A stretch of DNA of 64,000 nt. It comes from a virus. Lineage: Duplodnaviria; Caudoviricetes. Under the pieces are notes generated by a model, which was not told the origin of the DNA, made no database searches, and saw only the letters and a list, made by a program, of their open reading frames with translations. Positions within the stretch are counted from its first letter, which is position 1. Each line of letters starts with the position of its first letter. This document shows positions 1 through 64,000 of the stretch, one piece after another. The translations under genes were made by a program, and so were the position numbers. The DNA lies in IMG/VR virus record IMGVR_UViG_3300025707_000003, positions 32,001-96,000 of that record; one strand, 5' to 3'.

Positions 1-155
1 AAAAATCACAATCCAAACCGAGAGAAGATCAAACTAGTTCGAGCTAGAAAGCGATCCATAGAAGTGATTTGGTCAAGTCTTTGAGAAGAAGATCGAAGTC
101 TATTTTAGAGAAATCCTTTAGAGTAGATTCTGGGTACCCTTGAGTTATCATGTGC

Positions 156-172
156 GTAACCCTTTATATATA
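156..172 (+). promoter_or_regulatory. Class B motif (GTAACCCYTTAWNTAT), putative early promoter
   Basis: gtaaccctttatatata upstream of GGAGG RBS and ATG 191; 6 copies in the window, each upstream of a non-structural gene or the tRNA-like element. Confidence 0.55.
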
Positions 173-190
173 ACTAGTAAGGAGGTAAAC

Positions 191-541
191 ATGATTACCA
201 CAAAGAAAAATGGAATGACAAAAATTGAGGTCGATGTTCTCGACTGCGATGAGTTCAAGTACGCATACGCAGACCAAATCCTACAGGAGTTGGGGGTGGA
301 TCGTAGGGACGGGGTTGAGCCTTTAAGGGGTGGTGACCCTTGGTACATACAGGGGGATTTACATGGAATCCATGTCTCTGCAACCTTCAATTCCTACGAA
401 AATCTCACCCTGAGTGTTTTCGACAAGAAAGTTTCATATAAAGATTCAATGAAAGATACTTTAAACAAATTTATTGAAACTTATAGGGAAGGGTGGAATG
501 AACATCACCACAGTACAAGAAAAAGAGAGGGTAATGTGTGA
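191..541 (+). CDS. Hypothetical protein
   Basis: ORF track 140..541; start moved to ATG 191 because of the GGAGG RBS at 181-185. Confidence 0.7.
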   Translation: MITTKKNGMTKIEVDVLDCDEFKYAYADQILQELGVDRRDGVEPLRGGDPWYIQGDLHGIHVSATFNSYENLTLSVFDKKVSYKDSMKDTLNKFIETYREGWNEHHHSTRKREGNV

Positions 542-881
542 ACCCTCATATTATAAATGGTGGCAGAATTGCTCCCCATCATTTAAAGATGTCTTGGAGA
601 AAGTCTGCAAAGAATGTGGGTCGTCTGACCCCCCGACCTTTGATGACGATACCTCAACGGTGATCTCATGCACCATTCATGGAGTTGAGATTACCATTGT
701 CAAAAACACAAACCTAAACCCGAACCTCATTAAAACAAAAATGAGGTGCAAGACTGCAAAACATGATTGGATTTCTCTTGAGGTTCAAGAGTCTAATCTT
801 TACATCCCCTATTTCCAAACATTCCTAAGCAATCTAAGGAATGTTTGGTATCAGCAATACAGAGTCGATATAGGCGTTTAA
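534..881 (+). CDS. Hypothetical protein
   Basis: ORF track 474..881; ATG 534 follows GAGAGG and overlaps the upstream stop. Confidence 0.6.
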   Translation: MCEPSYYKWWQNCSPSFKDVLEKVCKECGSSDPPTFDDDTSTVISCTIHGVEITIVKNTNLNPNLIKTKMRCKTAKHDWISLEVQESNLYIPYFQTFLSNLRNVWYQQYRVDIGV

Positions 882-1810
882 GCCTCTTCAATGCCCTTTT
901 GGATGGCTGTGATTACACCTTTAGTCTCAACAGCCATGATCGCTTCAAGAGTCGCTTGGTCATCACCGTACATCTCTAAAGCGATCTTAGCTCTCTTACT
1001 CCAATGCTTAGAGGTGTCCCACTCGATACCTCCTAAAAGAAATTTAATCTTAGAGTTATCTTTACCTACTGCAACAGCACCCTGTGCAGGATCAACATCT
1101 CCATCAATCGCTTGAAGGATTTGAGCGTTCTCTAGGTCTTGCTCATCTACTTCCTCATCAAGATCAAGATCAGAGAAAAGATCATCCTCTTCTGTGACCA
1201 CTGGCTCGACAGTAGCAGTCTTGGTCACAGAGGCTTGCATATTGTCGAGTTTAGAAACTTCCGAACTTGCTTGATTCCCATCAGAAATCACAGTCTTGGT
1301 GCTAGTCGCTGTCTTGAGATTGACCTTACCCACAGATTTAGCCCCTTGATACTCTGCGACACCATCACCTGCACTTGAAGCACCAGCAATTTCTGCTCCC
1401 GATTTATTCACCACCTTAGCAACAGGTCGAATGTCGTTATCTTGGTTCTCCACAACGAGAGGGAACTTCTTAGTTTTAGCAACCTTTTTTGGTTTAACCT
1501 CTGCAACAGCTCTTTCCTCATCATAGACGGTCTGAATAGGCATTGCTTTTTTAGGTGGTGCAGGTGCAGGTGCAGGTGCAACTTCTGCTACAGGATCACT
1601 CACACCCTCCTCAACAAGTGTTAGCCACCCTCGCTTAAGACCTGCCTTAAGTTCGGGCATATCTGTATTTTGTCCGTTGAACTTGAGTGAGAAGCCGTCA
1701 AAGTCAACGATGTCTCCCTCATAGATGTTCCTCTCAAGGCGACCAAGATGAATGGTTGAGTTTGCCTTGAGCTGAACGAAGGTCCCTTTTTTGAATGTAA
1801 AGTCACTCAT
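878..1810 (-). CDS. Hypothetical acidic protein, possibly virion-associated
   Basis: 310 aa ORF with PAPAPAP linker and acidic C-terminal part; class A motif upstream (1856-1868). Confidence 0.7.
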   Translation of the reverse strand: MSDFTFKKGTFVQLKANSTIHLGRLERNIYEGDIVDFDGFSLKFNGQNTDMPELKAGLKRGWLTLVEEGVSDPVAEVAPAPAPAPPKKAMPIQTVYDEERAVAEVKPKKVAKTKKFPLVVENQDNDIRPVAKVVNKSGAEIAGASSAGDGVAEYQGAKSVGKVNLKTATSTKTVISDGNQASSEVSKLDNMQASVTKTATVEPVVTEEDDLFSDLDLDEEVDEQDLENAQILQAIDGDVDPAQGAVAVGKDNSKIKFLLGGIEWDTSKHWSKRAKIALEMYGDDQATLEAIMAVETKGVITAIQKGIEEA

Positions 1811-1855
1811 TTATTTATTCTCCATTAATGTAGATTAGGTTATTTATACTCTACC

Positions 1856-1868
1856 TATAAACAAACTA
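1856..1868 (-). promoter_or_regulatory. Class A motif (TAGT-N3-TTTATW), putative late promoter
   Basis: tagtttgtttata on the minus strand upstream of 878..1810. Confidence 0.6.
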
Positions 1869-1924
1869 AAAATCGCAACCTATATTACCATGAACCCTAC
1901 AAATCTACACAAAAAGGAGTTCCC

Positions 1925-2392
1925 ATGTTTCTTTTATACGCTATACTATCCTACCTCCTCTGGGCATACATACACGAGTACGCTCACCTGCTAACCGCTA
2001 AAAAACTCGTAGGAGTCAAGTCTTACTCCATGAAGATCTATCCTCATACCCATCCTCGACTTGGACTTGTGTTCGCCTCTGTCAGTTATGAGTTTGAAAA
2101 AACCATGACCAAAGCTGAAAAAACTAAGATCTCTTTCGCTCCACGAATCCCAGACGCAATCGCTCTTTTCCTGTTCCCCTTCACTTATAACTTAGATCTC
2201 TTTTGGATCATATTAGTTGGAGGGGGTTTGGTCGATACCATAAGAGGTTCGTTTATCTTTAGCCCTACAAGCGACATCAAGAGATATTGTGATGGTTGGG
2301 GTTTACATTACCCCTACATCAGAACAGTCCAGTTATCGCTTGTAGGATTAAGTCTCTCTCTCTTTATTCTCCTTAGAGGATTACAAAGTTGA
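1925..2392 (+). CDS. Membrane zinc metallopeptidase-like protein (HExxH)
   Basis: Hydrophobic N-terminus with IHEYAH, further hydrophobic segments; AAGGAG RBS. Confidence 0.6.
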   Translation: MFLLYAILSYLLWAYIHEYAHLLTAKKLVGVKSYSMKIYPHTHPRLGLVFASVSYEFEKTMTKAEKTKISFAPRIPDAIALFLFPFTYNLDLFWIILVGGGLVDTIRGSFIFSPTSDIKRYCDGWGLHYPYIRTVQLSLVGLSLSLFILLRGLQS

Positions 2393-5300
2393 TAACAAGA
2401 GTTGCATCTGCGGAAAGTTCTCCACCTGTACGATTTACAGCACAAAACTTAAAGCTAGTTGCATTAACGATAGTGTGTGCATAAACCTCAACATTCTTGT
2501 CTTGGCAAGTAGCGAGGATTACGCTTGTGGATAATGCAGAGGTATTATTCACAAGAAAATCGATTGAGTGTGCGTCATCTGCAATTGCAGTGTCTATTGT
2601 TGCTGTCACTTGGAAAGACTTAGTGTTGGTAGCAAGTAATGGGTTGTTACTTGCTCCTTCATCTCCTGTAAGCCCTGTAGTTTTAGTGATTGTAAGACTA
2701 CCCGAATCAATGGTGACTTCTTGATCGTCCTCAATAGTCATAGCAAGAGTTCGAGCGTTTTCTACTGACGCTCCACCATCGGCTGATCCACCTGTCTTAA
2801 ACTCAATCGCACCACCTGTGGCATTACCTGTGGAAGCACCACCACTGATCGTAAGAGTAGTACCTGCGGTATTATCTGCACCAAGAGCAGAACCACCACG
2901 AAGCGTTCCGAGATCCACAGTAGAAAGATCTCCATCAGGAACAGCATAAGTATCCGCTGGCTCTGCTACAGATGCTCTACCATGAAAAACCTTAAAGACA
3001 CCACCCTTACCACCTGCGGTGTCTGCGGTTTCATAAACCATACCCATTAAGTAGTCGGCAGAGTTTGTATCTCCATACGCACCCACAAAACCAACATCTC
3101 TATCATCAGCCGTACTCTGATAACCAAGATAAACAGTTGGGTCTTTAAAGAGCAAGGAGGTCGAGACCGCACTGCTATTTTGAATCACACCTGAGACAGT
3201 TAAGTTCCCAACTATAGCTGTTGTAGCTTCGGTTATGGTAAGAGTAGCGTTATCTGTATTAACGATGGTCGCACCACTACCGAAGTCTAAAGTATTACCT
3301 GTTACTGTAAGATCTCCTGCTGTGATTACAGTCGAACCTGTGTGTCCACCAAGAGTCATTGAGTGGGTATTTCCTACAGAAGCACCGAGAATAGTTCCGT
3401 TTGAGAAGTCAATGTCTCCAGCGAAGGTTGCTTTCTTTAAATGAGTTAGAGTGAGGACAGGAGCAAGAACCGCACCATTCGCACCCGCTGTCTGAAGAAC
3501 AAGATCACCACCATCGCCTGTACCAACACCTCTACCAGAAGATAAGGTAAGAGTAGCTCCATCTGTGTTCCCTGCGGTTTGAGTTGGAGCTTTAATGGTC
3601 GTTGCAGTCGAAGTACCCACCCCTAATACGATGTCATTCCCACCAACAGTAAGATCACCCGCAACAGTAAGCATTTCATCAGTGTCCATAGTAAGAGTAG
3701 TAGTACCCTCACTATTTTGAATGATGTTATTGTTGATTCTGAGATCACCCGAAAGAATCGTAGTGGTTGCAGTTAGAGTGGTTGAAAACCCTGCTCCTGC
3801 AAAGGTAATGACAGTATCTGCATTCGCATTTTTAATATCATTTCCACCAACTTGAAGATCAGCAGAGGTCTTAACAATGTCTTCTGTTAAGAGTAGTGTA
3901 CCTGCTGTAGTTGAGTCGATGATTGAACCTTCAGTTAGGTTGATCTTACCACCAAGTACCGTAACATCACCTGCAAAGGAGGCATTTGATGAAGTTGCAG
4001 TGTCATGTGAGGTTAAAGTGAGAACACCTTGATAACTAGCATCGCCTGTCTTCTGACCACTGATGGTAAGAGTACGAGTACCCTCATCTGATCCTGTGAT
4101 CGTCCAACTATCACCATTCGCAGTACCCAAAGAGGACTGAATGTTGATCACTGCATTTGTAGCGTCTGCCGCTTTGACTGTAAGATCACCACCATTAATA
4201 TTAGCATCACCTGCAATAGTGAGGACACCTGCTTCATCAATAGAAGCGATTTCTGCGTCTAATCCATTCTGGAAAGTGAACTTATTATCGCCATCGGCAT
4301 TCTCGTCCACCCTAAAGAGAATGTCCCCATCTGAGTGGAACGCTAATGTCGGACTTGCAATTTTACCATTGGTAAGAGTGAGATTACCAATGGTAGTGCC
4401 TGTAAAGAAAGAGGAAGCTACTGTGGTGTCAGTGATACCACCTACTGATACTACTGCACCCCCAGTGCTAACAGTAAAGTTTTGTGTTCCAATCGCAGTA
4501 CCCACAGAGAAGTTGGTGTTTGAATGAAATTTACCACCATCTACAGTGAATGAATCTGCCGAATCATCCCACTTCAAGTAAGCGTCAGTGCCATTATCTC
4601 CACCCTTTACAAACAAGAGACTGACATCTGTGTTCGCTCCACCTTTCGCCACATCAGTGCGATCAGAATTGAAGATGATAGCGTTTCCGTCAGTGGGTGC
4701 TGACTTGACCTTAAGCGTATCGTCTAAGGTAGAAATACCTGTGACACCCAAAGTGGTCGTGATAACAGTCGCACCCGTATTTGATACGGTGAAGACAGAA
4801 GCATTAACATCAATACCACCATTAAGGTCTGCAAGACCACTGACTCCAAGAGTACCTGTAATGTCGAGGTCATAAGCAGGAGCGGCAGTCTTGATACCAA
4901 CTCGATCATTACTCGCTTGAGCAAAGATCAAGTTAGCATTGCCATCACCCTCAACCCTAAAGTCGATGTCCACACCACCTTGATTGAACACAACCTCTTC
5001 TGTGGTATTTGTAGTGACGAAGGTGAGGTAAGATTGAGTACCGTTAGCCTTAACATCTCCTTTGACTTCAAGAGATGTCGCTTCATTATCAGTGAGGTTA
5101 ATATCGAGGTCAGAACCTGCGATACTTGAAACACCACTGATCGCACCTGCTAGCGTGATACCACCACCAGAAGCGTCCAAAGAATCAACTGTAGTCGCAC
5201 CGAAGTCACAAACACCTGTTGTTGTTAAAGTGTCATTACCAAAGGTAATCGCATCAGTACCAGAGGCGATTGATCCATTATTGATAGTGAAGTTAGCAAT

Positions 5301-7121
5301 CGTGTGTCCCACGCTATCGGTGGTGATCACACCTGTATTACTTACTGAGAAGTTTGAAGCTCCATCAACAGCACCTTGTGTGATTGCACCTACAACATTT
5401 AATCCATCGGTAACTGAGAAATAAGCCGAGCTTGTGTCCCAAACTAATGAGGAGTATGTAGCACCACGATCCACTCTAATAAGAGTCTGATTCTCATCAT
5501 CGGCTTCGTCATGTCTGAAAGTGATTCCTGTGGAGCCTACAGCATCAGTGATATTAATGTTTCTTGTAACAATAAGATCTTGTCCAACAGTCAAGTCTGT
5601 TGCAGTAGAAACATTATTACTAAACGCCCATGTTGAAGAAGCGTTTGTCCAAGTAAGAGTCGCGTATGTTGGGCCATTGGTAAGGGCTACACCGATTACA
5701 GCATTTGCGGGGGTGTTATCTGTAACAACATCACTATTAAGAAGAAGGCTATGGGTTGCCCCTTTCTTAATATTAAGGTTTTTATTAGATGCAACAGTCA
5801 CATTATCATTAAGGGCAGAAGTACCCGCAATCGTAAGTGTCCCTGCCCCTGTTGTCGAAACATTCCCACTTGTAGTTAGGTCTTCTGCTCCGAAGTCTAG
5901 GTCATTACCCGCTGAATTGATTGCTCCATCAGCTAAAACAAGATTACCAATGGTAGTGCCTGTTTTGAAGGAAGAAGCTACTGTGGTGTCAGTGATACCA
6001 CCAACAGAAACAACAGCACCCCCAGTGCTAACAGTAAACTTATTCCCGCCATTATCAATCTCAATACCACCATCAGCATTTAAGAGTCCTGTAACTCCAA
6101 CAGTAGTACCAAAAGTACCTGCACCTGTGGCTGTAAGAGTTAATAACTGCAATTCTCCAAGGGTGAGGTTTCCACCAAAATCTGTTGCAGTGTGGGCATC
6201 AGTGGTCGTACCAAGTTTGAAGATGTCATCACCTTCATCCCAGAAAATAACAGCGTCATTCCCTGTTGTACCACGCTCTAAGAATAATCCGATGTCATTG
6301 GTGTTTGCAACACCAGCAACACCCTTATTAAGTCTAATGACAGTATCTTCTACATCTAAAGTTGCGGTGTTTACTGTGGTAGTGTCTCCATTAACAGTGA
6401 GATCACCTGCAATCGTCATGTCGTTTGCAATCGCAACAGTAGAAGTACCACCACCTAAAGTAAGAGTCTTCGCTCCAATATTTGCCGCAATACTAGCGTG
6501 TTCAACTGTAAAGTCAATCCCTGTCATACCAGCAAGGGTAGTGGAGCCTGCACCTAAAGAAATGCTTGTTGAGCCTACTGTCAGAGATGAGTTCTCCAAC
6601 TTAGCGTTGGTCACATTATCATCTAAGATTTTTGCAGTGATGACTTTATCTGCACCGATTGAGGAAACCCCCGCATTAGTGATTGTCACATCACCTGAGA
6701 GGGTTACATTTTTCCATTGGTCATCTGCATCCCCACCATCATTATCATAGACGAGAACTTGAGCGTCAGCGACACCTGCAATCGTCACATCATCAATGTC
6801 ATTCAGATTTGCAGACCCACCCAAGTCAACATATGCTTTGGTAGCGGCATCATTATTTGCAGTAGGGGTAGCGAGGTTTGTAATTCTTACAGTGGCATCC
6901 CCTGCGGAGTCTGCAACAGAGATCGTACCATCCACAGCCAAGGCATTTGTGCCGAGATTGGACATATCCGCTTTTAGCGTTTCAGTACCACCTTGAGTTG
7001 CCCCATCATGTACAAGAATGGTTTTCTTTGTGGTGTCGATGGTAATTTCACCAACTGCACCTGTGAAAGCCTCATTTTCAGCAGTTGTACCTCTTCTTAA
7101 TTGAACTCTTCTTACAGACAT
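2373..7121 (-). CDS. Long tail fibre / receptor-binding-like protein with Mtd-type N-terminal anchor domain
   Basis: 1582 aa, G/T/A/D-rich beta-repeat composition; N-terminus VQLRRGTTAENEAFTGAVGEITIDT matches the common phage fibre N-terminal (Mtd_N-like) motif. Confidence 0.75.
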   Translation of the reverse strand: MSVRRVQLRRGTTAENEAFTGAVGEITIDTTKKTILVHDGATQGGTETLKADMSNLGTNALAVDGTISVADSAGDATVRITNLATPTANNDAATKAYVDLGGSANLNDIDDVTIAGVADAQVLVYDNDGGDADDQWKNVTLSGDVTITNAGVSSIGADKVITAKILDDNVTNAKLENSSLTVGSTSISLGAGSTTLAGMTGIDFTVEHASIAANIGAKTLTLGGGTSTVAIANDMTIAGDLTVNGDTTTVNTATLDVEDTVIRLNKGVAGVANTNDIGLFLERGTTGNDAVIFWDEGDDIFKLGTTTDAHTATDFGGNLTLGELQLLTLTATGAGTFGTTVGVTGLLNADGGIEIDNGGNKFTVSTGGAVVSVGGITDTTVASSFKTGTTIGNLVLADGAINSAGNDLDFGAEDLTTSGNVSTTGAGTLTIAGTSALNDNVTVASNKNLNIKKGATHSLLLNSDVVTDNTPANAVIGVALTNGPTYATLTWTNASSTWAFSNNVSTATDLTVGQDLIVTRNINITDAVGSTGITFRHDEADDENQTLIRVDRGATYSSLVWDTSSAYFSVTDGLNVVGAITQGAVDGASNFSVSNTGVITTDSVGHTIANFTINNGSIASGTDAITFGNDTLTTTGVCDFGATTVDSLDASGGGITLAGAISGVSSIAGSDLDINLTDNEATSLEVKGDVKANGTQSYLTFVTTNTTEEVVFNQGGVDIDFRVEGDGNANLIFAQASNDRVGIKTAAPAYDLDITGTLGVSGLADLNGGIDVNASVFTVSNTGATVITTTLGVTGISTLDDTLKVKSAPTDGNAIIFNSDRTDVAKGGANTDVSLLFVKGGDNGTDAYLKWDDSADSFTVDGGKFHSNTNFSVGTAIGTQNFTVSTGGAVVSVGGITDTTVASSFFTGTTIGNLTLTNGKIASPTLAFHSDGDILFRVDENADGDNKFTFQNGLDAEIASIDEAGVLTIAGDANINGGDLTVKAADATNAVINIQSSLGTANGDSWTITGSDEGTRTLTISGQKTGDASYQGVLTLTSHDTATSSNASFAGDVTVLGGKINLTEGSIIDSTTAGTLLLTEDIVKTSADLQVGGNDIKNANADTVITFAGAGFSTTLTATTTILSGDLRINNNIIQNSEGTTTLTMDTDEMLTVAGDLTVGGNDIVLGVGTSTATTIKAPTQTAGNTDGATLTLSSGRGVGTGDGGDLVLQTAGANGAVLAPVLTLTHLKKATFAGDIDFSNGTILGASVGNTHSMTLGGHTGSTVITAGDLTVTGNTLDFGSGATIVNTDNATLTITEATTAIVGNLTVSGVIQNSSAVSTSLLFKDPTVYLGYQSTADDRDVGFVGAYGDTNSADYLMGMVYETADTAGGKGGVFKVFHGRASVAEPADTYAVPDGDLSTVDLGTLRGGSALGADNTAGTTLTISGGASTGNATGGAIEFKTGGSADGGASVENARTLAMTIEDDQEVTIDSGSLTITKTTGLTGDEGASNNPLLATNTKSFQVTATIDTAIADDAHSIDFLVNNTSALSTSVILATCQDKNVEVYAHTIVNATSFKFCAVNRTGGELSADATLVINFVIL
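4381..4478. repeat. Internal 98 bp duplication in the fibre gene (second copy 5941-6038)
   Basis: About 11 mismatches, mostly at synonymous positions; both copies encode FTVSTGGAVVSVGGITDTTVASSF.TGTTIGNL. Confidence 0.9.
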
Positions 7122-7163
7122 TTTAATCTCCTATGGGTAGGTGTGTTTCATATAAAGGTTAAG

Positions 7164-7176
7164 TATAAAAAGACTA
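7164..7176 (-). promoter_or_regulatory. Class A motif, putative late promoter
   Basis: tagtctttttata upstream of the fibre gene 2373..7121. Confidence 0.6.
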
Positions 7177-7186
7177 TTAATCTTAA

Positions 7187-10100
7187 TCAGCAGACTAATA
7201 CTCCGTAGTCTTCTTCAGCATAGATAACCACAAGATTAAGGAAGGTGTCATTTAAGCCATCTCCATTAAAATCAAGTGCGAAATCATTATTGACATTAAA
7301 GGCATCAGACACGAGTCCATAGTCAATAGTCTCAATATATCGACCTTTAATTATTAGATCTGCGGTTTCATTTGCTGATAAAGCAGATAAATAATGGGTT
7401 GTTAAAACAGGGATTTCTCCATTAGAGGTTCCAGTATCAACAGTGGAAGCCGTACCTAAAGTTGTTGGCACATATTTATTCTGATCATCTCCCGCATCAG
7501 TCGTGTACTTTAACACCTGCCCATTTGTAGGGTCAGTGGTAGAAATATCTGAGATTTCTTTTGCCTCAGTATTTCCTATTTCTTGAGTCACAAATGCGGT
7601 GGTAGCGATCTGTGTAGTGTCCGTATTGGTGACAGCGGTAGGTGCTGTGGGTGTTCCAGTCAGTGCGGTATCTGCAAGTTGTAATTGGACAAATGCAGTA
7701 GTGGCGACTAAAGTTGTATCGTTAGCTTTCGCTTGAGTCGTGGCTTCCACCCCATCTGCGAAAGTCTGAGCACCATCTAAAAGAGCAATGTTTGCAGTAT
7801 CCGATAAATCCTCGGAATCTATTCTTTGGTTTACAAACTGACCTGCACCATTATGGACTAATAAATGCTTGGTTGTTTCATCCCCATCCAAAGTGACATT
7901 TGATAATGCCCCAACAGAAAACGAAGTTAAAGACACAGTAGCTTCTATGGTGTCTTCCGCATCATTATTTAAGAAAGTAATACCTGTATGTGTTCCTCCA
8001 GCTAATGCTGTACCTACGGTGTCTCTAGCTTGTTCATCAGTATAATCCGCAATGTTCGCCACTGCTTCAAATTGATCATTGACCGCTGACCATGCGAGTA
8101 CATGACCATCAGTGTCATTAAGATTCGTTAAATCTACATCTGATAACCCACCAACAGAAGTCGATCCTATTTCTGTCTCTACATAAGCGGTGGTCGCAAT
8201 ACTTGTAGAATTATTTCCTTGAGCTTGAGTGGGGGCAGTGGGGTTTCCCGTTAGGGCTGGTGAAGCAAGAAACGCAATATCAGCAACATTAGAAAGATCA
8301 GCAGAAGAAATAAGTCGGTTGACATATTGGCCTGCACCATTCTCAACCAAGAAATGCTTATCCGCACCTCCCGCAATAGTCACATTATTAAGATCGTTTA
8401 GCCCCGCATTGGAGGCTAAGAAATCACCTGTATTTGAAGTAGAAGCAGTTCCAAGACCTAGAGTTGTTCTTACTGCACCTGCATCAGCATCGTCTATAAT
8501 TGAGCGACCAAAAGCAGAAATACTCGTTGTAGAAAAAGCATCTGCACCTGTAGCGTAAATGAGCTTATTTGCACCTGTAGCGACACCTGCAAGAGCCGTA
8601 AGAGTAGCATCTAAACCTTGATATGTGCCCCCAAGATTAAGAGTTACAAGATCAGCATCAATTTGAGCATCCACATAAGCAGTAGTGGCGACTTTTGTTG
8701 AATTATTTGAAGCACCTTGTGTGGTTGCAGTTGCCGTAGCAACTGTCAAATCAACGGCTCCTGTAAATACTTTATCTCCACTTAAAGTCTGATCTCCACC
8801 TAATAAAGAAATATTTCCTGTGTTAGTTAGGTCAGTGGAGGCGAGACTAACCGTTGCTGTGATCGTTCCGTCATTTGCACCTTCAGTGTCATCATACGCA
8901 AAGGTGAGATGAGTATTACCTGCGTTATTCGCAGTAAACATTGTGCCAACGAGATCTTGTACTTCTTCATCTGTAAGTTGTGTGTTGGTGTCATCCCCAA
9001 CAACAAGATTTAATGCTCCATTGAACCTAAGAACTTTACCTTCTGCTTTATTTGTAGTGTCAACATCCGACAAGATGTTGATCGAACCTAGACTCGTAAG
9101 ATCTGCACCCGAAACAGCGGGTAATCCATTTGCTCCGAGTTCTACAACATCCCCATTTGCGACACCTACATTTTTTTGAGAGGCTGTACCCAAGCTGAGG
9201 GTTGTGACCTCAGTCTGAACATAAGCTGTGGTAGCGATTTGGGTTGTATTTACACCTTGAATAGCAGTTGGAGCAGTAGGTGTGCCTGTAAGATCGGGGT
9301 CACTTAGTCTTGCGACAGTATTATCGACAACAAAGTTTAGTTTCCCACCTGCATCGTCATAAGAAACAGTAATATCTGTTTCAGTATTACCTGAAACCAT
9401 ACCTCCAACGAGATCTTGCACTTGCTCGTCAGTTAGCTGAGTATTTGTGTCTGTCTCATCGGCTTGAGTTATTTCTCCTGCAACAACTTTAAGAATCTTT
9501 CCATTAACTAATGCCCCACCTAAAGCGACATCATTTAAGTCATCAATACTTGAATTGGAAGCGAGGAAGTCACCAGTTGCGTTTGCAGAGGCAGTACCGA
9601 GATTTGAGGCAGTGATATTCCCTGTGAGTTCTAAAGCCCCTGTAATCTTGGTATCCCCTACGACATCTAGGGGTACAGTAGGGGCGTTTTGAAAGATACC
9701 GACTCGATCCGTCCCACCATCGGAGAAGATTGCGTGAGTTTTTGTACCTGTCTCTACTCTGAAGTCGATTCCATTACCTGCTTCATTAATGACTACATCA
9801 TTGTGGAAATCTACTTTAAAGTTGAAAGCAGAAGGTTTGTTGAAGACAATATTTTCAATATTGTCGGTCGTATTAAAAGTAAGATAACTATTATTTCCCT
9901 CTTTGATAGAGAAAGCAGAAGCAGTGTTATCTGTCATAGAAACTGAGACAGTAGTTCCATCAGCAGAGATGGTATCTAATGCGACATCACCTACATTCGT
10001 GAGGTTAAAATCCCCCAAAGACACATGACCTGTGAAAGTTACAGTACCATCTCTAAGAATAATGTCTGCGTTATTGGAGAGATCGGCAGAAGAGACTAAC

Positions 10101-10672
10101 TGGTTTACATATTGACCAGCACCATTTCTCACTAAAAAATGAAACTCTGCTCCTCCTGCAATGGTGACATCCCCTAAATCTGTAAGATTTGTAGCCCCAC
10201 CACCACCACCTTCTCCTGGAACCCATTCGCCAGCATTATTATCCCAAACAATCGTATTTCCATCAGCTAGACCCGCTAGATTCACATCAGAAATAAGACT
10301 TAGATTTAGGGTAGCATTTTTCCATTTCCCTGTGGCTAAATCATACTGCAAAAACTGATCGTCAGCTAAACCTGCAATCGTTACATCAGCTAACGCAGAT
10401 AATTGTGCGTTTCCTGCAAGAACTGCATTACCTACAACATCTTGCACAAATTCTGTGGTTGCAATTCGATCTGAACTTTCAGCAAGGGCGATTCCCCCTT
10501 TTATGTTAAGAGTCCAATCGCCATTTGCCCCCAAAAGATAACTTTCTTGAGCAACTGAAGGACCAGGAACGAGTCCGTCAGTCCCTGCTTTAACTCCATT
10601 TGTGCCTTCAAAAGCGGTGAGTGTGATAGATGCACCTGCTGTGGTGGTAGAACCTGATCCAAATGAACTCAT
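7187..10672 (-). CDS. Tail fibre-like protein
   Basis: 1161 aa; repeated fibre motifs TGTPTAPT...TQIATTAYV and LxDLxDV repeats. Confidence 0.75.
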   Translation of the reverse strand: MSSFGSGSTTTAGASITLTAFEGTNGVKAGTDGLVPGPSVAQESYLLGANGDWTLNIKGGIALAESSDRIATTEFVQDVVGNAVLAGNAQLSALADVTIAGLADDQFLQYDLATGKWKNATLNLSLISDVNLAGLADGNTIVWDNNAGEWVPGEGGGGGATNLTDLGDVTIAGGAEFHFLVRNGAGQYVNQLVSSADLSNNADIILRDGTVTFTGHVSLGDFNLTNVGDVALDTISADGTTVSVSMTDNTASAFSIKEGNNSYLTFNTTDNIENIVFNKPSAFNFKVDFHNDVVINEAGNGIDFRVETGTKTHAIFSDGGTDRVGIFQNAPTVPLDVVGDTKITGALELTGNITASNLGTASANATGDFLASNSSIDDLNDVALGGALVNGKILKVVAGEITQADETDTNTQLTDEQVQDLVGGMVSGNTETDITVSYDDAGGKLNFVVDNTVARLSDPDLTGTPTAPTAIQGVNTTQIATTAYVQTEVTTLSLGTASQKNVGVANGDVVELGANGLPAVSGADLTSLGSINILSDVDTTNKAEGKVLRFNGALNLVVGDDTNTQLTDEEVQDLVGTMFTANNAGNTHLTFAYDDTEGANDGTITATVSLASTDLTNTGNISLLGGDQTLSGDKVFTGAVDLTVATATATTQGASNNSTKVATTAYVDAQIDADLVTLNLGGTYQGLDATLTALAGVATGANKLIYATGADAFSTTSISAFGRSIIDDADAGAVRTTLGLGTASTSNTGDFLASNAGLNDLNNVTIAGGADKHFLVENGAGQYVNRLISSADLSNVADIAFLASPALTGNPTAPTQAQGNNSTSIATTAYVETEIGSTSVGGLSDVDLTNLNDTDGHVLAWSAVNDQFEAVANIADYTDEQARDTVGTALAGGTHTGITFLNNDAEDTIEATVSLTSFSVGALSNVTLDGDETTKHLLVHNGAGQFVNQRIDSEDLSDTANIALLDGAQTFADGVEATTQAKANDTTLVATTAFVQLQLADTALTGTPTAPTAVTNTDTTQIATTAFVTQEIGNTEAKEISDISTTDPTNGQVLKYTTDAGDDQNKYVPTTLGTASTVDTGTSNGEIPVLTTHYLSALSANETADLIIKGRYIETIDYGLVSDAFNVNNDFALDFNGDGLNDTFLNLVVIYAEEDYGVLVC

Positions 10673-10710
10673 GGTGAACTCCTTTATTTTTATACCTATT
10701 AATGTCGAGG

Positions 10711-10723
10711 TATAAAAAGAGTA
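10711..10723 (-). promoter_or_regulatory. Class A motif variant, putative late promoter
   Basis: tactctttttata upstream of 7187..10672. Confidence 0.5.
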
Positions 10724-10763
10724 TTAAAGGAGATTGCGAATGATCTATTTAAACTATGTACCC

Positions 10764-11636
10764 TTAAATCTCTTCAATGACATAGTTAAGTTTAGTTCTA
10801 AGTCGCTTACCACTAGATGCGAGATATTGAAACGACTCCTCAGAAGCACCAAGTTGACGAATAATACTTTTTCGCTCATCTTCATCTAGGTATCCGAACG
10901 CTTCAAGAACTTGCTTCTCACTCCACCCTCTCTCCTCATAAAGATACTCATAAGGGTACTGTTTAAGAGCTTTCTCGATCTCTTCTTCTGCTTCTCCCAT
11001 AAGATCATTGCGGGCAGACTCTGGTAACTCGTTCAACATATTATTATAGTCAAATACCATTACTTCTGCACGATCAGAATAAAGACGATTGATCTCTCCA
11101 TTAACTTCTGGATCCATCCTCGCTTCCCAATAAGCCAGCTCCTCTTCATATGACTCTTTCTTTTCGGTCAAATCTGCCCTCTCAAGGATTTCGTCATCGT
11201 CTAAGTCTTCGATTTGTTCCTCCGCCCATTGAGTAGCCCACATTCCAATATCACCGTAAGGTAGACTCGCAGTGGTTACAATGATGTCTCTTGCCCAAGG
11301 CACTCTTACAACCACTTCTTTAACAGAATGGTTATCGAGCATCTCATCCATGATCTCTTCATTCATCTGTGTCTTAACATCATCATCCTCATAGATGATG
11401 TAATCACTCCAATCAGAAGAAACCAAGATCACATCTTTATGACCTTGAAAGTATTCCCAGACTTGACCGTTTCTTCTCTCTTTAAGATCAGACCTAGTTT
11501 GGGCTTTAGTTTCTCGACTTTCAACTAGAACTTCTAAAGCCCAAGTTATCCATTGAGGTTCTTTCTTAGATTGCTTTTCAAGTTGGGCAATCCTATTCTC
11601 AAGTTTATTAATGATTTCTGATGCTGATTTTCTCAT
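10764..11636 (-). CDS. Leader-family protein (MRKSASEIINKLENRIAQLE) with acidic cargo domain
   Basis: Shared N-terminal leader; aaatggagaaaaatcATG translation initiation region. Confidence 0.8.
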   Translation of the reverse strand: MRKSASEIINKLENRIAQLEKQSKKEPQWITWALEVLVESRETKAQTRSDLKERRNGQVWEYFQGHKDVILVSSDWSDYIIYEDDDVKTQMNEEIMDEMLDNHSVKEVVVRVPWARDIIVTTASLPYGDIGMWATQWAEEQIEDLDDDEILERADLTEKKESYEEELAYWEARMDPEVNGEINRLYSDRAEVMVFDYNNMLNELPESARNDLMGEAEEEIEKALKQYPYEYLYEERGWSEKQVLEAFGYLDEDERKSIIRQLGASEESFQYLASSGKRLRTKLNYVIEEI

Positions 11637-11663
11637 GATTTTTCTCCATTTGATTAAAATAAA

Positions 11664-12071
11664 TTAGTACGCACCCTTGATGCTTTTGATCTCTGATTTG
11701 ACTTCTTCATGTAGGTCATACCATCGATCAGAGATGGAAGCATAAAAGCGATCCTCTCTCATTGAAAATGAAGGCATACTCTCTAATGCTTGCTCCAGCT
11801 CTTGCATCGCTTCAAGAACTTTGACTGCACTCTCTCTTACAGATAATTGACGAGCAGTCTTGTTTCCCTTGTACTCAGGAGTTTTACGATACTCTTTAAC
11901 GAGTCTTTCGTATTCTTCATTTTGAGACTTGGTGAGATTATCATCGTCTTCAAGTTTTTGCAGGTCATCAAGTCTCGACCTGTCTTTTTTAGACATAGTG
12001 TGTGCTGATATTTCAAGTTGTGCGATTCTTGATTCAAGATCCCTGAGTACTTCACTTGCTGATTTTCTCAT
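11664..12071 (-). CDS. Leader-family protein (MRKSASEVLRDLESRIAQLE), 135 aa
   Basis: Start reassigned to ATG 12071 after aaatggagg; C-terminal ~60 aa resemble the C-terminus of 42383..43147. Confidence 0.8.
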   Translation of the reverse strand: MRKSASEVLRDLESRIAQLEISAHTMSKKDRSRLDDLQKLEDDDNLTKSQNEEYERLVKEYRKTPEYKGNKTARQLSVRESAVKVLEAMQELEQALESMPSFSMREDRFYASISDRWYDLHEEVKSEIKSIKGAY

Positions 12072-12148
12072 AAGAGTCCTCCATTTTTGGCTAGGGTTGC
12101 TGAGATTATATAAGTATAATAATAGATAAACTATCAAAGGATTAGCAT

Positions 12149-13123
12149 ATGATAAAGCTACTATGGAGAACAGATGTCCACATGGGAGATAAAACCCCAC
12201 GCAGACGCACTGGAAACTGGACGGATGATGTGGTCAACAAGCTCAAGTGGATTGGTGATCTCGCTAAGGATAAAGAGATTGACGCTGTACTTGATGGTGG
12301 AGACTTCTTTGATGTCAAATCACCCACCAAGAATAGCCATAGTTTAGTCCGTAAGGCTTGTGACGCACATGAGGGGTATCCTTGCCCTACTTATGGTCTA
12401 GTCGGCAACCACGATGTAAAATATGGCAATATAGACTACCTACCCGAACAACCTCTAGGAGTCCTATTCTCATCGGGTGTCTTTAAGCAGTTTGGCGATG
12501 ATGTAGAAATAAACTTTGAAAAAGATGGGGTCAAAGTTCGTGTAGTCGGTGTGCCTTATCATGGTGTCATTTATGACTTTGATCGGATCAAGAACATAAA
12601 AAAGAAAGACGAGGATTACCTACTAGTCGCTAGCCACCTCCTCGCTCGACAAGGTAAGACTGGATCAATGTTTGAGAATGAGGATATAGTTGGATATGAC
12701 TTCCTTAATGAGAACACAGAAGTAGACGCTTGGTTCTTTGGTCATTGGCACAAAGATCAAGGCATCTCCACGCTCTTAAATGGAGCAAGGGTTGTCAATG
12801 TAGGGTCATTAACAAGAGGTTCTTTACACCTTGATGACTTAGACCGTAGACCTTGTGTGGTAGAGGTTCAAGCCACCAAAGAGTCGCTTAACTTCATCAG
12901 ACACGATGTTCCTGTACGAGATGCCAATGAGGTATTCAAGATCGAGGAAACTGTGCGTGAAAAGGAAGATAAGCAACGAATGATCGACATTGTAGACAAG
13001 ATGAAAGCAGTAGCCACATCGGGTTGGTCTGAACTTACTCTTAAAGAGCGTGTAATGCAGACTATGGGTTCAAATGGAGCTAAGGAAATGGCTATCTCTT
13101 ATCTTGAACAAGTCGAGGATTAA
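12149..13123 (+). CDS. SbcD/Mre11-like metallophosphoesterase nuclease
   Basis: Calcineurin-like motifs DVH, GDFFD, GNHD, GHWH and VNVGSL. Confidence 0.8.
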   Translation: MIKLLWRTDVHMGDKTPRRRTGNWTDDVVNKLKWIGDLAKDKEIDAVLDGGDFFDVKSPTKNSHSLVRKACDAHEGYPCPTYGLVGNHDVKYGNIDYLPEQPLGVLFSSGVFKQFGDDVEINFEKDGVKVRVVGVPYHGVIYDFDRIKNIKKKDEDYLLVASHLLARQGKTGSMFENEDIVGYDFLNENTEVDAWFFGHWHKDQGISTLLNGARVVNVGSLTRGSLHLDDLDRRPCVVEVQATKESLNFIRHDVPVRDANEVFKIEETVREKEDKQRMIDIVDKMKAVATSGWSELTLKERVMQTMGSNGAKEMAISYLEQVED

Positions 13124-13124
13124 G
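13088..13124. repeat. 37 bp direct repeat copy 1 (3' end of SbcD-like gene)
   Basis: atggctatctcttatcttgaacaagtcgaggattaag; copy 2 at 13614-13650 has 2 mismatches. Confidence 0.95.
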
Positions 13125-13125
13125 A

Positions 13126-13512
13126 TTAAAGACTTTTAAGATAATCTAAAATGTCTTCATCTCTTCTTAATCCGTTTGGTTGGCCTTGGTCATGGTAGAT
13201 AATCTCGATTAAGTCGGTTGCGATAAGCACCTGGTCTTTTCTCGGTCTTTCCATAGACATACCAACTACATAACTATGATCAATGTCATCACTAGTTGAG
13301 AAGTGGTTAAAGATTTCGCCTTTTGACATGAAATAAGTTTTCATTCTGCGACCTCCACCATCTTGACCGTACTTATCTTTAAATGGTGCGAAGAGGGTAA
13401 ATTGCCCTTGCCCAAGAGCTTCCCTAGCTGGGTGCTTTCGGCCTGCTTGTCTTTCAAGTCTTGCAATCCTTGACTCAAGATTACGAATAACTTCGGTTGC
13501 TGATCTTCTCAT
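13126..13512 (-). CDS. Leader-family protein (MRRSATEVIRNLESRIARLERQA), 128 aa
   Basis: Start reassigned to ATG 13512; conserved UTR and class A motif at 13560-13572. Confidence 0.8.
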   Translation of the reverse strand: MRRSATEVIRNLESRIARLERQAGRKHPAREALGQGQFTLFAPFKDKYGQDGGGRRMKTYFMSKGEIFNHFSTSDDIDHSYVVGMSMERPRKDQVLIATDLIEIIYHDQGQPNGLRRDEDILDYLKSL

Positions 13513-13613
13513 GGTTTTCTCCATTTTGTTTGTGGTTAAAGAGATCACTTATGAGAACCTATAAAAGAACTATTAAAACAAGAAATAGATAAAAGTAGGA
13601 ATAAGGGGTGGGG

Positions 13614-13650
13614 ATGGCTATCTCTTATCTTGAACGAGTCGAGGACTAAG
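13614..13650. repeat. 37 bp direct repeat copy 2 (duplicate of SbcD-like gene end)
   Basis: atggctatctcttatcttgaacgagtcgaggactaag lying between two leader cassettes. Confidence 0.95.
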
Positions 13651-13653
13651 TTA

Positions 13654-14121
13654 TTAGGCTTTTGTGATGTCATAGTCTGCACGAGCCTTTAGATTGCTCT
13701 TTAGGATGCTCTGTAGTTTATTAGCACAAGAGTTATAACTTTGGCTCTCACATCCAGTAGCAACAAATACTTGATAGAGACAACTCCAACAACCACCTTG
13801 AAGATTGTCTGATCCGTCATCAAGACCCCAACTGATTTGTAGTTGACCCCCCCCTATATCAACATATGCGTATAGGCTTGTTCCTCTCTCAATGTCTCCT
13901 TCCTCGATTCCTTCTTCAAGACTGGATTTAGCAGACTCAATATCACTGTTAACTTCTGCAATAATCTCTGCAAAAGTCATGTCGGTGTTTCGATCTCTTG
14001 GGTGACCTGTGTACCAACCTGTACTGATCTTTAGACCAGAATGTTTGTTGGCAGTACGACCTTCAAGACGAGCAATCCTCATCTGAAGGTTGCGAATAAT
14101 TTCTGATGCTGATCTTTTCAT
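13654..14121 (-). CDS. Leader-family protein (MKRSASEIIRNLQMRIARLEGRTA), 155 aa
   Basis: Start reassigned to ATG 14121; conserved UTR; class A motif 14169-14181 directly after the RecD2 stop. Confidence 0.8.
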   Translation of the reverse strand: MKRSASEIIRNLQMRIARLEGRTANKHSGLKISTGWYTGHPRDRNTDMTFAEIIAEVNSDIESAKSSLEEGIEEGDIERGTSLYAYVDIGGGQLQISWGLDDGSDNLQGGCWSCLYQVFVATGCESQSYNSCANKLQSILKSNLKARADYDITKA

Positions 14122-14181
14122 GGTTTTTCTCCATTTTGTTAAGGTTAATGAGATCACTTAAGATCAATTATAAATAAACTA

Positions 14182-16260
14182 TTAAAATCTATACCTCAAC
14201 CTAGAGTACCTAAGACCACTAGACGAGTTTCCTACACAAATCGCTACTGCGTCCTTATCTCCAATCAGCACTGCCTTATCCTTCGCTCTCGTGACAGCGG
14301 TGTAGAGCAAAGAGCGTTGTAAGAGGTTTGAACTATGTTCGGTGGTCATAGGCATAATGATGGTGTCGTACTCAAGACCTTGGCTCTTATGAACAGTCGT
14401 AGCATAAGCGAGTCTCAATAGCTTCCTTACTTGATCAGAAGGGATGTCTACGATTTGATCTTTTACACCTTTGATGAGTACGCTCACGCTTGTTTTATCA
14501 ATCGACCTAATACGACCTATATCACCATTATAAACATTGAGGTCATACTCATTCTTGGTGATCATAACTCGATCACCTACTCGGATTGAATCTTTACCTA
14601 CCCGAATGAAAGCACCTCCTATATCGGGGTTCAAAGCAGATCTAAGCTCTCTGTTAAGATTAGTAACACCCACTTTGCCATGATGAGTAGGACTAACCAC
14701 ATGGAAATCTATTTGATCCATGTGAAGCTCTTTACACCGTCCCACAATTTCATCGAGAATGTCTTGTGAGGTATAACGATCAATGAACTGATAATCTTTA
14801 TTGTGTTGTGGCACTTCACCTGCATGGATCTTGTGAGCGGCAATTGTCACCCCACTCCCCTCTCCTTGCCTAAAGATTTCTGTAAGGTGTTCTCTCGGTA
14901 CTGCGTTCGACTCAATAAGTTCCGAAAGAACAAACCCTGCACCAACAGGTGGAAGCTGTGCTATATCACCTACCATGATGACTCGACACTTGGGTGAGAT
15001 GCCTTTCATCACACGCCACATGAGGTGTAAGTCAATCATAGAGGATTCGTCTATAATGACAACTGACTCTGGTCGAGGATTCTGAGGATTATGTCTCCAT
15101 AGTTCTCGACTTGGGTCATTGCTATTGCCAATACCTTTAACTCCACTTTCTTCATCTTTCTTAACCCCTTCATAATCAGACTTGTCCTTCTTATCCTCTG
15201 AGGGCAATCCTGCACCGAACGCTCTATGGACTGTGAAAGCGTCCATATTGGTTAATGCACTAGCTCGTTTAGCGGCTATTCCTGTGGGGGCGATGAGTAA
15301 GATACTTTCTTTACGATCACGCAAGATTTTACAGAGCGTATTAAGGATAGTCGTCTTACCTGTTCCTGGTAATCCTGTCACGATTGAAAAAGGCTCTATA
15401 AGACCCTGTTGGATTGCTTTGAGTTGTGTATTGGTCAATGGGTAGCGTGAATATGCTTTAATGTCATCAATACTTATTGATTGAAGCATACTATTCACTC
15501 GGAGAGGAGATTTAATTTCTTCGGCAACAGCTACCTCCATTTTATGATAAGAAGGCAAATAAAGGGCAATAGAGGAGTCTTGTGATATCTTATCTACCAC
15601 AATGCGAGTCGGCTTCGCCTCTTTCATCGACTTGATGACTTGACCTATCTCTTTCGGGTTCGTCAAGCCTGTGAGGATAGCAGTATCTTTGAATACCGTA
15701 TTTGTGTCTAAATAACAATGACCTTGATACACACCTTGAAGCATAGACCAAAAGATAGAGGCTTCAACTCGACCTTCATTTTCTGGGTCAAAGTCCTTTT
15801 TAAGAAGCGTCTTAGCAATTTCATCAGCACCTTGAAAAGAGACACCTTTATAAACCAACGACCAAGGGTTTTTAGCAATAGAACTCGGAGATATTTGAAC
15901 ATCATTCCAAATAGAGTTTATGATGTTCAAAGGCACTCCTGCTTCAGACAGACTTGAGATAACCTCGATGGACTCTTGCATAAGAGGGTCAGACCAATCT
16001 GCCCAACTGTAGAGAGCCGACCCTTTAAGATACTTAGGGTTAATCGGATTACGAACTATATCAAGGTTCTTCTTCCCATTACGCTTGTCGAGGACTTCCT
16101 TACCTTGAAAGGTAAATACTTGACCTTTTGAAACAGGGCCTGCAATCTTACCTTTGACCACGATAGGCTTTGTATCGGCCTCAGAAGCTACGATACACCT
16201 TAGAATATAATAAGGTGGGTTGGCAAAAATCTGCCCCAACACTTTGGCAACATAAAACAC
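14182..16260 (-). CDS. recD2: RecD2-like (RecD/TraA family) SF1B helicase
   Basis: Walker A GLPGTGKTT, APTGIAAKR, IIDESSM, GDIAQLPPVG, AYATTVHKSQGLEY, LLYTAVTRAK; HhH-like N-terminal region. Confidence 0.85.
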   Translation of the reverse strand: MFYVAKVLGQIFANPPYYILRCIVASEADTKPIVVKGKIAGPVSKGQVFTFQGKEVLDKRNGKKNLDIVRNPINPKYLKGSALYSWADWSDPLMQESIEVISSLSEAGVPLNIINSIWNDVQISPSSIAKNPWSLVYKGVSFQGADEIAKTLLKKDFDPENEGRVEASIFWSMLQGVYQGHCYLDTNTVFKDTAILTGLTNPKEIGQVIKSMKEAKPTRIVVDKISQDSSIALYLPSYHKMEVAVAEEIKSPLRVNSMLQSISIDDIKAYSRYPLTNTQLKAIQQGLIEPFSIVTGLPGTGKTTILNTLCKILRDRKESILLIAPTGIAAKRASALTNMDAFTVHRAFGAGLPSEDKKDKSDYEGVKKDEESGVKGIGNSNDPSRELWRHNPQNPRPESVVIIDESSMIDLHLMWRVMKGISPKCRVIMVGDIAQLPPVGAGFVLSELIESNAVPREHLTEIFRQGEGSGVTIAAHKIHAGEVPQHNKDYQFIDRYTSQDILDEIVGRCKELHMDQIDFHVVSPTHHGKVGVTNLNRELRSALNPDIGGAFIRVGKDSIRVGDRVMITKNEYDLNVYNGDIGRIRSIDKTSVSVLIKGVKDQIVDIPSDQVRKLLRLAYATTVHKSQGLEYDTIIMPMTTEHSSNLLQRSLLYTAVTRAKDKAVLIGDKDAVAICVGNSSSGLRYSRLRYRF

Positions 16261-16374
16261 GAGAAGTCCTTTCTCTACTTAGGAGATCATTTTCTTGTGT
16301 TATATGATTTAACCCTAATACATCTAGCTGTTCGAGAGGAACTGCTCCATAGTAGTTGAACTCATCTTAGCCCC

Positions 16375-16971
16375 TTATTTTAAAAGATCGAACTCTTCTT
16401 TAGTTATATCTACTGGGTAGGGGTTGGGTTTGATGAGATGAGGATGGAACTCCACAAACATCGGCCCATGACAAACCTTTTGGATTGCGTCAAGATTCTT
16501 CTGTGTGTCTTCCCAAACAGAAACACTTGTGATGTTTGGGTACTTCTTTAAGAGATCAAATACTAACTTGGCTTTATACCTCGCTGTCGATCCAGTTCCT
16601 GGCTTTAAGTGAACCTCATCAAAATCAAGACCCTTCCCCTTTAACAACTCTGCAACACGATAACGCATCGCACCATTGTCATTAGGGCGACCTGTACACA
16701 TGATCGCAAGAGTGTCCATATCAGAGATTGATCTCTTAGCCTCAGAAACAACCCCACCATACCAATAATCCCCACTTGGCTTTTGAGGGACAAAAGGTTC
16801 ACTCAAACTAATTGCCTCATTAAACCAATAGCCCATCTTTTTCTTCGACCACCACTCTGGTGGTTCGGGGCTTCTGAAGAGGGTATTGTCAAAGTCAAAT
16901 ATGTGAAGCTCAAGATTTTCTGAGCTTGTTTTCATATACTTTGTAGCAACTCTCGCAACAAGATTTCTCAT
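16375..16971 (-). CDS. HAD-family phosphatase (Swiss Army Knife RNA-repair-like HAD) with RVATKYM leader
   Basis: HIFDFDNTLFRSP motif I, CTGR motif II, VWED motif IV; paralog of the N-terminal part of 42383..43147. Confidence 0.7.
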   Translation of the reverse strand: MRNLVARVATKYMKTSSENLELHIFDFDNTLFRSPEPPEWWSKKKMGYWFNEAISLSEPFVPQKPSGDYWYGGVVSEAKRSISDMDTLAIMCTGRPNDNGAMRYRVAELLKGKGLDFDEVHLKPGTGSTARYKAKLVFDLLKKYPNITSVSVWEDTQKNLDAIQKVCHGPMFVEFHPHLIKPNPYPVDITKEEFDLLK

Positions 16972-17025
16972 GTTCGTTCTCCTTTAAGGTATTATAAACA
17001 ATCAACAGTAATAAAGGATCTACAA

Positions 17026-17907
17026 ATGATTGTTATACTTTCTCCGACATCACAGTTAGCTACCGACACTCTTAGGGTATCAAACCCTCCTGCATTATCA
17101 GTTGAAGCAGAATATGGAGGGTTCGTCCTTGAGGGTACAAAATACACTGCCGCTCACCATCAACCTCTAGGTTCTCCTTATGTTGGAAGACACCTCACAC
17201 CCTTTGGTAGACCTGCCCCTTGTAATGATGCAGGCATACCGAAACTCAATGAAGATGAGGTCGCACTGATCTCTCATATAGACATCGACACTCTAGGTGG
17301 GCTTATGCGAGCTACAGATCAGTTCGTGGATAATGGAGTCTTTTGGTTCTATGCTGAACATATTGACACCAACGGAATCCACAAGGCAAAACAAGACCAC
17401 CCTTGTTGGGTTCTATATAATGGATTAATTGCATGGATTAACGAGAACCACCCAGAGATAGACCCGAAAAGAAACAACGATGTAACCGATTTCTGCTATC
17501 AGGCGTTCGACTTCATTAAAGAAATGCTCACTGATGGTCAGATCGCTACTCAAATGGGTAATGCTCATATCTCTATTCAAGAAAAGCTCGATGAGTCTAC
17601 CCTCGTAGAGATGCGACCCTGTGGCTTGATCGTTAGACGAACAAGAGGAGAAAAGGTAAATCATCTTTATCGTGAAGAAAATGCAGTCATAACCTTCGAT
17701 GAAAAGTATAAGAAGATTAGGATTTCTACTGCTGACCCCATTAAAAATCTATCTTGCAGACGACTCGTTCAAGAATGGTGGGGTGATCGAGCTGGTGGAC
17801 ATGATCAGATCGCAGGTTCTGCAAGAGGTCAAATCATGTCCGAAGATCAGTTTAAAGAAGCAATAGAAAGGTTTGAAACTGAACTGACTAGATCATTACA
17901 AAGGTAA
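17026..17907 (+). CDS. Hypothetical protein, possibly a DHH-like phosphoesterase
   Basis: 293 aa; HH, SHIDID and C-terminal AGGH motifs are suggestive only. Confidence 0.55.
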   Translation: MIVILSPTSQLATDTLRVSNPPALSVEAEYGGFVLEGTKYTAAHHQPLGSPYVGRHLTPFGRPAPCNDAGIPKLNEDEVALISHIDIDTLGGLMRATDQFVDNGVFWFYAEHIDTNGIHKAKQDHPCWVLYNGLIAWINENHPEIDPKRNNDVTDFCYQAFDFIKEMLTDGQIATQMGNAHISIQEKLDESTLVEMRPCGLIVRRTRGEKVNHLYREENAVITFDEKYKKIRISTADPIKNLSCRRLVQEWWGDRAGGHDQIAGSARGQIMSEDQFKEAIERFETELTRSLQR

Positions 17908-17909
17908 AG

Positions 17910-18503
17910 CTAAAAACCCTTCTCTTTGAGTGTCTTCTTATACTCAGACCATGATCTCCTAAAGGTTAGCATGAAACCCTCAAGATCATCATAAAGACTA
18001 GATGGAGTGAGTACACCAGAGAGCTTAGGTAAACCCCAACCACCGTTAAAGAGATCCTGTAAAAAGTCATCTGTAGATGTGTGGCCAGTATGTTCTCGTT
18101 CATCGCTGAAGTTGATCGAATACTCGACCATCTCTTCACCATAGCTAAACTCGATGTCGATCTGTAAACGATCTTCATCACAGATCATCACACCACAAAA
18201 GTCACATTCTTCCTCTGTAGTTTCTTCGACTCGAAACCCAAGCTCATGTAGAACTTTGAGGAACGCACCAATTGCGTAAAAAGTGTTCTGACCTTCTAGG
18301 ATCTCATCAGTGACCCCACGAACACCATTACGCTTCTCAGTCATGGATTGCTCGATGAGATTCTGTCGAGCGTTTTCCTCGATAGCACACTCAAACATCA
18401 AACCATAAGTTTTAAAGGTATCGAGGACACCTTTTAGTGCTGTGTCAGCTTCAAGAAAGTCTGCGAAGATGAACTTCTCGTCCTCTTGATAATCTTCTTG
18501 CAT
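17910..18503 (-). CDS. Hypothetical acidic protein
   Basis: 197 aa ORF with GGAGG RBS and class B motif at 18525-18541. Confidence 0.7.
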   Translation of the reverse strand: MQEDYQEDEKFIFADFLEADTALKGVLDTFKTYGLMFECAIEENARQNLIEQSMTEKRNGVRGVTDEILEGQNTFYAIGAFLKVLHELGFRVEETTEEECDFCGVMICDEDRLQIDIEFSYGEEMVEYSINFSDEREHTGHTSTDDFLQDLFNGGWGLPKLSGVLTPSSLYDDLEGFMLTFRRSWSEYKKTLKEKGF

Positions 18504-18602
18504 ATTGTCCTCCGTTCTAAGGGGTATAAATAAAGGGTTACAAATCGACCCTCATATCTACTAACGAACCCTAGAACACAAATCGGACAACTTTTCTTCG
18601 AT

Positions 18603-19166
18603 TTATTTTTTATCTTGACCGAAATCCCAAGGTAAATCGTACATATCTTGACCCGAACGAGCATCTTTCCAACCGATCCTAGCTTGGAGTGAACCACGAG
18701 CGGGGATGATTTCTCCCTTTGCAAGAAGCTCGTTGCTGTATTTAGCTCCCACGCCATTGGTTGCGATGGTGATGTGAGGATCATCATTCTTAACAAGTCG
18801 AGATAGAGGGCCTTTAGGCTCTACAAGTACAGCCATCCCCTTATCATCATGTGCGTAGCCCACGATGTCTAATACAACGGGTTTGCCGATTAGATCAGCA
18901 TAAGGTTCAAGAATGTTGGACTCGGCCCGACCTTCTCTCTTAAGAGCTTTCTTATCCTTTTTATCAAAGAACTCGATGGTCATGTGGTGAGCGGCAACTT
19001 TCCACCCCATTGCTTCGGGATCAAGACCTGCTTGATCCTGAAACCAATTAAGTAAGTCTCTCGTGTCGATAACTGCTTCTGCAAACATAACACTTGCAGG
19101 TTTCTCTTCGGCAAGCTTCCTCATGTGTGTAGAGGCAACTCTTCGGATCATGCGATTGTAGTTCAT
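18603..19166 (-). CDS. 2H phosphoesterase (tRNA-ligase CPD-like) with RRVASTHM leader
   Basis: Two HxT motifs (AHHMTI, DPHITI); class A motif at 19212-19224. Confidence 0.7.
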   Translation of the reverse strand: MNYNRMIRRVASTHMRKLAEEKPASVMFAEAVIDTRDLLNWFQDQAGLDPEAMGWKVAAHHMTIEFFDKKDKKALKREGRAESNILEPYADLIGKPVVLDIVGYAHDDKGMAVLVEPKGPLSRLVKNDDPHITIATNGVGAKYSNELLAKGEIIPARGSLQARIGWKDARSGQDMYDLPWDFGQDKK

Positions 19167-19234
19167 ATTAAACTCCTTTTAGGTTTGATTAAATGCATAT
19201 AAACTAGAGCTTATAAACAATCTACAAATAGAGT

Positions 19235-19250
19235 GTAACCCCTTATCTAT
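19235..19250 (+). promoter_or_regulatory. Class B motif, putative early promoter
   Basis: gtaaccccttatctat upstream of the SNF2 helicase; identical to 48521-48536 on the minus strand. Confidence 0.55.
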
Positions 19251-19314
19251 TGAGTTGTGTGGGAAAGGTATATAGACCGAACCCAAACCCCTTACTCCAA
19301 ACAAGGAGATCCCA

Positions 19315-21441
19315 ATGAGAGTTTTCAAGAACAAGTTCGCTAAAAAATGCCAAGTCTGCTCAGTACGAGTAGATGAGGGTCAAGGCTTCACCTATCAGCC
19401 TAATGGTGGTGCTTATACCACCATCTGCAACTCATCTCAGTGTGTGGACGCAAGTCCTGCACAGGTGAAGGCTCTCCTCTCAGCACCCTCTGTGCGAGAG
19501 ATCAACGCTCAAGGAGAGATCAAGATGCCCTATGAGGCTGAAGCTCTCCCCATCTTGCGTGGTATGCCAGGTGCGAGGTGGGATGGTGATCTGAAGTGTT
19601 GGACTGTAAGCCTCGCTCCGAAGGATCGTGAGCGTGTGATGGAAGGGGTTAAGCGTCTTAACCTCAGTTTCCCCATCGGGTTTGATGGTGTTCAGCACGA
19701 CAGCACTGTCTTAGACGCTATCACTCGTGCAAAGAGTGGTGGGGCGTACACCTATCAGCTTGATGGTGTGAAGTTCCTTAGTTCTCACGAAAACTGCCTC
19801 CTCGCAGATGACATGGGCTTGGGTAAGACACTCCAAGCTCTCATGGCTATCGAAGAGGGTGGTCGAGCAATCGTAATCTGCCCTGCAACCTTGAAGCTCA
19901 ATTGGGCGAACGAGGTTCGCAAATGGAGATCTGATCTCTCCCCAGTGGTCTGTAAAGGTCGCAAGGGTTTCAAACTCCCTCAAGCTAACGAGGTGGTCAT
20001 CATCAACTATGACATCTTGCCTACCGAGATGACCCCTACATCTCAGTGGGGCGATGACTCTGAGAATGTGCCACAAGCGTGGCGTGATGTACTTGCAAAG
20101 ACCGTCCTCATCGCTGATGAGGCACACCTCTGTAAGAGCCACAAAGCTATGCGTAGCAAGCGTACAAAGGTTTTGAGCAACCTCTGTCAGCGATCTTGGG
20201 CAATGACAGGGACTCCACTCTTGAGCAAGGGTTTTGACCTTTGGGGAGTGGTCAGCACCTTCGGAATGGGTCGCACAGTGTTTGGTGGATTCAAAGGGTT
20301 CATCAGAGACATGAACGGTTATAAGAACTATCATGGGGGGTATGAGTTCGGCACACCTAACCCATGTGTACCTGAGAAGCTCCGTAGGGTCATGCTTAGA
20401 CGACTCAAGACAGAGGTACTCACAAGCCTCCCTCCTAAGACTTACCAAGATGTACTTGTCGAGGTAGGCTCAAAGCGTCTGCTCAAGATGAGTGAGAAGA
20501 TGCTCAAGGCAATGAAAGAGCATGGCTCAAGCTCACTACCCGACTTTAGCGAGTTTAGTCGAATCCGAGCCGAGCTTGCAAAGTCTCGTATCTCTGCTCT
20601 TGAAGAGATGGTAGAGAGCTTTGAGGAGGCTAACGAGCCTGTGGTCGTGTTCTCAGCACATCGTGCCCCTATCGAAGCTATGGCGAAGCGTCATGGTTGG
20701 GCTGTCATCATGGGTGATACTCATCAGTCTGACCGAGAGGACGCAGTACAAGCCTTCCAAGCAGGTATGCTCAAGGGTATCGCTTGCACCATCAAGGCAG
20801 GTGGTGTCGGGATCACGCTCACCAAAGCAAGCAAGATGATCTTCTGTGATCAAGAGTGGAATCCAGCTCTTAATCTTCAAGCCGAAGACCGTATCTGTCG
20901 TATCGGTCAAACGGCACAAAACCTTCAGTACATCCGACTCGTCAGCGACTGTGCTATGGATCTCCATGTCCTTAAGCTCATCGACAAGAAGAAGGCTCTC
21001 ATCAAGGCTTCGATTGAGAAGGAATGTGGAGCTTTGACCTCTACCACTAGGACTAAGGGAGTGGCGATCAAACAAGAGACTCGCTCAGAGCGTGATGCAA
21101 GGGTAACTAAAGCTATCGCACAACAGGCTCAAAATGAGGTTCTAAGCCAAATCCCTGTGTGGACTAGTGTAATCCCCTCAAAGATCCTCAATCGTTCAGT
21201 AGACACTAATATACAAGCTCAAATCATCACTGCAAGTGAGGCTCTCGATGGAGCGTGTGATGGAGCGACTGATAAAGACGGAATGGGATTTAACAAACCC
21301 GATTCTTATGTGATGAAGAACATCAACTCAAGCGGTATGCTTCACGACCTCGACCAACAAGACCTCCTCAAGTACACATGGTCTAAGTTGATCAAATATC
21401 GAGGGCAAATCGGTCAAGTAGCACCAAGCCTGTTCATCTGA
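19315..21441 (+). CDS. SNF2-family (SF2) helicase
   Basis: LADDMGLGKT, IADEAH, MTGTP, RRLK, NLQAEDRICRIGQ motifs; Cys-rich N-terminus. Confidence 0.85.
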   Translation: MRVFKNKFAKKCQVCSVRVDEGQGFTYQPNGGAYTTICNSSQCVDASPAQVKALLSAPSVREINAQGEIKMPYEAEALPILRGMPGARWDGDLKCWTVSLAPKDRERVMEGVKRLNLSFPIGFDGVQHDSTVLDAITRAKSGGAYTYQLDGVKFLSSHENCLLADDMGLGKTLQALMAIEEGGRAIVICPATLKLNWANEVRKWRSDLSPVVCKGRKGFKLPQANEVVIINYDILPTEMTPTSQWGDDSENVPQAWRDVLAKTVLIADEAHLCKSHKAMRSKRTKVLSNLCQRSWAMTGTPLLSKGFDLWGVVSTFGMGRTVFGGFKGFIRDMNGYKNYHGGYEFGTPNPCVPEKLRRVMLRRLKTEVLTSLPPKTYQDVLVEVGSKRLLKMSEKMLKAMKEHGSSSLPDFSEFSRIRAELAKSRISALEEMVESFEEANEPVVVFSAHRAPIEAMAKRHGWAVIMGDTHQSDREDAVQAFQAGMLKGIACTIKAGGVGITLTKASKMIFCDQEWNPALNLQAEDRICRIGQTAQNLQYIRLVSDCAMDLHVLKLIDKKKALIKASIEKECGALTSTTRTKGVAIKQETRSERDARVTKAIAQQAQNEVLSQIPVWTSVIPSKILNRSVDTNIQAQIITASEALDGACDGATDKDGMGFNKPDSYVMKNINSSGMLHDLDQQDLLKYTWSKLIKYRGQIGQVAPSLFI

Positions 21442-21524
21442 AAGGAGAGCAAGAATGGATTTATAATAGCGTATTCATATAAGTATTAACACAACAACAA
21501 AACACTCTATAAGGAGAATCACAA

Positions 21525-23486
21525 ATGCCACACTCACCATTAACAGACAAAAACCCCACTCATTACTTGAAAAGGTTCGGGCGTGATGTCCATCCTTCTC
21601 AACACTTAAGAGAATTGGTACAAAACGCTATCGAGTCAGAAGCGACTAAGATTGACATCCTAAATGAACCCACATTAGCGAAAAAAGACATCCTCAAACT
21701 TTGTGTTCGAGATAACGGTGCGGGTATGACCGCAAGCGAGATGTACAAATACCTTGGTTCGATGAACTCAAGTTCTAAGTCATCGAACTCAGACCCACAC
21801 GAAAACTATGGGATTGGAGCTAAAGTTACAACTGCCCATAACAATCCTTATGGTGTGGTTTTTATGTCATGGACAAAGGGTAATCCTGTGGGGAACTTGG
21901 TCTGGCTTTCACTTGAAAATGATCGCTTTGGAATGAAGTCATTCCCTATCACAGATGAGTTTGAAGATGAAGATGGAGAGGTGTTCACTGAGACCTCAGA
22001 CATTGTTTCTTACATTGACGGTAAAGCCACGAATGTAATCCCACTCCACCATGAAGACTATGGAGACTTTACTGTGGATGGAGTAAACTGGAATAAACAT
22101 AAACCCAGATGTGGGCATGGTTCTGTCGTGGTTCTTATGGGTAAAAGTCTTGAGGACAACTCTTGGACTGATACTGAAGGTAAACTTTATTCTGCTAGGG
22201 GTGTTTCTCATTATCTCAATCAGAGATACGCATATATCCCCAAAGACACAAAGATTAAAGTGCTAAGAGGCAAGGGTAAATTACAATTACGGGTAGAGGG
22301 TCTACTAGCGACTTTTAGAGCAAAAGGATTCCTAAAAAGCCAATCGTTCGTTGAATGTCCAGATGGATTCAAAGTGGAAGTATTGATCACCGAAAAGCAT
22401 TCTACTTGGAGAGAAAAACAAGGCAAAGAGTCTCGCAAACAGTTTGGAGGAAGCTCTCCATTACTCAGTTTCTTTGAAGTCAAAGACATTGAAAAGGGTT
22501 TTGTAGCTGTTCAATACAAGAGTGAAAAGACTACCGAACTTTATAATATACAGAGGGGGATTAATACTGCTAGGGATTGGGGCTTGAGTTGTGAATCAGT
22601 GATCCCAAATGTGAAGTTAATCGTACACCCTCCACAGTTAGATGATACTAATCAAACTAAGGGAGTCTACCCGAATGAAGGTAGAGATCAGCTCTTGTGG
22701 CGAGACTATGGGAGTTTAAAGGGGTCGGGTCGTAAACTTGATCTTAGTAAAGTAAGAGAACACTTTATTAATAATATGCCCCAAGAGTTGAGATCCTTGA
22801 TCGACAATGCCTATGAAGGTTATCAAGGCAAGCAACTTGATATCACAAAGATCTTAAATCGCTGGAAAAGCATCTTTAAATCGAGAAATAATTTGGATGC
22901 TGTTATAGAGTCTCATGCTAAGGGAGATATTAACTTCGACCCCACAGGTATGGGGGGTACTAAAGAGTACGACAAAAAAGAGGTTGGAGACTCTAAAGGG
23001 GGGGTGCGTAAAGGACTTGAGAGCGGAGGACATGGGCATACGGGGGATGAAGAGAATAAAAAAGGCAAGGTTAAAGGTAGGAAAAGAAAGACAAAGAAGC
23101 AAAAAGACATCATTATCAGGTGGGAAACTAAAAGAGACATTGGATTTGATAGTACCAAGACAGAAGAAAAGTTCCTCTTCTTTGCAGTGGAAGACACTGA
23201 CAGGATCGTGGTAACTGGAAACCCAAACCATGACCTTATTAAAGAGGTACTAGCTTTCTTTGTGGTCGAGAATAAAAAAGTACCAAAAGTCTTCATCCAT
23301 GAGACAATAAAAGAGGTATATGAGGGTGAACTTCAATCTTACATCTTACACCTTCTTAACTTCAATAAGAAGAAAGGCTCTTCTGTCACCCCTTATCTCA
23401 CCCACGAGACATTACAATCTAAGTTTATGGGGTGTCATATGCTATGGGGGAAAATTTCAAGGAAGATCAACAATAGGTTTAGATGA
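21525..23486 (+). CDS. GHKL (HSP90/MORC/MutL-like) ATPase
   Basis: ELVQNAIES, RDNGAGM and ENYGIGAK Bergerat-fold motifs. Confidence 0.7.
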   Translation: MPHSPLTDKNPTHYLKRFGRDVHPSQHLRELVQNAIESEATKIDILNEPTLAKKDILKLCVRDNGAGMTASEMYKYLGSMNSSSKSSNSDPHENYGIGAKVTTAHNNPYGVVFMSWTKGNPVGNLVWLSLENDRFGMKSFPITDEFEDEDGEVFTETSDIVSYIDGKATNVIPLHHEDYGDFTVDGVNWNKHKPRCGHGSVVVLMGKSLEDNSWTDTEGKLYSARGVSHYLNQRYAYIPKDTKIKVLRGKGKLQLRVEGLLATFRAKGFLKSQSFVECPDGFKVEVLITEKHSTWREKQGKESRKQFGGSSPLLSFFEVKDIEKGFVAVQYKSEKTTELYNIQRGINTARDWGLSCESVIPNVKLIVHPPQLDDTNQTKGVYPNEGRDQLLWRDYGSLKGSGRKLDLSKVREHFINNMPQELRSLIDNAYEGYQGKQLDITKILNRWKSIFKSRNNLDAVIESHAKGDINFDPTGMGGTKEYDKKEVGDSKGGVRKGLESGGHGHTGDEENKKGKVKGRKRKTKKQKDIIIRWETKRDIGFDSTKTEEKFLFFAVEDTDRIVVTGNPNHDLIKEVLAFFVVENKKVPKVFIHETIKEVYEGELQSYILHLLNFNKKKGSSVTPYLTHETLQSKFMGCHMLWGKISRKINNRFR

Positions 23487-25904
23487 TTAACTGCACTTCC
23501 CATAACCACAATCGGTACATGAAACACACCCGTCTTGATAGATCAACGAGTCGTTTCCACAGTCATCACATCTTTTATCACTGGGTACTTCTCCGTTCTC
23601 TATATACCCTTTCAAGATACGAGCAATGCACTTACTGAAGCTGAACATATCGCTGTTTCGATCTTTCAAGAGTTGCTCGACCATAAACTTAGCTTTTGCT
23701 CCATGTCTCAAACCTAATGAGATCATACGAGCAAAGGCTAAGTTATTTGGGTTATTGAAGACTGAGACTACATCCTTTATGACTAGCCCTTCATCTCCAA
23801 TATGCAGATCATACTTACCGTTTTGAGTTTTGAACTGACGCTTAGAGATTTTCCCTGTGGTGTACTTCTTAGGGATCTCTATCAAACTCGCTTTCCCCCC
23901 AAATATCTCATATGGTTTATCTTCAAGCAACCCGACTAAAATGATCCATTTCTCACTTTGAATCTGAGAGTAATGAATATCACACTCAAGTAGAGCAGGT
24001 CGTTTTGGAGCTTGGTTTTGTGGGAAAGTTTCTTTTTCTTTCTTTGTCACCAAGACACCAGATCTTGAACCATCAACATAAACAGTGACCCCTTTTAACT
24101 TTAGTCTCCAAGATTTCAAGTATATTTCACTGACCGTTTCCTCTGTCGTGTCTGAGGGGAGATTTATTGTGGATGAGATAGCATGGTCAATATGCTGTTG
24201 AATGGTTGCCTGGATCTCTACTCTTTTTTCCCATTTGATATTCTGACTTTCAGTGAAGAAATCTGGTAATGGTTGATCTGGATTTAATGTTTTCCACTCT
24301 AAGATGTTGTGGTGGAACACTTCGTACTCATCCCAAACATCACCGACATCATCTACAAAACTTTTTTCAGTTTTGTTCTTCTCTTCAATCTTCCTTCTTC
24401 GCACATAAGAATTACGAAAGACGGGTTCTAATCCAGAACTTGTCTGAGACATTAGAGAAACACTACCTGTTGGAGCGTTAGTCAAGATGCTGATGTTTCT
24501 TCGCCCATGCAGTTTGATCCCATCTTGGATTTCTTGAGGAAGAGACTTTATGAAGAGGTTGTCTTTTTCTAAGTCATAATTGAAAGCTGGGAACGCACCT
24601 CGTTCTTGAGCTAGGTTTATGCTCTCTTTATACGCTTCACATTTAAGAGTCTTGTAGATCTCATCTGTTATTTTTAAAGCCTCATCACTATCATAGGGAA
24701 GATTAAGCCTAGCGAGTGCGTCAGCTAATCCATGAGTTCCTAATCCTGTGCGTCTACCATTTTCACAAGCAGTCAGTAGCTTTCCCCATAGGCTCTTTTC
24801 ATCTTCGGTGTCTGATATTTGAATCAGGTTAGAGAGCTTTTCTAATTCTAACTCTACAAGATCATCGGAGAGTCTCATCGCACTTTGTACCGTTTTTGAG
24901 AAGTCCTCAAAGTTAAAAGCGGGATACTCTTCAAACGCATTTAGCACAAAGTGTTTCAGGTTGATGGAAATCAACCTACAAGAGTCATAAGCGGACAAGG
25001 GGATTTCGGCACAAGGATTTGTGCATATCGTTTTGAACTCTGGATATGCATTTGCAGGTAGGTAGTTTAAAATGTTATCCCACATCAAGAGTCCAGGTTC
25101 TGCTGTAGTTTTAGCCGAACGAACAATTGTTTCCCATAGATCCTTCGCAGAAATCGTCTTTGTATGTGTTGGGGATTCACTCTCCACAGGATACTGGAGT
25201 GTGAAATCTGAATCAGACTCCACGGCCTTCATGAACTCATCATTGATCCTGATGCTAATGTTAGCACCTGTCACTTTTGTGAGGTCATTCTTCATTGTGG
25301 TGAAGTTTTCGATGTCGGGGTGTCTGATGTCCATAGAGAGCATCAAAGCTCCTCTTCGACCATTCTGACCAACCATGCGACAGACATGACTGTAGAAGTC
25401 GGCAAAGCTCCAAGCACCAGTAGTTGTACCCGCTGAATTTGAAACTTTAGAACCAGAGGGTCTTAATGAACTCAAATCGAGTCCAACACCACACCTTCTT
25501 TTAAAGAGGTTAGCGAGATCTCGCCCTGCATTCATGATGCTACTCATGTCATCACTTGGAGACTCCACAACCACACAATTTGAGAGAGAGGTATTTATTT
25601 GGTTGTTACCGATCCCCATCATAGGAGATCCTTGAGGTACGATCTTCTTAAAATCTTTTAACAAGTCATAGATGTCTTCCTCACTCATTTGTCCATCATT
25701 GGAAAACTTTGATTCGATCCTCGCAAATTCTGCACTTAATCTCTGGTGCATTTGATCTGGAGTTACCTCTAAGAACTCCCCATGCTTATTCTTCAACGCA
25801 TACTTTGAAACCCAGACCTGACTTGCCAAAGAATCCCCGTTAAAGTACCTTAATGATTCTTCGGACACCTTACTTAAAGAATACTCACCATTCATTATCC
25901 ACAT
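23487..25904 (-). CDS. nrdJ: Class II (B12-dependent) ribonucleotide reductase
   Basis: TNPCAEI active-site motif, NAPTGSVS, C-terminal CxxC...CxxC domain; no NrdB-like partner adjacent. Confidence 0.8.
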   Translation of the reverse strand: MWIMNGEYSLSKVSEESLRYFNGDSLASQVWVSKYALKNKHGEFLEVTPDQMHQRLSAEFARIESKFSNDGQMSEEDIYDLLKDFKKIVPQGSPMMGIGNNQINTSLSNCVVVESPSDDMSSIMNAGRDLANLFKRRCGVGLDLSSLRPSGSKVSNSAGTTTGAWSFADFYSHVCRMVGQNGRRGALMLSMDIRHPDIENFTTMKNDLTKVTGANISIRINDEFMKAVESDSDFTLQYPVESESPTHTKTISAKDLWETIVRSAKTTAEPGLLMWDNILNYLPANAYPEFKTICTNPCAEIPLSAYDSCRLISINLKHFVLNAFEEYPAFNFEDFSKTVQSAMRLSDDLVELELEKLSNLIQISDTEDEKSLWGKLLTACENGRRTGLGTHGLADALARLNLPYDSDEALKITDEIYKTLKCEAYKESINLAQERGAFPAFNYDLEKDNLFIKSLPQEIQDGIKLHGRRNISILTNAPTGSVSLMSQTSSGLEPVFRNSYVRRRKIEEKNKTEKSFVDDVGDVWDEYEVFHHNILEWKTLNPDQPLPDFFTESQNIKWEKRVEIQATIQQHIDHAISSTINLPSDTTEETVSEIYLKSWRLKLKGVTVYVDGSRSGVLVTKKEKETFPQNQAPKRPALLECDIHYSQIQSEKWIILVGLLEDKPYEIFGGKASLIEIPKKYTTGKISKRQFKTQNGKYDLHIGDEGLVIKDVVSVFNNPNNLAFARMISLGLRHGAKAKFMVEQLLKDRNSDMFSFSKCIARILKGYIENGEVPSDKRCDDCGNDSLIYQDGCVSCTDCGYGKCS

Positions 25905-26007
25905 ACCTTTCGATGTTTAGAAACTTAGTTCAAAAATAAGTTTGTTGAACCCCCCACCTTAAAAAGTACCAACCAAAGGAGGGTTTCAAAGAGGGTGTAT
26001 TTATTAA

Positions 26008-26943
26008 CTATAAAATACCAAGCACTCCGACTTTAAATTTCAACCAGGAACTCCTACCACCAGAAACCACATTGTTTTCGCACTCATAAAGCACATTTAG
26101 AAGTCTTCTCAGATTAACAACCCCCCCAAAAGTATAAATCTTGGGTGTCATAAAGTTTTTTATGGCATAAGGATTTTTCCCTAAATCTTCTGCGATATGA
26201 TCCAAAGACATCTTTGCTTCCACTCGCAGACCTACCTCAAGTAGGTTGATACAGTTCGACAATAAGATCCCATTACAGACTGCCATCGTTTGATCTGTCT
26301 TGGACGAACGCTCTATCTTTTCACAAACCTTGATGAACGCTTTATGATTCCTCTCCATGATCGCATTTGAAAGATCAATAAAGCTCGCTTCTGTTAAGTC
26401 AGAAATCAAGTTCATTACAATGTTGGGAGTGATCTCTTCTTCTTCCCCCACTGCATAAACATATTTGACGACTTCCCATCGTAAAGCACCAAGATCAATC
26501 CCTACACGATTAACAATTGCACGACACAACACAGGGTCGATCTTCTTCGCATACTTTCCAACATACTTATGCAACCAATCACTCGCCCATTCTTTTTTCT
26601 GATCCTCATATTGAGGTTCGTCTAGTTTACGATTCAGATAACCTTCTAAGGCTTTCGGTAAACGATCATTCGTGTGAACTACTAAGACCTCACTACCACT
26701 CCTCGATTTGAGGTGCTGTTCTAACTTCTTGTTCTTTGTTGGATTGGTCAACACCACAAAGATCGGGTCGGTATCAAATAAACCAGATTCAAAAGATGAT
26801 GTAAGATCATCTGTCTTAGCGTCTACCTCACGAACATCATATCCATTAGCCCGATACTCAAGGGTGATGTCTCTAGCTGTCAACTCAATCCACTGTTTTG
26901 ATGACCCATATAAGACCATCACATTCTCATCATTCCCTCTCAT
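26008..26943 (-). CDS. DNA polymerase III delta (HolA)-like clamp-loader subunit
   Basis: 311 aa; VGIDLGALRWEVVK resembles the HolA G.dl..l..EleK motif; C-terminal lid and collar helices. Confidence 0.6.
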   Translation of the reverse strand: MRGNDENVMVLYGSSKQWIELTARDITLEYRANGYDVREVDAKTDDLTSSFESGLFDTDPIFVVLTNPTKNKKLEQHLKSRSGSEVLVVHTNDRLPKALEGYLNRKLDEPQYEDQKKEWASDWLHKYVGKYAKKIDPVLCRAIVNRVGIDLGALRWEVVKYVYAVGEEEEITPNIVMNLISDLTEASFIDLSNAIMERNHKAFIKVCEKIERSSKTDQTMAVCNGILLSNCINLLEVGLRVEAKMSLDHIAEDLGKNPYAIKNFMTPKIYTFGGVVNLRRLLNVLYECENNVVSGGRSSWLKFKVGVLGIL

Positions 26944-27524
26944 TATTTAACCCCCAAGAAATAACCATATACGCACACTTTGCGTATATGAGGTCGTTTA
27001 AGGACTGCTTTAAGTTCATCGTCATAACGCTCTACCAACCCCTCATCAACCAACACATCCACATATGCTTCAAGAAAAGCTCTATGTTGCCCCTTTTCGA
27101 TCTTTTTAAGACAATCAGATACTAGGACAAGGTTTTCATCTAAAGTAGCCTTAGAGAGCGTTTTAGCGTCCTCATAAAGTGGGTGTTGAGGTTGAGGCTG
27201 ATAATGAAACCTCTCCCCACATCTTGAACGAATGGTTTCGGGTACAGAACCATAGTCTCTAGCCCATAAGATCAGTTCGGGGGCTGAGGGGTAGGGTTCT
27301 TCAATCCTCTTAAGTAAGATATCTAAGGTTTGAGGATTCGCTTCGTCAAGAGGACCTGCTACTAAGAGAGGATTATCATGAGGCCAAACTTGAGAGTACA
27401 TCTCCACAAGCTCTTTAACAGCGTCAGTCTTTAAGTCTTGATAGGGAGGTTTGATGAGGGTTTTCCCCTCCATGAGGTCAGATAAAGCCCTCTCTACTCC
27501 CGATCCATGATGTATAAACAGCAT
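26943..27524 (-). CDS. Clamp-loader delta-prime (HolB)-like subunit
   Basis: LDILLKRIEEP and VPETIRSRC (SRC motif) typical of clamp-loader AAA+ subunits. Confidence 0.6.
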   Translation of the reverse strand: MLFIHHGSGVERALSDLMEGKTLIKPPYQDLKTDAVKELVEMYSQVWPHDNPLLVAGPLDEANPQTLDILLKRIEEPYPSAPELILWARDYGSVPETIRSRCGERFHYQPQPQHPLYEDAKTLSKATLDENLVLVSDCLKKIEKGQHRAFLEAYVDVLVDEGLVERYDDELKAVLKRPHIRKVCVYGYFLGVK

Positions 27525-28222
27525 ATAGTCTCCTTTCTTTTACTCTTATAGGTTTTACCCTTTACATCAACTCGTAAGTTTCATATAAGAGTGATCGTGT
27601 CATCCCTTTGGGGAGTTGTCTCTAGTCCTCTTAAGTGAGATCAAGACAGGAGATGGATAACAACCATTAGGTGGGATAGTCTACTTGTAGTACGCACCTA
27701 ACGACACAAGATTAACTGTTCATACGCCGTGGCTTACATATATCCCTAACCTCTTAGTCGAGATTGGGTATGCTCCAGGGGAGAAGATCTGACTTAATAC
27801 ACTTGTTAAGTTTCATTCTAGGAATACCTCAACTAGATCAGATTAGTCTCTTGCCCGTAACTTACATTAGATACTCTTTAGAGTAGATAAACTCTTAGAG
27901 GAGTATACTCTAAGAGTTAGTAAGATACGAAGTATCGCTAGAGTTAAAAATAATACTAAGAAAAAAACTACAACAACTTTAACTGTTACAAGTTCAAGTT
28001 CTACATCTACGAATATAGCTTCAGCTAATATGAGTTCTTCTACTATATGTCCTATAACATCTTAACCTACATCTTCTACATCTTCGATTCTTCCAGATGT
28101 ATGTCTTTTAAAGACACCTTATCAGTAAGGATAAGGTATCAAAAGATAGTATTTCCTCTTAGTAAACAGAGGAAATACGATATAATCTCTCTAAGATACT
28201 AAGAGAGAGATTAATAGAAAAA
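27525..28222. other. ~700 bp non-coding region with several hairpins (candidate origin or regulatory/ncRNA region)
   Basis: No ORF of 60 aa or more; inverted repeats 27890-27918 (11 bp), 28149-28178 (11 bp), 28183-28213 (10 bp); lies between divergent gene blocks. Confidence 0.4.
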
Positions 28223-28546
28223 ATGAAATTAATAGAAATCAACCTATCTGGAACAAAGGAAGAAAAGGTAAAGAGTTTATGTGAAGCTCTTAGCAGGAGG
28301 TTCTCAGGTTGTACTCTCTACAGGACTATCGGTTATTGGAGTGATGAGGGTTATCTGTTTAAGGAATCTTATGAGGGTATCAAAGAGGAACAGGGGTATG
28401 GGATAAAGGTCTTAATAGAAGAAGATCTTGATCAAGTGGAAAAGATCATAAGAACCTACTTATCGGAAACAGAAATAAACTGGGTTCAAGTAGTCTCTTA
28501 TAGGGTAGATATTCATCATGTAAACTTGGGGAGTTTAAGGGGGTAG
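28223..28546 (+). CDS. Hypothetical protein
   Basis: 107 aa ORF. Confidence 0.55.
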   Translation: MKLIEINLSGTKEEKVKSLCEALSRRFSGCTLYRTIGYWSDEGYLFKESYEGIKEEQGYGIKVLIEEDLDQVEKIIRTYLSETEINWVQVVSYRVDIHHVNLGSLRG

Positions 28547-28594
28547 TTCATATAAAGGTAAGTGAACTACCGACCTAAAAGGAGACTCACCCTT

Positions 28595-28942
28595 ATGAGT
28601 GATGTAAAAGATTTAAAAGAGCAGATCGTTCGTATCCGAAATTATACTGAGATTTCACAAATCACAGTCAGTCGAAGTGTAAAGATGCCTAGAGGTGGGG
28701 GGGATGTTTTTGTATCATTAACAGGCAACTATGGGGATCAAAATGAGTGTGTTGGTCCAGGTCTAAGTTTAGAGGATGCAAGGGTTGCAACTCATTTACT
28801 TGGACTTGAAGCAAATATCATGGCTTTTCAACAAGCTCATTCAGCAGGTATCTTATCGGGGGAGCAATGCGAGAGTGCTATCCGACACACAAAGAACAAC
28901 TTTGGTCAGCTCCTTATGAACCTAGATGGAGATAAAAAATGA
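28595..28942 (+). CDS. Hypothetical protein
   Basis: Start reassigned to ATG 28595 after the AGGAG RBS. Confidence 0.65.
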   Translation: MSDVKDLKEQIVRIRNYTEISQITVSRSVKMPRGGGDVFVSLTGNYGDQNECVGPGLSLEDARVATHLLGLEANIMAFQQAHSAGILSGEQCESAIRHTKNNFGQLLMNLDGDKK

Positions 28943-29778
28943 TTGAACAAGCGTATATTGATCGCATTTATGCACGACTTACGGAGATGGATGTCGTGTT
29001 AGACGCAGATCCTATTGAGTTTGGGCCTAGTCGGTTAAATTATAAAGTGTCTATCGTGCGTGGACACCTTTCCTCGACTGAAAAGATTTTCATGGAAGTC
29101 AGCCATAACCTCCAAAAATTCAAGCGTGATCTGTTGATCAAAAATACCGAGTATTCACTTGAGCAAACACAGCTCATTGCTAATGATCCTCATGTGCGTT
29201 CGGGTCGATCTCAAAAAGAGCGAGAAGCCTTAGCGGCAACTCGACTTGTCCATATCCAATCTAAGATCAACGACCACACGCTCTCCTCACATGACCTTGA
29301 GGACTTGATGACGGTTATCAAGGCAAAGCGTACAGACCTTAAAGACATTCAAGGTCGATTACGAGATCAGCTCAAGTTATGCCAAGAACAGATCGCTCTT
29401 GGACAGCGTTGGGGTTCAAAGACAATGACCTCTAAGACATTCAATGATCCGAATGTTATCTCTACTGAAGTCAACACAGCTAAACTTGTCGATCAGTTTA
29501 TCACTCAGCGTCAAAACGCAGAAGCCAAAGTCGACCAGCAGGCTGAACAAATGACACAGGCAGAGCAACTATCAGTCAAGCGAGAATCAATATCTGCTGA
29601 TGATGAACTTGCAGTCGCTTTGGCTCAAGCACCAACAGAAAGCACCCCTTTAAATGGCACAAATACCACAGCCAATGAGGATGAGATCAATGGCTTTGTA
29701 AAGACTCCTTTGGAGGATATTGATACGAATGTTGATGCGATTGACCTTGACGACCTTTTTGCTGAGTTTGGTGGGTAG
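28939..29778 (+). CDS. Coiled-coil protein with acidic tail, possibly a UvsY-like recombination mediator
   Basis: Helical N-terminus with SQKEREALA; acidic C-terminus DLDDLFAEFGG; function is a weak guess. Confidence 0.5.
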   Translation: MIEQAYIDRIYARLTEMDVVLDADPIEFGPSRLNYKVSIVRGHLSSTEKIFMEVSHNLQKFKRDLLIKNTEYSLEQTQLIANDPHVRSGRSQKEREALAATRLVHIQSKINDHTLSSHDLEDLMTVIKAKRTDLKDIQGRLRDQLKLCQEQIALGQRWGSKTMTSKTFNDPNVISTEVNTAKLVDQFITQRQNAEAKVDQQAEQMTQAEQLSVKRESISADDELAVALAQAPTESTPLNGTNTTANEDEINGFVKTPLEDIDTNVDAIDLDDLFAEFGG

Positions 29779-29825
29779 GACACTCAAGGTAGAGTTCTTT
29801 TGCATTGAGCATGACCTGAAGGGCA

Positions 29826-29978
29826 TTAAACAAATCTTATAGAAGAGACTCGATAAAGAAGATTTAAGGGTTCGTCTTTGAACCTTTTTCTTGTCTCTTT
29901 GATTTCTCTGACTGGCTTCGCTGAATCTTCGCTACAACAAAGCGTACAGCATATCAATAGTATATAAGTCAGTTTCAT
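29826..29978 (-). CDS. Small 50 aa signal-peptide or lipoprotein-like ORF (not in ORF track)
   Basis: Manual translation MKLTYILLICCTLCCSEDSAKPVREIKE... Confidence 0.3.
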   Translation of the reverse strand: MKLTYILLICCTLCCSEDSAKPVREIKETRKRFKDEPLNLLYRVSSIRFV

Positions 29979-30034
29979 CAGAAAAACCCCCCATTGTTAA
30001 ATTATGAACATAGGGAGTATTTAATGATTATAAA

Positions 30035-30571
30035 TCAAATCTTGAGTGGGTCTCCGTTGTCGTCAAAAAGACGCTCAACATCAAATGAACCATCCTCTGA
30101 TACTTTCATGCTCCATAGGTCTTTGGTCGCTTTGTGTACAAGAGTGGACTCACCACCTGCTTGACTTAAAAAGCTCGCTGAAAGATTAGGTCCACTCAAC
30201 ACAATAAAGTGGTCATTGATGTTTGCCACTTTCATACTCGCTACACGCAAAAAGTTAGCAGGAATACGATCAATCTTATTCCGACCATCGAACTTAACGA
30301 ACACTTCACCATCAAGAGAGGTAACATCACCTGTTGCGGTCTTAACAGATACAACAGTTCCCTTAGTACCAGATGTCGGTAGTTGTCCAGGTAGTATAAC
30401 ACCGTTATTAGTGTGAGATACTACACGCATACCGTCATCAAAGTTAAGTGCTTCTCTTGTGTTCTGACGACCACGATCTGTTAGATCAGAAATCCTAGTT
30501 TCAAGAACCGCGTCCATGCTTGAGGTCTTTTGAAACGACCCGAATACAATGTCATTTTCTTTCATAACCAT
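30035..30571 (-). CDS. Hypothetical late protein
   Basis: 178 aa; class A motif at 30610-30622; contains LRVASMKVA. Confidence 0.7.
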   Translation of the reverse strand: MVMKENDIVFGSFQKTSSMDAVLETRISDLTDRGRQNTREALNFDDGMRVVSHTNNGVILPGQLPTSGTKGTVVSVKTATGDVTSLDGEVFVKFDGRNKIDRIPANFLRVASMKVANINDHFIVLSGPNLSASFLSQAGGESTLVHKATKDLWSMKVSEDGSFDVERLFDDNGDPLKI

Positions 30572-30622
30572 TCTCCTATTGTGAATAGAGTGTTTGATTA
30601 TGTGGGCGATATAAAGAGACTA

Positions 30623-30754
30623 TTAAACTCTCTCGTATTTGAGGACTACCTCAAGGCACTTCTCTGGGTTCATCCAAAGATCACGCTTTAGGAGTTGTTT
30701 GATTTGCTCCTTAATGCTTGTGTGTTTGAGATAAATACTCTCCAACATTCCCAT
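30623..30754 (-). pseudogene. ClpP C-terminal remnant (43 aa)
   Basis: MGMLESIYLKHTSIKEQIKQLLKRDLWMNPEKCLE resembles the ClpP C-terminal segment (IY..hT......l..D.wm.aeec); no N-terminal catalytic region. Confidence 0.4.
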
Positions 30755-30772
30755 AAGTCCATCGACTCTTTC

Positions 30773-31195
30773 TCATCTACTCTCACGAATAATGTAAAAA
30801 CCCTCTAACCAAGCTAAAACTAGAGGTCTTAGCGATTTTGTTGCTATTGGGGAAAAACAATCTGGCATTTTCCGATGCCCTAAGATGCAGTGGTCTTTTT
30901 TATACGAAAGGCAGTGGTCTTTTTCATCACACGCTTTGGATACATCGAGGAGTTTTAGACATCCTCTCGGATCTCTAAGGTTTTGGTTCATCAGTGGTGT
31001 TGTGAACCCTCTCATCGCTTGATCAAGTACTTCGTGAGACACTTCGGGTATTAAACGCTCAACAGATGTTCCTATCAAGTCCGAAAACTCTCCCCAATTT
31101 GTACTCTCATATGGAAGGATCTTAGCAATCTTAGGGTTATTCCAGTTTTTATCCTTGAGTGTCATAAAGATTAGCCCATCTCTACGATACATCAT
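30773..31195 (-). CDS. Hypothetical Cys-containing protein
   Basis: 140 aa ORF, tightly packed with its neighbours. Confidence 0.65.
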   Translation of the reverse strand: MMYRRDGLIFMTLKDKNWNNPKIAKILPYESTNWGEFSDLIGTSVERLIPEVSHEVLDQAMRGFTTPLMNQNLRDPRGCLKLLDVSKACDEKDHCLSYKKDHCILGHRKMPDCFSPIATKSLRPLVLAWLEGFYIIRESR

Positions 31196-31515
31196 TAATG
31201 ATATACCTTTGATTCTTCAATCGCTTTGATCTCTTCTAAGCAAAGGTTAGCTAGGTCTTCTGTTAAGATCCCCTCTGAGGTTAGATGATCCACCACCAAA
31301 GGGAGGACAGTACCTATAAGTAGTACAGGTTGGTTTTCACCTTGGTTGTCTGGAGTTACTACAACCTGCATTTCTGGGAATATCTCACTGATACCCATCA
31401 TTCGCCCTATGTAGAACCATATCCTAATTAGTTCTTCTTTAGAATCTGATTGATTGACAATCTGATTAAGTATGGTCTGCAATACTGTAACAGGATCTAT
31501 TGAGTCGTTATCCAT
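31195..31515 (-). CDS. Hypothetical protein
   Basis: 106 aa ORF. Confidence 0.6.
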   Translation of the reverse strand: MDNDSIDPVTVLQTILNQIVNQSDSKEELIRIWFYIGRMMGISEIFPEMQVVVTPDNQGENQPVLLIGTVLPLVVDHLTSEGILTEDLANLCLEEIKAIEESKVYH

Positions 31516-31565
31516 GACATATCCCTTCTTTTTGTCAGAAGGGATAATATCTAAAGACTACAAAC

Positions 31566-31856
31566 TTACCTTCCGAACAAACACCTAGATTTTACCTCAT
31601 TGAGCATGGATTCAATCTTATTGAACTGATCTAAAAATTGTTGGTAAGGTAGAAGCACACTTTCACCACTAAGACCATCTAGCATTTCTGAAGCGTCCTC
31701 AAGTAGTTTTTGAACCTCACGATTTTCTCTAAGAAATTCATGACCCACAAAATTCTCTTTGATTGAATAGAGTCTACCTAGATTTTCATCTAGGTTTTCT
31801 TTTACCTTTTGAAACATCTTAGTCTTTGAGAGATGGCGATCAGCGTTTTTCACCAT
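31566..31856 (-). CDS. Hypothetical protein
   Basis: 96 aa ORF overlapping the upstream stop. Confidence 0.55.
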   Translation of the reverse strand: MVKNADRHLSKTKMFQKVKENLDENLGRLYSIKENFVGHEFLRENREVQKLLEDASEMLDGLSGESVLLPYQQFLDQFNKIESMLNEVKSRCLFGR

Positions 31857-33589
31857 CCTTTTTTTTTATTCCTTCTTAGTGAAGCTCTTCTACGACCACC
31901 AGTCATAGCACCATCAAGTTTACGCATAAGTTTCTGTAGACTCTTAATTGCATTGCGAGTACGAACCTCAATAGGTTGACGACCTGCACGACCAGTTCCT
32001 TGGATACGGTCAAGTACGAGTTTAATTTCTGAAGCACTCTCTTGTGAAAGCTGATCTCGGTTAGTGCTGAGTGAACGCTGTGTTGACATAAGTTGTGCAA
32101 CAGCCCTCTCATCAACGATACCGTCCTCGTTAAAAGATGTAATCGCCGCACGAATGACAGAGATAGTATCTGTGATCATACCCTGTGCGTAAGCGATGTC
32201 TTGGTTCTGCCAAGGTCCAGGTGTTGAAGTAAGACCGATAGGGTATTTACCATAGAGAGGTCCACTTTTACGATGTTCACCACGCTGTGAGAACGCAGAG
32301 ACATAACCCTTTTTGAGCTTAGACTTGAGTTGCTTTGCAAAAAACATCTCGGCATCATAAGAGTCCATAAATGATTTGTCAGAACTGCGACCAGTTGAAC
32401 CGAGGCGACCATAAAGAATTTCTACTGTTGAACCATTGATGACCATCTCGTAGAACTTGCTCTTGTTCTCAGACTCACCGATGAGATAAAGCATACAAGA
32501 GGTAGCGTCAGCGATTGAGCGACCATCGTGATAAGCAGTGCCTGAGCGAACTCCTTCAAGTTGTGGTTTACCTGCGGCTTCACGAGTCATGCGAGCTGTA
32601 CGGTTGAGGTTTCCTTCAAGACGAGCAATCCTCATCTCAAGATTTCTGATTACTTCACTAGCTGATTTACGCATAGTGTTTCCTTTCTTTAGAAGCCTTC
32701 TGACTTCATCTTTAGAATAAGAGTTGTTGAGCCTACGCTCATTTCTGTAGATGAGATGACGCAATCGCTTACGCTCCTCATCATTGAGTGAATCAATGCC
32801 TCTACGCTGACCTTTATTGATAAGCATAAAGTCATCTCGTGATAGATTAACATTGGATTTAAGATCTGCAAGTAACTTAGACTCTGGAGAGGACTGACTA
32901 GCAATGATCTCTTCAACTACATTCATTTGTCTTTCAGAGAGCTGAATACGATCTTCAGCTTTAGACTTGAGTTGAGCCAAGAAACGATTACGAGGGTCGA
33001 GTTCAAGTGCTTCTTCAATACGAACGAGCTGATTGTTAGGCTGATTTCCAACCATCTGTACAGCATCAAGCTTTTCGTCTATAACTTCAAGTTGTCTCTC
33101 GGAAAGCTCTCGCCCTCCCATAAGCTGGTCATAAAGGCTTCTGTAGAAACGATTTGTTGGTTGCATTGCGATTAACTCATTGAGTTTCATCAAGATTTCT
33201 TGGTCTGGGTCTTCAATACGCTCTTCAGTATCGATTAGGATCTCTTCTACTCGATACCCAAGAGGTTCTCCGTGTTCAAGATACTCAAGAATACCTTTCC
33301 ACCAATCGCTGTTTGGATTAAGTGCAAGTACTGCTTGCACACGATCAATACTCTCCATATCTCGAAATTTCCCTGGGAAGTCTACCTTTAACTGTATTAA
33401 ACCCTCCCGTATAGACATACCGTCAATGCTTCTCACAAGAGTCACAAGTACAGAGTCCCCTTTTTTATTCAACTTGACTTCAAACTCATCAAAGTTGATC
33501 AAGGCATTGTCTCTCCTAGACTCCATTTCAAGCATCTCTAGTGCTTCGCCTACTGTGGTATTGTAGAATATAATCTGGTTTTCTTTCAT
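31850..33589 (-). CDS. Multidomain protein with internal leader (ATG 32674) followed by a WGR domain
   Basis: Internal MRKSASEVIRNLEMRIARLE; WGR-like SKFYEMVINGSTVEILYGRLGSTG...KLKKGY; class A motif at 33621-33633. Confidence 0.75.
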   Translation of the reverse strand: MKENQIIFYNTTVGEALEMLEMESRRDNALINFDEFEVKLNKKGDSVLVTLVRSIDGMSIREGLIQLKVDFPGKFRDMESIDRVQAVLALNPNSDWWKGILEYLEHGEPLGYRVEEILIDTEERIEDPDQEILMKLNELIAMQPTNRFYRSLYDQLMGGRELSERQLEVIDEKLDAVQMVGNQPNNQLVRIEEALELDPRNRFLAQLKSKAEDRIQLSERQMNVVEEIIASQSSPESKLLADLKSNVNLSRDDFMLINKGQRRGIDSLNDEERKRLRHLIYRNERRLNNSYSKDEVRRLLKKGNTMRKSASEVIRNLEMRIARLEGNLNRTARMTREAAGKPQLEGVRSGTAYHDGRSIADATSCMLYLIGESENKSKFYEMVINGSTVEILYGRLGSTGRSSDKSFMDSYDAEMFFAKQLKSKLKKGYVSAFSQRGEHRKSGPLYGKYPIGLTSTPGPWQNQDIAYAQGMITDTISVIRAAITSFNEDGIVDERAVAQLMSTQRSLSTNRDQLSQESASEIKLVLDRIQGTGRAGRQPIEVRTRNAIKSLQKLMRKLDGAMTGGRRRASLRRNKKKGW

Positions 33590-33646
33590 TATAAGACCCC
33601 TTTGCTTTTAAAAGGGGGGTTATAAATAAACTACAAAAAGGAACAC

Positions 33647-34159
33647 ATGAAAATCTTAAAAGTCACAGCCGAAAAACAAGAGTCTATCAACAGGACACTC
33701 GAAAATATCTTAAGTGAACATCTAATGCTCACACAGATGTACTCTTTCGAGGGGTCAGATAAAGATTTACTACAAGTCGCGGAGTTTTCTTCTACTTGTC
33801 TTGAACACCTTAGTAATATCCTTATTAGCGATACAGACATTACATGGAATTGGAAAGCGTATCAAAAGGCTCGTAAAGACTTCTCCGAGAAGCCTACCCC
33901 TCAAACCAAAGAGAAGTTGATCCTTCATATTCAGTTCAATCTTGGTGTGCATGAGTCATCTCTCCACACAGGGGAAAAGTGGGAGTTAGTAGAGGACAAA
34001 AATGGGTACTTAAAGTTTAAGTCTGTTTACCCTAACAAGTTTCACATAAGTTTGGGTCAGTTAGAGGACTTAAAGAAATCATATCCGTTTGTTGATGATG
34101 TTATATACAATCAAGATGGACTCTACATTCAGTACAACGAGGTGCAAAATGACACATGA
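33647..34159 (+). CDS. Hypothetical protein
   Basis: 170 aa ORF with AAGGA RBS. Confidence 0.65.
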   Translation: MKILKVTAEKQESINRTLENILSEHLMLTQMYSFEGSDKDLLQVAEFSSTCLEHLSNILISDTDITWNWKAYQKARKDFSEKPTPQTKEKLILHIQFNLGVHESSLHTGEKWELVEDKNGYLKFKSVYPNKFHISLGQLEDLKKSYPFVDDVIYNQDGLYIQYNEVQNDT

Positions 34160-34433
34160 TGAGATAATAACCAAATGGCAGTCTTTGTTTACAGACGAGT
34201 ACGGAGAACCGACACTCACATACCTTGAAGTATCTGAGTCTTGGTATCTATTGATTGATACTTTATGTAGTCAGATCCAAAGTCACCTCATGCAAACACC
34301 CGATGTCAGCCCTGTGCAGGTCGTTCAAATCAAAGAGAAGTTTGGAGGGTTGAGGTTTTATACTAACAACCAGGATCTTTACATAGACGGACTAATTCAA
34401 ATGGCTGAGGCTTACAGTTACCATATTGTTTGA
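34149..34433 (+). CDS. Hypothetical phage protein (QIKEKFGGLRFY motif)
   Basis: Start reassigned to ATG 34149 after GAGGT; the motif is common in small phage proteins. Confidence 0.65.
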   Translation: MTHDEIITKWQSLFTDEYGEPTLTYLEVSESWYLLIDTLCSQIQSHLMQTPDVSPVQVVQIKEKFGGLRFYTNNQDLYIDGLIQMAEAYSYHIV

Positions 34434-34473
34434 TAGTTATTTTATACTCTCGCTTTCACAAAGGGAGTATATT

Positions 34474-34740
34474 ATGTCATTACCTAGAGAACGAAAAAGA
34501 GCAGATTATCGAGTGATCGCTCGTATCTTGCAACTGAGTCATGGACAGGGAAACCCAAAAGACTCTTTGCTTGAAAATACTTCTATTGTATTTACTCTAA
34601 AGGGGGGGTCATGGGTATTATTCTTTGAAGGACACCCAAAACACAGCAAACTACTTAAAATAGTGATAAAAGCTGTCGTAAAACATAAGAAGGATCAACA
34701 TGAGCGAAGAAATAGATGCAAAACCAGTCGGGAAGATTAA
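34474..34740 (+). CDS. Hypothetical protein
   Basis: Start reassigned to ATG 34474 after GGGAG; class A motif at 34434-34446. Confidence 0.55.
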   Translation: MSLPRERKRADYRVIARILQLSHGQGNPKDSLLENTSIVFTLKGGSWVLFFEGHPKHSKLLKIVIKAVVKHKKDQHERRNRCKTSRED

Positions 34741-36376
34741 ACCTCGATCTAAAGCAACCACTCGTAAGCTCAGTCCTGCTGAGATGAAATCGAGGGTGAA
34801 GATAGCGATGACTACAGGTGGCTCTATGATGGGGTCGGGTGGAAACTTCTATTCTCCAGAGCTATCGACAGACTTTCTTGAGCTACCTCAAAGTCAAGAC
34901 GAACAACGCAACTACTTTAGGTTCTTCTATCGCACTGACCCATTCGTTGGTCAGGCGATTGACCTACATACAGAGCTACCCCTCTCTAAGATCAGATTAG
35001 GATTACCTAAAGCTCGCAATAGAGATATGGCGTATGAAGCTCTAAGGTTTTGTGAAAAGTGGTCTAAGCGAGTAGGTCTTCTTCATCGGTTAATAGAAAT
35101 CTTACATGAGTTCAATCTACTTGGTGAGGCGTTTGTCTTTTGTGAAGACAATAACCCCGATGTGCCTCAAGAGATCACACATAGTGGTCGAAATGTCCTC
35201 AAAGAAGATGGCGAAGCGTTTACCGAGTGGACTGAGTATGAGGACGCAGATGAACGAGCTTTCAAATGGCTTAAAAGGAATTATAAAGGTTGGACTGGTC
35301 TTAGAATCCTTCCACCAGAGCAAGTTCACATGGAGAGTTTTCCTTTCACTAGTGAGAAGATCATCCAACTTATTCCCGATAGTAAAACTCGTGATGTAGT
35401 TGAACGAGCTTCGGTTAATGACCCCTCTGCTCTTCGTATCGTGGACTCTATGCCAGGTGATGTTGTTGAAGCTATCCGAGATGGTCGCAACATTGATCTC
35501 AACACCGATCCCGATCAAGGTTCATTCGTTTACTATATGGCTCGTAAGAAATCACAATATGAGCCTCGTGGACACTCTATGCTTGAGCGTTGTCTTCGTG
35601 TCCTCGTTTATCGAGATAAGTTAAGACAGGCACAAACCTCAATCGCTTCAAGACACATGACTCCTATCCGTCTTGTTTATGCAGAGGATATGGATGCGTC
35701 TGATGTCGAAGAGTTGAGAGATCAAGTGGATCTTGCATTACAAGACCCAGACTACTCGATCATCGCTAACTTTCAAGTATCTTGGGAAGAAATGGGTGCA
35801 GACTCTCGCTTATTAGAACTATCGGGTGAATATGACATGACCGACCGACAAATGTATGCTGGTCTAGGTGTTACTGAATCTCTGTTGTCGGGTGAGTCTA
35901 GTTATAGTGGCGACAGGATCAACCTAGAAGTCATCAACACACGCTATATGCTTATGCGTGAGGTTCTTCAAGAGATGGTTGAGGAGAACATCTTGAAGCC
36001 AATGTGTAGACGAATGGGTTTCGTTGAAGAAGATGAAGATGGGGATGAAATTGTCGTACACCCAACTCTTAGCTTCACTAGACTTGGATTGCGAGATAAC
36101 CAAGATACCTTTGATGCTCTCTTTAATCTGTATCAGAAGGGTTCATTGGACATTGATGTCATCTTAGAACTTCTTAATGTCGATCCTATGACCACTAAAG
36201 CTAAACTTGAGCGTGATATGTGGACACTCAACGATAGTCAGTTTAATGAGGTTCTTAGAGGGGTCTATGGTGAAGCTGGTCGTATGTTAGCCGAGAATAC
36301 CGAAGCGATTGAACTCATCGCTAAGAATCTTGGCTTAAAGTACAACCCACCAGAAGAAGAAGGTGGTCGTTTCTAA
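34700..36376 (+). CDS. Portal protein (putative)
   Basis: 558 aa, helical; FYRTDPFVGQAIDL N-terminal motif and size are consistent with large-phage portals; downstream of a class A motif. Confidence 0.65.
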   Translation: MSEEIDAKPVGKIKPRSKATTRKLSPAEMKSRVKIAMTTGGSMMGSGGNFYSPELSTDFLELPQSQDEQRNYFRFFYRTDPFVGQAIDLHTELPLSKIRLGLPKARNRDMAYEALRFCEKWSKRVGLLHRLIEILHEFNLLGEAFVFCEDNNPDVPQEITHSGRNVLKEDGEAFTEWTEYEDADERAFKWLKRNYKGWTGLRILPPEQVHMESFPFTSEKIIQLIPDSKTRDVVERASVNDPSALRIVDSMPGDVVEAIRDGRNIDLNTDPDQGSFVYYMARKKSQYEPRGHSMLERCLRVLVYRDKLRQAQTSIASRHMTPIRLVYAEDMDASDVEELRDQVDLALQDPDYSIIANFQVSWEEMGADSRLLELSGEYDMTDRQMYAGLGVTESLLSGESSYSGDRINLEVINTRYMLMREVLQEMVEENILKPMCRRMGFVEEDEDGDEIVVHPTLSFTRLGLRDNQDTFDALFNLYQKGSLDIDVILELLNVDPMTTKAKLERDMWTLNDSQFNEVLRGVYGEAGRMLAENTEAIELIAKNLGLKYNPPEEEGGRF

Positions 36377-36389
36377 TAGTTTATTTATG
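36377..36389 (+). promoter_or_regulatory. Class A motif immediately after the portal stop, heading a leader cassette
   Basis: TAA|tagtttatttatg followed by gtgatcttaagtgatctctttaacc. Confidence 0.6.
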
Positions 36390-36439
36390 AGTGATCTTAA
36401 GTGATCTCTTTAACCACAAACTTGAATGGAGAAACCATT

Positions 36440-36769
36440 ATGAGAAGATCTGCAACCGAAGTTATTAATGACCTTGAGATGAGAATCGCAAGGCTTGAAA
36501 AAGAAGCAAAAGAAGCAAATGATCTTCTTTTTTCGATAAATGAGGATGAGTGGGCAATGCTTGCAGAACTGCACGAAAATTTATCGAGCCGCGGCCCTTT
36601 ACAAGATCTAAAGTCAGGTTTGCCAAGTCATGTTCAGAAAGATTTTTCTAAAGTCTTACAACGAGGTAAGAACGATTATGTTACAAAGGAACTTTTAAAT
36701 TACTCAAAGGCGGTACGAGCCGAGCAATCTAAGTTAAAAGATTCACTCGGCAATATTCTGGGTATCTAA
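36440..36769 (+). CDS. Leader-family protein (MRRSATEVINDLEMRIARLEKEA), 109 aa
   Basis: Start reassigned to ATG 36440; conserved UTR. Confidence 0.8.
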   Translation: MRRSATEVINDLEMRIARLEKEAKEANDLLFSINEDEWAMLAELHENLSSRGPLQDLKSGLPSHVQKDFSKVLQRGKNDYVTKELLNYSKAVRAEQSKLKDSLGNILGI

Positions 36770-36782
36770 TAAGGTTTCTTCT

Positions 36783-37292
36783 TTAAGAGAGAGCCTTATA
36801 TAGCTTCTCCCATTGACGAACCTTTGAGTCCTCTATCGATGAGAGCATATTGAACACCTCCCAATAGCGTAAGGTGTCATCATAATCCTCTCTCCTAGAG
36901 GTTTTCTCGTTTAATAGACCCTCTACCCTACGCACAAGTATTTCTTTGCGTGTAGGGTCTTCATAGGTGTCCTCAAAGATGTCCTTCTTAGGTTCGTACT
37001 TCCACACCTCAAGCCCATACTTACGCTCTAAGGCTGTGCAAGCTCTACCAAAGTCGAGACCCTCTTTCTCCATAACCGTTGCGATGGAGTCTCGTACCTT
37101 ACCACAAGCGAAACAGAACCATGTGTTAGTCTCTGGGTAAACACGGGCAGAAGGTGCATTATCTGAACCATCTCCATGTAGATCACAACGGAACTGTTGT
37201 TGGTGATCTCGACCATGTACATCATAGTTGTAGGCACTCAAGACAGACAGGATGGGGATCTTTTCTTTAATCCTATCTGCTCTCTTGCTCAT
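36783..37292 (-). CDS. Stand-alone CHC2 zinc-finger (primase Zn-binding domain) protein
   Basis: CDLHGDG...WFCFACG...EGLDFGRA matches the DnaG N-terminal CHC2 domain; no TOPRIM domain. Confidence 0.8.
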   Translation of the reverse strand: MSKRADRIKEKIPILSVLSAYNYDVHGRDHQQQFRCDLHGDGSDNAPSARVYPETNTWFCFACGKVRDSIATVMEKEGLDFGRACTALERKYGLEVWKYEPKKDIFEDTYEDPTRKEILVRRVEGLLNEKTSRREDYDDTLRYWEVFNMLSSIEDSKVRQWEKLYKALS

Positions 37293-37522
37293 TTCGCACC
37301 TTTTCTCATCACTCTTCTTAGTGTGCCGTAGCGTTCGTTACTCATACTTTTTATGATACAGTCACCCAACTTTAACTCGGTTGGTGGGGGTTTTTTATCT
37401 ACATAGATTGTGAGTTTATTTAACTCACAAATGTGAACCTCCACTATTCGTGTGGAGTTCAAAAAAATCATGTACCCCAATAACGCAATAAATGTGATTA
37501 GTCCTAGTGCGTCATAATTCAT
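37289..37522 (-). CDS. Small membrane protein
   Basis: 77 aa with an N-terminal hydrophobic helix. Confidence 0.5.
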   Translation of the reverse strand: MNYDALGLITFIALLGYMIFLNSTRIVEVHICELNKLTIYVDKKPPPTELKLGDCIIKSMSNERYGTLRRVMRKGAK

Positions 37523-37693
37523 CTCATTCTCCTTTTACTTCGTACTTCTTTAATCAGTTATATATTTTAGGTGACAAAACACCCCGACTCTCCTAAGAGA
37601 AGCCGAAGTGTCGGGCAAGTGAGCTGACCTCGCCAAGCATATCTGAGTCTGCGTAAAGCCCAATCGCGAGAAGAATCTCACATCCTGGCTCAA

Positions 37694-37767
37694 CCCCCCC
37701 TTTTGGGATTGAACCTACGACATGAGGTCAGAATCACTCATATCGACCACTACCCAATCTAGGGAGG
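37694..37767 (-). ncRNA. Degenerate tRNA-like element (Gln-CTG-like loop)
   Basis: 74 nt; 7 bp acceptor cctccct/agggggg, 4 bp D-stem attg/cgat with GG loop, GGTTCAATCC T-loop, gattctgac loop; T and anticodon stems are imperfect and there is no CCA; class B motif upstream at 37833-37848. Confidence 0.4.
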
Positions 37768-37895
37768 TTTACCTTTACAACAGCATAAAGGCTTTGTCGT
37801 GGGTTAGTGGTATCACCCAACTGTATTATACAATAAATAAGGGGTTACAGTTATAGTTTATTTATCATCACACAAGGTAAAGTAAAGGGGTCATC

Positions 37896-40250
37896 GTGCA
37901 GAATAAAACAAGTAGGATAAGAGTACCTAAACCATTGGTACGAGAGATTGTATCACATATATTCAGCCAAGTAGGTGTCTATAATGACCTCAGTATAAGT
38001 GTCTCAGTACCATCTCCACCGAGAGTTCATAGGTATCTTGCAGACTTAGACTTGAGAGTGGAGATAATACCTCCGAGTGCGTCTAGGAAGTTAGAATTTG
38101 AGGCTAAATACGATCCGACTAACTCTGTCATTTATGTAAATCTACCTTATTTAGAGAGTCGCTACGAAGGTAGAGAACTTGAACAATCTCTCTACAAAGT
38201 AGTCGCTCACGAGCTTGTTCATGTATATCAAATCCTCTATACAAGATCACGAGATAGCGATCCCAATGCAGTAAACCCAACAGCAGGACTTCCTGGTCTT
38301 AGAGAGAGAACTCCACAATATAGGCAAGAAGAAGGCGACATACTTCACCATCGCCTAGACGATAATGAGTTTTACCCACGCTTAGAGGATACGATCAATG
38401 CTATTAAATTTGTACTAAAGAGGAATCCTGGAAAATTAGTTGAAATAGTCTCTTATGTCTTAGGTGAGTCAAGTCGCCCTGTATATAGGTCTAAGCATTT
38501 AAAAGAGCCTATAGAATGGCTCATAGCTTTAGATAGATACGCACCTAGAAAGTTCATCAAAGCTGTAAGGAAGATTAAGAATGAGTTCCCCGAAACAGCT
38601 AAACTTACCCGTCAAGCCGATTTCTTTAGACAGGTTAGCCCACCCGATGAACTGAGTACCTTTAGCAATGGCACACCCACGGGTAAAGGTACAGATCTTG
38701 AAGATAAGGGTGAGGGGTCACAACTGCCTAATGGAGATGGGGCTAGGGACATAGGTCGTCCTAGCCCCGACTCACCGAATCTCAAATCAAGAAATCTTGA
38801 TCGTTCTGAGTCATATGGCAGGAAACCCGCTGAAAAACAAGACTTTGGTTATGTTCATGATAGTGGTAGCGGTAGTGCTAGGGTTATCCCTTATGATAGT
38901 GGTTTTGCGAACAACTCATCTCCTCTGAGAAAAGCATCCTCCAAAGTTAAACCCATGTTTTTAGGGTCTGACGGGTCAGCGATGGCTTATGATTTCTACT
39001 TTATGCGAGTCGAAAAAGACTACTATTATCACTACACATACAGAGATCGTGCTGATGAGATCATTGAAGATGGACATCTAAGACCTAACTTCTACAAAGA
39101 CCAGCCTGGTGCTAAAGGTGTGTTCGCTATTTCTGGATCTTATGGGCAAGTGGTTACGAGTCTTCAAGTCAGTGGTTCTAGGAAAGAACACATGGATAAA
39201 ATCGTAGCTCTCAAGTTTAAGACTAGAACTGAGCCTAAGTATGGATATCCCGAAGAAGTCATTTGGGATAAGCCTGTGAAACTTATTCGACCAGAGATTG
39301 TGGGCGTTTCAAAAGCAGTATCCGATCTGAACCGAAATGAAGACTTGGGAGAGAACTTCAAGGTGTTTTACGACTTCAAGAAGGCAGTCGAGATCAAAAA
39401 AGAACATGGGAAACCTAACGCTAAGTCTAAAACAGCGTCTATTAGTAGGATAGCTCATCGCTATCTTCAAAGTGCCGCCCAACCAGCTCAAGACTTGGCA
39501 GGTGTCAAAACTTGGGTTGATAAAAACCGACAAGACCAAGTTCAAAACGATACCTCTTCTCCAGATAAATCAAGAGAAGATTATGAAGATGGTAAGCCAC
39601 AGAGAGATCGAGTTCTTCCTTTACCAAATGGACACCCCGAAGGTCGAGATGAACAGCGAGTCGGCCCAGGTCAAATAAACTCACCTCCCGATTCTAGTGG
39701 TCAAGGTGGAGCGAACCGTCCAAAGAAAGACCCTAGTGCATTAAATGACCACCCCGATGGAAAAGCGTTACATGAACGACCTAGATCAAGCGGTATGCCT
39801 GGAGATGAGTATGGACACCCTTATATAGACCAATCCACATCTACGGGATTAAAGCGTAGAGTCATGGCTTCCATTGAGAAAATCTCTTATGTGGGAGAAG
39901 ATGACTTTTATGCAGAAGAAGAAGATTTCTATTGGGATATAGAAGATGGTGTGATGGTAAAAAATGCCCTCTTCAGATACAACTTCCGACCCCCAAGAGG
40001 GAATAAGAGACAGCGTTCTCAAAAGGGTCAGGCGAAACGAAAATCTCTAAAGACTAAGCGTAAATATAGAGTAAAATATCGTAGAAACCTCATTAAGCAA
40101 AAGAGGTTATACAAGCGTAAGAAACACAATCCTACTTACAAAAAGTACAAGAAAAACTATGCTAAAAACCCTCAGAAGTACAAGCGTAGACCTGGTGGTG
40201 TCAGCACAGTTAAACAAAAATCTCAAAGAGCAGAAAAAAGGAGAAAGTAA
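37896..40250 (+). CDS. Multidomain late protein: zincin-like HExxH domain, ART-like domain, highly basic C-terminus
   Basis: VAHELVH; YYHYT...I.EDGHL...GVF; K/R-rich last ~90 aa; class A motif at 37854-37866. Confidence 0.7.
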   Translation: MQNKTSRIRVPKPLVREIVSHIFSQVGVYNDLSISVSVPSPPRVHRYLADLDLRVEIIPPSASRKLEFEAKYDPTNSVIYVNLPYLESRYEGRELEQSLYKVVAHELVHVYQILYTRSRDSDPNAVNPTAGLPGLRERTPQYRQEEGDILHHRLDDNEFYPRLEDTINAIKFVLKRNPGKLVEIVSYVLGESSRPVYRSKHLKEPIEWLIALDRYAPRKFIKAVRKIKNEFPETAKLTRQADFFRQVSPPDELSTFSNGTPTGKGTDLEDKGEGSQLPNGDGARDIGRPSPDSPNLKSRNLDRSESYGRKPAEKQDFGYVHDSGSGSARVIPYDSGFANNSSPLRKASSKVKPMFLGSDGSAMAYDFYFMRVEKDYYYHYTYRDRADEIIEDGHLRPNFYKDQPGAKGVFAISGSYGQVVTSLQVSGSRKEHMDKIVALKFKTRTEPKYGYPEEVIWDKPVKLIRPEIVGVSKAVSDLNRNEDLGENFKVFYDFKKAVEIKKEHGKPNAKSKTASISRIAHRYLQSAAQPAQDLAGVKTWVDKNRQDQVQNDTSSPDKSREDYEDGKPQRDRVLPLPNGHPEGRDEQRVGPGQINSPPDSSGQGGANRPKKDPSALNDHPDGKALHERPRSSGMPGDEYGHPYIDQSTSTGLKRRVMASIEKISYVGEDDFYAEEEDFYWDIEDGVMVKNALFRYNFRPPRGNKRQRSQKGQAKRKSLKTKRKYRVKYRRNLIKQKRLYKRKKHNPTYKKYKKNYAKNPQKYKRRPGGVSTVKQKSQRAEKRRK

Positions 40251-40252
40251 CT

Positions 40253-41317
40253 ATGAGTGATTTCTTATCCGAAGAATTGTTTGCAGAGGAATTATCTGCC
40301 GAAGAGTTATTAGCTGGTCGAGCTAGACGAAAGACCAAGTATAAAATCAAACGCAGAAGGCGTATGAAAACTAGAACTAAGTCTTTACGCAAGAGAAACA
40401 CTAATGTGTCTCAAAAGCGTCAAAACAGAAAGAAGTATAAAAAGCGTATGAAGACGGACTCTAACTACAGGAAAAATCGTAAAGACTATCGTAAGCAGTA
40501 CTACAAGAAGAACAAGAGGGGTTCTATCGGGTATAGTTTGCCCTTTGGATTAGAATTCTTATATCAAGGAATACCTGCTTATCTTATGTCTCTTTCTGAG
40601 ATGTTTGATGCGGTCAATATCTATGTTGAAGGTGAAACTGCAATCTTAGTTGACCTCAATCATTTCTTAGATAACACTGAATGGTATGAAGAAGATGATG
40701 CTAACCTTTTCATCGATTTGATAGAGGAATCTTATGCTGTTTTAGAGGAAGATCCAGAGGATGCTTGGTCTGAGTATACCCTTGATGAGCGAGATCCCCC
40801 TGCCAAGTCTAATATAGATAAGAAATCTTCGAGGGCTACTGATATTTGTGATCGGACAGATAACCTTGCACTTCTTCAGATGCTCCTAGCTGTTCTTCGT
40901 GGTGCTCATTTTGCTCATTGGACTAGTCACTGGCAGGTTAAAGGCTCAAACTTCTATGGTGATCATGAAATGATGGATAACATTTACAGTACCCTCATTG
41001 AAGAAATCGACACCCTTGCAGAGAAGATTGTTGGTACATACGGTGGGGAAGCCGTTAATATGGTCGAACAGTCCCAACTAATGGCTAATCAGCTTTTACC
41101 TCTAGCCGAAGCACATAGCATGAATAACCCTATTCGTAGAGCCTTGCTGATTGAGGAGGGTTTACAGGTCATCTTTAGGAACACTTATGATATGCTCAAG
41201 GAACAAGGCGGTCTTACTTTAGGTATGGACGATTTTATTATGTCTATGGCTAACACACACGAGACTAACCTTTACCTTTTAAGACAGAGATGCGATACTC
41301 GACCAAAGATTAATTGA
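40253..41317 (+). CDS. Basic N-terminal region fused to a Dps/ferritin-like domain
   Basis: HWTSHWQVKGSNFYGDHEMMDNIY...EIDTLAEKI matches the Dps HWNVKG..F...H..f...y......D.iAER pattern. Confidence 0.7.
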   Translation: MSDFLSEELFAEELSAEELLAGRARRKTKYKIKRRRRMKTRTKSLRKRNTNVSQKRQNRKKYKKRMKTDSNYRKNRKDYRKQYYKKNKRGSIGYSLPFGLEFLYQGIPAYLMSLSEMFDAVNIYVEGETAILVDLNHFLDNTEWYEEDDANLFIDLIEESYAVLEEDPEDAWSEYTLDERDPPAKSNIDKKSSRATDICDRTDNLALLQMLLAVLRGAHFAHWTSHWQVKGSNFYGDHEMMDNIYSTLIEEIDTLAEKIVGTYGGEAVNMVEQSQLMANQLLPLAEAHSMNNPIRRALLIEEGLQVIFRNTYDMLKEQGGLTLGMDDFIMSMANTHETNLYLLRQRCDTRPKIN

Positions 41318-41478
41318 TATTATTCATCAGATATTATCGACACTTGGGTGAATCTAAAAAATAAATAAGAAAAGTTGGGCGACTTCTTGTGTATATCGTA
41401 TAAGAGTATGTGAGCAACAGAGCCAATCACTTAGGATGACTCGCTAAAGCTCTTAACCATTTATACAGGAGATCACAC

Positions 41479-42198
41479 ATGAGTGGATTTTCAGATTTCA
41501 GTCTCGGTTCTCAGTCCCCAATCCTTTCAGGTGGCAAAGTACGATGGAAGCCTCAAAAGGGTAAATTTCGTGTCACTTTTGCCGCTCTTCCAGGTCTTGA
41601 GGAAGAGGATGTTAAGTTTGAGGATAGCAACGGAGATCCTACTAACCCTTCTTTTAAAGGTGGTCGTAGACTTTACGCAAAAGATGTTGGGTACTTCTTG
41701 GATCATGGGCCAGAGTATCAAAAAATCGCAGGCAACCCTTCAAAGACTTCGATTGCTACTACTTTAATCTTTTGGCCTACAGATGCTAACGGTTCATTAG
41801 ATAAGGCTCGTTTCTCCAATGGTGAGTTTGAGATCAAAACTTGGATCTTCTCACTCGACAAGTATCGTCAACTTGAGTCAATCAACACTGAGTTCCCTTT
41901 GAGTCAACATGACATTTCAATCACTGTGACTGACCCTCAGTTCCATAAGATGACCTTTGCACCCTGTAAAGAGTCTTTGTTCAAGACCTTACATGATAAG
42001 GGATCTGATATGTTCAAGACTTGTATGGAGGCTGTAAAGCCTATCCACGCAAACATCCAGAATGATATCGCTCAAGACCTCACCATTGATCAGATTCGTG
42101 AGAAGATGAGTGGCTCAGTCGGTTCTCCTACAGGCAAGAGTGGTGGTGGATTCAATTCTAGCTTTGACGCAGATGAGATTCTTGACGGTATGCTCTAA
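41479..42198 (+). CDS. Single-stranded DNA-binding protein (gp32-like), putative
   Basis: 239 aa; Gly-rich linker and acidic tail FDADEILDGML; aromatic-rich core. Confidence 0.6.
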   Translation: MSGFSDFSLGSQSPILSGGKVRWKPQKGKFRVTFAALPGLEEEDVKFEDSNGDPTNPSFKGGRRLYAKDVGYFLDHGPEYQKIAGNPSKTSIATTLIFWPTDANGSLDKARFSNGEFEIKTWIFSLDKYRQLESINTEFPLSQHDISITVTDPQFHKMTFAPCKESLFKTLHDKGSDMFKTCMEAVKPIHANIQNDIAQDLTIDQIREKMSGSVGSPTGKSGGGFNSSFDADEILDGML

Positions 42199-42200
42199 AG
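42165..42200. repeat. 36 bp direct repeat copy 1 (3' end of SSB gene)
   Basis: tgacgcagatgagattcttgacggtatgctctaaag; identical copy at 43187-43222. Confidence 0.95.
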
Positions 42201-42266
42201 TCCTTGACTTTTTGACTTCGGTCATGGTTGAATATGCTCAATAGCCTTTGATTCATCTAAAGGCTC

Positions 42267-42314
42267 AATGCCCCTTAGACCCCTCATCGCCACAGAGGGT
42301 GTTTAAGGGGCATT
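42267..42314 (+). terminator. Long hairpin after the SSB gene, putative terminator
   Basis: aatgcccctta...taaggggcatt stem followed by a T-run. Confidence 0.5.
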
Positions 42315-42382
42315 ACTTTTTGTAGTCCTTTTATAGCCTCTCCTTTGGTGATCTCATTAACCCGAACCAATGGAGAAAAACC

Positions 42383-43147
42383 ATGAGAGCAGTACACATC
42401 TACGATTTTGACGGGACTTTATTTAGAACTCCACAAAGACCAAACTGGTATGACAATAACTTGGATGGGGTTTGGCATCAAAACCCATTGAGTTTTGCAG
42501 AACCTTGTCTACCTAAAGGTGAGCGTTGGGTTAAGTCTATTGTTTCAGAAGCTAAGAGAAGCATCGCCTCAAAGGATGTTTACACCATCGTCCTTACAGG
42601 GCGTAAGACACCTTTTCAAAGAGTAGTTGAGGATCTTTTAAGATCAAAAGGATTAAAGTTTGATGAGGTCATCTTGAAAGACAGAGGAGATACTGAGTCT
42701 TTTAAAAACAGAGTAATAGATCGCCTTATGGCACTGTTTCCTGATGCAGAGATCCACATCTGGGAAGATAGACATAATCATTTAAAAGTATTCATGGATC
42801 ACATCGAGATGAGAGGTGGCGTTGGAATCCCTCACGCAGTACCGCAAAACTACTCGGTGGCTGAATGTTCTGAAGAGGAGTTTAGGGATATGAGAAGATC
42901 AGCATCAGAAACTATTAGAAATCTTGAGCATCGCATTGCTCGACTTGAGGGGTCTAGGACAGCTTCAAGCGATGTTCGTAGAGCTGGCAAGAAAGTTATT
43001 GAAGCAATAGACAAGCTACAGGAAGAGCTTGAGAAGATGCCTTCCTTCAACAGTGATGAGTCTTACTATGAGGATTTAAGAGAGCGTTTTGAGGCACTTC
43101 ACCTTAGCGTCCATAAAGAGGTTCAGTTCATCACAGGTGCTTACTAA
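42383..43147 (+). CDS. HAD (Swiss Army Knife-like) phosphatase fused to an internal leader (ATG 42890) and a small helical domain
   Basis: IYDFDGTLFRTP, LTGR, IWEDR; internal MRRSASETIRNLEHRIARLEGSRTAS; conserved cassette UTR at 42348-42385. Confidence 0.8.
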   Translation: MRAVHIYDFDGTLFRTPQRPNWYDNNLDGVWHQNPLSFAEPCLPKGERWVKSIVSEAKRSIASKDVYTIVLTGRKTPFQRVVEDLLRSKGLKFDEVILKDRGDTESFKNRVIDRLMALFPDAEIHIWEDRHNHLKVFMDHIEMRGGVGIPHAVPQNYSVAECSEEEFRDMRRSASETIRNLEHRIARLEGSRTASSDVRRAGKKVIEAIDKLQEELEKMPSFNSDESYYEDLRERFEALHLSVHKEVQFITGAY

Positions 43148-43186
43148 GACTTAATCGTCTGAGACTCGAACACAGAGTTATACTGC

Positions 43187-43222
43187 TGACGCAGATGAGA
43201 TTCTTGACGGTATGCTCTAAAG
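43187..43222. repeat. 36 bp direct repeat copy 2 (duplicate SSB gene end)
   Basis: Perfect match to 42165-42200. Confidence 0.95.
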
Positions 43223-43247
43223 AAAAAGTGGGAGTGAAGGGTTACCT

Positions 43248-43910
43248 TCACTTTGAGGGTAAGATAACAGCGTATTTGCCACCCCATTGTGAAGAAGGTG
43301 GGATGTTAGGATCACCAGGAAAAGCTGTCAATAGGGAATAAGATTTACCCGCTTTGACATCTGAAAGGATAGCCTTTACACTCTTAGCATCATCGGGTAA
43401 AAACTTAGAGTTACTTGGTCGAATGACGAGGCTGATCTGATTGGTAGCGAAATCCCTTAGAGAAGCTGTAGTCTGAACAGCAGGTACAGTGATTTTCTTA
43501 CCCCTCTCTTCTTTTTGGACTGTTGTCTGAGTCGCACCAGGCAGTCTCATCGCTTCCTCAATCGGGAGGACAAGGTTATACCCTACATTGGAAGCCTTCA
43601 TGGTGTAGAGGCCACCTTGACCCTTAACAGGAGCTTTCTGAATGAGTTTGATAAGAGTACGCTCATCAATGCCTCTCGCAAAGACTGAACCTGTACCAAT
43701 GTCATTGTGTGCGGTAATGTGTTTAACAGCCCACTGAGATAAAAGAACATGACCTGCCCGTACTGGGATCTTCCATGTTCCTTTTTGAAGTTGACGAGGT
43801 TTGTCTCCTGTACCTGCTGACTTTAGATGTGCAAGTTTACGCTCAATGCCATTGATCCTTAGATCGAAGCTAACGATCTCTGCAAGTACCGATTGGATTT
43901 CTTTGTTCAT
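43248..43910 (-). CDS. Hypothetical late protein with a coiled-coil-like N-terminus
   Basis: 220 aa; class A motif 43949-43961 at the upstream stop; N-terminus ...LRINGIERKLAHLKSA. Confidence 0.7.
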   Translation of the reverse strand: MNKEIQSVLAEIVSFDLRINGIERKLAHLKSAGTGDKPRQLQKGTWKIPVRAGHVLLSQWAVKHITAHNDIGTGSVFARGIDERTLIKLIQKAPVKGQGGLYTMKASNVGYNLVLPIEEAMRLPGATQTTVQKEERGKKITVPAVQTTASLRDFATNQISLVIRPSNSKFLPDDAKSVKAILSDVKAGKSYSLLTAFPGDPNIPPSSQWGGKYAVILPSK

Positions 43911-43961
43911 GTCTGTTCTCCATATTTAAGGTTTTGTATGAAGGACAGTATAAAGAAACTA

Positions 43962-44585
43962 TTAAAGTCTTGACTTTTTAATCGCTTCTTTGAGCTTCTT
44001 TTCGTCATACACTTTGATGTTACTCTCACTTTGAAAAAGGTTGTGAGCTGATTTAACTTGAGATTGATTGAGCTTCATATTACCAGTAACCGTAATATCA
44101 TGTGTGTCTTTATCTTCAAGCCTAGTTGTAAATCCTGTGACCGAGGGCATGAGTAGCTTAATCAGTTTGGGGTCAATGTACTTGAGGGCTATATCCCAAA
44201 CCATTTCAAGTTCGACCTCGTTGGAGATGTTAATGGGGGAGTTACCATAAGAGGTAGGCATCTTTTGCCTATAGAGACTAATACCAGATTGAGTCCGAAG
44301 ATCCATATCAAAGAAAGGTACAGGTTTACCTGGTGGTGGAGGTGCATTTTCAAATGAAATCTTAATGTGTGCATGAATGATTTTATCCCCAAATGTCACC
44401 TTTGGCAGTACCGTACCCCAACCATGAAACACGACCAAGATTTCTCCTTGTTCAACAAGGCGGGCGATGAACTCTTGCTCAATGTCAGACATCGGAATGT
44501 AAAGGGAGTTTTCATTACCACCTCCAAATGTGTTCTTCCCTTTTTTCCGATTGGGGTCGTTTTTAATACCATTGATGTTGGTCAT
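43962..44585 (-). CDS. Hypothetical protein
   Basis: Start reassigned to ATG 44585 after AGGAG. Confidence 0.7.
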   Translation of the reverse strand: MTNINGIKNDPNRKKGKNTFGGGNENSLYIPMSDIEQEFIARLVEQGEILVVFHGWGTVLPKVTFGDKIIHAHIKISFENAPPPPGKPVPFFDMDLRTQSGISLYRQKMPTSYGNSPINISNEVELEMVWDIALKYIDPKLIKLLMPSVTGFTTRLEDKDTHDITVTGNMKLNQSQVKSAHNLFQSESNIKVYDEKKLKEAIKKSRL

Positions 44586-44612
44586 TGCTAGCAATCTCCT
44601 CATTTTAGGGTT

Positions 44613-46040
44613 TCAACCCTCTACTATACCACTCTCAAAAATGTGTTCTAGCATATCTACAATTGTTTCTATGCTCTCTAGTGTTCTCCCCGATGCAGTG
44701 AGCCTACGCATACTTGCTGTTCGAGTCGCCTCTCGAACAAACATCAGAGGGTCGAAGTGGAGCTTGGTCTTACCTGTGGTAATACTTTCTTTGAGCGTGT
44801 TTTGCATGGACGCAGTACTTAAGAATCTTAGCAAAACTTCTGGGTTGATATAAGATTTCTTAGTTGTACTGCCACTATCATGGCTTAATGCCACCTGTGC
44901 TCTTTCATGTGCTTTATTGATTGTGTCTGATACAATTTCAACAACCCGTTGGGTCAAGTCTTCAGTTTCTAGTTCTGCGACTTCTTTAATCTTTTCAAGC
45001 ATCGAGTCTCTTTCTTCTTGGAGTCCATCAAACACCTCTTGGGTCGCTCTTAACTTCCTAAAGTCAGTGATCTTAAAACCTTTGAAATTCTCTTTAAAGT
45101 ATTTCGCAAGATGTCTATAAGTGAACTTCTCTCCCTCACTAGTAACGAAGATATACTCAGAGCCAGATTCTAAGGCGTTGTCTACATAGTCCTTTAAAAC
45201 TTTGATGATAGATGAGTTGGATATGGAAGCTGTATTTACCGTTCCCATTTTCCCTCTGAAGACCAACTCGACAAAATTGTTTCGGACAAAGTTGACATGG
45301 GTGGCGTTCAAAGTGATTGCACCGAATGTTTCAACCTGCACTTCTTGTTCCTCCACAGTTTCTACAATCCCATTCCCTATTTGTCCTGGTCTTATTCCTG
45401 TTTCCATGATGATTGAAGTAATGATTGCAGATAACTTGGTTAGTTCATCTTTTGACTTGAGGTCTTTTTTAATCTTTTTTACGATGGTGTTGTACTTTTT
45501 GATGAGCTTCTTTTGAGACTTGATCTTCTCGGCTAAAGTATAAGTCTTGTTGCCGAACATATCGTTAATCGTCTTGATGTATCCCTCATCATCTACATCA
45601 ATCGTGATTGTGTCGGGCAGGTACGCCCTTAACTCCACAGGAATGGCAGATTTAAGAGGGGTTTGTTTTTTGTGGAGTTCTATCGCCTTAAAAGACCTAA
45701 CACTGTTTTTTTTGAATGTCTCGCTTACCTCTTTAAGAGGCTTTTGCCCAGCTAGGTAGTCTCGTATGAGGTACATCGTTGCATTTCTCCACGAATATGC
45801 TTTATCGCTTACCTCATCTGACCCCACAAACTTATTCATGAACCCTAAGACTTGAGACAAGTTTTTAATCGACTTAACTATATGTCTTTTCCTCTTACCT
45901 ATAACTGCTTTTCCCCTACCTTTGTGTTCAGATTTAGCTTGCACCCCATAGCTTTTAAGGTCTTTCAACAGGACTTTAAAGGCAGTAAGGGATTTGCGTT
46001 GAAACGCAGAGATTTTTTTTTCCTCTTGTGGTGTCGGCAT
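44613..46040 (-). CDS. Type IB DNA topoisomerase-like protein
   Basis: Catalytic residues in the expected order: TGIRPG (R), FRGKMG (K), DFRKLRAT (R), LSHDSGSTTKKSYINP (H...Y); start after AAAGGAG. Confidence 0.75.
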   Translation of the reverse strand: MPTPQEEKKISAFQRKSLTAFKVLLKDLKSYGVQAKSEHKGRGKAVIGKRKRHIVKSIKNLSQVLGFMNKFVGSDEVSDKAYSWRNATMYLIRDYLAGQKPLKEVSETFKKNSVRSFKAIELHKKQTPLKSAIPVELRAYLPDTITIDVDDEGYIKTINDMFGNKTYTLAEKIKSQKKLIKKYNTIVKKIKKDLKSKDELTKLSAIITSIIMETGIRPGQIGNGIVETVEEQEVQVETFGAITLNATHVNFVRNNFVELVFRGKMGTVNTASISNSSIIKVLKDYVDNALESGSEYIFVTSEGEKFTYRHLAKYFKENFKGFKITDFRKLRATQEVFDGLQEERDSMLEKIKEVAELETEDLTQRVVEIVSDTINKAHERAQVALSHDSGSTTKKSYINPEVLLRFLSTASMQNTLKESITTGKTKLHFDPLMFVREATRTASMRRLTASGRTLESIETIVDMLEHIFESGIVEG

Positions 46041-46072
46041 TTTAATTCTCCTTTTCTTTAGTGGTATCATAA

Positions 46073-46375
46073 ATGAAATACCATAAAAGAACTATAAGGA
46101 GGTATTCATTGAACCCTTTGCTGAGATACAGAATAGACATATCCAAGATAGATCACATCAACGCACAGATTGAAGCATACCAAAGGATGCTCGACTGGTA
46201 TGAAGGCTGGAAAGATAGAAATGACCCCTATGAATACATAGAGGAGCGTATTGAGGATCTTAACGGACAACTCGCTGAGTATCTTATTGCTCGTGAGTTC
46301 GCCATAGAAGGTGTTAGAACTTATGACGAGAAAGATGGGGGATCATATAAAGATGGGAAACAGGAGAAAAAATGA
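46073..46375 (+). CDS. Hypothetical protein
   Basis: 100 aa ORF. Confidence 0.5.
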   Translation: MKYHKRTIRRYSLNPLLRYRIDISKIDHINAQIEAYQRMLDWYEGWKDRNDPYEYIEERIEDLNGQLAEYLIAREFAIEGVRTYDEKDGGSYKDGKQEKK

Positions 46376-46581
46376 GTATCGACCAAATTATTGAAGCATA
46401 TACCTACGCCCGTGTCACAGGTTCTGCTAAACCTTTAGATCATCTTGATCTCCAAGCCGAGAGATATGTTAAAACAGCTTCCCCACACATAAAGAATAGG
46501 ATTGATTTCTTGTTCGCAAAGAGTGAGTACGAGGCAAAGTTGAGGTGCATCAGAAATGAAAACACTAACCGAGAAAGTTGA
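46372..46581 (+). CDS. Hypothetical protein
   Basis: 69 aa; AGGAG RBS. Confidence 0.55.
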   Translation: MSIDQIIEAYTYARVTGSAKPLDHLDLQAERYVKTASPHIKNRIDFLFAKSEYEAKLRCIRNENTNRES

Positions 46582-46864
46582 TGGTCGAAGAGAATGGTCT
46601 TCCTACGGCATTAAGGAACTTCAAAAAGTAATCTCACATAATGATGACAGTATGAAAGCCATCATACTAGCTAATGCCCTTAGTGAATGTAGTATTAAGA
46701 GCGTTGGACATAGATCCTTTAAAATAGGATCTAAAATGATCCTGTCTATCACCAAAGAGGGTGTTGTAGTGATCAAAGGACTACAAGGGAAGATTGAAGA
46801 AATAAAAGACCCTAGAACTCTTTTTGATCGTATTCGGGTCCTGTGGGGAAATCGCTACCCTTGA
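46556..46864 (+). CDS. Hypothetical protein (distant paralog of the next two genes)
   Basis: R.WS..GI..L N-terminus and LF.RIR C-terminus. Confidence 0.55.
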   Translation: MKTLTEKVDGRREWSSYGIKELQKVISHNDDSMKAIILANALSECSIKSVGHRSFKIGSKMILSITKEGVVVIKGLQGKIEEIKDPRTLFDRIRVLWGNRYP

Positions 46865-47199
46865 TTTCTTTCTGACCATCTCTTTCTGATCTTATCCCAC
46901 AAGTAGATCAAGTCTCCAATATGACATTGATCCAAACCAATAACGACCAAACCACTATGTTCTACGGGAGTTATAAACTTAATGTAGCAACTCCAGTTCT
47001 CTATTTCTAAAGCCCAACCATTGAGTTGATCTTGGTTTATTGTTTCACTGAAACCTGCTTCTTTTAATGAATCGCTTAACAAAGATCTGATCGTGTAATG
47101 AACATAATCGAGGGGTCTATCATTGTGACAACAATCCAAAATCTTACCTATTGAATCTTTTGTCCATACCCTCTCTCCTTCTCGCATTTCAGTTCTCAT
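46855..47199 (-). CDS. Hypothetical protein (paralog of 47189..47539)
   Basis: Shared R.W, L..SL...GF, GW.L....W..Y and DL..LW motifs. Confidence 0.65.
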   Translation of the reverse strand: MRTEMREGERVWTKDSIGKILDCCHNDRPLDYVHYTIRSLLSDSLKEAGFSETINQDQLNGWALEIENWSCYIKFITPVEHSGLVVIGLDQCHIGDLIYLWDKIRKRWSERNQG

Positions 47200-47539
47200 A
47201 AAAGCTCTCCCTTAAAATGCCCCATAGAGGGAGAAGATCCCTTAAAGGACGCAACACCCCATTAATTGCGAATGTTATCTCATCATTATTTGTAATACCA
47301 TAGCCCAAATTAACATAAGCGACCCAACCTCCAGTGTTCAGAGACCAGCCACAATCCGAACTTCCTAACATATAGTTCTTTTCAAACCCTACTGCACAAA
47401 GACTTTCTTCTAAGACCCCTTTCAAGTCGATAAACTTTGCTCGACTATCCTCTTTTTCAAGTCTCTTTTGGATTAGGCTAATACCTTCCTCACTCCAACC
47501 CCTCTTACCATCCTTTATCCTAGATAATGAACTACTCAT
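47189..47539 (-). CDS. Hypothetical protein (paralog of 46855..47199)
   Basis: Same shared motifs as 46855..47199. Confidence 0.65.
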   Translation of the reverse strand: MSSSLSRIKDGKRGWSEEGISLIQKRLEKEDSRAKFIDLKGVLEESLCAVGFEKNYMLGSSDCGWSLNTGGWVAYVNLGYGITNNDEITFAINGVLRPLRDLLPLWGILRESFYEN

Positions 47540-47608
47540 AAAAGTCCCCCTTAAAATAGGGTCTCAGTCTTGTTAGGTAACAAGGGTGTTGAGGGATTGG
47601 TGATGCAT

Positions 47609-47779
47609 TTATAGTTGGACATCGGGATACCTCTTGATCTTCTCCCTAGACTCAAGCCAAGCCCTCTTGAGCAACCAAGACACCGTTCGGTCTTGACGCT
47701 TGGCTTCAGACTCAAGCTCCTCTGCTATCTGATCTGGTAAGTAGATTGATCTTTTGTTTTTTGATTTGTTAGTAGCCAT
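47609..47779 (-). CDS. 56 aa ribbon-helix-helix protein resembling the myxobacterial MXAN_4361/4362 (TIGR04563) family; not in ORF track
   Basis: Manual translation MATNKSKNKRSIYLPDQIAEELESEAKRQDRTVSWLLKRAWLESREKIKRYPDVQL. Confidence 0.7.
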   Translation of the reverse strand: MATNKSKNKRSIYLPDQIAEELESEAKRQDRTVSWLLKRAWLESREKIKRYPDVQL

Positions 47780-48083
47780 AGTAAAAAAGTCCTATTCGTA
47801 TTCCTAAGACATAAGAAGCAATACACGCATAAGTGAAGTACCTCGCTCTTGGGGTTGAATGAAACAACCCAACACCAAAAGAGAGGAGAAGCAAAATGAT
47901 GAGTGATAAATAGTAGGGTTCAGCCATAGTAAGTTTTCAGACCTATCGACAAAGCCAACATATAAACCATGCAAAGCACGAACATTAGCTCAAACTTGTC
48001 TGTTTTATAGACCCTATAAAAGCATACCACCATGCCGACTAGATATGCTAAGACCCATGCACTGGGGATGGTGGTGATTTGAC

Positions 48084-48476
48084 TCATTTTTCTTCACCCT
48101 CTTCTTTGTACCCTGCATGATAAACATACCCACCCCCGACCACTTTCATGTAGCTGTCGTCATCGCAGTGAGTCATACAAAATAAAACGATCTCAGATCG
48201 CTTTAGAATGTGTTTCTCGTTATCGTCTACCCACTGCCATGTGGCGATGTCAGCGTCCTCGTGAGCGACATCCTCAACCTCATAGAGAGGCATGGGGAAG
48301 CTCTGCGAGGGATTGAAGAACATCCCCATCACAGAGGGCAAAGACTTCCACCACTCGATGATGGAATCTGTGGTCATCTCATCTGGGATAACACCGATCC
48401 AATGTCGGTATCCATACTCCTCTTGGACAAAGAGGATTCGGGGATCAGTTTGTGTTGGGGTGGTTTGGTCTGTCAT
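48084..48476 (-). CDS. Hypothetical protein
   Basis: 130 aa; class B motif at 48521-48536. Confidence 0.7.
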   Translation of the reverse strand: MTDQTTPTQTDPRILFVQEEYGYRHWIGVIPDEMTTDSIIEWWKSLPSVMGMFFNPSQSFPMPLYEVEDVAHEDADIATWQWVDDNEKHILKRSEIVLFCMTHCDDDSYMKVVGGGYVYHAGYKEEGEEK

Positions 48477-48607
48477 GTTGTCTCTTTTCGAGTCGGTTGG
48501 GGGGTTGAATACATAAGGTTATAGATAAGGGGTTACACACCTTGAAGTTTAATAGTTTGTTTATATTTTCCTCACTGTAGTTAGTGCATTAAAAAAAAGG
48601 TGTAGTT

Positions 48608-49249
48608 ATGAGTAGCGATCAAGGCTTATTGCCGATTATGAGTCCTTTATATAACTTACGAGAGATCTGTAAGCAGATCGTCCTACTCGAAGATCACCTT
48701 AACCAACCTCGCAAAAGATGCCCCGATTGTATCCGTAAACATTTCCTCACCATAGAAGCATTATTTGAGGAAGCGGTATCTCTTGATAAAGAGTTGAAAT
48801 ATACAGAGGTGCTAGACAATAAGGCTGAAGAGATTAGGAAGCTCCAATCTGTATGGTTAGACACTAGAGAGAGTGAACACGCACATAGGTTTTACCTCAT
48901 CCTCGCTCAAGCACTTAGAGTTCTCAGAAAGAGCTTTGCTGAACATTGCTTTGATGTTCGCAAGATGGCGAGCATGGAGCGTAAGGCTAGTTCTTATGTC
49001 TGCCCACACATGAGGGTAGCTACTAAAACCGAATCTGAAAAAGAGGATGAAGCAGTACAGAAGCTCATTCGTAGATCTCCGAAGAAAAAGCCACCACGCA
49101 AAGACCTTCGTAAGAACAGAGTAGAAATCAGCGATGACCCCGACCTACAAGGTGTTGGTCGTGGGGATCAAGGCGACCCAGACCTTTCTCGTAGAGATCA
49201 AAAGATGGCGAAGCGTATTGCTCTTAAGCATCTGAACTTAAGAGCGTAA
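48608..49249 (+). CDS. Hypothetical late protein (Cys/His motif RCPDCIRKH)
   Basis: 213 aa; class A motif at 48553-48565; carries RKMAS, RKAS and RIALKHL motifs. Confidence 0.7.
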   Translation: MSSDQGLLPIMSPLYNLREICKQIVLLEDHLNQPRKRCPDCIRKHFLTIEALFEEAVSLDKELKYTEVLDNKAEEIRKLQSVWLDTRESEHAHRFYLILAQALRVLRKSFAEHCFDVRKMASMERKASSYVCPHMRVATKTESEKEDEAVQKLIRRSPKKKPPRKDLRKNRVEISDDPDLQGVGRGDQGDPDLSRRDQKMAKRIALKHLNLRA

Positions 49250-49252
49250 TCT

Positions 49253-52200
49253 GTGATGTTAAATATACTTCTACTCGAACTGCAAAATGAGCTAGATAAA
49301 ACAGACAGACTCCTTTTAGAGGCATATCGAGTAGCCGCACCTCTAAAAAATGAGGACGGTTCTCGTAAACCCACAGTTAAAAAGAAGCGAAAGAAACAGA
49401 AACTCACACCAGAGCAGAAGAAGAAACAGAAAAAAGAACAAAAGATCGTTAAAAAGGTCAAAGAAAAACTCAAAAGCCGCACCTATAAGAGCAGGCAAAC
49501 TGGTGATGAGTTATCCTTCAACACAGCCTATAATCGCAAACACCCTAAAGCGGTCAAAGACTTCAACAAAGCGATGGAAAAGGCTAGGGGTTCTAAAGGG
49601 GAATCAAAGAAAGAGGTCAACTACTCGGTAAAAGCTAAACTTAATGATGAACAGTACGACCTACTATCAAGAATGAACAATGGTCGAGACATGAAAGATA
49701 TGTCTCTCGTTGAAGAACGCACCATGAGAGACATCATGTCACTTCTTATGGACATCCATGAAGAGGTTCGAGAAGAGGTGGGCGAGCCTCCCCCTAAGAA
49801 GACAAGAAGTACAAGATCAGATAAAGGTAAGAAGCGTGGGCCGTATAATAAGAAGGTCAAAGAAAAGCTCACAACCTCTCTTGAAGAAGAAGGTATTGAA
49901 GCTGTTGACCTAAATGTTCAAGAGACATCCGACATTCCAGAGGAAGAGGTAAAAGAAACTAAAGGAGTCTTAGACGAAAGAGCTAAAGAGAGATCTGAAC
50001 AAACAGGAGAGGAAGAACCTAAGAAACCCAAGAAACCCAAGAAACCCAAGAAACCCAAAGAGCCTATAGATGGTGCTCCTTTACTTGAACAGCCTAGCTA
50101 TGTCCAAAAGGCAGAAATCAAAGATCGTCTTGAGAAAGCGTTTAGAGATAATTTAAGTAAAGGCACTAGCGAGAAGATGGAAAAGCTCGAAGATAAACTC
50201 CAAGACCCCTCTTTAAGTGATAAAGAAAAGAGAGATCTCCAAGAGCAGATCAAGGAACTTGAAAAAAAGGATCTTGCCTCAACTAGAAAAAGCACAAGGA
50301 CTCTTGTTCAGAGGATAAGTGAAACTGTGGACGCTCTTGATGAACTCACTGAAGATCAAGTCGAACAAATGGCTGACGCTTACGGTTCTGGTGCAGTCAC
50401 AGTCGAAGATGTCATGAGAAATAATGGACTCGATGGACTACAGTCATACCTCGATGACGAAGTGAAGAATAAAGACTTCGGCCCTCCGAAGCCCCCTTCA
50501 GACAGAGAGGGTTTTGCAGAAGAGTTAGGGAAATACCTAGCAATTACCCACGCACAAAAGAGCATTGCAGAAGACCCAGAGTTTGGGTTGCGTGAGTTTC
50601 CTAGTGATGGGGATGATCATGATAAAGAGAAACACTTAGAGAATGTACGCAGAGTCCAATCAAGACGCTTTAAGAAGATGGACACAGATCAGCGTACTAA
50701 CATGGTTTCTAGGGTCAAAGAGGATATTGACGAGGCTATAGAAACCTTAAAAGATGAAGGACTGTCCGAAGATGAAAAGAAGTCCTTACAAGGTAAGATC
50801 GCAAACTTAAAATCATCAGAAACTGCCCTCAATACAGTACGCATGATAAAAGAGGAAGGTGTCATTGATGGGTATGCTGAAGTACCCGACAAATTGCTTG
50901 AGCTTGCAAGGCAAACAGGATCTGAAGCTTGGGAAGAAGGAATTAGTTTGCTCTCCCAACAAGGCACAAACCCTAGTAAGACACGAGATCTAATTGAGTC
51001 GGTCACTGAAAACCTTGACACAGAAGATTTTAAGGCTGTGGTAGGTGGAGAACAAGGGCCTTATGGTGAAATGCTTGACTTGTTGGATGACGACTATTGT
51101 CCAGGTGGTCCAACAAATAATTCTAAAGATCTTGGTGACAGGAAGCTCAAACCATCAGATGATCCTTGCCCTAATCCTTTATCTGATGACATGAAGAAGA
51201 TGTTAAGGGATTACATGAGTGGTGGGTTCGTTAATCTCTACACAGTCGAAAAAGAATCTAAAGGTGACGGTCACTACAAACCGAAAAAGGGTGATGAGGG
51301 GGCTTCCAAGCAAGTTAAGAAGCAGATGAAGGAATTTTGGAGAGATAACAAAGAGAAGTTTTTCGAGGTGTTTGTTGATGGGATTGATCTGTCAACAAAT
51401 AAACCCTATACCGATGAACAAAGAGAAGCGGCAGGGGAGGAATTCAGAACTAGATGGTTTGCTGAAGAAACTCGGAGTAGCATTGATGGTGTCCAACTCT
51501 ACAGTGGAAACGCCAAACGCTTTAGGTGGGAGCAGATACAGCAGGAATTAGAAAAAGTGAAAAATTTAGATGGTGCGATTAAGAGGCAGAAACTTAAAGA
51601 GATAAGAACTAGGCTTACAGAGCTGTTTGATGACACAGCAACTCAAGAATCAGAGTCAGCAACCTCAAAAAAACAAGCAAATAATTTTAATAGTTCATTT
51701 ATTGACACCTACTATAAGAGTGGAGGCACTAAAATCATGCAAAAAAGATCTACACAGTATGTTGATTATCAGCGTAGATCCCAAGCGTTTGAACTTGGGA
51801 TGCGTGTCTATCCCTTTCTTGGGGGTAATCCGTCAAGGTCTGGTCTGGTTATAGCTATCTTTCCTGCTATTGGTATGGTAGATGTGCAGTTTCCTCATGG
51901 TTCGCAACGCTATCCTGTAGAGGATCTTGTAGTAGATACTTCGGGTGATTACTTGAACATTTACGAAGATGACCAAGATACTATCCCTGGTGGCGTAGGT
52001 ACTGTTCCTGTTTCATCTCGTTCTGTTAAAAAGCAAGCTAGTCGTGTCGCCTCCAAGTACATGAAGCAAGCTATTTATTGGTACAAAAGGGATCGTACAT
52101 ATCGCCAATGTCGGCATGAGGTAAAACCTTGTTGTCCTAAGTGCAAAAACCCACTCGGCAATACTGTTTACAAAAGAAGAGGAGGTAAGAGTGAGAAACT

Positions 52201-52258
52201 GCTCGCTTGTTATACTTGTCTCTTCATCATCAAACCTTCCGACATCATTAAGGGGTAA
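49253..52258 (+). CDS. Large charged head-region protein
   Basis: 1001 aa, K/E-rich, directly upstream of the protease-scaffold-capsid block. Confidence 0.7.
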   Translation: MMLNILLLELQNELDKTDRLLLEAYRVAAPLKNEDGSRKPTVKKKRKKQKLTPEQKKKQKKEQKIVKKVKEKLKSRTYKSRQTGDELSFNTAYNRKHPKAVKDFNKAMEKARGSKGESKKEVNYSVKAKLNDEQYDLLSRMNNGRDMKDMSLVEERTMRDIMSLLMDIHEEVREEVGEPPPKKTRSTRSDKGKKRGPYNKKVKEKLTTSLEEEGIEAVDLNVQETSDIPEEEVKETKGVLDERAKERSEQTGEEEPKKPKKPKKPKKPKEPIDGAPLLEQPSYVQKAEIKDRLEKAFRDNLSKGTSEKMEKLEDKLQDPSLSDKEKRDLQEQIKELEKKDLASTRKSTRTLVQRISETVDALDELTEDQVEQMADAYGSGAVTVEDVMRNNGLDGLQSYLDDEVKNKDFGPPKPPSDREGFAEELGKYLAITHAQKSIAEDPEFGLREFPSDGDDHDKEKHLENVRRVQSRRFKKMDTDQRTNMVSRVKEDIDEAIETLKDEGLSEDEKKSLQGKIANLKSSETALNTVRMIKEEGVIDGYAEVPDKLLELARQTGSEAWEEGISLLSQQGTNPSKTRDLIESVTENLDTEDFKAVVGGEQGPYGEMLDLLDDDYCPGGPTNNSKDLGDRKLKPSDDPCPNPLSDDMKKMLRDYMSGGFVNLYTVEKESKGDGHYKPKKGDEGASKQVKKQMKEFWRDNKEKFFEVFVDGIDLSTNKPYTDEQREAAGEEFRTRWFAEETRSSIDGVQLYSGNAKRFRWEQIQQELEKVKNLDGAIKRQKLKEIRTRLTELFDDTATQESESATSKKQANNFNSSFIDTYYKSGGTKIMQKRSTQYVDYQRRSQAFELGMRVYPFLGGNPSRSGLVIAIFPAIGMVDVQFPHGSQRYPVEDLVVDTSGDYLNIYEDDQDTIPGGVGTVPVSSRSVKKQASRVASKYMKQAIYWYKRDRTYRQCRHEVKPCCPKCKNPLGNTVYKRRGGKSEKLLACYTCLFIIKPSDIIKG
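50021..50056. repeat. 9 bp tandem repeat (aagaaaccc x4; KKP repeats)
   Basis: Read directly from the sequence. Confidence 0.9.
51737..52258 (+). CDS. Nested in-frame 173 aa product (SH3-like plus Zn-ribbon region)
   Basis: Internal class A motif 51691-51703, GGAGG 51722-51726 and in-frame ATG 51737; C-terminal CPKC...CYTC. Confidence 0.5.
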   Translation: MQKRSTQYVDYQRRSQAFELGMRVYPFLGGNPSRSGLVIAIFPAIGMVDVQFPHGSQRYPVEDLVVDTSGDYLNIYEDDQDTIPGGVGTVPVSSRSVKKQASRVASKYMKQAIYWYKRDRTYRQCRHEVKPCCPKCKNPLGNTVYKRRGGKSEKLLACYTCLFIIKPSDIIKG

Positions 52259-52261
52259 AGC

Positions 52262-53707
52262 ATGGCATTTTTAAGATATGCTAGGGCTAATGTAGTACAG
52301 CCCTCTATTCATGGTCTACAATGGGATAAAGTTAGAATCGCTTCTGGTGATAAAACCATCAATGCCTCGCTCAAAAAGCAAGCTGAGGATATTCTAGGCG
52401 AACCTTTCACTCCCGATAGATTTCTACTTACACACTCCACAATCGTTTGTTCTGTCGATGCTTTCACGCCTCCTAATACAAAGACAGGCTCGATCACTGA
52501 GGGTGGGCAAACCATTAACCGTAAATATGCTGACTATCGTATAAGTTCAGATACAGATAAGTTCATCAATAACAACCTCGACTCATGGTCAAGGGAAGTG
52601 ATCAAGAAGTCTTATCCGACTTTCATTGGTGCTCATAACTTTGTTGAGCATATCCAAGTAGAAGAACTCTCAAAAGGTCGCATTATAGATGCAGTCCTTA
52701 GAGACATAGGTGAATCTCTATATGTAGACATCCTTGTCGCCACTGATCGTAAGCATGAAGACTTAGTAAAACAGATCGAGTCGGGTCAAATGAACGCAAT
52801 GTCTATGGGATGTAGCGTAGACTTTACCATTTGTACTAAATGTGGTCATGTAGCCGCTGATGAAACAGAGATGTGTTCTCATGTTAAATATGAGAAGGGC
52901 AATGTTTTCTATGATGAGCAAGGAAATCAGCATAGAGTAGCAGAGCTTTGTGGGCATGAAGATATTGGTGGCACAGCAGGTGTTACCTTCATTGAGGCTT
53001 CTTGGGTCGCAACTCCTGCATTTACAGGAGCTGTTGCTCGAAACACATTAGAGATACCCTCTGCTGATATGGCAAAATCTGCTTCGGATGTGGAACTAAA
53101 TGAAGTCCCCGAAAAGTGGATCGCCAAAGCCTCTAGCTTACAAAGTTCTCCTTGGTATGACCCTCATGGTCAACTAACTAAAAAGGCTGGCCCTTTTGAT
53201 ATGGATGAGGATGAAGAAGAAGGTGGAGGCGATGACGCTTCAACCCCTTCAGAGTCTTTGCTCAAACAATTAGAATCTGTGTATGAGACTGCTATTGTAG
53301 ATCGTTTTCGTAAAAAACTAGAGAACGAGATCAAAGCAGAAAAAGCTCAAGAAGTTATGAACCCCCCAATAGATAAATCTGTCGTTGAGCAAAATGATAC
53401 GATTATCAAAGAGGGAGTTTCTGCTTCTAAATATATGAGTCTCTTAGATGCTTCTGTTAAAACAGCTAAAACTGTTGAAGAAGCTGTCTTGAACATTACT
53501 TTGGTAAACAACCATTGTAAAGTTCATGTCCCGACCCATGTTTATAAGTTGGCTAGTGTTCTAGGTACAACAACACAATATAATAGTGTTGTTGATTATC
53601 TTGAGCAAGCCAACTACTTAAACGGTAAAAAATTATCGAAGCAAGACACTCTTCGTCTTGTAAGATTAGCTAAACTGTTATCCCTTAACACTTACGGGCA
53701 GAAATAA
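52262..53707 (+). CDS. Prohead (capsid maturation) protease-like protein with Cys-rich insertion
   Basis: Position before scaffold and MCP; HNFVEH, SMGCSV, FIEASWVATPAF resemble HK97/herpes-fold prohead protease motifs. Confidence 0.6.
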   Translation: MAFLRYARANVVQPSIHGLQWDKVRIASGDKTINASLKKQAEDILGEPFTPDRFLLTHSTIVCSVDAFTPPNTKTGSITEGGQTINRKYADYRISSDTDKFINNNLDSWSREVIKKSYPTFIGAHNFVEHIQVEELSKGRIIDAVLRDIGESLYVDILVATDRKHEDLVKQIESGQMNAMSMGCSVDFTICTKCGHVAADETEMCSHVKYEKGNVFYDEQGNQHRVAELCGHEDIGGTAGVTFIEASWVATPAFTGAVARNTLEIPSADMAKSASDVELNEVPEKWIAKASSLQSSPWYDPHGQLTKKAGPFDMDEDEEEGGGDDASTPSESLLKQLESVYETAIVDRFRKKLENEIKAEKAQEVMNPPIDKSVVEQNDTIIKEGVSASKYMSLLDASVKTAKTVEEAVLNITLVNNHCKVHVPTHVYKLASVLGTTTQYNSVVDYLEQANYLNGKKLSKQDTLRLVRLAKLLSLNTYGQK

Positions 53708-53743
53708 GTCTCGCCCTGTTTCACCCCAGAAAGGAATTGCCTT

Positions 53744-55321
53744 ATGTCTAGGTATTCTCGTTCTAAGAATATGTCACGCAGGGCAGAACTTGCTCGTAGA
53801 AGAAATCGCAGAGCAAACTCTGCCCTTCCAGGTTCTGATAACCTCGGTTGGGATCACTTCGGTCATCCTGCCTCCTCTGATCAACCCGATGTTGACGCTT
53901 ATGGACTCGATTCAGAGTTCGGTGAAGGAGTCCGTAAAGGACCCTATCGCTCAGGCCCAGCTCCTGCCTCTGTAGGTTGGACTCCTGAACACCCTGCTTC
54001 TTCTGATGAGACCGCTGAGGATTATGCTCTTACTGATGATCTTCGCCAAGAGAATCTTAAGAAAGCTATGGAGCGTAAAGCGGCAAAGTGTATTCAAATC
54101 GCTGAATCTCGTCTTGGTCGTAGAGCTTCTCAAGTTGAAGTTGAAGATCTTGCACTACGCATGATGGATCTCCCTAATCGTACTGTTAATGCTCGTGTTG
54201 CTCGTCTTGCAGACAATGCTGTACAAGTCGGTACTGACTATGATGATGGTCTTGACTTCACAGGTCCAGGTAATGCAAGTGATGAGATTGAAGCTGATGG
54301 TCACATGGGTCATGGTATGTTCGATGAATATGACATTGACGGTGATGAAATGATCGACATGAGCGAATGGGGTGGTTCAGACTCTGCATTCAACTCTATG
54401 GATACAAACGAAGACGGATTCCTTTCTCGTGATGAAGTCGCTATGGGTCTTGGTGAGTCATTCGCTGATGATATTGAAGCTGATGATGAACTCGCAAACA
54501 TCATGGCTGAACTTGAAGCTGATGACATGGGTATGAATTCAGCAGATCAACTAGCAGAAGAAATCGCTATGCTCAAAGCGGCAAACGCTCGTCTTGCTCG
54601 CAAGGTTCGTAAGCTCGCTGATAATGCTGTACAAGTTGGCACAGACAATCCAGTTGAAGACCCAGAACTACAGATCGACACTTCTCCAGAAAATGAGCCA
54701 TCTGAAGGTCAACCTACTCAGCGTCTTGCTAAGATTGAACGACTCGCAGAAGCTCTTTCTGCTTATATGTCTGATCGTCAAGCAGGAGATGACATGGCTT
54801 CTCTTCTTGCAGAGCTTGAGGCTGATGACTCTCGTGAAATGAACGATTCAAACTTTGGTTACACTGCCGAAGAAACTGTTGAAGCTCATGATATTGAAGC
54901 TCATGAACTTGAAGCTCATGAACTTGAAGCTGATGATATTGAAGCTGATGATATTGAAACTCATATGATGGGTGAAGATGTCATGGGGCTTGATATGAAC
55001 GCTGACGATCTGATGGCTATGGATCCTCGCCTCGCTTCAATCTTTACTGCATCTGATGAAGAAGATTCTGATGAAGAAGATTCTAGCGAAGAAGATTCTA
55101 GCGAAGAAGATTCTAGCGAAGAAGAAAAGACTGAAGAAGATTCTGAAGAAGAAAAGACTGAGGAAAAGGCTAAGAAGAAAGCTTCTTATCGCCCACGCAC
55201 CTCAGCTCGTAAATCGGCAGTTAAGACTCTTGGGAACATTTCTCGTGAGGCTTCAAGAGGTTCAGACGAACTTTCTAAACTTTGGGAATCTGCTCCCGAT
55301 GTAAGCAAGTTCTTCGGATAA
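53744..55321 (+). CDS. Capsid scaffolding-like protein
   Basis: Very acidic, coiled-coil segments and internal repeats (R.ARLADNAVQVG, [IL]EA[DH]); lies between protease and capsid genes. Confidence 0.65.
   Translation: MSRYSRSKNMSRRAELARRRNRRANSALPGSDNLGWDHFGHPASSDQPDVDAYGLDSEFGEGVRKGPYRSGPAPASVGWTPEHPASSDETAEDYALTDDLRQENLKKAMERKAAKCIQIAESRLGRRASQVEVEDLALRMMDLPNRTVNARVARLADNAVQVGTDYDDGLDFTGPGNASDEIEADGHMGHGMFDEYDIDGDEMIDMSEWGGSDSAFNSMDTNEDGFLSRDEVAMGLGESFADDIEADDELANIMAELEADDMGMNSADQLAEEIAMLKAANARLARKVRKLADNAVQVGTDNPVEDPELQIDTSPENEPSEGQPTQRLAKIERLAEALSAYMSDRQAGDDMASLLAELEADDSREMNDSNFGYTAEETVEAHDIEAHELEAHELEADDIEADDIETHMMGEDVMGLDMNADDLMAMDPRLASIFTASDEEDSDEEDSSEEDSSEEDSSEEEKTEEDSEEEKTEEKAKKKASYRPRTSARKSAVKTLGNISREASRGSDELSKLWESAPDVSKFFG
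54881..54970. repeat. 15 bp tandem repeats encoding EA[HD][DE][IL]
   Basis: gaagctcatgatatt / gaagctcatgaactt / gaagctgatgatatt units, about 6 copies. Confidence 0.85.
55058..55117. repeat. 15 bp tandem repeats encoding EEDS[DS]
   Basis: gaagaagattct(gat/agc) x4. Confidence 0.9.
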
Positions 55322-55463
55322 GATATAAATAAACTGTAATAGTTTATTTATTAATGACGCTATTATATTGGAAAACTTTTGGGGGTCGGTTGTAAGACCA
55401 CCCTATTCTTAACTACACTACTCTCTTGAAAACAGAGAGTACGAGCTTAATAGGAGAAATCTC

Positions 55464-56051
55464 ATGGCTCTACTTGGACAAGCTAGTGGTGGTTTTACAG
55501 AGTCAAGCTCTGCGTTGCGTATACTTCATGTTGGTGTGCGTAATACTGTAGGTCAACTACACAGCAGTGCTTTCACTCAGTCAAACCCCGTTTTTGGTGC
55601 TAATGCTACATCAGCACCAGGTCTTTTAACAAATGTACTCGGAGTACTTAGCGGTTCTATCGCTTTTACTCGTGGTACTACTAACGAGCATGGTGGACCT
55701 TCAGTGGCAGCCGCTCCTGCTACTGAGCGTGTGCTTGGTGTTTTCATCAACAATGCTTCGGGCAATGCTTTTGAGAATCAACCAGGTGTTGCTTCTAACC
55801 GTGGCCCATATGTTTCTGCACAAGGTACTTTTGCGAACCTTCTGTATGAGACAGTAAATGTTGCTACCAATGCTGACATCACAGCAACTTATGTTCCTGG
55901 TGCTACATTGATTGCTTCTATCAATGGTTTCTTGACCACCGCTGTAAATAATGCAAATCACGATCATACTGATAGTGCTACTACCATCGGTATTCTTAAA
56001 ATCTCTCCCGACTCAACTTCTGATGAGTTGGTATACGACCAACGCATCTGA
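55464..56051 (+). CDS. Head decoration/cement-like protein
   Basis: 195 aa, G/A/T-rich, immediately upstream of the MCP; class A motif at 55340-55352. Confidence 0.55.
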   Translation: MALLGQASGGFTESSSALRILHVGVRNTVGQLHSSAFTQSNPVFGANATSAPGLLTNVLGVLSGSIAFTRGTTNEHGGPSVAAAPATERVLGVFINNASGNAFENQPGVASNRGPYVSAQGTFANLLYETVNVATNADITATYVPGATLIASINGFLTTAVNNANHDHTDSATTIGILKISPDSTSDELVYDQRI

Positions 56052-56073
56052 TAGAAAGGAAGAGTGATTTATT

Positions 56074-56952
56074 ATGAGTAATACAGTTGATAATGCCGTA
56101 AAACAGAAGATCATTTCTGACTACATTAAGACTCCTCAAGGTCGTGCGAAGCTCGCCGCTTCAATGACTCAACCTTTACGCCTTCGTAGAGATTACACCT
56201 CTGTTGGTCGCAAGACTTTCTTAGTCGAGCAACTTCCAGACGGTGCTTTACCTATCTACGACAAAGACCCAGATGTTACTGCATTTGTGGTTGGTGAAGA
56301 GGGTGAAAACATTCTTGCAATCACCAAACCTCGTAGGGTTATCTTCCCTCTTTTCGAGATTGCTTCAAATCCTGAGATTCCTTTGACTCAAATCAAAGAG
56401 CGTAGATTTGACCTTATCGAGAGGGCACAAGATTTAGCTCGTGCTCAAATCCAAGCGGCTGAAGACGAGCGTGTATTCGCTATTCTTGACGCAGTTGCGG
56501 CAAACGGATTTGATTCAGTTGCAGGTCAAACTAACGCTGACCTTCCTGTTATCGCTCCTCTTAATGGTGCTGTTCTTGCTGACGCATTTAGCCTCATTGA
56601 GCGTCACGACCTTCGTGTTGCCCGTATCTTCATGAATGCTCGTGATTATGCTGACATCCGTAAGTTCGGTAGAGATATCCTCGACATCGAGAGCCAAGCG
56701 GCACTTCTCAAGACTGGTCTTCAGGCTACTCTTTGGGGTGCTCAGATCATCACTAGCCGTCTTGTTCCTGTTGGAACTGTTTATGTCTGCTGTGAGCCAG
56801 AAATGTTCGGTCGTATCCCTGTTCGTACAGAATTGACCGTTCTCTCTGCTGACGATCCAAAAGCTCGTACAATTGGTTTTTCAGTGTTCGAGAATTTGGG
56901 TATTGGTGCCTACAACCCTCGTGGTCTTGCTCGTCTTACAGTACAGCGTTAA
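56074..56952 (+). CDS. Major capsid protein (HK97-like fold)
   Basis: 292 aa; follows protease-scaffold-decoration; HK97-type pattern (E-loop VVGEEG, AEDERVF, GLQATLWGAQII); followed by a strong terminator. Confidence 0.8.
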   Translation: MSNTVDNAVKQKIISDYIKTPQGRAKLAASMTQPLRLRRDYTSVGRKTFLVEQLPDGALPIYDKDPDVTAFVVGEEGENILAITKPRRVIFPLFEIASNPEIPLTQIKERRFDLIERAQDLARAQIQAAEDERVFAILDAVAANGFDSVAGQTNADLPVIAPLNGAVLADAFSLIERHDLRVARIFMNARDYADIRKFGRDILDIESQAALLKTGLQATLWGAQIITSRLVPVGTVYVCCEPEMFGRIPVRTELTVLSADDPKARTIGFSVFENLGIGAYNPRGLARLTVQR

Positions 56953-57011
56953 TATCTAGTATATTCGCTTTACTTTCGCCTACTTAGGTAGGTGTAAGAG
57001 GTCATAGAAAG

Positions 57012-57043
57012 AACCTCATCTTCTTCGGAAGGTGGGGTTTTTT
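57012..57043 (+). terminator. Rho-independent terminator
   Basis: aacctcatcttc-TTCG-gaaggtggggtt followed by a T-run. Confidence 0.8.
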
Positions 57044-57135
57044 CGTATCTAGGGTTCTTTTCTTTGGCTTAACTCACTCTCCTATGGTACAAGTCTTACA
57101 CTCTTAAACACTAAGAACCACATAAGGAGTGTAAG

Positions 57136-57621
57136 ATGAACAACAATTTTGTTCCAGTTCCCACAGTAATGGAAGCCATGACAGGTTTCCTCTGTAGTAA
57201 GGCTTTTCTTATCTATCTAATTATATTTGGTGTTCTATTTTTTATATGGCTTTTTATCAAAAAAGAGAGGAGAGAAGAAGCTGATCTCTATCGAGCATTA
57301 GTGAGAGAAGTGAGAGAAAACCAAAATCTTAAGCGAAGACTAGGACAGACACCAAATGAAGAGCAAGATGATATGTACTCCAACGAGGTACTCACCTCGT
57401 CATATGATTTATGCGAATCATATACCAAAGATATCAAATGGAGAAACGCAGGTCTCAGACATGATATAAAAATACTAAACATCGAGGATAAAGAGACACT
57501 ATTGAAAGCGAAGGCTCTACTTTTGTACTTAACTACCTCGGAGAAACAAACCCCACAATTTATTGAGGGTGTTCAGAAAACGCTCAAGGTTATTACGATC
57601 CTAGAAAAGAGTGTAAGATGA
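57136..57621 (+). CDS. Hypothetical membrane protein
   Basis: 161 aa with one TM helix (FLIYLIIFGVLFFIWLFI); AAGGAG RBS. Confidence 0.65.
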   Translation: MNNNFVPVPTVMEAMTGFLCSKAFLIYLIIFGVLFFIWLFIKKERREEADLYRALVREVRENQNLKRRLGQTPNEEQDDMYSNEVLTSSYDLCESYTKDIKWRNAGLRHDIKILNIEDKETLLKAKALLLYLTTSEKQTPQFIEGVQKTLKVITILEKSVR

Positions 57622-58529
57622 GAGCGATACCATGCCCTATATCTAAAGAGCGTTTTGAAGACCTCTATACTAAACAATACTTAACAGAGAAGCAGATTAA
57701 CGAGTTGTTGATTTCTGAGGGTATTGACTCAAGCATGAAGCGTATTGGTAGTTGGAGACTACGCTATGGGATTGAAACGGTATCTAAGTTTGATCGTCTT
57801 GAGCTACCAAAGATTGAGGGGGAGTTAAGATCAATCCTTATTGGTTCTATGCTAGGTGACGGTCGTATTGTTTTTCGTACTAACGCTTCACACTATGAGG
57901 AACGACACGCACCCAATCAGAAAGAGTATCTTGAGTGGAAGCAAGAGAAGTGGGGCGTGTGGTCATCTGGAGATTTAGCAGTAGCGATGAGTAGGGAGTT
58001 CCCTAGTTATATCTTTCGCACCCACGCTCACCCTATGCTAAATGAGTATCGAGACTTGTTCTATGAGGAGAGGGATAAGGGGTGGAAAGTTGTTAAGTCT
58101 GATGTTATAGACCAAGTAGATGAGTTAGCTTTGGCTATGTGGTATCTCGATGATGGTCATGCAGGACATTGGCCTATGATTTGTTTTGGGGCAAAACAGG
58201 GGAGTCGAGCTAACGCTTACTTAATCTTTGAGAAGTTTGGTTTAGCCCCTAACTGGACACATAAAAAAGGGGAGACAGGAGAGTTCCACTTTAAGGGTGA
58301 GAACGCTTATCGTTTCATTGAGATCATTAAGCCTCATGTACCCGATTGTATGTCTTACAAGTTGGACTTTGGTTTTCAAGGTCGTAACAATGCTATCAAG
58401 AAAAAGATGGACAAAGGCATCTTAGAGGACTTAAGGAGTAAGGGGTGGGGTAAGCGTAGGATAGCTAGGTATCTTGATGTAGGGGCGAGTACAGTGGGTC
58501 GTTGGATGGTTAAGTTTGGAGTGGAGTGA
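57618..58529 (+). CDS. Free-standing LAGLIDADG homing endonuclease with HTH extensions
   Basis: LIGSMLGDGRI and LAMWYLDDG motifs; terminal HTH-like segments. Confidence 0.8.
   Translation: MRAIPCPISKERFEDLYTKQYLTEKQINELLISEGIDSSMKRIGSWRLRYGIETVSKFDRLELPKIEGELRSILIGSMLGDGRIVFRTNASHYEERHAPNQKEYLEWKQEKWGVWSSGDLAVAMSREFPSYIFRTHAHPMLNEYRDLFYEERDKGWKVVKSDVIDQVDELALAMWYLDDGHAGHWPMICFGAKQGSRANAYLIFEKFGLAPNWTHKKGETGEFHFKGENAYRFIEIIKPHVPDCMSYKLDFGFQGRNNAIKKKMDKGILEDLRSKGWGKRRIARYLDVGASTVGRWMVKFGVE
58474..58529. repeat. 56 bp direct repeat copy 1 (3' end of LAGLIDADG gene)
   Basis: Copies at 58942-58997 (3 mismatches), 59583-59616 (34 bp, perfect) and 61341-61358 (16/18). Confidence 0.95.
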
Positions 58530-58600
58530 GGACTTTGATAGTTTATTTATAATAGATCTTAAGTGATCTCTTTAACCAAGAATCCAAATGGAGAAACATT

Positions 58601-58915
58601 ATGCGTAGATCAGCATCAGAAATCATCAATAACCTTGAGAATAGGGTTGCACGACTTGAATCAAGTTCTAACCCTCGTCAAGCTAAAGATGCTTATGATA
58701 TTTGGAGAAGGAAAGTAGATCAGTACATCATTAAGGAAATGCGGGTCACTTTTGAATACGAAACAAAAGACGGTGAACACTCCGAAGACTATATAAACAG
58801 TCTTTGGCAAGATGGAGTTAAGCCATCACGAGCCTCCAAAAATATCATGCAGAAATTTCAATGGTTAAAGTCAGCGGGTATGCTAAAGCATCATAAATAT
58901 TATGATGCTATTTGA
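58601..58915 (+). CDS. Leader-family protein (MRRSASEIINNLENRVARLE), 104 aa
   Basis: Class A motif at 58539-58551 and conserved UTR. Confidence 0.8.
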   Translation: MRRSASEIINNLENRVARLESSSNPRQAKDAYDIWRRKVDQYIIKEMRVTFEYETKDGEHSEDYINSLWQDGVKPSRASKNIMQKFQWLKSAGMLKHHKYYDAI

Positions 58916-58941
58916 ATGGTTATTGAAAGGGATCTAGGGAT

Positions 58942-58997
58942 TTGATGTAGGGGCGAGTACAGTGAGTCGTTGGATGGTTAAGTTTGGGGTGGATTGA
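58942..58997. repeat. Direct repeat copy 2 of the LAGLIDADG gene end
   Basis: ttgatgtaggggcgagtacagtgagtcgttggatggttaagtttggggtggattga. Confidence 0.95.
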
Positions 58998-59044
58998 TTT
59001 GTAGTTTATTTATTAGTGTCTATTATCCATAAAGGAGAGACACC

Positions 59045-59575
59045 ATGAGACTTACTATCGCTTTACTCTTATCTGTCTTGCTCACCTCTACGATTTCTCA
59101 CGCTGAAGAGAATAACTGGGAAGTGAGTCTAGGCACAACGCAAATGTTCATCGGTGGGTACGAAGAGGGTTCAATACCTGTACCTACGAACTCTGCCACA
59201 TTCATCTTATCTCGTAAGATGTATGAGAGCTTTGCATTATGGGTTGTGTTCAATCTACCTACCTCCTCTAACAAAAGGTTTACAGAGGAAGGTTTACTTG
59301 TAGAGTCTCAGACACCACCTAGTCTTATGCTAGGTGCGAGTTATGAGTTATTGGGCTATGAGATCTCCGACAAGAAATCTTTAGGTCTTGATGTTGGTGC
59401 TTCAGTCGGACACACGATTACGCTTAATGGTCAGTTCTTCCCTGTGGGTGCGTTTCGTTTGAAGTTCGTTAAAGACGAGGACAGCACTATGTATGCAGGG
59501 GTGACAACCTCACCATATAATCCAGATGGTGATTTGGTTTGGGGTTTGATCTATGGCATGGGGTATAGATTTTAA
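59045..59575 (+). CDS. Secreted protein, possibly an outer-membrane beta-barrel
   Basis: Sec signal peptide (…TISHA), alternating beta-strand pattern, C-terminal YGMGYRF with terminal Phe; class A motif at 59002-59014. Confidence 0.6.
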   Translation: MRLTIALLLSVLLTSTISHAEENNWEVSLGTTQMFIGGYEEGSIPVPTNSATFILSRKMYESFALWVVFNLPTSSNKRFTEEGLLVESQTPPSLMLGASYELLGYEISDKKSLGLDVGASVGHTITLNGQFFPVGAFRLKFVKDEDSTMYAGVTTSPYNPDGDLVWGLIYGMGYRF

Positions 59576-59582
59576 TGTGAGT

Positions 59583-59616
59583 GCGAGTACAGTGGGTCGT
59601 TGGATGGTTAAGTTTG
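59583..59616. repeat. Direct repeat copy 3 of the LAGLIDADG gene end
   Basis: gcgagtacagtgggtcgttggatggttaagtttg. Confidence 0.95.
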
Positions 59617-59684
59617 AGGTTTTGTAGTTTCTTTATAATAGATCTTAAGTGATCTCTTTAACCTTAATCAAATGGAGAACCATT

Positions 59685-60164
59685 ATGAGAAGATCTGCAT
59701 CAGAAATCATTAATAACCTTGAGACTCGTATCGCAAGACTTGAAAGACAAGCATATCACCCTGATGACCCACGATCACAAGAGATGGGTGGTTATAGAGA
59801 GCCTGCGGGGGGAGAGTGGCATGAGCCTGAGATTCTTACTGGAAAAAAGTTTCTCAGGTGGTTACAAAATGATCGGGAGATCAAATCCCATTTAAATAAG
59901 AGCGTGTTTATAGATGTTTCTTCATCTACTATCACCTTTGACACATCTTGGTGGTCAAAATATACAAGAAATGGTAATACCTTGGATGGGATTCTATACA
60001 GCATTTGGGACAATCCTATGTTGGGGCGGGATTGGAAGATAAGAGGGAGAAATGTGACTATCAAGGGTTTGTGGGGAGACCTTGTGTACGGGGAGGGTGA
60101 TATTTATGCACAAGAAACCTTTACCATCAAGAAGAGTCGTGGTTCTATCGTTTTAAAGGCATAG
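59685..60164 (+). CDS. Leader-family protein (MRRSASEIINNLETRIARLERQA), 159 aa
   Basis: Start reassigned to ATG 59685; class A motif at 59625-59637 and UTR. Confidence 0.8.
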   Translation: MRRSASEIINNLETRIARLERQAYHPDDPRSQEMGGYREPAGGEWHEPEILTGKKFLRWLQNDREIKSHLNKSVFIDVSSSTITFDTSWWSKYTRNGNTLDGILYSIWDNPMLGRDWKIRGRNVTIKGLWGDLVYGEGDIYAQETFTIKKSRGSIVLKA

Positions 60165-60349
60165 TCTATCTGTGGCCTTAATTAAGTTATCATCTCTGAT
60201 GATGTTTTAAACAAAGATGAGAGACAAAAGGTTTACACTTAGCCACAAGTGGGGAGTTTTTGTTCCTAGTGGAAGATAGATTTGAATAAGTTTAATAGTT
60301 TGTTTATATACCTTTTCTTGAACACACTTAACAAAGAAGGATATTCATT

Positions 60350-60715
60350 ATGAGAAACTTACTCACAATCGCACTTATTGCTCTTACCTTTATTGCTTGC
60401 GACAAGGATAAAGAAGAAACCACACCTAACGATGGTGGTATGGAAGCTGGGGCTACCGCAGGATCAGAGGCAGGATCTGAAGCAGGAACTGAAGCAGGGT
60501 CTGATGCAGGAACTGAAGCAGGGACAGAAATGGACATGATGGTTATGGGTGGTTCTGAAGAGACTACAGACATGGAAATTACTGAAGGTGGTACTGAGTC
60601 TGATATGGGTATGGACGAAGCGGGTATGGAATCTACGGACATGGAAGTAGTTGAGGGTGGTTCAGATGAATCTACGGATATGGGATCTGATACCGAAGCT
60701 GGAACTGAGGGCTAG
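60350..60715 (+). CDS. Low-complexity acidic lipoprotein
   Basis: Signal peptide with lipobox FIAC; GSEAGTEAG and DM repeats; class A motif at 60296-60308. Confidence 0.7.
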   Translation: MRNLLTIALIALTFIACDKDKEETTPNDGGMEAGATAGSEAGSEAGTEAGSDAGTEAGTEMDMMVMGGSEETTDMEITEGGTESDMGMDEAGMESTDMEVVEGGSDESTDMGSDTEAGTEG

Positions 60716-60856
60716 TAGTCTTGCTCGTCTAAATGGTCTTTAAGATCTTAGAATGAACCTCATTTCCCTTTGGGATTTGGGGTTTTTCCGTTTATAGTTT
60801 GTTTATAAGTGATCTTAAGTGATCTCATTAACCTTAAACAAAATGGAGAAACCATT

Positions 60857-61291
60857 ATGAGAAGATCAGCATCAGAAATTATTAGAGGACTTGAGAATAG
60901 GGTTGCACGACTTGAAAGACAATCCTCAACCAACCGTAGGGCTAGAAAGTACGGGAAAGCGATCACAGACGCTGTTCGGATGCTTAAGAAAGAGGTGGGC
61001 GATGCAGATGCGTCTGAGATTGAAGTGGTGGTGGTAGAGCTAGTCCATTATAAATTTGAGGATCTGCTTAGAGAGATCGAGGACAGAGGTCCTAATGCTG
61101 AAGAGTACTATGAAAATGAAGTTGTAAATAAGTACCCAGCACTGGTCAAAGCAGGTATTCTATCCGCTGAAATATGGATACAACATCCCAAAATAATCCG
61201 AGACCGATACAGGTTGAAAAACTTAAAGGAAGTTAATCTCTTCGCTGAGTGCATTGGGTCAAGAAAATTGGCTGAGGGGCTCAGTTTCTGA
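60857..61291 (+). CDS. Leader-family protein (MRRSASEIIRGLENRVARLERQS), 144 aa
   Basis: Start reassigned to ATG 60857; class A motif at 60795-60807 and UTR. Confidence 0.8.
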   Translation: MRRSASEIIRGLENRVARLERQSSTNRRARKYGKAITDAVRMLKKEVGDADASEIEVVVVELVHYKFEDLLREIEDRGPNAEEYYENEVVNKYPALVKAGILSAEIWIQHPKIIRDRYRLKNLKEVNLFAECIGSRKLAEGLSF

Positions 61292-61358
61292 TCCCTATTT
61301 AATCTTACAAGATGGGGTCTAAGTTAAGGGATAAGATGCTGTTTGGGGTAGAGTGAGG

Positions 61359-62480
61359 TTAATGGTCGATCCCTTGTTCACATAAAGGACAAGTATCTCC
61401 AATCTCGCACCTAATAGTATCAAGCTCCTCTGTGAGCCTTTCTACCTCTTGTTCGGTGCAAGATATACGACTGAATAGATCAAAGCGTTCAGAAGCGATT
61501 CTGAGGTCTTTTTCGACTTGCGAATCTACATTAGGTAAGTCTACATTAAGTTGTGTGATTTGTAAGATGGTTTGATCTAATTGATTTCTTTTGTGCAAGA
61601 CCCGCTCAAGTGGTGCAGGGTCTTTCACCTCTACATCTGGGATAGGTGGGAATGAGGTTAAGCCAACCTCTACGATACCTTCCATGATCCTTAGTCTGTT
61701 CTTTTCTATACGAACACGCTCAAGGTCTTTAATCCCCATAAAGTCATGTGGGTTCACTTGTGGGAATTTTACATTTTGCAAGGTGGATACGAACTGTGTT
61801 TGAAACATAAAGATTTCTCTCTTTTCTTTGATTGCCCCTAGCTTTTTAACTCTTTCTTCAAGAGTCTTAATCGACCCCTCAAGTGTACTTATATGATTGA
61901 TCGTTTCCCCTACTTCGTCCAACTCGTTAAACTTAGGTAAACGATCCCGCTCAGATACTAAATCTTCATGCTTTACTTTAATGCGTTGATTAAGGTTCTT
62001 AGTTTCGTTCCTAGAGAGACTTGACGCTTTCTCTAGGGCTTCTATTGTCTTTACATCAGATAAAGCACTAGAGAGGACACTAGGTGGCATATCAAGCAAG
62101 AAGATTTGTTCAAACTGTCGAGCGATCTGAGGCCATACAGTTTTTCCATCGACATCTACCGAAACAATGTTCAAGTCATCAAGTTCATCGGGAGTTTTTG
62201 ACCCTACTTTATCTAACTTTTGTCCGTTGATCTCATATTTATTAACCCCTTTACCCTTTTCCCAAATTACCGAGTTGCCATCATCAAAGTTGATGGAGAC
62301 TTTTGATGACTTTTCACCTTGCCTTACATGAGAATATCCCCTTGCATTAGAGAAAGCACCTGCTATGGCTCTTGCACAAGCAGACTTACCTGTATTATTA
62401 GCCCCTGTAATAACAGTAAGACCTTTAACTTCAAAGTCAGCGTGTTTGATAGATTGGTAGTTTTCTATTTTGACTTGCAT
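61359..62480 (-). CDS. SbcC/Rad50-like ATPase, N-terminal half (Walker A to zinc hook)
   Basis: KIENYQSI, GANNTGKS, QIARQ Q-loop, coiled coil, terminal CPLC; no signature or Walker B motif. Confidence 0.75.
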   Translation of the reverse strand: MQVKIENYQSIKHADFEVKGLTVITGANNTGKSACARAIAGAFSNARGYSHVRQGEKSSKVSINFDDGNSVIWEKGKGVNKYEINGQKLDKVGSKTPDELDDLNIVSVDVDGKTVWPQIARQFEQIFLLDMPPSVLSSALSDVKTIEALEKASSLSRNETKNLNQRIKVKHEDLVSERDRLPKFNELDEVGETINHISTLEGSIKTLEERVKKLGAIKEKREIFMFQTQFVSTLQNVKFPQVNPHDFMGIKDLERVRIEKNRLRIMEGIVEVGLTSFPPIPDVEVKDPAPLERVLHKRNQLDQTILQITQLNVDLPNVDSQVEKDLRIASERFDLFSRISCTEQEVERLTEELDTIRCEIGDTCPLCEQGIDH

Positions 62481-62532
62481 GGTGTCTTGTCTCCCATTCC
62501 CTTTATATGAATGATACCGAGTTTAGGTTTTT

Positions 62533-62549
62533 GTAACCCCTTAAATATA
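62533..62549 (+). promoter_or_regulatory. Class B motif, putative early promoter
   Basis: gtaaccccttaaatata upstream of 62582. Confidence 0.5.
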
Positions 62550-62581
62550 CCCTTATGTAACTCTTGAAAGGAGACTAAGAC

Positions 62582-62806
62582 ATGACAGATCAAAAGGCAC
62601 AACAACTAAGGGATGCATACAATAAGTTCGTTGACCACCCCGATGGTCATTGGAAAGGTTCTGCCATTGCAGTGGTCAACCAAGCTCAGAGATCAATCGT
62701 TCGGGAAGCGATGGACTTTATGGGTTCAATCGTTGACCAAGAGTTAGAACTGAGTGATGGTAATATTGCTCTTTACAGTAAAGGATATTGGGCACATGGA
62801 TTTTGA
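62582..62806 (+). CDS. Hypothetical protein
   Basis: 74 aa; AAGGAG RBS. Confidence 0.65.
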   Translation: MTDQKAQQLRDAYNKFVDHPDGHWKGSAIAVVNQAQRSIVREAMDFMGSIVDQELELSDGNIALYSKGYWAHGF

Positions 62807-63026
62807 GGTATATAAACTAACCGATGCTGAACTTGGGGCAGTAGACTTTTGTAGAGGTCGCTACCTATGGGCTGACATCGTAGCTCAAAACTTAGAGGGT
62901 GATACGCTTACCCTAGATAACATGACTCAACATGAGATGAATGAGGCTATTGAGGTAGAGGGCATTCCTCTCTTAGATGATCGCACTGATCTTTTTCGAG
63001 GACTTATCTCTCTTGAGCCTGTGTGA
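62796..63026 (+). CDS. Hypothetical protein
   Basis: Start reassigned to ATG 62796, overlapping the upstream stop. Confidence 0.6.
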   Translation: MDFEVYKLTDAELGAVDFCRGRYLWADIVAQNLEGDTLTLDNMTQHEMNEAIEVEGIPLLDDRTDLFRGLISLEPV

Positions 63027-63094
63027 ACTTTAATAGTTTATTTATAGATTCTCATAGGAGTCTCTTTAACCTTAACTTGAATGGAGAAACCATC

Positions 63095-63469
63095 ATGAGA
63101 AGATCAGCTAGTGAAATCATCCGTAACCTTGAGGGTCGTATTGCTCGTCTTGAAAAATCGGCTCGTCCGAATGACATAGGTATACATAAAGTAGTCAACA
63201 AATTGGCATATATACATCAATTTTCTTCGGGGTCCATGGTTCTATCTGTGCCTAGTAGAAATGCTGACGAAGTGGTAAGGGCAATCAAGGAGATTGGTGT
63301 GGGAGCAGAGAATCCATTTGAGGAAAACGATATCACTTATAAGAAAGATAATAAAGGACACATGGTTACATTCACTGTTTCATCACCCGAATGGTTAAGA
63401 ACACATGATGTGGTTCTAAGCCTAAAACTAGATGGTTTTTTCCTAGTGTCTCACGATGACTTTAGATGA
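63095..63469 (+). CDS. Leader-family protein (MRRSASEIIRNLEGRIARLEKSA), 124 aa
   Basis: Start reassigned to ATG 63095; class A motif at 63034-63046. Confidence 0.8.
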   Translation: MRRSASEIIRNLEGRIARLEKSARPNDIGIHKVVNKLAYIHQFSSGSMVLSVPSRNADEVVRAIKEIGVGAENPFEENDITYKKDNKGHMVTFTVSSPEWLRTHDVVLSLKLDGFFLVSHDDFR

Positions 63470-63594
63470 GGGGATGTCTGAAACTCCAATTCAGAACCAG
63501 GAATCTCTTGTTGGTAGAGGTTATCTGATCTAAGAGTCTTAAACCTCCTCTAAATAGTATAAGGGTACATATACCCTATATGAGAGGAGAGAAG

Positions 63595-64000
63595 ATGTCA
63601 TTAGACACGAAGTATAGACCTAGAACATACAGCGATGTGCTAGGTCAAAAGGCTACCATCCAAACGCTCAAAGGCTTTATTAAGTCAGATGCAGGTTGGA
63701 GGCAGTCTTACCTATTCGCTGGCCCTTATGGTTCGGGCAAAACTACACTGGGTCGGATCATGGCTCGTGCTTTATTATGTGAGTCGCCTGTTGAGGGTGT
63801 GCCTTGTGATGAATGTCATTCATGTAAAGCTATGCTTGTTGGTAGCCATGACTCATTTATCGAAGTGGATGCGGCTACCAACAGTGGGAAAGCAGATGTA
63901 AAGAAGCTACTCGAAGAGCTAGGTTATTCTTCCTTTTCGGGTAATAAGAAGCTCTACCTCTTTGACGAAAGTCACCAGCTAAGTCGGGATGCACTGGATG
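63595..64000 (+). CDS. dnaX: DNA polymerase III gamma/tau clamp-loader subunit (partial, runs off the window; not in ORF track)
   Basis: Manual translation MSLDTKYRPRTYSDVLGQ...GPYGSGKTT...CDECHSC...IEVDAATNSG...FDESHQLS. Confidence 0.9.
   Translation, partial: MSLDTKYRPRTYSDVLGQKATIQTLKGFIKSDAGWRQSYLFAGPYGSGKTTLGRIMARALLCESPVEGVPCDECHSCKAMLVGSHDSFIEVDAATNSGKADVKKLLEELGYSSFSGNKKLYLFDESHQLSRDALD

Follow-up and report, generated by a model that had tools for sequence, protein, structure and literature searches.

A 23-residue leader with the consensus MRRSASEIIRNLExRIARLE-[KR][QS][AS] occurs eleven times in the 64-kb window (the whole stretch of DNA analysed here, from an uncultured marine huge phage). 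Judged by its sequence, the leader is a portable peptide placed on many unrelated soluble proteins, and we tentatively propose that it acts as a capsid-addressing propeptide resembling the capsid-targeting sequence (CTS) of T4.

Copies, conservation and selection of the leader

The eleven copies reported in a preliminary description of this DNA are all present at exact positions, nine of them opening a gene and two lying inside one. The gene-starting copies belong, on the minus strand, to genes of 290 aa (10764..11636, with the leader as its first 23 codons, 11568-11636), 135 aa (11664..12071), 128 aa (13126..13512) and 155 aa (13654..14121), and, on the plus strand, to genes of 109 aa (36440..36769), 104 aa (58601..58915), 159 aa (59685..60164), 144 aa (60857..61291) and 124 aa (63095..63469); these genes are referred to below by their start positions. 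Each internal copy opens with an in-frame Met, one (32606-32674, minus strand) within a 579-aa ORF (31850..33589, minus strand) and the other (42890-42958, plus strand) within a 254-aa ORF (42383..43147, plus strand). The source record is 83 kb long, with a CheckV completeness of 27%, and holds a twelfth copy beyond the window (G000 78308, plus strand).

The logo of 252 distinct tagged proteins gave about 4 bits per position for residues 1-20, except at residues 8, 10, 11, 14, 16 and 18; because this level is held over most of residues 1-20, a chance motif is rejected as the origin of the leader. Conservation is partial at residues 21-23 ([KR][QS][AS]), in agreement with the earlier remark that [RK]x[AS] stands right behind the leader, and the information collapses at residues 24-25. 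Nearly all residues are invariant and not the hydrophobic face alone, a pattern suggesting recognition by a specific receptor and/or enzyme. Codon comparison of the leader yielded a pN of 0.18 and a pS of 0.50 (pN/pS 0.35), and the codon families switch, with Ser6 encoded by TCA or AGT and Arg15 and Arg18 by AGR or CGN. These codon data indicate that selection acts on the leader as a peptide and reject a pure DNA-level conservation.

In the model of the 63095 protein, the leader forms a helix (residues 5-22) that is followed by a floppy, disordered linker and a small alpha/beta domain. No curated family among the Pfam, PHROG and NCBIfam profiles covers residues 1-23, the motif was not found in the relevant literature, and a search of 50,697 deposited phage records returned zero matches. 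The first reading of this DNA knew of no described system with such a leader, and our search found no described family or paper either. A Tat or Sec signal peptide was also considered and rejected; the RR pair is present, but no hydrophobic stretch stands behind it.

Promoter cassette and expression

The whole 60-nt cassette upstream of the tagged genes is conserved and consists of a late promoter core, a 5'UTR specific to tagged genes and a ribosome-binding site. It had been claimed that nearly all copies sit behind the promoter motif of the structural genes. This holds for seven N-terminal copies, which possess the full cassette (13513-13572, 14122-14181, 36377-36439, 58539-58600, 59625-59684, 60795-60856 and 63034-63094), and for the 12071 gene, which has a variant (12072-12133); however, the 11636 gene shows no more than a degenerate form of the cassette, which is missing altogether from the two internal copies. 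The 579-aa gene that contains one of these internal copies has its own late promoter core (33633, minus strand). The promoter core is common to the tagged genes, the tail-fibre gene (7176, minus strand), the portal operon (34434, plus strand) and the head module (48553 and 55340, plus strand), from which we infer that the tagged genes would be read from this core and expressed late. A look for transcript evidence found this DNA in no RNA run.

The tagged genes adjoin the tail-fibre, portal and capsid genes. The 36440 gene lies directly 3' of the portal gene (34700..36376, plus strand; phrog_16240, E 1.8e-31), and the 11636 gene is the immediate upstream neighbour of the 1161-aa tail-fibre gene, with which it is probably co-transcribed. 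Copies of the 3'-end of a LAGLIDADG gene flank three of the cassettes.

Cargo proteins

The sequences behind the leader had been described as mostly unrelated, which is borne out by the distribution of 97 cargoes from the window and its relatives over 69 BLASTP clusters; the exception is formed by the cargoes of the 12071 gene and of the 42890 copy, which are paralogues. The cargoes are 75-400 aa in size and of mixed pI (median 5.9). A membrane-like segment is absent from 243 of the 246 tagged proteins and present in only 3, and the signal-peptide genes located within the same arrays carry no tag. Only 5 of 149 cargoes match Pfam, and the PHROGs found are mostly families of unknown function. 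By these predictions the cargoes are soluble proteins and almost all are ORFans.

The recognisable types are a WGR domain and an RNA-repair HAD phosphatase domain, the latter in the leader-bearing 42383..43147 protein. This 254-aa protein consists of the phosphatase domain (HAD_SAK_1, E 1.3e-20), the internal leader and a 62-aa cargo, which is joined to another protein in P0013. The 579-aa protein (31850..33589) comprises a conserved 305-aa N-domain, the internal leader and a WGR-domain cargo (E 7e-13); its relatives (P0096, L035) keep the N-domain and leader and have a different cargo. An orthologue of the cargo of the 11636 gene is found in the relative G001. The 63095 cargo was modelled as a generic alpha/beta fold, for which no PDB or viral structure gave a significant match.

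Cargoes are swapped at leader junctions and multi-cargo fusions occur. The half-motif R[IV]ARLE[KR][QS][AS], which corresponds to leader positions 15-23, was counted 11 times at the boundaries between domains of multi-cargo proteins, at a frequency about 13-fold above that in untagged frames; recombination within leader DNA could have left these half-motifs as scars.

Distribution in relatives and metagenomes

In a complete relative of 375 kb, 27-31 genes are tagged (27 of 667 candidate ORFs), and the leader is the sole shared N-terminal family there with more than two members. A search with a leader profile, as suggested in the preliminary description, identified 1014 clusters (50% identity) among 1.84 billion metagenome proteins, with the tag at residue 1 in almost all of them. 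Three contigs from distant relatives, with proteases at 49-62% identity, have the same head-gene order, with no leader within 10 kb of the head genes and no RVARL in their scaffolds.

Head module and putative processing motifs

The head genes are arranged in the order of a protease (52262..53707, plus strand; 481 aa), an acidic scaffold-like protein (53744..55321, plus strand; 525 aa) and an HK97-fold major capsid protein (56074..56952, plus strand; phrog_2522, E 1.4e-51; NF042927, E 4e-46). The protease matches phrog_18299 (E 2.4e-14), its cultured homologues are annotated as capsid maturation proteases, and it is presumably the enzyme that would remove the leader. Its sequence has no match among solved structures, Pfam or NCBIfam. 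The protease model (30-sequence alignment) has a pLDDT of 56, and its top fold match is T4 gp21 (5jbl), which is non-significant (E 0.14, Z 3.9, 113 residues).

A resemblance between the leader core and the scaffold had been noticed, and both of the scaffold motifs named, RVARLA and RLARK, are indeed present in the 525-aa protein; the resemblance is a 5-residue match only, however, and is confined to close relatives. Prediction of a complex between the leader, taken as residues 1-45 of the 63095 protein, and scaffold residues 95-345 gave a score of 0.00, with both chains poorly folded, and so weighs neither way on binding. The motif [RK]xA[ST], which was defined after the sequences had been seen, brackets the leader, being invariant at residues 3-6 and the commonest form at residues 21-24, and it recurs as a conserved K[ST]AS in the protease linker and as 3-4 aligned, positionally conserved sites in the scaffolds of five diverged phages, one of which lies about 22 residues before the scaffold C-terminus.

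Proposed function and comparison with known systems

We propose the following route for a capsid-addressing propeptide. Late in infection, the cassette and leader would express about 30 small soluble proteins per genome, and the leader, as a basic amphipathic helix formed by residues 5-22 and joined to the cargo through a flexible linker, would dock the tagged proteins in the prohead during its assembly, where the acidic scaffold core is the probable partner. Removal of the leader would then fall to the head-maturation protease, with E20/K21, or A23/S24 within [RK]xA|S, as candidate sites, and the trimmed cargo would be left in the head, from which it could reach the host together with the DNA. 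Docking in the head, the docking partner, cleavage, injection and the action of the cargo are steps that we infer. In favour of this route are the spread of the tag, the selection on the peptide, the promoter core common to tagged and structural genes, the head-gene order, the putative processing motifs, the soluble cargoes, the modelled helix with its linker, and the precedents of T4 and SPN3US. Against it count the dissimilarity to the T4 CTS, the non-significant gp21 fold match, the mixed pI of the cargoes, the post hoc definition of [RK]xA[ST], the possible origin of the half-motifs as recombination scars, and the head-gene surroundings without a leader in the relatives with 49-62% identical proteases. 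A wider version, which we regard as doubtful, is that a widespread marine huge-phage clade uses the 23-residue leader, on a mobile promoter-UTR-leader cassette, to load more than 1000 ORFan families into capsids, with about 30 in each virion type and some of them in the form of multi-cargo polyproteins, and with an assemblin-like protease excising at [RK]xA|S or LE| and delivery to the host with the DNA.

The concept of a shared capsid-addressing peptide is not new, since the CTS of T4 is such a peptide. T4 has about 6-8 CTS-tagged genes, as against about 30 tagged genes per genome here. The T4 internal proteins have only the CTS in common, which loads them into the scaffolding core (PMC3012670). 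Like the gp21-removed CTS of IPI, IPII, IPIII and Alt, the leader is a short N-terminal peptide on otherwise unrelated, fast-evolving proteins, ends in Glu beside a conserved boundary and is movable between cargoes (PMC3012670), and the order of the protease, acidic scaffold and capsid genes is that of T4 genes 21-22-23. In contrast, the leader shows no similarity to MKTYQEFIAE, lacks the gp21 motif L/I-x-E and is twice as long (23 aa vs about 10 aa). It further differs in its dedicated 5'UTR cassette, in that some copies are internal and in that half-motifs occur within multi-cargo proteins, and its cargoes are of mixed pI whereas the T4 internal proteins are basic.

The phiKZ-like giants, represented by SPN3US with its gp245 protease and AXE motif, are likewise huge phages whose heads may contain many internal proteins, with short motifs cut by an essential prohead protease; in SPN3US, N-terminal propeptides of head proteins are cleaved (PMC10052503). 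The invariant A-S-E of the leader (residues 5-7) fits AXE, but the propeptides of SPN3US do not constitute a single tag of near-invariant sequence common to all, and the protease described here has no significant sequence match to the gp245 family. Encapsulin cargo-loading peptides offer an analogy, as short peptides that address diverse cargo inside an HK97-fold shell, but as a rule they stand at the C-terminus, they bind directly to the shell protein and they stay uncleaved, whereas the present case is a tailed phage with scaffold and protease. In herpesvirus maturation, assemblin cuts Ala|Ser bonds, including an M-site near the scaffold C-terminus, and frees the scaffold from the shell. The [RK]xA[ST] sites at either end of the leader, together with those of the protease linker and of the scaffold close to its C-terminus, are reminiscent of this, as a motif analogy only and with a motif defined post hoc.

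Alternative explanations

A docking or oligomerisation zipper with no capsid role, in which a short parallel coiled coil would join the tagged proteins mutually or to a non-capsid hub, for example in an intracellular assembly during infection, is unlikely. It would account for the perfect heptad (A5, L12 and L19 at d; I9, I16 and A23 at a), the R15-E20 pair that fits a g-e' salt bridge and the free helix on a linker in the model, and the Jun leucine zipper also starts with RIARLE; but the off-face residues are invariant too, including the non-helical MRRSAS, the helix is only about 2.5 heptads long, the conserved [KR][QS][AS] boundary and the junction half-motifs are left unexplained, and no candidate hub was found. 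We consider it improbable that the leader is a display anchor on the virion surface or tail, by which exchangeable small domains would be plugged onto a tail-fibre, baseplate or capsid-surface adaptor in the manner of the conserved N-terminal anchors found in multi-tailspike phages. The 1161-aa tail-fibre gene has four tagged genes directly upstream, probably co-transcribed with it, and expression from a late promoter would suit such an anchor. The cargoes, however, are small, fibre or beta-helix features are absent from them, those that can be recognised (WGR, RNA-repair HAD phosphatase) are intracellular types, about 30 cargoes per genome far exceeds the known branched receptor-binding systems, and the portal and capsid genes are also flanked by tagged genes.

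Recognition of the peptide by an enzyme or by quality control, whether as a RiPP-style leader, a basophilic kinase site (RRSAS), a chaperone tag or a degron timing protein levels, would match the combination of a conserved leader and hypervariable downstream sequence that multi-precursor RiPP families show; the invariant positions suit enzyme recognition and an RRxS-like motif is present. The chances of this explanation seem slight, as the cargoes are folded proteins of 75-400 aa unlike short RiPP core peptides, no gene for a modifying enzyme or maturase stands beside the arrays within the window, and the tagged genes go with structural operons. That the leader has no peptide function, its first codons having been carried along as a by-product of a mobile promoter-RBS cassette spread by recombination and homing-endonuclease activity, is hardly credible and already largely refuted by the codon data. 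The conservation of the entire 60-nt cassette, the three cassettes flanked by LAGLIDADG 3'-end copies and the swapping of cargoes at leader junctions would agree with such an origin, but the peptide is kept despite high synonymous divergence, with the Ser and Arg codon switches given above, the internal copies retain it without the cassette, and it is invariant over the 1014 clusters.

Implications

Should the leader indeed address proteins to the capsid, a single 23-residue profile would be enough to enumerate, for an abundant group of marine huge phages, the proteins that are packaged and probably also injected. More than 1000 currently unannotated protein families would then be read out as the injected proteome of uncultured phages and would be candidates for host-takeover or anti-defence factors, and the leader would provide a defined tag to load foreign proteins into large capsids. 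The evolution of the repertoire is visible in the promoter-UTR-leader cassettes, the cargo swaps at the leader and the multi-cargo fusions. Even if the capsid reading is wrong, a near-invariant peptide on 27 of 667 candidate ORFs is the sign of a central sorting or recognition step, so far undescribed, in these phages.

A shared leader on otherwise unrelated proteins

The preliminary description reported eleven copies of an N-terminal leader in front of mostly dissimilar sequences, and translation recovered every copy: MRRSASEIIRNLExRIARLE begins nine genes, named here by start position and strand (11636-, 12071-, 13512-, 14121-, 36440+, 58601+, 59685+, 60857+ and 63095+), and two further copies, each opening with an in-frame Met, lie inside longer ORFs, at 32674 on the minus strand in gene 31850-33589 and at 42890 on the plus strand in gene 42383-43147. 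A twelfth copy lies beyond the window in the same IMG/VR record (83,364 bp, 27% complete according to CheckV). Within the window the cargoes, the protein parts after the leader, are unrelated, except that those of 12071 and 42890 are paralogous. The window and the stored record containing it (G000) differ by a single base, at 38748.

The cargoes are almost all ORFans. Only five of 149 have a Pfam match, two of these being WGR, and fold searches and Atlas look-ups contributed nothing on cargo function. A membrane-like segment occurs in only 3 of 246 tagged proteins, and cargo pI is mixed (median 5.9). Upstream of its internal leader, 42383-43147 encodes a HAD domain of the RNA-repair type (HAD_SAK_1). 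The N-domain ahead of the internal leader in 31850-33589 (residues 1-305) contains internal repeats of the form ..NRF..L..Q...GR.LS.RQ..V.E.. and is kept in relatives (P0096, L035), where other cargoes follow the leader.

Running a leader HMM on relatives, a check proposed at the outset, returned many tagged ORFs with diverse cargoes. A leader alignment search matched 55 IMG/VR loci, several of them on contigs of 107-376 kb; across the IMG/VR loci and the window, a 24-position HMM gave 102 distinct tagged ORFs, and 97 usable cargoes fell into 69 BLASTP clusters. Among 1.84 billion representative metagenomic proteins, the leader profile matches 1014 clusters (E ≤ 0.001), and in nearly all of these the leader begins at residue 1. 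A complete relative of 375,691 bp has 31 leader matches, and this N-terminus is common to 27 of its 667 RBS-preceded ORFs; its other N-terminal families have two members at most. The phage is marine, and its DNA is present in seawater metagenomes from at least 13 studies. The leader was absent from deposited phage records in a search of that collection, had no match in Pfam, PHROG or NCBIfam models and was not found in the relevant literature; the preliminary description, too, knew of no described system with this leader. The leader tag is real, abundant and undescribed.

Conservation and structure of the leader

In a logo of 252 distinct proteins, residues 1-20 carry about 4 bits per position, excluding 8, 10, 11, 14, 16 and 18. 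At residues 21-23 the semi-conserved pattern is [KR][QS][AS], matching the [RK]x[AS] first noticed behind the leader, and conservation drops abruptly at 24-25. The hydrophobic residues keep a perfect heptad, in which I9, I16 and A23 occupy the a positions and A5, L12 and L19 the d positions. Invariance also extends to residues outside the hydrophobic face and to the N-terminal MRRSAS, which argues for recognition around the whole circumference of the peptide rather than for a plain zipper. In the AlphaFold model of the 63095 protein, residues 5-22 are helical, the linker (20-34) is of low confidence and a small alpha/beta domain follows. The leader is under selection as a peptide, since pS is 0.50 against a pN of 0.18 and codon families are switched at Ser6 (TCA or AGT) and at Arg15 and Arg18 (AGR or CGN).

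Promoter and 5'UTR cassette

Ahead of seven N-terminal copies the cassette reads, in order, TAATAGTTTATTTATA, N5-8, AAGTGATCTCTTTAACCTTAAC, AATGGAGAA and ATG. For these seven the promoter motif described earlier as that of the structural genes is part of a full cassette, but the 12071 copy has a variant and the 11636 copy only a degenerate cassette. The first element also stands alone before the 1582-aa tail-fibre gene (7176, minus), the portal operon (34434, plus), the head module (48553 and 55340, plus) and the 579-aa gene whose leader is internal (33633, minus), and this distribution suggests a late promoter. The promoter core is found in 80 of 96 relatives' cassettes. The 5'UTR element is restricted to tagged genes and kept in most of the same 96, and with a conserved element of their own the tagged genes look like a separate co-regulated set. 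The array also contains a signal-peptide gene and a lipoprotein-like gene (59045-59575 and 60350-60715), which have the promoter core but neither the UTR element nor the leader.

Both of these presumed late genes lie between tagged genes. The product of 59045-59575 has a signal peptide and is beta-rich and outer-membrane-protein-like; that of 60350-60715 is a lipoprotein-like, very acidic repeat protein encoded with 12-nt tandem repeats at 60443-60526. The tag-specific 5'UTR opens with a short hairpin-like element in which a variable left arm pairs with a constant GUGAUC, as in AGAUC-UUAAGU-GAUCU (cassettes at 14122-14181, 36377-36439, 58539-58600 and others). Left-arm changes between copies partly preserve the pairing, and the element could act in mRNA stability or regulator binding. 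The last 56 nt (58474-58529) of a LAGLIDADG homing-endonuclease gene (57618-58529) are repeated at 58942-58997 and 59572-59627 with 95% and 80% identity, and each copy of this end stops a few bases short of a late promoter cassette. Together with a similar ...GGATTGA-TTTGTAG junction in relatives, these repeats suggest that cassettes multiply or move along with the endonuclease gene end.

Head genes and candidate processing sites

Tagged genes adjoin tail-fibre, portal and capsid genes. The portal is encoded at 34700-36376, and the head module comprises a 213-aa protein (48608-49249) and a 1001-aa protein (49253-52258), for both of which no family was found, a head-maturation protease (52262-53707; phrog_18299, E 2.4e-14), an acidic 525-aa scaffold-like protein (53744-55321) and an HK97-fold capsid protein (56074-56952). 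Protease, scaffold and capsid follow one another as T4 genes 21-22-23 do. Protease homologues in Tunturiibacter, Gordonia and Mycobacterium phages are annotated as capsid maturation protease; the structure model of the protease is poor, and its best-ranked fold match, T4 gp21 (the prohead protease), is below significance.

Other features of these genes were noted. The scaffold-like protein has a calcium-binding loop of the EF-hand type at residues 213-236 (Pfam EF-hand_6, E 2e-6). The 375-kb relative retains this loop, a hint that a step of head assembly depends on calcium. Inside the 1001-aa gene, at 51691-51740, a promoter core and an RBS accompany an in-frame ATG (about 51737); this internal start could yield its own product, about 173 aa long, that carries the C-terminal zinc-ribbon domain, a domain that is a stand-alone gene in a distant relative (locus L060, 9496-9999). 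The 1582-aa tail-fibre-like protein (2373-7121) has an N-terminal Mtd_N domain (major tropism determinant; E 1.5e-12).

Junctions in proteins with two or three cargoes carry either the full leader minus its Met or just positions 15-23, R[IV]ARLE[KR][QS][AS]. Tagged proteins hold 11 such half-motifs over about 40,000 residues, against 7 over 342,000 in untagged frames, and the cargoes behind a given junction differ from phage to phage. Their place at junctions and the exchange of cargoes after a shared one would fit a processing site that separates modules; the half-motif could instead be a recombination scar.

A second motif, [RK]xA[ST], never varies at residues 3-6 of the leader (RSAS) and is the commonest form at residues 21-24. 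As K[ST]AS it is kept across the protease family, in the linker that follows the protease domain. In the scaffold it has three to four sites that align among five phages with 49-92% identical proteases, and one of these sites lies about 22 residues ahead of the conserved C-terminal tail. It occurs 12 times against 2.6 expected in the 213-aa, 1001-aa, protease and scaffold proteins, a count taken over the four head-module proteins that bear it, and 5 times against 4.2 in eight replication and other enzymes; since it was defined post hoc, with the sequences already known, the motif is a hypothesis and not a test. By analogy, candidate cuts would be E20|K21, where Glu would occupy P1 as it does in T4 and SPN3US; A23|S24, an Ala|Ser bond as in assemblins; and A-S-E7|I, which would correspond to AXE, the SPN3US cleavage motif (PMC10052503).

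Relation to the T4 capsid targeting sequence

The closest known system is the capsid targeting sequence (CTS) of T4, where diverse internal proteins have only the CTS in common and it is the CTS that loads them into the scaffolding core (PMC3012670). By sequence the leader is no member of that group and lacks the L/I-x-E feature; at best it is similar in action. The preliminary description had likened its core to RVARL in the scaffold; this stands within the leader-bearing subclade but not in relatives with 49-62% identical proteases, whose scaffolds lack the string, so that the likeness is limited to that subclade, which is suggestive, though judged from few genomes. In the same relatives head-gene order is kept and no leader lies within 10 kb of the head genes. 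Prediction of a leader-scaffold complex gave no answer.

That the leader is a capsid-addressing propeptide we regard as somewhat short of an even chance. As read from the genome, the tag is driven by a promoter of the structural-gene type, in a phage with a protease-scaffold head pathway. The broader view, in which the leader is a late tag for addressing or docking that some shared phage partner recognises, is much more likely.

Follow-up and report, generated by a model that had tools for sequence, protein, structure and literature searches.

A duplicated SbcD-like gene end as the probable scar of out-of-register recombination in a cassette slot of a giant marine phage

The window, by which the whole 64-kb stretch of viral DNA under analysis is meant, corresponds to bases 5058-69057, read on the minus strand, of an IMG/VR virus contig 83 kb long; because CheckV puts the completeness of that contig at about 27%, it is a fragment of a phage of roughly 300 kb. 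At the locus described here, two small cassette genes, termed P1 and P2, converge from the minus strand on an SbcD-like gene, and a helicase gene lies beyond them. The last bases of the SbcD-like gene (its tail) occur twice, once in place and once between the two cassettes. The features, in order along the window, are as follows.

12149-13123, plus strand: gene for an SbcD/Mre11-family metallophosphoesterase of 324 aa (Pfam Metallophos, E 1.3e-11; PHROG 100 'SbcD-like', E 1.8e-10)
13088-13124, plus strand: repeat copy 1, the working SbcD gene end, contiguous with the P1 3' end as in the related locus L042
13126-13512, minus strand: cassette P1, 128 aa, consisting of the common N-terminal leader of about 22 aa and a cargo, with no Pfam or PHROG family
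13513-13578, minus strand: 5'UTR, ribosome-binding site and promoter module of P1, the same module as at other leader genes (repeat families D1-D3)
13579-13613, no strand assigned: 35-nt stretch upstream of the P1 promoter, unique in the window (single match), ending at the joint between 13613 and 13614
13614-13650, plus strand: repeat copy 2, an orphan SbcD gene end against the P2 3' end, with CGA as in all relatives
13654-14121, minus strand: cassette P2, 155 aa, with the same leader and a Cys-rich cargo, the counterpart of the SbcD-abutting cassette of the related locus L010; no Pfam or PHROG match
14122-14181, minus strand: 5'UTR and promoter module of P2, abutting the helicase stop codon
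14182-16260, minus strand: RecD2/Dda-like SF1 helicase gene (Pfam AAA_30, UvrD_C_2, SH3_13 and HHH_RecD2; PHROG 4412, E 3e-100)

The leader of about 22 residues begins at least 11 open reading frames of the window, most of which stand behind the same module of promoter, 5'UTR and ribosome-binding site; for this comparison, the upstream regions of 11 leader genes were set side by side and compared by eye. The likeness between P1 and P2 is confined to the leader, and their cargos are unrelated. On the left of the slot, the C-terminal Y-L-E motif of the SbcD-like protein is kept in nearly all relatives, and on the right the helicase gene forms a conserved border, with 79-86% nucleotide identity in the related loci L009, L010 and L046. 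The promoter module starts with TAATAG or a near variant (upstream of 14121(-), 13512(-), 36440(+), 63095(+) and others), and the gene before it often terminates at one of the two stops within TAATAG, such that gene ends are fused to module starts. No terminator-like hairpin, intrinsic terminator or sigma-70-like promoter was found in 12900-14300.

An earlier note on this DNA had reported a 37-bp duplication of the SbcD gene end, and its coordinates prove right: 35 of the 37 bases are identical between 13088-13124 and 13614-13650, and both differences are the ones it gave, namely CAA in copy 1 against CGA in copy 2, and GAT in copy 1 against GAC in copy 2. Copy 1 extends from the ATG of Met313 in the 324-aa reading frame to one base past the stop; the repeat thus comprises the final 11 codons, the stop and one further base of the SbcD-like gene. 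Within the window, a pattern search at up to three mismatches returns only the sites at 13088 and 13614, and two matches arose in none of 100 dinucleotide-preserving shuffles of the window. The gene positions likewise bear out the description of a repeat that brackets P1 and its promoter, with P2 directly beyond. The solid repeat is 37 nt long and has sharp edges, because neither flank aligns better than shuffled sequence; for the left flanks (60 nt) of the two copies, 878 of 2000 shuffles align as well. Two longer alignments were considered and set aside, namely a repeat-finder extension to 55 nt at 84% on the right side, which was no better than shuffles, and a gapped MAFFT match left of the repeat, which failed to beat shuffled sequence. 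Copy 2 also has a perfect inverted match of 14 nt (17761-17774), which by a rough estimate is at chance level for an 8-kb region.

The same order of SbcD-like gene, tail, P1, tail, P2 and helicase is found in two further contigs, a MEGAHIT contig from one ENA sample (L040; 99.4% identity over 3430 nt) and a SPAdes contig from another (L041; 100% identity over 2423 nt). For an unrelated seawater run of 2020, Logan contigs cross 13045-13515 in full agreement with the window and 13547-14076 with two differences, and the stretch is present in 20 listed marine runs from 13 studies. L040 can be regarded as a separate strain that shares the structure of the window, because it differs from the window at 21 sites, 19 of which lie inside the helicase gene. 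These 19 sites fall in window positions 14440-16098, many of them in clusters, and none of the 21 lies in 12878-14439; the clustering suggests a possible recombination tract in the helicase gene. Misassembly, which the earlier note had itself named as fatal to its proposal, is ruled out by the three assemblies from different assemblers together with the contigs of the 2020 run. The concrete form that such an artefact might have taken, two strain variants wrongly joined at a common 22-nt word, draws some plausibility from a source metagenome with several co-existing slot variants and is nevertheless scarcely credible, given the agreement of those assemblies, the same structure in a strain with 21 differences elsewhere, and the spanning of each junction by single contigs of an unrelated run.

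A comparison across related genomes, the check that had been proposed for this locus, returned a single tail throughout. Twenty-nine related SbcD loci (42-97% protein identity) were searched for a second copy of their own last 36 nt, with up to 8 mismatches in 36 allowed and within about 4 kb on either side, and none of the 29 has one; the tail of L046 is likewise single. The contigs that carry the SbcD relatives come from aquatic metagenomes and are 226-381 kb long. Other searches were largely empty: the phage GenBank collection holds no DNA match to 11500-15000, an exact tail search of viral contigs gave no match, a peptide-seeded search of viral contigs for the P1 and P2 cargos gave no relatives, and an exact look-up of the SbcD protein gave no record. 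A degenerate tail pattern searched against metagenome contigs returned only L046 and L045, the latter being the same phage as L009.

The contents of the slot between the SbcD-like gene and the helicase differ in every close relative (window, L009, L010 and L046). In L010 (95% SbcD identity), a P2-type cassette, with 54% amino acid identity to P2 over 145 residues, overlaps the SbcD stop and is followed by two genes of about 400 aa each. In L046, a 245-aa cassette ending K-A-stop lies against SbcD, and between it and the helicase come another cassette and then three other genes; the border between the two cassettes is directly at the promoter module, with no tail copy. In L042 and L043, P1 homologs stand directly against SbcD, with cargos at 80-83% nucleotide identity, and a large protein search returned P1 homologs at 73-81% amino acid identity. 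The junction from copy 1 across the stop into P1 is identical to that of L042 and collinear with those of L042 and L043. With P1-type cassettes against SbcD in some relatives (L042, L043) and P2-type cassettes in others (L010, L046), the slot exists in two natural versions, both of which the window carries in tandem.

Two further relatives illustrate how cassettes may be lost and moved. L009 and L045 (97% SbcD identity) have no cassette body; their SbcD stop is followed by GATTAAAGA and then by a cassette 5'UTR and promoter. The latter lies at 4973-5020 in L009, where it forms an orphan 5'UTR and promoter that has no ribosome-binding site, leader or cargo and points antisense into SbcD. As L009 resembles the window minus about 410 nt between two TTAAAGA words (13126-13132 and 13536-13542), it looks like the product of a microhomology deletion that would have removed a P1-type cassette. 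In L044, at about 195-225 of the reverse complement, the neighbour of a P1 homolog is the promoter of another cassette and not SbcD, yet 'GGATTAA' from the very end of the SbcD gene is retained beyond the stop of the homolog; to judge from this remnant, cassettes evidently carry pieces of adjoining gene ends with them.

Gene-end duplications occur elsewhere in the window as well. A perfect 36-nt duplication (42165-42200 and 43187-43222) comprises the end of gene 41479-42198, with its last codons, stop and three bases, and its copies bracket a self-promoted gene at 42383-43147; in the relatives L047 and L048 the tail at 42165-42200 is single-copy. A LAGLIDADG endonuclease gene (57618-58529) has its terminal 56 nt in three copies, at 58474-58529, 58942-58997 and 59572-59627 (100%, 95% and 80%), and these copies are interleaved with cassettes. 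That two of the three duplications in the window measure 36-37 nt hints at a process less random than chance breakpoints, three cases being a number that proves nothing. Two observations may be added on the genes and repeats of these regions. The HAD_SAK_1 domain (the RNA-repair 'Swiss Army Knife' HAD family) is present in two genes, 16375-16971 and 42383-43147, in the second of which it is fused upstream of an internal copy of the leader. Runs of a 15-nt tandem repeat at 54258-55177, inside the open reading frame 53744-55321, encode acidic five-residue repeats.

The reading that we prefer, at a probability of roughly 0.6, is that the orphan copy is a recombination scar, left by one out-of-register recombination between the two slot versions and having no working part itself. 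The gap between the SbcD-like gene and the helicase would be a fast-changing slot for self-promoted cassettes, each composed of promoter, 5'UTR, leader and variable cargo. A mixed infection would bring a P1-version and a P2-version genome together. On the SbcD side, exchange would take place in homologous SbcD sequence, or the SbcD gene of the P1-version would simply be kept; on the other side, an illegitimate joint (13613/13614) would link the sequence 35 nt upstream of the P1 promoter to a position in the P2-version that precedes the SbcD stop by 36 nt. The resulting genome would contain P1 and P2 in tandem, with two copies of the final 37 nt of SbcD. Copy 1 would be complete because only products with an intact SbcD end, including the Y-L-E motif, would be viable. 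The right edge of the repeat would lie at the gene end because the two versions cease to be alike there, and the left edge would be the illegitimate breakpoint itself; sharp edges without flanking similarity are expected for the combination of an illegitimate joint and a border between conserved gene and variable cargo. In this sequence of steps, we infer the mixed infection, the single event and its direction.

Several observations argue for such a scar. Copy 1 meets P1 as in L042 and L043, which makes this a native junction, and copy 2 lies against P2 in an arrangement close to that of L010 and L046. The joint at 13613/13614, where the unique 35 nt meet the ATG of copy 2, is the only one without a counterpart in relatives, and its outer side is the one where shuffled flanks align as well as the real ones. 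One-version relatives hold the tail in single copy. The core of the earlier proposal, that recombination with a related phage genome duplicated the 3' end of the gene, is therefore supported by the 29 single-tail loci and by the presence of both versions among relatives. Regarding the parents, the searches returned no donor genome that includes the complete upstream sequence of a P1-type cassette; the available L043 flank covers 35 nt and is too diverged, its likeness to the P1 flank being marginal (115 of 2000 shuffles score equally). P2 shares only 54% protein identity with its counterparts, and a recent P2-version parent is therefore not among the sequences seen.

Contig data from individual runs bear on the diversity of the slot. 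In run X10, contig depth is about 19 over the SbcD and helicase flanks and 5-7 over P1 and P2, and other contigs diverge right after the SbcD stop; the depth contrast and the divergence fit several co-existing slot versions. A contig joining 13087 to 13614, as in a deletion or empty-site allele, is absent from the contigs of four runs, in which rare variants are dropped. Three other apparent joints, 13512/14143, 13565/14095 and 14121/13537, are read as other leader cassettes matching across the common module and not as rearrangements.

The two substitutions between the copies carry less information than had been supposed. CGA is found in all five relatives that have the tail, which makes the CAA of copy 1 private, and the GAC of copy 2 is found in none of the five and is thus private as well. 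The earlier argument for allelic variants as opposed to decay, which rested on the kept frame and stop, has no force: two substitutions cannot shift the frame and seldom hit the stop. With one private change in each copy, drift after duplication would fit equally well as an allelic origin.

A possible, if unlikely, route to the same arrangement is the integration of a circle, composed of the SbcD tail, P1, its promoter and the 35 nt, that arose from a P1-version and entered a P2-version by Campbell-type crossover in the 37-nt tail. The product would be identical to the observed structure, and the length of 36-37 nt in two cases would fit a minimal homology for phage recombinases. Against this, 37 nt is a very short target, two events are needed as compared with one for the linear model, and the making of the circle itself requires an illegitimate joint; the contigs, a weak test, contain neither a circle junction nor a deletion allele. 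Precedent exists in the T4-type phages phi1 and RB49, in which small circles arise by recombination between conserved regulatory cassettes and are apparently packaged (PMC2839356).

An extension of the circle model, improbable in our estimation, would treat the gene-end scraps (36-56 nt, three in the 64-kb window) not as passive scars but as portable homology 'addresses', by which cassette circles would re-insert, with the help of the phage's own recombination system, at the same gene end in any related co-infecting phage. If true, it would amount to an integrase-free, integron-like spread of tagged cargo genes among giant marine phages.

Equally improbable is a tandem duplication, within one genome, of tail, cassette and promoter, followed by the swapping of one cargo with another phage via the homologies of tail and leader/promoter. 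The layout would allow such swapping, each unit lying between the tail and a conserved module of about 126 nt (D1-D3), and one private change per tail copy fits the age that such an origin implies. However, at least two events are needed, and the non-coding tail copy is 95% identical whereas the leader/promoter modules are at about 76-80%. The 35 nt after the P1 promoter should moreover match the 3' end of the helicase gene, and by eye they bear no resemblance to it; the P1 and P2 units accordingly differ in what lies to their right. Nor does a simple duplication of one cassette account for the pair, because P1 and P2 share only the leader.

The duplication of a target site or att site by a transposase or site-specific integrase at the SbcD gene end is very improbable and already largely refuted. 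It would account for direct repeats around an inserted gene and for an insert at a gene 3' end, where many integrative elements are found. Insertion by a transposon or insertion sequence leaves terminal inverted repeats and a short duplication of 2-15 bp; here no inverted repeats with arms at 13125 and 13613 were found, 37 nt far exceeds transposon target duplications, and what was inserted amounts to one 128-aa gene under the standard promoter module of the phage itself. The absence of any integrase or transposase nearby, as had been claimed, is borne out by Pfam and PHROG scans of the open reading frames at about 1-25.9 kb (on a contig holding about 27% of the genome), which revealed no integrase, transposase or homing endonuclease within about 10 kb; the matches across this range were to tail fibre, SbcD-like, RecD-like, HAD, SNF2, GHKL ATPase and RNR proteins.

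It is just as improbable that the orphan copy is functional, either as an 11-codon mini-gene (M-A-I-S-Y-L-E-R-V-E-D) that mimics the SbcD C-terminus or as an RNA element in the P2 3'UTR. Copy 2 does start exactly at an ATG and keep the stop, a G-rich, ribosome-binding-like AAGGGGTGGGG precedes it and is absent before copy 1, and the Y-L-E motif that it would encode is the conserved one. Yet no plus-strand promoter was found, the mini-gene occurs in no relative, no Rfam family matches the region, the fold of the antisense of copy 2 with its flank is unremarkable (z = -1.76), and two substitutions over 37 nt are too few for a test of selection.

If out-of-register recombination did produce the locus, the scar would be a dated record of giant marine phages stacking leader-tagged small genes beside replication and repair genes, by sloppy recombination between slot versions and not via a dedicated mobile-element enzyme. 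The 37-nt direct repeats are predicted to be able to recombine in turn, excising the P1 unit precisely as a 526-bp circle and leaving SbcD followed by P2. Gene-end scraps can serve as markers of cassette traffic between phage lineages and predict which cassettes can be precisely lost.

Among the closest known systems is PeSL modular shuffling, which takes place in hyperplastic regions of T4-type phage genomes (Arbiol et al., 2010, PMC2839356; Comeau et al., 2014, PMC4122927). As there, conserved core genes enclose a cluster of small orphan genes, each preceded by a conserved regulatory cassette; among close relatives, these small genes are inserted, deleted or replaced by recombination without a dedicated enzyme, with excision as small circles possible. 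Variable open reading frames behind conserved promoter modules and the gain, loss and swapping of whole cassettes are all found at the present locus. The module here, however, consists of promoter, 5'UTR and a 22-codon leader, whereas that of PeSL consists of an early promoter and a terminator stem-loop, and the repeat here is a scrap of a neighbouring conserved gene and not a regulatory cassette. The scar adds little new principle beyond the T4-type hyperplastic regions.

The joint itself resembles homology-facilitated illegitimate recombination, or an unequal crossover between alleles, as reportedly described by de Vries and Wackernagel in 2002 for bacterial transformation: one anchor is homologous (SbcD), one joint is without homology, and foreign DNA is stacked by resident DNA with a short stretch of the anchor end duplicated. 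Unlike in the bacterial case, the partners here would be two co-infecting giant phage genomes. The T-even internal-protein (Ip) loci offer a parallel in their variable small genes that have a common short N-terminal leader and are exchanged at a fixed locus, although the present leader has no sequence similarity to the T4 capsid targeting sequence. Integron gene cassettes, too, are single promoter-adjacent genes that are arrayed at one fixed site and separated by short repeats; in contrast to integrons, the locus lacks both an integrase and an attC-like folded site, each of its cassettes has its own promoter in place of a common external one, and the repeat, a piece of a neighbouring gene, is absent from normal cassette borders (as in L046). 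In summary, the locus is to be classed as a probable scar in a hyperplastic cassette slot, akin to the modular shuffling of T4-type phages and to homology-anchored illegitimate recombination, and formed with no dedicated enzyme.

What the first reader, a model, noticed from the sequence alone, without database searches (positions are those of the whole stretch)
13512..63097. Conserved ~90 bp DNA head (promoter + small hairpin + RBS + leader) acts as a portable expression module
Seen: the element TAGT-N3-TTTATA...GATCTTAAGTGATCTC[AT]TTAACC..AA..AATGGAGAAA[A]CCAT[TC]ATG recurs with GTGATCTCWTTAACC at 13548(-), 14157(-), 36401, 42348, 58563, 59649 and 60819, with a variant near 63058. The AATGGAG core is also found before 11636 and 12071. 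The consensus can form AGATC-ttaagt-GATCT, and the 63047-63064 variant AGATTC-tcatag-GAGTCT keeps pairing despite substitutions, which hints at covariation. Non-coding conservation exceeds what protein selection explains. Known analogue: PeSL promoter/stem-loop cassettes that shuffle modules in T4-type phages, but those are early promoters without a fused peptide leader. Inference: the element is either the unit of mobility or a recombination hotspot for swapping cargo.
Basis: partly seen in the sequence, partly recalled or inferred. Interest (0 to 1): 0.7.

Follow-up and report, generated by a model that had tools for sequence, protein, structure and literature searches.

The report
Common front end for phage cargo
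A huge uncultured phage starts many small, unrelated late genes with the same about 125-base promoter, leader RNA and 20-residue tag, and related phages swap the genes behind it by recombination, much as T4 does on a smaller scale.

Summary
GTGATCTCWTTAACC occurs exactly 7 times in the window against 0.34 expected. There is a variant at 63058 and a ninth copy elsewhere on the 83-kb contig.

The "head" is four stacked blocks:
- The phage's general late-type promoter, TAGT-N3-TTTATA, which also sits before portal and tail-fibre genes.
- A 47-50 nt 5' leader holding a box found only on this gene class.
- A GGAG ribosome-binding site.
- 20 codons for the tag MRRSASEIIRNLExRIARLE, present 11 times in the window and in 1012 protein clusters in public data.

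Instead, its 5' arm is often the reverse complement of codons 1-4.

Comparison with relatives shows at least seven insertions, deletions or replacements of cargo, with one breakpoint inside or beside the head. No recombinase gene was found on the contig. In 24 contigs carrying one identical cargo protein, the neighbouring genes are mostly the same.

So the head is a shared expression-and-address module and a substrate for homologous recombination, not a self-mobile unit. Capsid targeting by the tag is inferred, not shown.

This scan had already noted the tag in other windows of the same genome.

The parts
13453..13577 (-). Head 1: promoter 13560-13572, box 13534-13548, SD 13516-13525, ATG 13512, leader codons to 13453. 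The gene runs 13126-13512 (128 aa).
14062..14186 (-). Head 2: promoter 14169-14181, box 14143-14157, SD 14126-14135, ATG 14121. The gene runs 13654-14121 (155 aa).
36372..36499 (+). Head 3, directly after the portal gene: promoter 36377-36389 (TTTATG variant), box 36401-36415, SD 36425-36434, ATG 36440. The gene runs 36440-36769.
   Evidence: Relative L122 has different cargo here.
42318..43147 (+). Head 4 with a split module: promoter 42323-42335, box 42348-42362, SD 42369-42378, ATG 42383. A HAD/PNK-like domain follows, then the leader peptide internally at 42890-42949, then cargo ending ...GAY.
   Evidence: (phrog_415). In relative L088 the leader follows the head directly at this site.
58534..58915 (+). 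Head 5 plus cargo: promoter 58539-58551, box 58563-58577, SD 58587-58596, ATG 58601, stop 58915. The whole cassette is missing in the 97-100% identical relative L068.
59620..60164 (+). Head 6 plus cargo: promoter 59625-59637, box 59649-59663, SD 59671-59680, ATG 59685. In L068 the cargo is replaced from about 59711 (codon 9) to about 60215.
60790..61291 (+). Head 7 plus cargo: promoter 60795-60807, box 60819-60833, SD 60842-60851, ATG 60857. In L068 the leader DNA and cargo are replaced from about 60855 to about 61366.
63029..63469 (+). Head 8 (variant box 63057-63071) plus cargo: promoter 63034-63046, SD 63080-63089, ATG 63095. L024 keeps the promoter and box but lacks the SD, leader and cargo. 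L124 and L057 lack the whole cassette. L085 has other cargo.
11664..12163 (-). Leader gene with a variant promoter and a degenerate box (ATAATCTCAGCAACC); ATG 12071. Its cargo is homologous to the C-terminus of the 42383 protein. The cassette is absent at this site in relative L141.
10764..11650 (-). Leader gene with only SD (11641-11650) and leader, and no promoter of its own; ATG 11636 (290 aa). It lies just downstream of the 12071 gene.
32615..32674 (-). Leader peptide inside the 579-aa ORF 31850-33589(-), upstream of a WGR domain. The same in-frame arrangement is seen in relatives.
   Evidence: P0141
58474..59627 (+). Three copies of a 56-nt direct repeat (D2: 58474-58529, 58942-58997, 59572-59627) lying just before late promoters. 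Copies 1 and 2 flank the cassette that L068 lacks.

Best explanation
The about 125-bp head is the standard front end of one class of late accessory genes in a group of huge, uncultured, phage-G-related phages. It is four blocks that usually travel together. (1) The phage's own late-type promoter, TTT(A/G)TAGTTTNTTTATA, which also precedes tail-fibre genes, the portal region and the region upstream of the capsid gene. (2) A 47-50 nt 5' leader. Its first 8-12 nt vary and are often the reverse complement of codons 1-4. Its middle holds the box (A/G)GTGATCTCWTTAACC, seen only on this gene class. (3) A strong SD, AATGGAGAA. (4) Twenty codons for an amphipathic helix, MRRSASEIIRNLExRIARLE, fused to unrelated small proteins. 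Shown here: the anatomy, the block-wise conservation, the restriction of the box to tagged genes, and the exchange of cargo between relatives with breakpoints in the head. Inferred: the motif is a late promoter; the tag addresses cargo to the assembling head and is removed by the prohead protease, like the T4 capsid targeting sequence; the pairing between the mRNA 5' end and the start codon, together with the box, tunes translation or mRNA stability (roughly even odds). The head does not move by itself. Because it is repeated many times per genome, ordinary homologous recombination between copies and nearby repeats inserts, deletes, replaces and fuses cargo.
For: Repeats: 7 exact boxes against 0.34 expected. 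Promoter: the motif has 29 hits against 6 expected, and in 20 cases on the contig it sits 27-50 nt upstream of a co-oriented start, including the tail-fibre-like gene starting at 7121 and the ORF just upstream of the portal gene; searches also place it before the tail-fibre gene at 10672 and upstream of the capsid-gene region (55340); functions. Sigma-70-like sites are depleted, 6 against 17.9. A second motif, GTAACCCCTT, marks other genes such as the SNF2 helicase. Tag: 11 copies on proteins with no other similarity, and 1012 clusters at 50% identity, almost all with the tag at residues 1-26. Selection on non-coding blocks: conserved blocks alternate with variable spacers. Arg codons 2 and 3 are AGA in 96-97% of copies, while Arg 10, 15 and 18 use synonymous codons freely. 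UTR length varies by non-multiples of 3. Box specificity: among exact box matches in the fetched IMG/VR loci, none with promoter context precedes an untagged gene. Spacer and start complementarity: 18 of 48 distinct spacers hold a Watson-Crick complement of 6 nt or more to positions -3..+14, against 1.4 for shuffled spacers; for 9 nt or more it is 4 against 0. Duplex energies point the same way. Compensating cases include GCTAATCTT with AAGATTAGC, and the 42348 copy, where both the ORF start and the spacer differ from relative L088 and still pair. Six of 8 window copies pair the spacer with codons 1-4 in their minimum-energy fold. Recombination: against L068 (97-100% identical flanks) there is one cassette present or absent between 56-nt direct repeats, and two cargo replacements starting in leader codon 9 and at the ATG. 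L024 has a deletion starting right after the box. Further swaps, an inserted domain and an inserted cassette appear against L122, L088, L141 and L085. In-frame double-tag chimeras exist in public data.
Against: The promoter, its timing and whether the spacer is transcribed at all therefore remain inference. The head is not an obligate unit: 45 of 113 tagged genes lack the box, and a 100%-complete 376-kb relative has at least 24 tag starts but only 4 exact boxes. About a third of spacers (the CAATAAG type) show no complementarity to the start, whole-UTR fold z-scores are modest, and the copies are related by descent, so the statistics overstate independence. Nothing shows that tagged proteins enter the capsid or are cleaved. 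In this window the RIARLE motif is found only in the tags themselves. Cargo exchange is not fast: 24 contigs with one identical cargo protein were shown as a single place because their neighbouring genes are mostly the same.
Confidence: 0.65

Rival explanations
1. The head is the recombination site of a self-mobile cassette, moved by a dedicated recombinase (integron-like) or excised as small circles (PeSL mini-circle-like).
For: Cassettes are gained and lost as units. One is flanked by 56-nt direct repeats, which could give a circle on excision. A LAGLIDADG homing endonuclease gene (57618-58529) lies beside the array.
Against: Breakpoints lie at different places: in the pre-promoter repeat, right after the box, at the ATG, in codon 9, and after the leader. 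That pattern fits homology-driven exchange, not one crossover point. No tyrosine or serine recombinase was found on the 83-kb contig, which is only 27% complete. Each cassette has its own promoter, and no common 3' site was found. The neighbourhood is mostly the same in the 24 contigs read.
Confidence: 0.08
2. The conserved non-coding part is a structured RNA whose core is the small hairpin AGATC-loop-GATCT proposed by the first reader.
For: The hairpin is the minimum-energy fold in 2 of 8 window copies. The 63047-63063 variant can still pair.
Against: RNAalifold finds no consensus pair in 68 copies. 43.9% of cells pair against 42.8% shuffled, and the three outer pairs are unpaired in 47-57 of 68 copies. 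The closest ortholog of the variant copy changes the 5' arm and loses the pairing (L083). No Rfam family matches.
Confidence: 0.04
3. This is an ordinary paralog family. Tandem duplication was followed by fast divergence of the C-terminal parts, and the 5' ends stayed alike because of recent ancestry or gene conversion.
For: Several copies are adjacent (13126-14186 and 58534-63469). One cargo type (...MPSF...GAY) occurs twice in the window.
Against: Identity to near-identical relatives drops from 96-100% to random (about 40%) at sharp points, which is replacement, not divergence. Cargo lengths and known domains differ (HAD/PNK, WGR, none). Heads within the genome are only 61-79% alike over 126 nt, with variable spacers between conserved blocks, so there is no recent homogenisation. 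The tag sits on 1012 clusters.
Confidence: 0.07
4. The module is as described, but the peptide is not a capsid address. It is a docking or oligomerising helix for some other destination, such as the tail, a membrane complex or a host target, or a shared regulatory degron.
For: The peptide has a heptad-like pattern (I9, L12, I16, L19) typical of coiled coils. It also works in internal positions, unlike a classical N-terminal signal. Two tagged genes lie next to tail-fibre genes (10764-12071).
Against: The genes share the promoter class of head and tail genes. Several sit directly after the portal gene or in the array just downstream of the capsid gene. A prohead-protease-like gene is present. 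Glu-ending motifs (ASE, NLE, RLE) fit proteases that cut after Glu (PMC5694885). A second half-tag at domain junctions in chimeric proteins looks like a processing site.
Confidence: 0.16

Closest known systems
PeSL (promoter-early stem-loop) cassettes of T4-type phages RB49 and phi1 (Arbiol et al. 2010, PMC2839356)
   Same: A short regulatory cassette running up to the SD and start codon is repeated before many small genes of unknown function in plastic regions. Recombination between copies explains insertions, deletions and replacements between close relatives.
   Different: PeSLs carry sigma-70 consensus early promoters and a G/C-rich stem-loop terminator. Here the promoter is a non-sigma-70 late-type motif shared with structural genes, no conserved stem-loop exists, the module extends 60 nt into the coding sequence, and mini-circles were not tested.
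Capsid targeting sequence of the T4 internal proteins IPI, IPII, IPIII and Alt (Mullaney and Black 1996, as described in PMC3012670 and PMC5694885)
   Same: A conserved N-terminal peptide of 10-20 residues sits on otherwise diverse proteins. A prohead protease that cuts after Glu is present. The cargo set varies widely between relatives.
   Different: No sequence similarity was looked for or seen. There are far more tagged proteins here (at least 24 in a 376-kb genome, 1012 clusters). The tag also occurs internally. Packaging and cleavage are untested. The tag here is tied to a conserved 5' UTR.
Integron gene cassettes
   Same: Rows of small, unrelated, exchangeable genes lie between conserved genes.
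   Different: There is no integrase, no attC-like 3' site, every cassette has its own promoter, and breakpoints are not at one fixed position.
Phage T7 gene 10 leader with its epsilon translational enhancer (recalled from memory, not verified here)
   Same: A conserved A/U/C-rich element, TTTAACCTTAA here against TTTAACTTTAA in T7, lies a few bases upstream of a strong GGAG SD on a highly expressed late gene.
   Different: This is a resemblance of about 10 of 12 bases only. No function was tested, and the box also has a 5' half (GTGATCTC) with no T7 counterpart.
Cargo-loading peptides of encapsulins
   Same: A short peptide tag directs unrelated cargo into an HK97-fold shell.
   Different: Encapsulin tags are usually C-terminal and bind the shell protein directly. 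Here the partner is unknown.

Membership tests
PeSL cassettes (PMC2839356) | Promoter matching the sigma-70 consensus (-35 and -10), acting early | tested here: not met
   No conserved -35 element is present. Sigma-70-like sites number 6 against 17.9 expected in 55-64 kb, and only one overlaps a head. The motif is shared with structural genes.
PeSL cassettes (PMC2839356) | Stable stem-loop within the cassette acting as a terminator or attenuator | tested here: not met
   RNAalifold finds no consensus pair. The proposed hairpin pairs no better than shuffled. The terminator scan finds none at the heads in 55-64 kb. Single copies (42348, 36401) have an upstream hairpin, but this is not general.
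PeSL cassettes (PMC2839356) | Recombination between copies causes insertions, deletions and replacements between close relatives | tested here: met
PeSL cassettes (PMC2839356) | Formation of small circular DNAs by exchange between neighbouring copies | not testable with these tools
   This needs read-level data.
T4-type capsid targeting sequence | Short conserved N-terminal peptide on otherwise unrelated proteins | tested here: met
   12 invariant positions lie in the first 20 residues and there is no similarity beyond them. The tag is at residues 1-26 in nearly all of the 150 best of 1012 clusters.
T4-type capsid targeting sequence | Tagged proteins are incorporated into the prohead | not testable with these tools
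   This needs virion proteomics of a cultured relative. No deposited phage carries the tag.
T4-type capsid targeting sequence | Tag removed by the prohead protease after a Glu | tested here: inconclusive
   A protease-like gene lies at 52262-53707 (phrog_18299). E7, E13 and E20 are conserved. Half-tags at internal junctions are suggestive. No cleavage data exist.
Integron cassettes | Site-specific integrase, plus an attC site at each cassette's 3' end | tested here: not met
   PF00589 and PF00239 give no hit on the contig, which is 27% complete. The 3' junctions share no motif.
Known RNA families (Rfam 15) | Match to a curated covariance model | tested here: not met
   Only one sub-threshold chance hit was found, and it is not at a head.

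The most novel reading that the evidence does not exclude
The head is a dedicated plug-and-play effector-loading system of megaphages. A late promoter and a 5' leader, in which the mRNA's 5' end pairs with the start codon and displays a protein-binding box, set the time and level of expression. A cleavable helical address tag then loads any gene placed behind it into the capsid for injection. This would give these phages a recombining library of over a thousand deliverable proteins, comparable to secretion-system effectors that share one signal.
Probability: 0.35. Interest if true: 0.85.

Novelty: new variant of a known kind. Interest (0 to 1): 0.6.

Why it matters
If the tag is a capsid address, these abundant uncultured phages carry a very large, fast-changing set of injected proteins. 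These would be likely anti-defence or host-takeover factors, and they could be listed simply by searching for the tag. The module would also serve as a natural design for packaging foreign proteins into large capsids. The tight link between one 5' UTR and one peptide tag, and the complementarity between the mRNA's 5' end and the start codon seen across late genes, point to a form of late-gene translational control in huge phages that I found no description of in the papers searched. The comparison with relatives shows that the T4-style way of shuffling accessory genes through repeated regulatory cassettes also operates in an unrelated group of giant phages.

Tried and rejected
1. RNA structure of the head. 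RNAalifold on 68 copies gave no pairs. The first is not conserved. The second is 89% pairable but shows no covariation, so it says nothing either way.
2. Rfam search of 57-64 kb: nothing relevant.
4. Nucleotide search of 58.4-63.5 kb against deposited phages: no match. tblastn of the tag against the same collection: no match.
5. The closest deposited genome by capsid protein is LR745208.1 (89% aa). It has neither the box nor the tag nor the promoter near its capsid gene, so it could not serve for orthologous-site comparison.
6. Complex prediction of the tag with the major capsid protein returned "no answer". This is no evidence for or against binding.
7. Pfam and PHROGs on cargo proteins: no families, apart from HAD/PNK-like and WGR on the two fused proteins. 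A homolog search with the 59685 cargo found only itself and one 75% relative.
8. The idea that the in-frame GTG of the box starts translation was rejected, because the distance to the ATG varies by non-multiples of three.
9. GATC (Dam) sites as the reason for conservation were set aside, because GATC is generally over-represented in the window.

Full report
WHAT THE DNA IS. The window is the reverse strand of bases 5058-69057 of an 83,364-bp linear virus contig, which CheckV rates 27% complete. It carries these genes:
- portal, 34700-36376
- prohead-protease-like, 52262-53707
- HK97-type major capsid protein, 56074-56952
- tail-fibre-like, 2373-7121(-) and 7187-10672(-)
- RecD-like and SNF2 helicases and a ribonucleotide reductase
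The capsid protein is 89% identical to that of an uncultured 485-kb phage, 47% to a 309-kb Tunturiibacter phage and 39% to Bacillus phage G. There are 2097 relatives in metagenomes at E of 1e-10 or better, on contigs up to about 300 kb. This is therefore a fragment of a huge, abundant, uncultured phage.

OBSERVATION. The 15-mer GTGATCTCWTTAACC is exact at the seven stated places, against 0.34 expected. The copy near 63058 is a one-deletion variant. A ninth copy lies outside the window on the same contig.
- Each copy is followed by AATGGAGAA, 3-7 bases and an ATG.
- The encoded proteins share MRRSASEIIRNLExRIARLE and nothing else: 12 invariant positions in the first 20 residues, and 22% mean column identity overall.
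- A six-frame scan finds 11 tag copies.
- Two copies are internal. One lies behind a HAD/PNK-like domain in 42383-43147. The other lies in front of a WGR domain in 31850-33589(-).

ANATOMY. From IMG/VR I collected 113 distinct tagged-gene starts. Of these, 68 carry the box with at most 3 edits. In their alignment, conserved blocks alternate with variable spacers.
- The promoter motif, (A)AGTGATCTCWTTAACC, AATGGAGAA and ATGAGAAGATCAGC each have a majority base in 80-99% of copies.
- The 8-12 nt after the promoter, and the 5 nt before the ATG, are at 25-60%.
- Spacing differs by non-multiples of three, so the region is non-coding.
- Arg codons 2 and 3 are AGA in 96-97% of copies, while Arg 10, 15 and 18 use CGN and AGR freely. 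The first codons are thus constrained at the nucleotide level.
This pattern argues for selection on each block rather than hitch-hiking or recent gene conversion. Heads within the window are only 61-79% alike over 126 nt.

PROMOTER. TAGT-N3-TTTATA is not special to these genes.
- It has 29 hits against 6 expected.
- In 20 cases on the contig it lies 27-50 nt upstream of a co-oriented start. These include the tail-fibre-like gene starting at 7121, the ORF just before the portal gene, and the start at 48608, which lies upstream of the protease gene.
- Searches also place it before the tail-fibre gene ending at 10672 and at 55340, upstream of the capsid gene.
- Sigma-70-like sites are depleted.
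- A different motif, GTAACCCCTT (4 hits against 0.05 expected), precedes other genes such as the SNF2 helicase.
I therefore read it as the phage's late-class promoter. This is inference, because no transcript ends could be mapped.
- Tagged genes have a notably uniform UTR of 47-50 nt.
- Among exact box matches in the fetched IMG/VR loci, none with promoter context precedes an untagged gene.
- The converse does not hold. 45 of 113 tagged genes lack the box. A complete 376-kb relative has at least 24 tag starts spread over the genome but only 4 exact boxes.

THE HAIRPIN.
- RNAalifold predicts nothing.
- 43.9% of cells pair against 42.8% after shuffling, and the outer three pairs are open in most copies.
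- Single-copy folds are no more stable than shuffles, with z from -0.5 to -1.5.
- No Rfam family matches.
Something else showed up instead.
- The variable spacer right after the promoter is often the reverse complement of the start of the ORF. TCTTCTCAT(AAG) pairs with (CTT)ATGAGAAGA over up to 12 nt. TGATCTT pairs with AAGATCA.
- Of 48 distinct spacers, 18 hold a Watson-Crick complement of 6 nt or more to -3..+14, against 1.4 for shuffled spacers. Four hold 9 nt or more, against none.
- Where the ORF start differs, the spacer sometimes differs to match. GCTAATCTT goes with AAGATTAGC. At 42348 both the spacer and the ORF start differ from relative L088 (which has GGTTTTTCAT with ATGAGAAG), and the window's GCCTCTC can still pair with GAGAGC.
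- Six of the eight window copies pair the spacer with codons 1-4 in their minimum-energy fold.
- Untagged late UTRs show the same tendency towards their SD or start: 20% at p of 0.05 or less, with striking cases.
- About a third of spacers show none of this. The copies are not independent. Whether the spacer is transcribed is unknown. I give the pairing roughly even odds of being functional.
- The function of the box remains open. Two leads come from memory and are untested. Its 3' half resembles the T7 gene 10 "epsilon" enhancer, and GTGATC is complementary to the 3' end of 16S rRNA.

MOBILITY OR RECOMBINATION. Relatives give a clear answer.
- Against L068 (97-100% identical flanks), the 480-bp cassette 58478-58958 (promoter, UTR, tag and cargo) is absent and is bounded by 56-nt direct repeats.
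- In L068 the cargo behind head 59649 is replaced from codon 9 to about 50 nt past its stop.
- In L068 the tag DNA and cargo behind head 60819 are replaced from the ATG onward.
- L024 keeps the promoter and box of head 63058 but has lost the SD, tag and cargo. L124 and L057 lack that cassette, and L085 has other cargo.
- After the portal gene, L122 has the same head but different cargo.
- At 42348, L088 has the tag directly after the ATG, so a HAD/PNK domain sits between the ATG and the tag in this phage.
- The 12071 cassette lies between a UTR and the next SD and is missing in L141.
- Public proteins include in-frame chimeras with two tags or a second half-tag. One ends with the same C-terminus as the 42383 protein.
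Breakpoints thus fall in every conserved block, not at one site. No tyrosine or serine recombinase is on the contig. The 3' junctions share no motif. The 24 contigs read that encode one identical cargo protein were collapsed to a single place because their neighbouring genes are mostly the same. This is homologous recombination between dispersed repeats, not a self-mobile element.

THE TAG. A profile of the 30 N-terminal residues finds 1012 clusters at 50% identity. Nearly all of the 150 best have the match at residues 1-26, on proteins mostly 80-300 aa long. One cargo tested is essentially an orphan.
- The tag has a heptad-like hydrophobic pattern and conserved Glu at positions 7, 13 and 20.
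- Prohead proteases of T4 and of the phiKZ-like giant phages cut after Glu. T4 uses 10-20-residue N-terminal capsid targeting sequences on its diverse internal proteins (PMC3012670, PMC5694885).
- The tagged genes share the promoter of structural genes, several sit beside the portal and capsid genes, and a protease-like gene is present.
Together this makes a capsid address that is later cut off the best reading. It remains unproven.

COMPARISON AND VERDICT. In behaviour the head matches PeSL cassettes (PMC2839356). It fails their two defining features, the sigma-70 early promoter and the stem-loop. In logic the tag matches the T4 capsid targeting sequence, at a far larger scale and tied to a conserved UTR. 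I rate it a new variant of known kinds. Earlier notes of this scan on other windows of the same genome reached the same reading of the tag. My additions are:
- the dissection of the DNA head into separable blocks
- the failure of the proposed hairpin
- the spacer/start-codon complementarity
- the nucleotide-level breakpoints

Noticed in passing
window 1-64000: Short palindromes are avoided to an extreme degree. ACGT occurs 0 times (237 expected), CCGG 0 (124), GCGC 0 (124), CGCG 5, GGCC 28 (124) and AATT 125 (453). GATC is over-represented, 413 against 237. This looks like strong selection against several restriction enzymes.
   Followed up: no
window 58474-58529, 58942-58997, 59572-59627: A 56-nt direct repeat occurs in three copies just upstream of late promoters. 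The first copy overlaps the last 18 codons of the homing endonuclease gene. Copies 1 and 2 bound a cassette that a near-identical relative lacks.
   Followed up: partly
window 57618-58529: A LAGLIDADG homing endonuclease gene sits between the capsid gene and the cassette array. It is present in L068, L024 and L085 but absent in L057. It might stimulate local recombination.
   Followed up: no
L153 (LR745208.1) 10715 and 18342: A phage whose capsid protein is 89% identical lacks this tag, box and promoter. Instead it has another shared N-terminal peptide, MTTLRSKLIRLAH..P.LRP.LLPLLKEA, on two proteins near its capsid gene. This may be a different dialect of the same idea.
   Followed up: no
window 19235, 37839(-), 48527(-), 62533: A second conserved motif, GTAACCCCTT (4 hits against 0.05 expected), lies before non-structural genes such as the SNF2 helicase. 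It is probably another promoter class.
   Followed up: partly
window 51691-51737, inside ORF 49253-52258: A late-promoter motif with an SD and an in-frame ATG lies inside the 1001-aa ORF. The C-terminal part may also be made as a separate protein.
   Followed up: no
window 53744-55321: A 525-aa, very acidic protein with an EF-hand match and the repeated segment AR(V/L)AR..LADNAVQVGTD lies between the protease and capsid genes. It is a candidate scaffold.
   Followed up: no
P0003, P0004, P0005, P0007 (public proteins): Some proteins carry two or three tags, or a second half-tag (RIARLEK), at internal domain junctions. This looks like cassette fusions, or polyproteins with processing sites.
   Followed up: partly
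window 61359-62480(-) and 63580-64000: An AAA_23/AAA_21-type ATPase gene and a DnaX-like clamp-loader gene frame the variable cassettes.
   Followed up: no

What the first reader, a model, noticed from the sequence alone, without database searches (positions are those of the whole stretch)
42165..43222. Second gene-end duplication: perfect 36 bp copy of the SSB 3' end around the HAD-leader cassette
Seen: tgacgcagatgagattcttgacggtatgctctaaag occurs at 42165-42200 and 43187-43222 and encloses ~990 bp containing a hairpin, class A motif, conserved UTR and gene 42383..43147. The repeat sequence is unrelated to the SbcD-locus repeat, so these are not att sites of one integrase; each repeat is the local gene end. 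Perfect identity suggests a recent event. Long (34-56 bp), variable-length duplications anchored on stop codons are unusual for IS-type target-site duplications.
Basis: partly seen in the sequence, partly recalled or inferred. Interest (0 to 1): 0.75.

Follow-up and report, generated by a model that had tools for sequence, protein, structure and literature searches.

The report
Recombination scar beside phage SSB gene
The second copy of the SSB gene's last 36 bases is a leftover seam from sloppy recombination that joined two related giant marine phage genomes and deleted two metabolic genes; it is not the footprint of a jumping gene cassette, and this is a clear but ordinary case of phage genome shuffling.

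Summary
An exact 36-bp direct repeat lies at 42165-42200 and 43187-43222, none is expected by chance, and it recurs in independent assemblies.

The reading as a recent cassette insertion does not hold.
- About 17 related loci from marine giant-phage contigs carry the same hairpin terminator, late promoter, UTR and leader gene directly after SSB, with only one SSB end. That slot is ancestral.
- Copy 2 abuts the last ~16 codons of a convergent GMP-reductase/IMPDH-like gene. This gene is intact in relatives and deleted here, together with an FMN-reductase-like gene and a small gene.
- The joint shares 5 nt (TGACG).
- In contigs with the same scar, the DNA right of it is 99.2-99.9% identical to a relative (L013), while the SSB part left of it is only 91% identical. 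L013 has SSB next to the right-hand gene and no cassette.

Copy 2 is therefore a novel joint of illegitimate, probably homology-facilitated, recombination between lineages. The scar predates the HAD module: a second haplotype has the same two copies 740 bp apart around a leader gene without HAD.

I found no evidence for an integrase, a transposon or an assembly artefact. The scan noted this stretch twice more on this genome, and similar scars in other genomes.

The parts
41479..42198 (+). gp32-like single-stranded DNA-binding protein gene (239 aa) with an acidic C-terminal tail ...FDADEILDGML
   Evidence: ORF. There is no Pfam or PHROG hit. The AF2 model's top six PDB fold hits are all gp32. 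It is 88-94% identical in aa to homologues in about 17 related loci.
42165..42200 (+). Repeat copy 1: the native 3' end of the SSB gene (31 coding nt + TAA + AG)
   Evidence: The same sequence sits at the same place, as a single copy, in all relatives.
42201..42382 (+). Ancestral intergenic region. It holds small hairpins, a 19-bp hairpin (42267-42314) followed by a T-run (the SSB terminator), promoter-like TGTAGTCCTTTTATA (42321-42335), UTR GGTGATCTCATTAACC (42348-42363) and RBS GGAG
   Evidence: Fold z = -6.05. The region is conserved after SSB in L001, L002, L012, L014, L015, L017-L020 and L066.
42383..43147 (+). Mosaic gene (254 aa). It consists of a HAD_SAK_1 module (42383-42889), a 20-aa MRRSASETIRNLEHRIARLE leader (42890-42949) and a C-terminal module (42950-43144)
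   Evidence: Pfam E = 1e-20. The UTR+HAD+leader segment 42371-42948 is 97.8% identical to L065, where it sits at an unrelated locus fused to other cargo. The C-terminal 66 aa are identical to those of the 160-aa leader gene P0128. L012 and L014 have the orthologous leader gene without HAD.
43144..43191 (-). Remnant of the last ~16 codons plus the stop of a convergent IMPDH/GMP-reductase-like gene that is otherwise deleted from this phage
   Evidence: 52 nt are 94% identical to L017 6116-6167 (E = 3e-18). tblastn of the L017 352-aa protein hits the own genome only at residues 337-353, with 88% identity. The L017 protein matches PF00478 at E = 5e-66.
43187..43191 (.). Left joint: the 5-nt microhomology TGACG shared by the IMPDH-like gene end (relatives read ...ctgctgacgRacacg) and the SSB end (...ctttgacgcagatg)
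   Evidence: Alignment A1 and the sequences.
43187..43222 (+). Repeat copy 2: a non-coding second SSB end, the recombination scar
   Evidence: It is present with identical joints in L068-L073 and L027 and absent from all other relatives.
43223..43252 (-). Intrinsic terminator of the minus-strand gene (stem-loop 43233-43252 followed by a T-tract). These 27 nt have no counterpart in any relative without the scar
   Evidence: Terminator scan, fold and blastn.
43248..43910 (-). 220-aa gene of unknown function. It is the short form of a 488-aa gene in L013 and L068, and the right-arm homology with relatives starts at its stop codon

Best explanation
Copy 1 is simply the end of the gp32-like SSB gene. 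Copy 2 is a 'novel joint' left by illegitimate recombination between two related co-infecting phage genomes, of the homology-facilitated kind. The left parent carried SSB, a terminator, a late promoter, a leader gene and then a convergent GMP-reductase/IMPDH-like gene. The right parent had SSB lying next to the 488/220-aa gene, as L013 does today. One end of the exchange was presumably ordinary homologous recombination in or left of SSB. The other end joined the 3' end of the left parent's IMPDH-like gene to a point 36 nt before the end of the right parent's SSB gene, using the 5-nt microhomology TGACG. The product keeps one intact SSB gene, the leader-gene slot, ~16 codons of the IMPDH-like gene, a useless second SSB end, and the right arm. 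Compared with L017- or L066-type genomes it lacks the IMPDH-like gene, an FMN-reductase-like gene and a small gene. Homologous recombination at the shared UTR and leader later swapped the HAD+leader module into the enclosed gene.

Shown: the repeat, the gene remnant, the microhomology, single-copy relatives with intact genes, and different ancestry left and right of the scar. Inferred: the enzymatic route, the direction of the exchange and the position of the left crossover. Taken together, I rate 'a recombination scar rather than a mobile-element footprint' at about 0.9. The confidence of 0.55 given here applies to the inter-lineage version specifically.
For: (1) The slot is ancestral. About 17 related loci have the same intergenic region and leader gene after SSB with one SSB end.
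(2) Copy 2 directly abuts 48-52 nt that are 88-94% identical to the 3' end of the IMPDH-like gene of L017, L014, L030, L012 and L002. The own contig holds only residues 337-353 of that protein.
(3) TGACG is shared at the joint.
(4) L066 and L067 show an intact left-parent type: SSB, HAD-leader gene (357 aa), IMPDH(-), FMN reductase(-), a 113-aa gene, a 207-aa gene and TopoIB, with one SSB end.
(5) L013 shows a right-parent type, with SSB 150 nt from the 488-aa gene and no leader gene. That form co-occurs with the window form in 3 of 4 runs laid.
(6) The ancestry is mosaic. In the gap-free contig L071 the SSB part left of copy 1 is 91% identical to L013, while the 1,563 nt right of the scar are 99.94% identical. 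L069 and L070 are 99.2-99.5% identical to L013 over 3.6-4.8 kb on the right.
(7) The segment has no terminal inverted repeats and no mobility gene.
(8) The same scar lies around a different gene, at 740-bp spacing, in L068 and L071-L073.
Against: No right parent with the exact sequence 'SSB end + aaaaagtgggag...' as a single copy was found. L013 has a different 150-nt spacer, and its SSB end differs from the repeat at 1 of 36 positions, so the parents' SSB ends would have had to be identical or later homogenised. Perfect identity of the two copies follows more naturally from an intragenomic copy. The left (homologous) crossover is not located, because L068 has a scaffold gap there. Frequent homologous recombination in these phages could have produced the left/right ancestry contrast after the scar formed.
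Confidence: 0.55

Rival explanations
1. The event was intragenomic or between sister genomes. In an L017-like ancestor (SSB, leader gene, IMPDH, FMN reductase, small gene, 220/488-aa gene), replication switched template twice, or an out-of-register duplication at TGACG was followed by a deletion. About 2 kb was removed and a 27-36-nt templated copy of the phage's own SSB end was left at the joint.
For: It explains the perfect 36/36 identity of the two copies without further assumptions. L017 and L030-L032 have all the required genes in the required order. TGACG lies at the left joint. AAAG may be shared at the right joint, and 9 nt (aaagtggga) resemble the 3' end of the small gene at about the right distance from the 220-aa gene's stop.
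Against: The 9-nt match is not significant: 100 of 2000 shuffles reached it for L017 and 310 of 2000 for L030. The model does not predict that the right arm is 99.9% L013-like while the left is 91%, so it needs an extra homologous exchange ending at the scar. No tandem-duplication intermediate was found.
Confidence: 0.25
2. The insertion was Campbell-type or mini-circle. A circle holding [SSB end, intergenic region, leader gene, IMPDH stub] was excised from one phage at the TGACG microhomology. It then integrated by a single homologous crossover within the 36 bp into a phage whose SSB abutted the 488-aa gene. This would be analogous to PeSL mini-circles in T4-type phages.
For: It gives exactly the observed geometry. 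Mini-circles of promoter-flanked ORFs exist in RB49/phi1 infections (PMC2839356). Relatives without the cassette co-occur in the same samples.
Against: It needs two rare events, one of them relying on only 36 bp of homology. It predicts that SSB immediately left of copy 1 has the recipient's (L013-like) ancestry, but in L071 that part is 91% identical to L013 against 99.94% on the right. No empty-site form was found in IMG/VR.
Confidence: 0.08
3. The repeats are sites of a dedicated recombinase or transposase, either as att-like cores or as a long target-site duplication. The neighbouring type IB topoisomerase/tyrosine-recombinase-like protein (44613..46070) would be a candidate enzyme.
For: Identical direct repeats that include a gene's 3' end resemble the attL/attR of elements that integrate into gene ends. 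A Topoisom_I (E = 2e-13) / weak Phage_integrase protein is encoded 1.4 kb away.
Against: The enclosed unit is present without any duplication in about 17 relatives. Copy 2 is fused to a truncated neighbouring gene. The three repeat loci share no sequence beyond the hexamer TCTTGA, which is enriched 4-fold across the genome. The segment has no terminal inverted repeats. The TopoIB-like gene is conserved in relatives with and without the scar. No CCCTT-type site lies at either joint (read directly).
Confidence: 0.03
4. The duplication is an assembly artefact.
For: None was found. Short repeats do break k=31 unitigs.
Against: A 36-bp repeat is shorter than a sequencing read. Independent assemblies built with k119-k141 and SPAdes give the same joints (L027, L069, L071-L073). 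Depth is equal across the flanks and the enclosed gene in X8.
Confidence: 0.01

Closest known systems
Homology-facilitated illegitimate recombination (HFIR). It was first described in Acinetobacter, Streptococcus pneumoniae and Pseudomonas stutzeri transformation; it is defined in PMC3240628 and invoked for the T6SS effector-immunity arrays of Vibrio cholerae in PMC5361080.
   Same: One end of the exchange is anchored by homology and the other is joined at a few bases of microhomology. The result brings in foreign genes and leaves stubs of the displaced or neighbouring genes, such as orphaned 3' regions, at the seam.
   Different: Here the partners are two co-replicating phage genomes, not transforming DNA entering a chromosome. 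The enzymes are unknown, and the homologous left crossover has not been located.
Novel joints from illegitimate recombination in phage mosaicism. This is the Hendrix-type model (named from my own knowledge). The debate with homeologous recombination is covered in PMC2327257.
   Same: There is a sharp transition between modules of different ancestry at a gene boundary, with microhomology and a gene stub. Only products that keep the essential gene (SSB) intact survive.
   Different: Most described joints leave no duplication. Here the joint fell 36 nt inside the second parent's SSB gene, so a perfect direct repeat remains.
PeSL (promoter-early stem-loop) regulatory cassettes and mini-circles in hyperplastic regions of T4-type phages (PMC2839356, PMC4122927).
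   Same: Small genes with a conserved terminator hairpin and promoter lie in a hypervariable slot between core genes. Recombination at the shared regulatory and leader sequence swaps genes; here the HAD+leader module is bounded by the UTR and the leader.
   Different: The 36-bp repeat is not the regulatory motif but a coding gene end. Its joint is illegitimate, not a crossover between two PeSL-like motifs. The promoter is of a late type and is coupled to an N-terminal peptide leader.
attL/attR of integrative elements that insert into the 3' end of tRNA or protein genes, and IS target-site duplications.
   Same: Direct repeats bracket a segment, and the upstream repeat completes the gene.
   Different: The segment encodes no recombinase and has no inverted ends. 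The repeat differs in sequence and length at each locus. The bracketed unit is ancestral in relatives. A truncated neighbouring gene abuts copy 2.

Membership tests
Illegitimate-recombination novel joint (HFIR-like scar) | A truncated stub of a gene that is intact in relatives lies directly at the joint | tested here: met
   Window 43140-43191 is 94% identical to the end of the L017 IMPDH-like gene. Only residues 337-353 of that protein are left in the own contig.
Illegitimate-recombination novel joint (HFIR-like scar) | Only a few bases of microhomology at the joint, with no long homology | tested here: met
   TGACG (5 nt) is shared at the left joint. At most 4 nt (AAAG) are shared at the right edge, which is inconclusive.
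Illegitimate-recombination novel joint (HFIR-like scar) | Different ancestry on the two sides of the joint | tested here: met
   Against L013, L071 is 91% identical left of the scar and 99.94% identical right of it. L069 and L070 are 99.2-99.5% identical on the right.
Illegitimate-recombination novel joint (HFIR-like scar) | A homologous anchor crossover on the other side | tested here: inconclusive
   The L068 left arm is 99.5% L013-like, but it is separated by a 100-N scaffold gap inside or upstream of SSB.
IS/transposon target-site duplication | A short duplication of fixed length, with terminal inverted repeats and a transposase in or near the element | tested here: not met
   The repeat is 36 bp here, against 55-56 nt at the two other loci. 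There are no terminal inverted repeats. The only enclosed gene is the HAD-leader gene.
IS/transposon target-site duplication | Relatives show an empty site that lacks the whole bracketed unit | tested here: not met
   Relatives with one SSB end still carry the intergenic region and a leader gene. L013, which lacks the leader gene, has a different 150-nt spacer and not a precise empty site.
Integrase-mediated insertion into a gene 3' end (attL/attR) | A recombinase gene belonging to the element, and the same core sequence at every insertion | tested here: not met
   The segment holds no recombinase. The TopoIB-like gene nearby is conserved irrespective of the scar. The three repeat loci are unrelated in sequence.
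PeSL-type cassette shuffling | The exchange occurs between two copies of the conserved promoter/stem-loop motif that flank the ORF | tested here: not met
   This verdict applies to the 36-bp repeat, which is a gene end and not the motif. In analogy, the feature is met for the HAD swap, whose borders are the UTR and the leader.
Campbell-type insertion duplication | Both outer flanks have the recipient's ancestry and only the interior is foreign | tested here: not met
   SSB immediately left of copy 1 is 91% identical to L013, against 99.94% on the right.
gp32-type SSB (identity of the gene whose end is repeated) | A gp32-like OB-fold core with an acidic C-terminal tail | tested here: inconclusive
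   The top six PDB fold hits are all gp32, but the scores are modest (E = 1.8e-3, TM 0.42-0.47). There is no sequence-family hit. The acidic tail is read directly from the sequence.

The most novel reading that the evidence does not exclude
The gene-end copies at three loci of this 83-kb contig (SSB, SbcD, LAGLIDADG endonuclease) may not be independent accidents. They could be the regular by-product of a semi-dedicated cassette-capture route in these giant marine phages. Examples would be mini-circles or break repair (perhaps started by the homing endonuclease, or at the strong terminator hairpins) that integrate through very short homology at the ends of core genes. The perfect 36-bp repeat would then still be an active excision and integration site.
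Probability: 0.08. Interest if true: 0.6.

Novelty: new member of a known kind. Interest (0 to 1): 0.3.

Why it matters
This is a well-resolved fossil of how variable slots between core genes turn over in uncultured giant marine phages. A single sloppy joint removed a GMP-reductase-like and an FMN-reductase-like auxiliary gene. It left a datable seam, and the gene inside was then rebuilt by recombination at a shared promoter, UTR and leader. It also shows why direct repeats that bracket a gene should not be read as target-site duplications without looking at relatives. The finding does not point to a new mobility mechanism.

Tried and rejected
- Megablast of 40200-45000 against the phage collection found no match.
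- L011, the only IMG/VR relative of the 220-aa gene, is distant and not informative for this locus.
- Exact-pattern scans of IMG/VR found nothing for the 27-nt terminator, for a single-copy 'SSB end + aaaaagtggg' right parent or precise empty site, or for the left joint in other contexts. The own record may be hidden from these scans.
- Logan contigs (k=31) break at the 36-mer, so they cannot show or exclude a copy1-by-copy2 deletion product. Parts of the enclosed region without cover in X10, X11 and X16 were not interpreted.
- The 9-nt similarity (aaagtggga) between the spacer right of copy 2 and the small gene's 3' end in relatives is not significant.
- A hexamer shared by the three repeat loci (TCTTGA) is compositional: 163 occurrences against 41 expected.
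- A poxvirus-type TopoIB site (CCCTT) at the joints is absent (read directly).
- A PDB sequence search for SSB gave only a chance ribosomal hit. The Atlas gave only a weak gp32 lead (score 0.89).
- A 41-bp exact repeat in L019 and L020 turned out to be an in-frame domain duplication inside a 1152-aa protein, not a gene-end scar.
- The exact 220-aa protein is not on record in the contig index.
Full report
OBSERVATION. The 36-mer TGACGCAGATGAGATTCTTGACGGTATGCTCTAAAG occurs exactly twice, at 42165-42200 and 43187-43222. There is no third copy at up to 3 mismatches and none in 100 shuffles. Among exact repeats in the whole 83,364-bp contig it is second only to a 38-bp in-frame tandem repeat. The window is the reverse complement of contig positions 5058-69057, and CheckV rates the contig about 27% complete. 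Copy 1 is the last 31 coding bases, TAA and AG of ORF 41479..42198. The bases before and after the two copies differ.

The duplication is not an assembly artefact. An ENA assembly (L027, 141 kb) is 100% identical over 8,720 bp and includes both copies. In run X8, which is not flagged as a possible source, contigs for the left flank, the enclosed gene and the right flank have depths of 9.66, 9.85 and 8.88.

GENES. ORF 41479..42198 (239 aa) has no Pfam, PHROG or PDB sequence hit. An AlphaFold model built on 10 homologues (pLDDT 71) has T4/RB69 gp32 as its six best PDB matches, with E = 1.8e-3 to 0.13 and TM 0.32-0.47. The protein also ends in an acidic tail. 'SSB' is therefore probable.

The intergenic region 42201-42382 folds into several hairpins (z = -6.05). 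A 19-bp hairpin with a T-run is followed by TGTAGTCCTTTTATA, GGTGATCTCATTAACC and an RBS.

Gene 42383..43147 has three parts: a HAD_SAK_1 domain (E = 1e-20), an internal MRRSASETIRNLEHRIARLE leader at 42890-42949, and an 65-aa tail. Downstream on the minus strand lie a 220-aa gene, a 213-aa gene and a 485-aa type IB topoisomerase-like gene.

RELATIVES SHOW THE 'CASSETTE' IS ANCESTRAL. SSB homologues (88-94% aa identity) were fetched from IMG/VR (L001, L002; the latter comes from a 375,691-bp contig) and from marine metagenomes (L012-L023). Every one has a single SSB end. Most continue with the same palindrome, hairpin terminator, promoter, UTR and an MRRSAS-leader gene. The unit between the two copies was therefore not recently inserted there.

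WHAT LIES AT COPY 2. The 48-52 nt just left of copy 2 (43140-43191) are 94% identical to L017 and 92% to L014, L030 and L031. They are 88% identical to L012 and L002. In those loci this is the 3' end of a minus-strand gene that converges on the leader gene.

That gene (352 aa) is an IMPDH/GMP-reductase-domain protein (PF00478, E = 5e-66). It is followed by an FMN-reductase/flavodoxin-like gene (228-229 aa) and a small plus-strand gene of 105-116 aa. tblastn of the three L017 proteins against the own contig finds only residues 337-353 of the first, at 43144-43194.

Alignment A1 shows the window following the IMPDH-like gene end up to ...TTATACTGCTGACG and then switching to the SSB end ...CAGATGAG. 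The shared bases are TGACG.

To the right of copy 2 come 27 nt that form the terminator of the 220-aa gene. They have no homologue in relatives, and homology resumes exactly at that gene's stop codon.

PARENTAL TYPES.
- L066 and L067 carry SSB, a HAD-leader gene (357 aa, 87% identical), IMPDH(-), FMN reductase(-), a 113-aa gene, a 207-aa gene(-) and TopoIB(-). They have one SSB end.
- L013 carries SSB, a 150-nt spacer and the 488-aa form of the 220-aa gene, with no leader gene.
- Contigs of the L013 form are present beside the window form in 3 of the 4 runs laid (joint 42210->43250 with 142 letters between). They come from a diverged strain (13 differences in 127 nt), so they are not a precise empty site.

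THE SCAR IS SHARED AND MARKS A CHANGE OF ANCESTRY. Contigs L068 and L071-L073 carry the same two perfect copies with identical joints, and L069 and L070 carry the right half. In these contigs the copies are 740 bp apart. They enclose a 160-aa leader gene without HAD, whose last 66 aa equal those of the window gene, and they are followed by the 488-aa gene. The scar is therefore older than the HAD module.

The UTR+HAD+leader segment 42371-42948 is 97.8% identical to L065. There it sits at an unrelated locus and is fused to different cargo. The HAD module therefore came in by recombination at the shared UTR and leader.

In L071, a gap-free contig, the SSB part left of copy 1 is 91% identical to L013. 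The 1,563 nt right of the scar differ from L013 at a single position (99.94% identical). L069 and L070 are 99.2-99.5% identical to L013 over 3.6-4.8 kb on the right. A lineage breakpoint therefore lies at the scar.

INTERPRETATION. The simplest account has three elements. A left arm of the leader-gene/IMPDH type was joined to a right arm of an L013-like type in which SSB neighbours the 488-aa gene. The joint formed at TGACG, 36 nt before the end of the right parent's SSB gene. The other end of the exchange was presumably homologous recombination in or left of SSB. This is homology-facilitated illegitimate recombination, as defined in PMC3240628 and proposed for gene-stub-bearing arrays in PMC5361080.

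Survivors must keep one intact SSB gene, which explains why such seams look 'anchored on a stop codon'.

An intragenomic double template switch, or a duplication followed by a deletion, in an L017-like ancestor remains possible. It explains the perfect identity of the copies better. However, it needs an extra exchange to explain the ancestry contrast, and its only specific support, a 9-nt match, is not significant.

Campbell-type integration of a circle is disfavoured, because SSB just left of copy 1 does not have the recipient's ancestry.

A recombinase or transposon reading fails on several counts:
- the segment has no inverted ends;
- it has no mobility gene;
- the repeat loci share no motif beyond a compositional hexamer;
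- the TopoIB-like gene is conserved whether or not the scar is present.

THE OTHER TWO LOCI. The SbcD gene (12149..13123; Metallophos) has its last ~37 nt plus 18 more nt repeated at 13614-13668 (84% identity). The repeat lies on the far side of a minus-strand leader gene. Relatives L033 and L034 have one SbcD end, and L034 has only the outer cassette.

The end of the LAGLIDADG_2 endonuclease gene (57618..58529) occurs three times. An earlier follow-up in this scan read those copies as out-of-register recombination scars. These are lineage-specific seams of the same general kind.

Across about 450 kb of related loci, no further gene-end repeats of 24 bp or more were found, apart from the inherited SSB scar.

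VERDICT. The reading as a mobile-cassette footprint is not supported. The feature is a recombination scar of a known kind in a hypervariable region of an uncultured giant marine phage. It is of modest interest and documents the loss of two auxiliary metabolic genes.

Noticed in passing
window 42371-42948; L065 324-901; proteins P0122-P0127: The UTR+HAD_SAK_1+leader stretch is itself a portable N-terminal module. It is 97.8% identical at an unrelated locus (L065) fused to other cargo. Variants carry tails that include Peptidase_C39-type domains (P0126, P0127). A HAD domain placed in front of a presumed capsid-targeting leader is an odd architecture.
   Followed up: partly
window 12149-14190: The SbcD/Mre11-like gene end (13088-13142) is repeated at 13614-13668 (55 nt, 84% identity) on the far side of a minus-strand leader gene. 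Relatives L033 and L034 have one copy, so a cassette was gained here with a gene-end scar.
   Followed up: partly
window 57618-59627: The 3' end of the LAGLIDADG_2 homing endonuclease gene (an HTH-like tail) is present three times (58474, 58942, 59572), each time in front of a promoter and a small gene.
   Followed up: partly
window 44613-46070 (-): A 485-aa protein has a eukaryotic/poxvirus-type topoisomerase IB catalytic core (PF01028, E = 2e-13) and a weak Phage_integrase hit. It is conserved at this position in all relatives examined.
   Followed up: no
window 41479-42198 versus L013 4998-5714: The SSB gene is itself a mosaic relative to L013. The first 360 nt are about 19% diverged, the next 180 nt about 2%, and the last 180 nt about 12%.
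   Followed up: no
window 43248-43962; L013 5868-7334; L068 3701-5167: The 220-aa gene is the C-terminal part of a 488-aa gene in L013 and L068. L017 and L030-L032 share the short form. Runs X11 and X16 show a joint 43802->43950 that fits the long form.
   Followed up: partly
window 16345-16908 (-): A second HAD_SAK_1 paralogue is 35% identical to the one at 42383. The match contains an in-frame TAA, so it may be a broken gene or two genes.
   Followed up: no
L020 632-1767 (also L019): A 41-bp exact repeat 1,095 bp apart lies in frame inside a 1152-aa protein upstream of SSB (...KKKTSGLIRPPQHL... occurs twice). This is a recent internal domain duplication.
   Followed up: partly
window 40253-41317 (+): The 354-aa protein upstream of SSB has weak DUF5856/ferritin-like (Dps-like) matches and a PHROG 'DNA binding protein' hit.
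   Followed up: no
window 42201-42320 and relatives: The SSB terminator region appears to keep its long hairpin through paired changes between relatives (for example gcccc...ggggc here versus gtctc...gagac in L002). Covariation was not formally tested.
   Followed up: no
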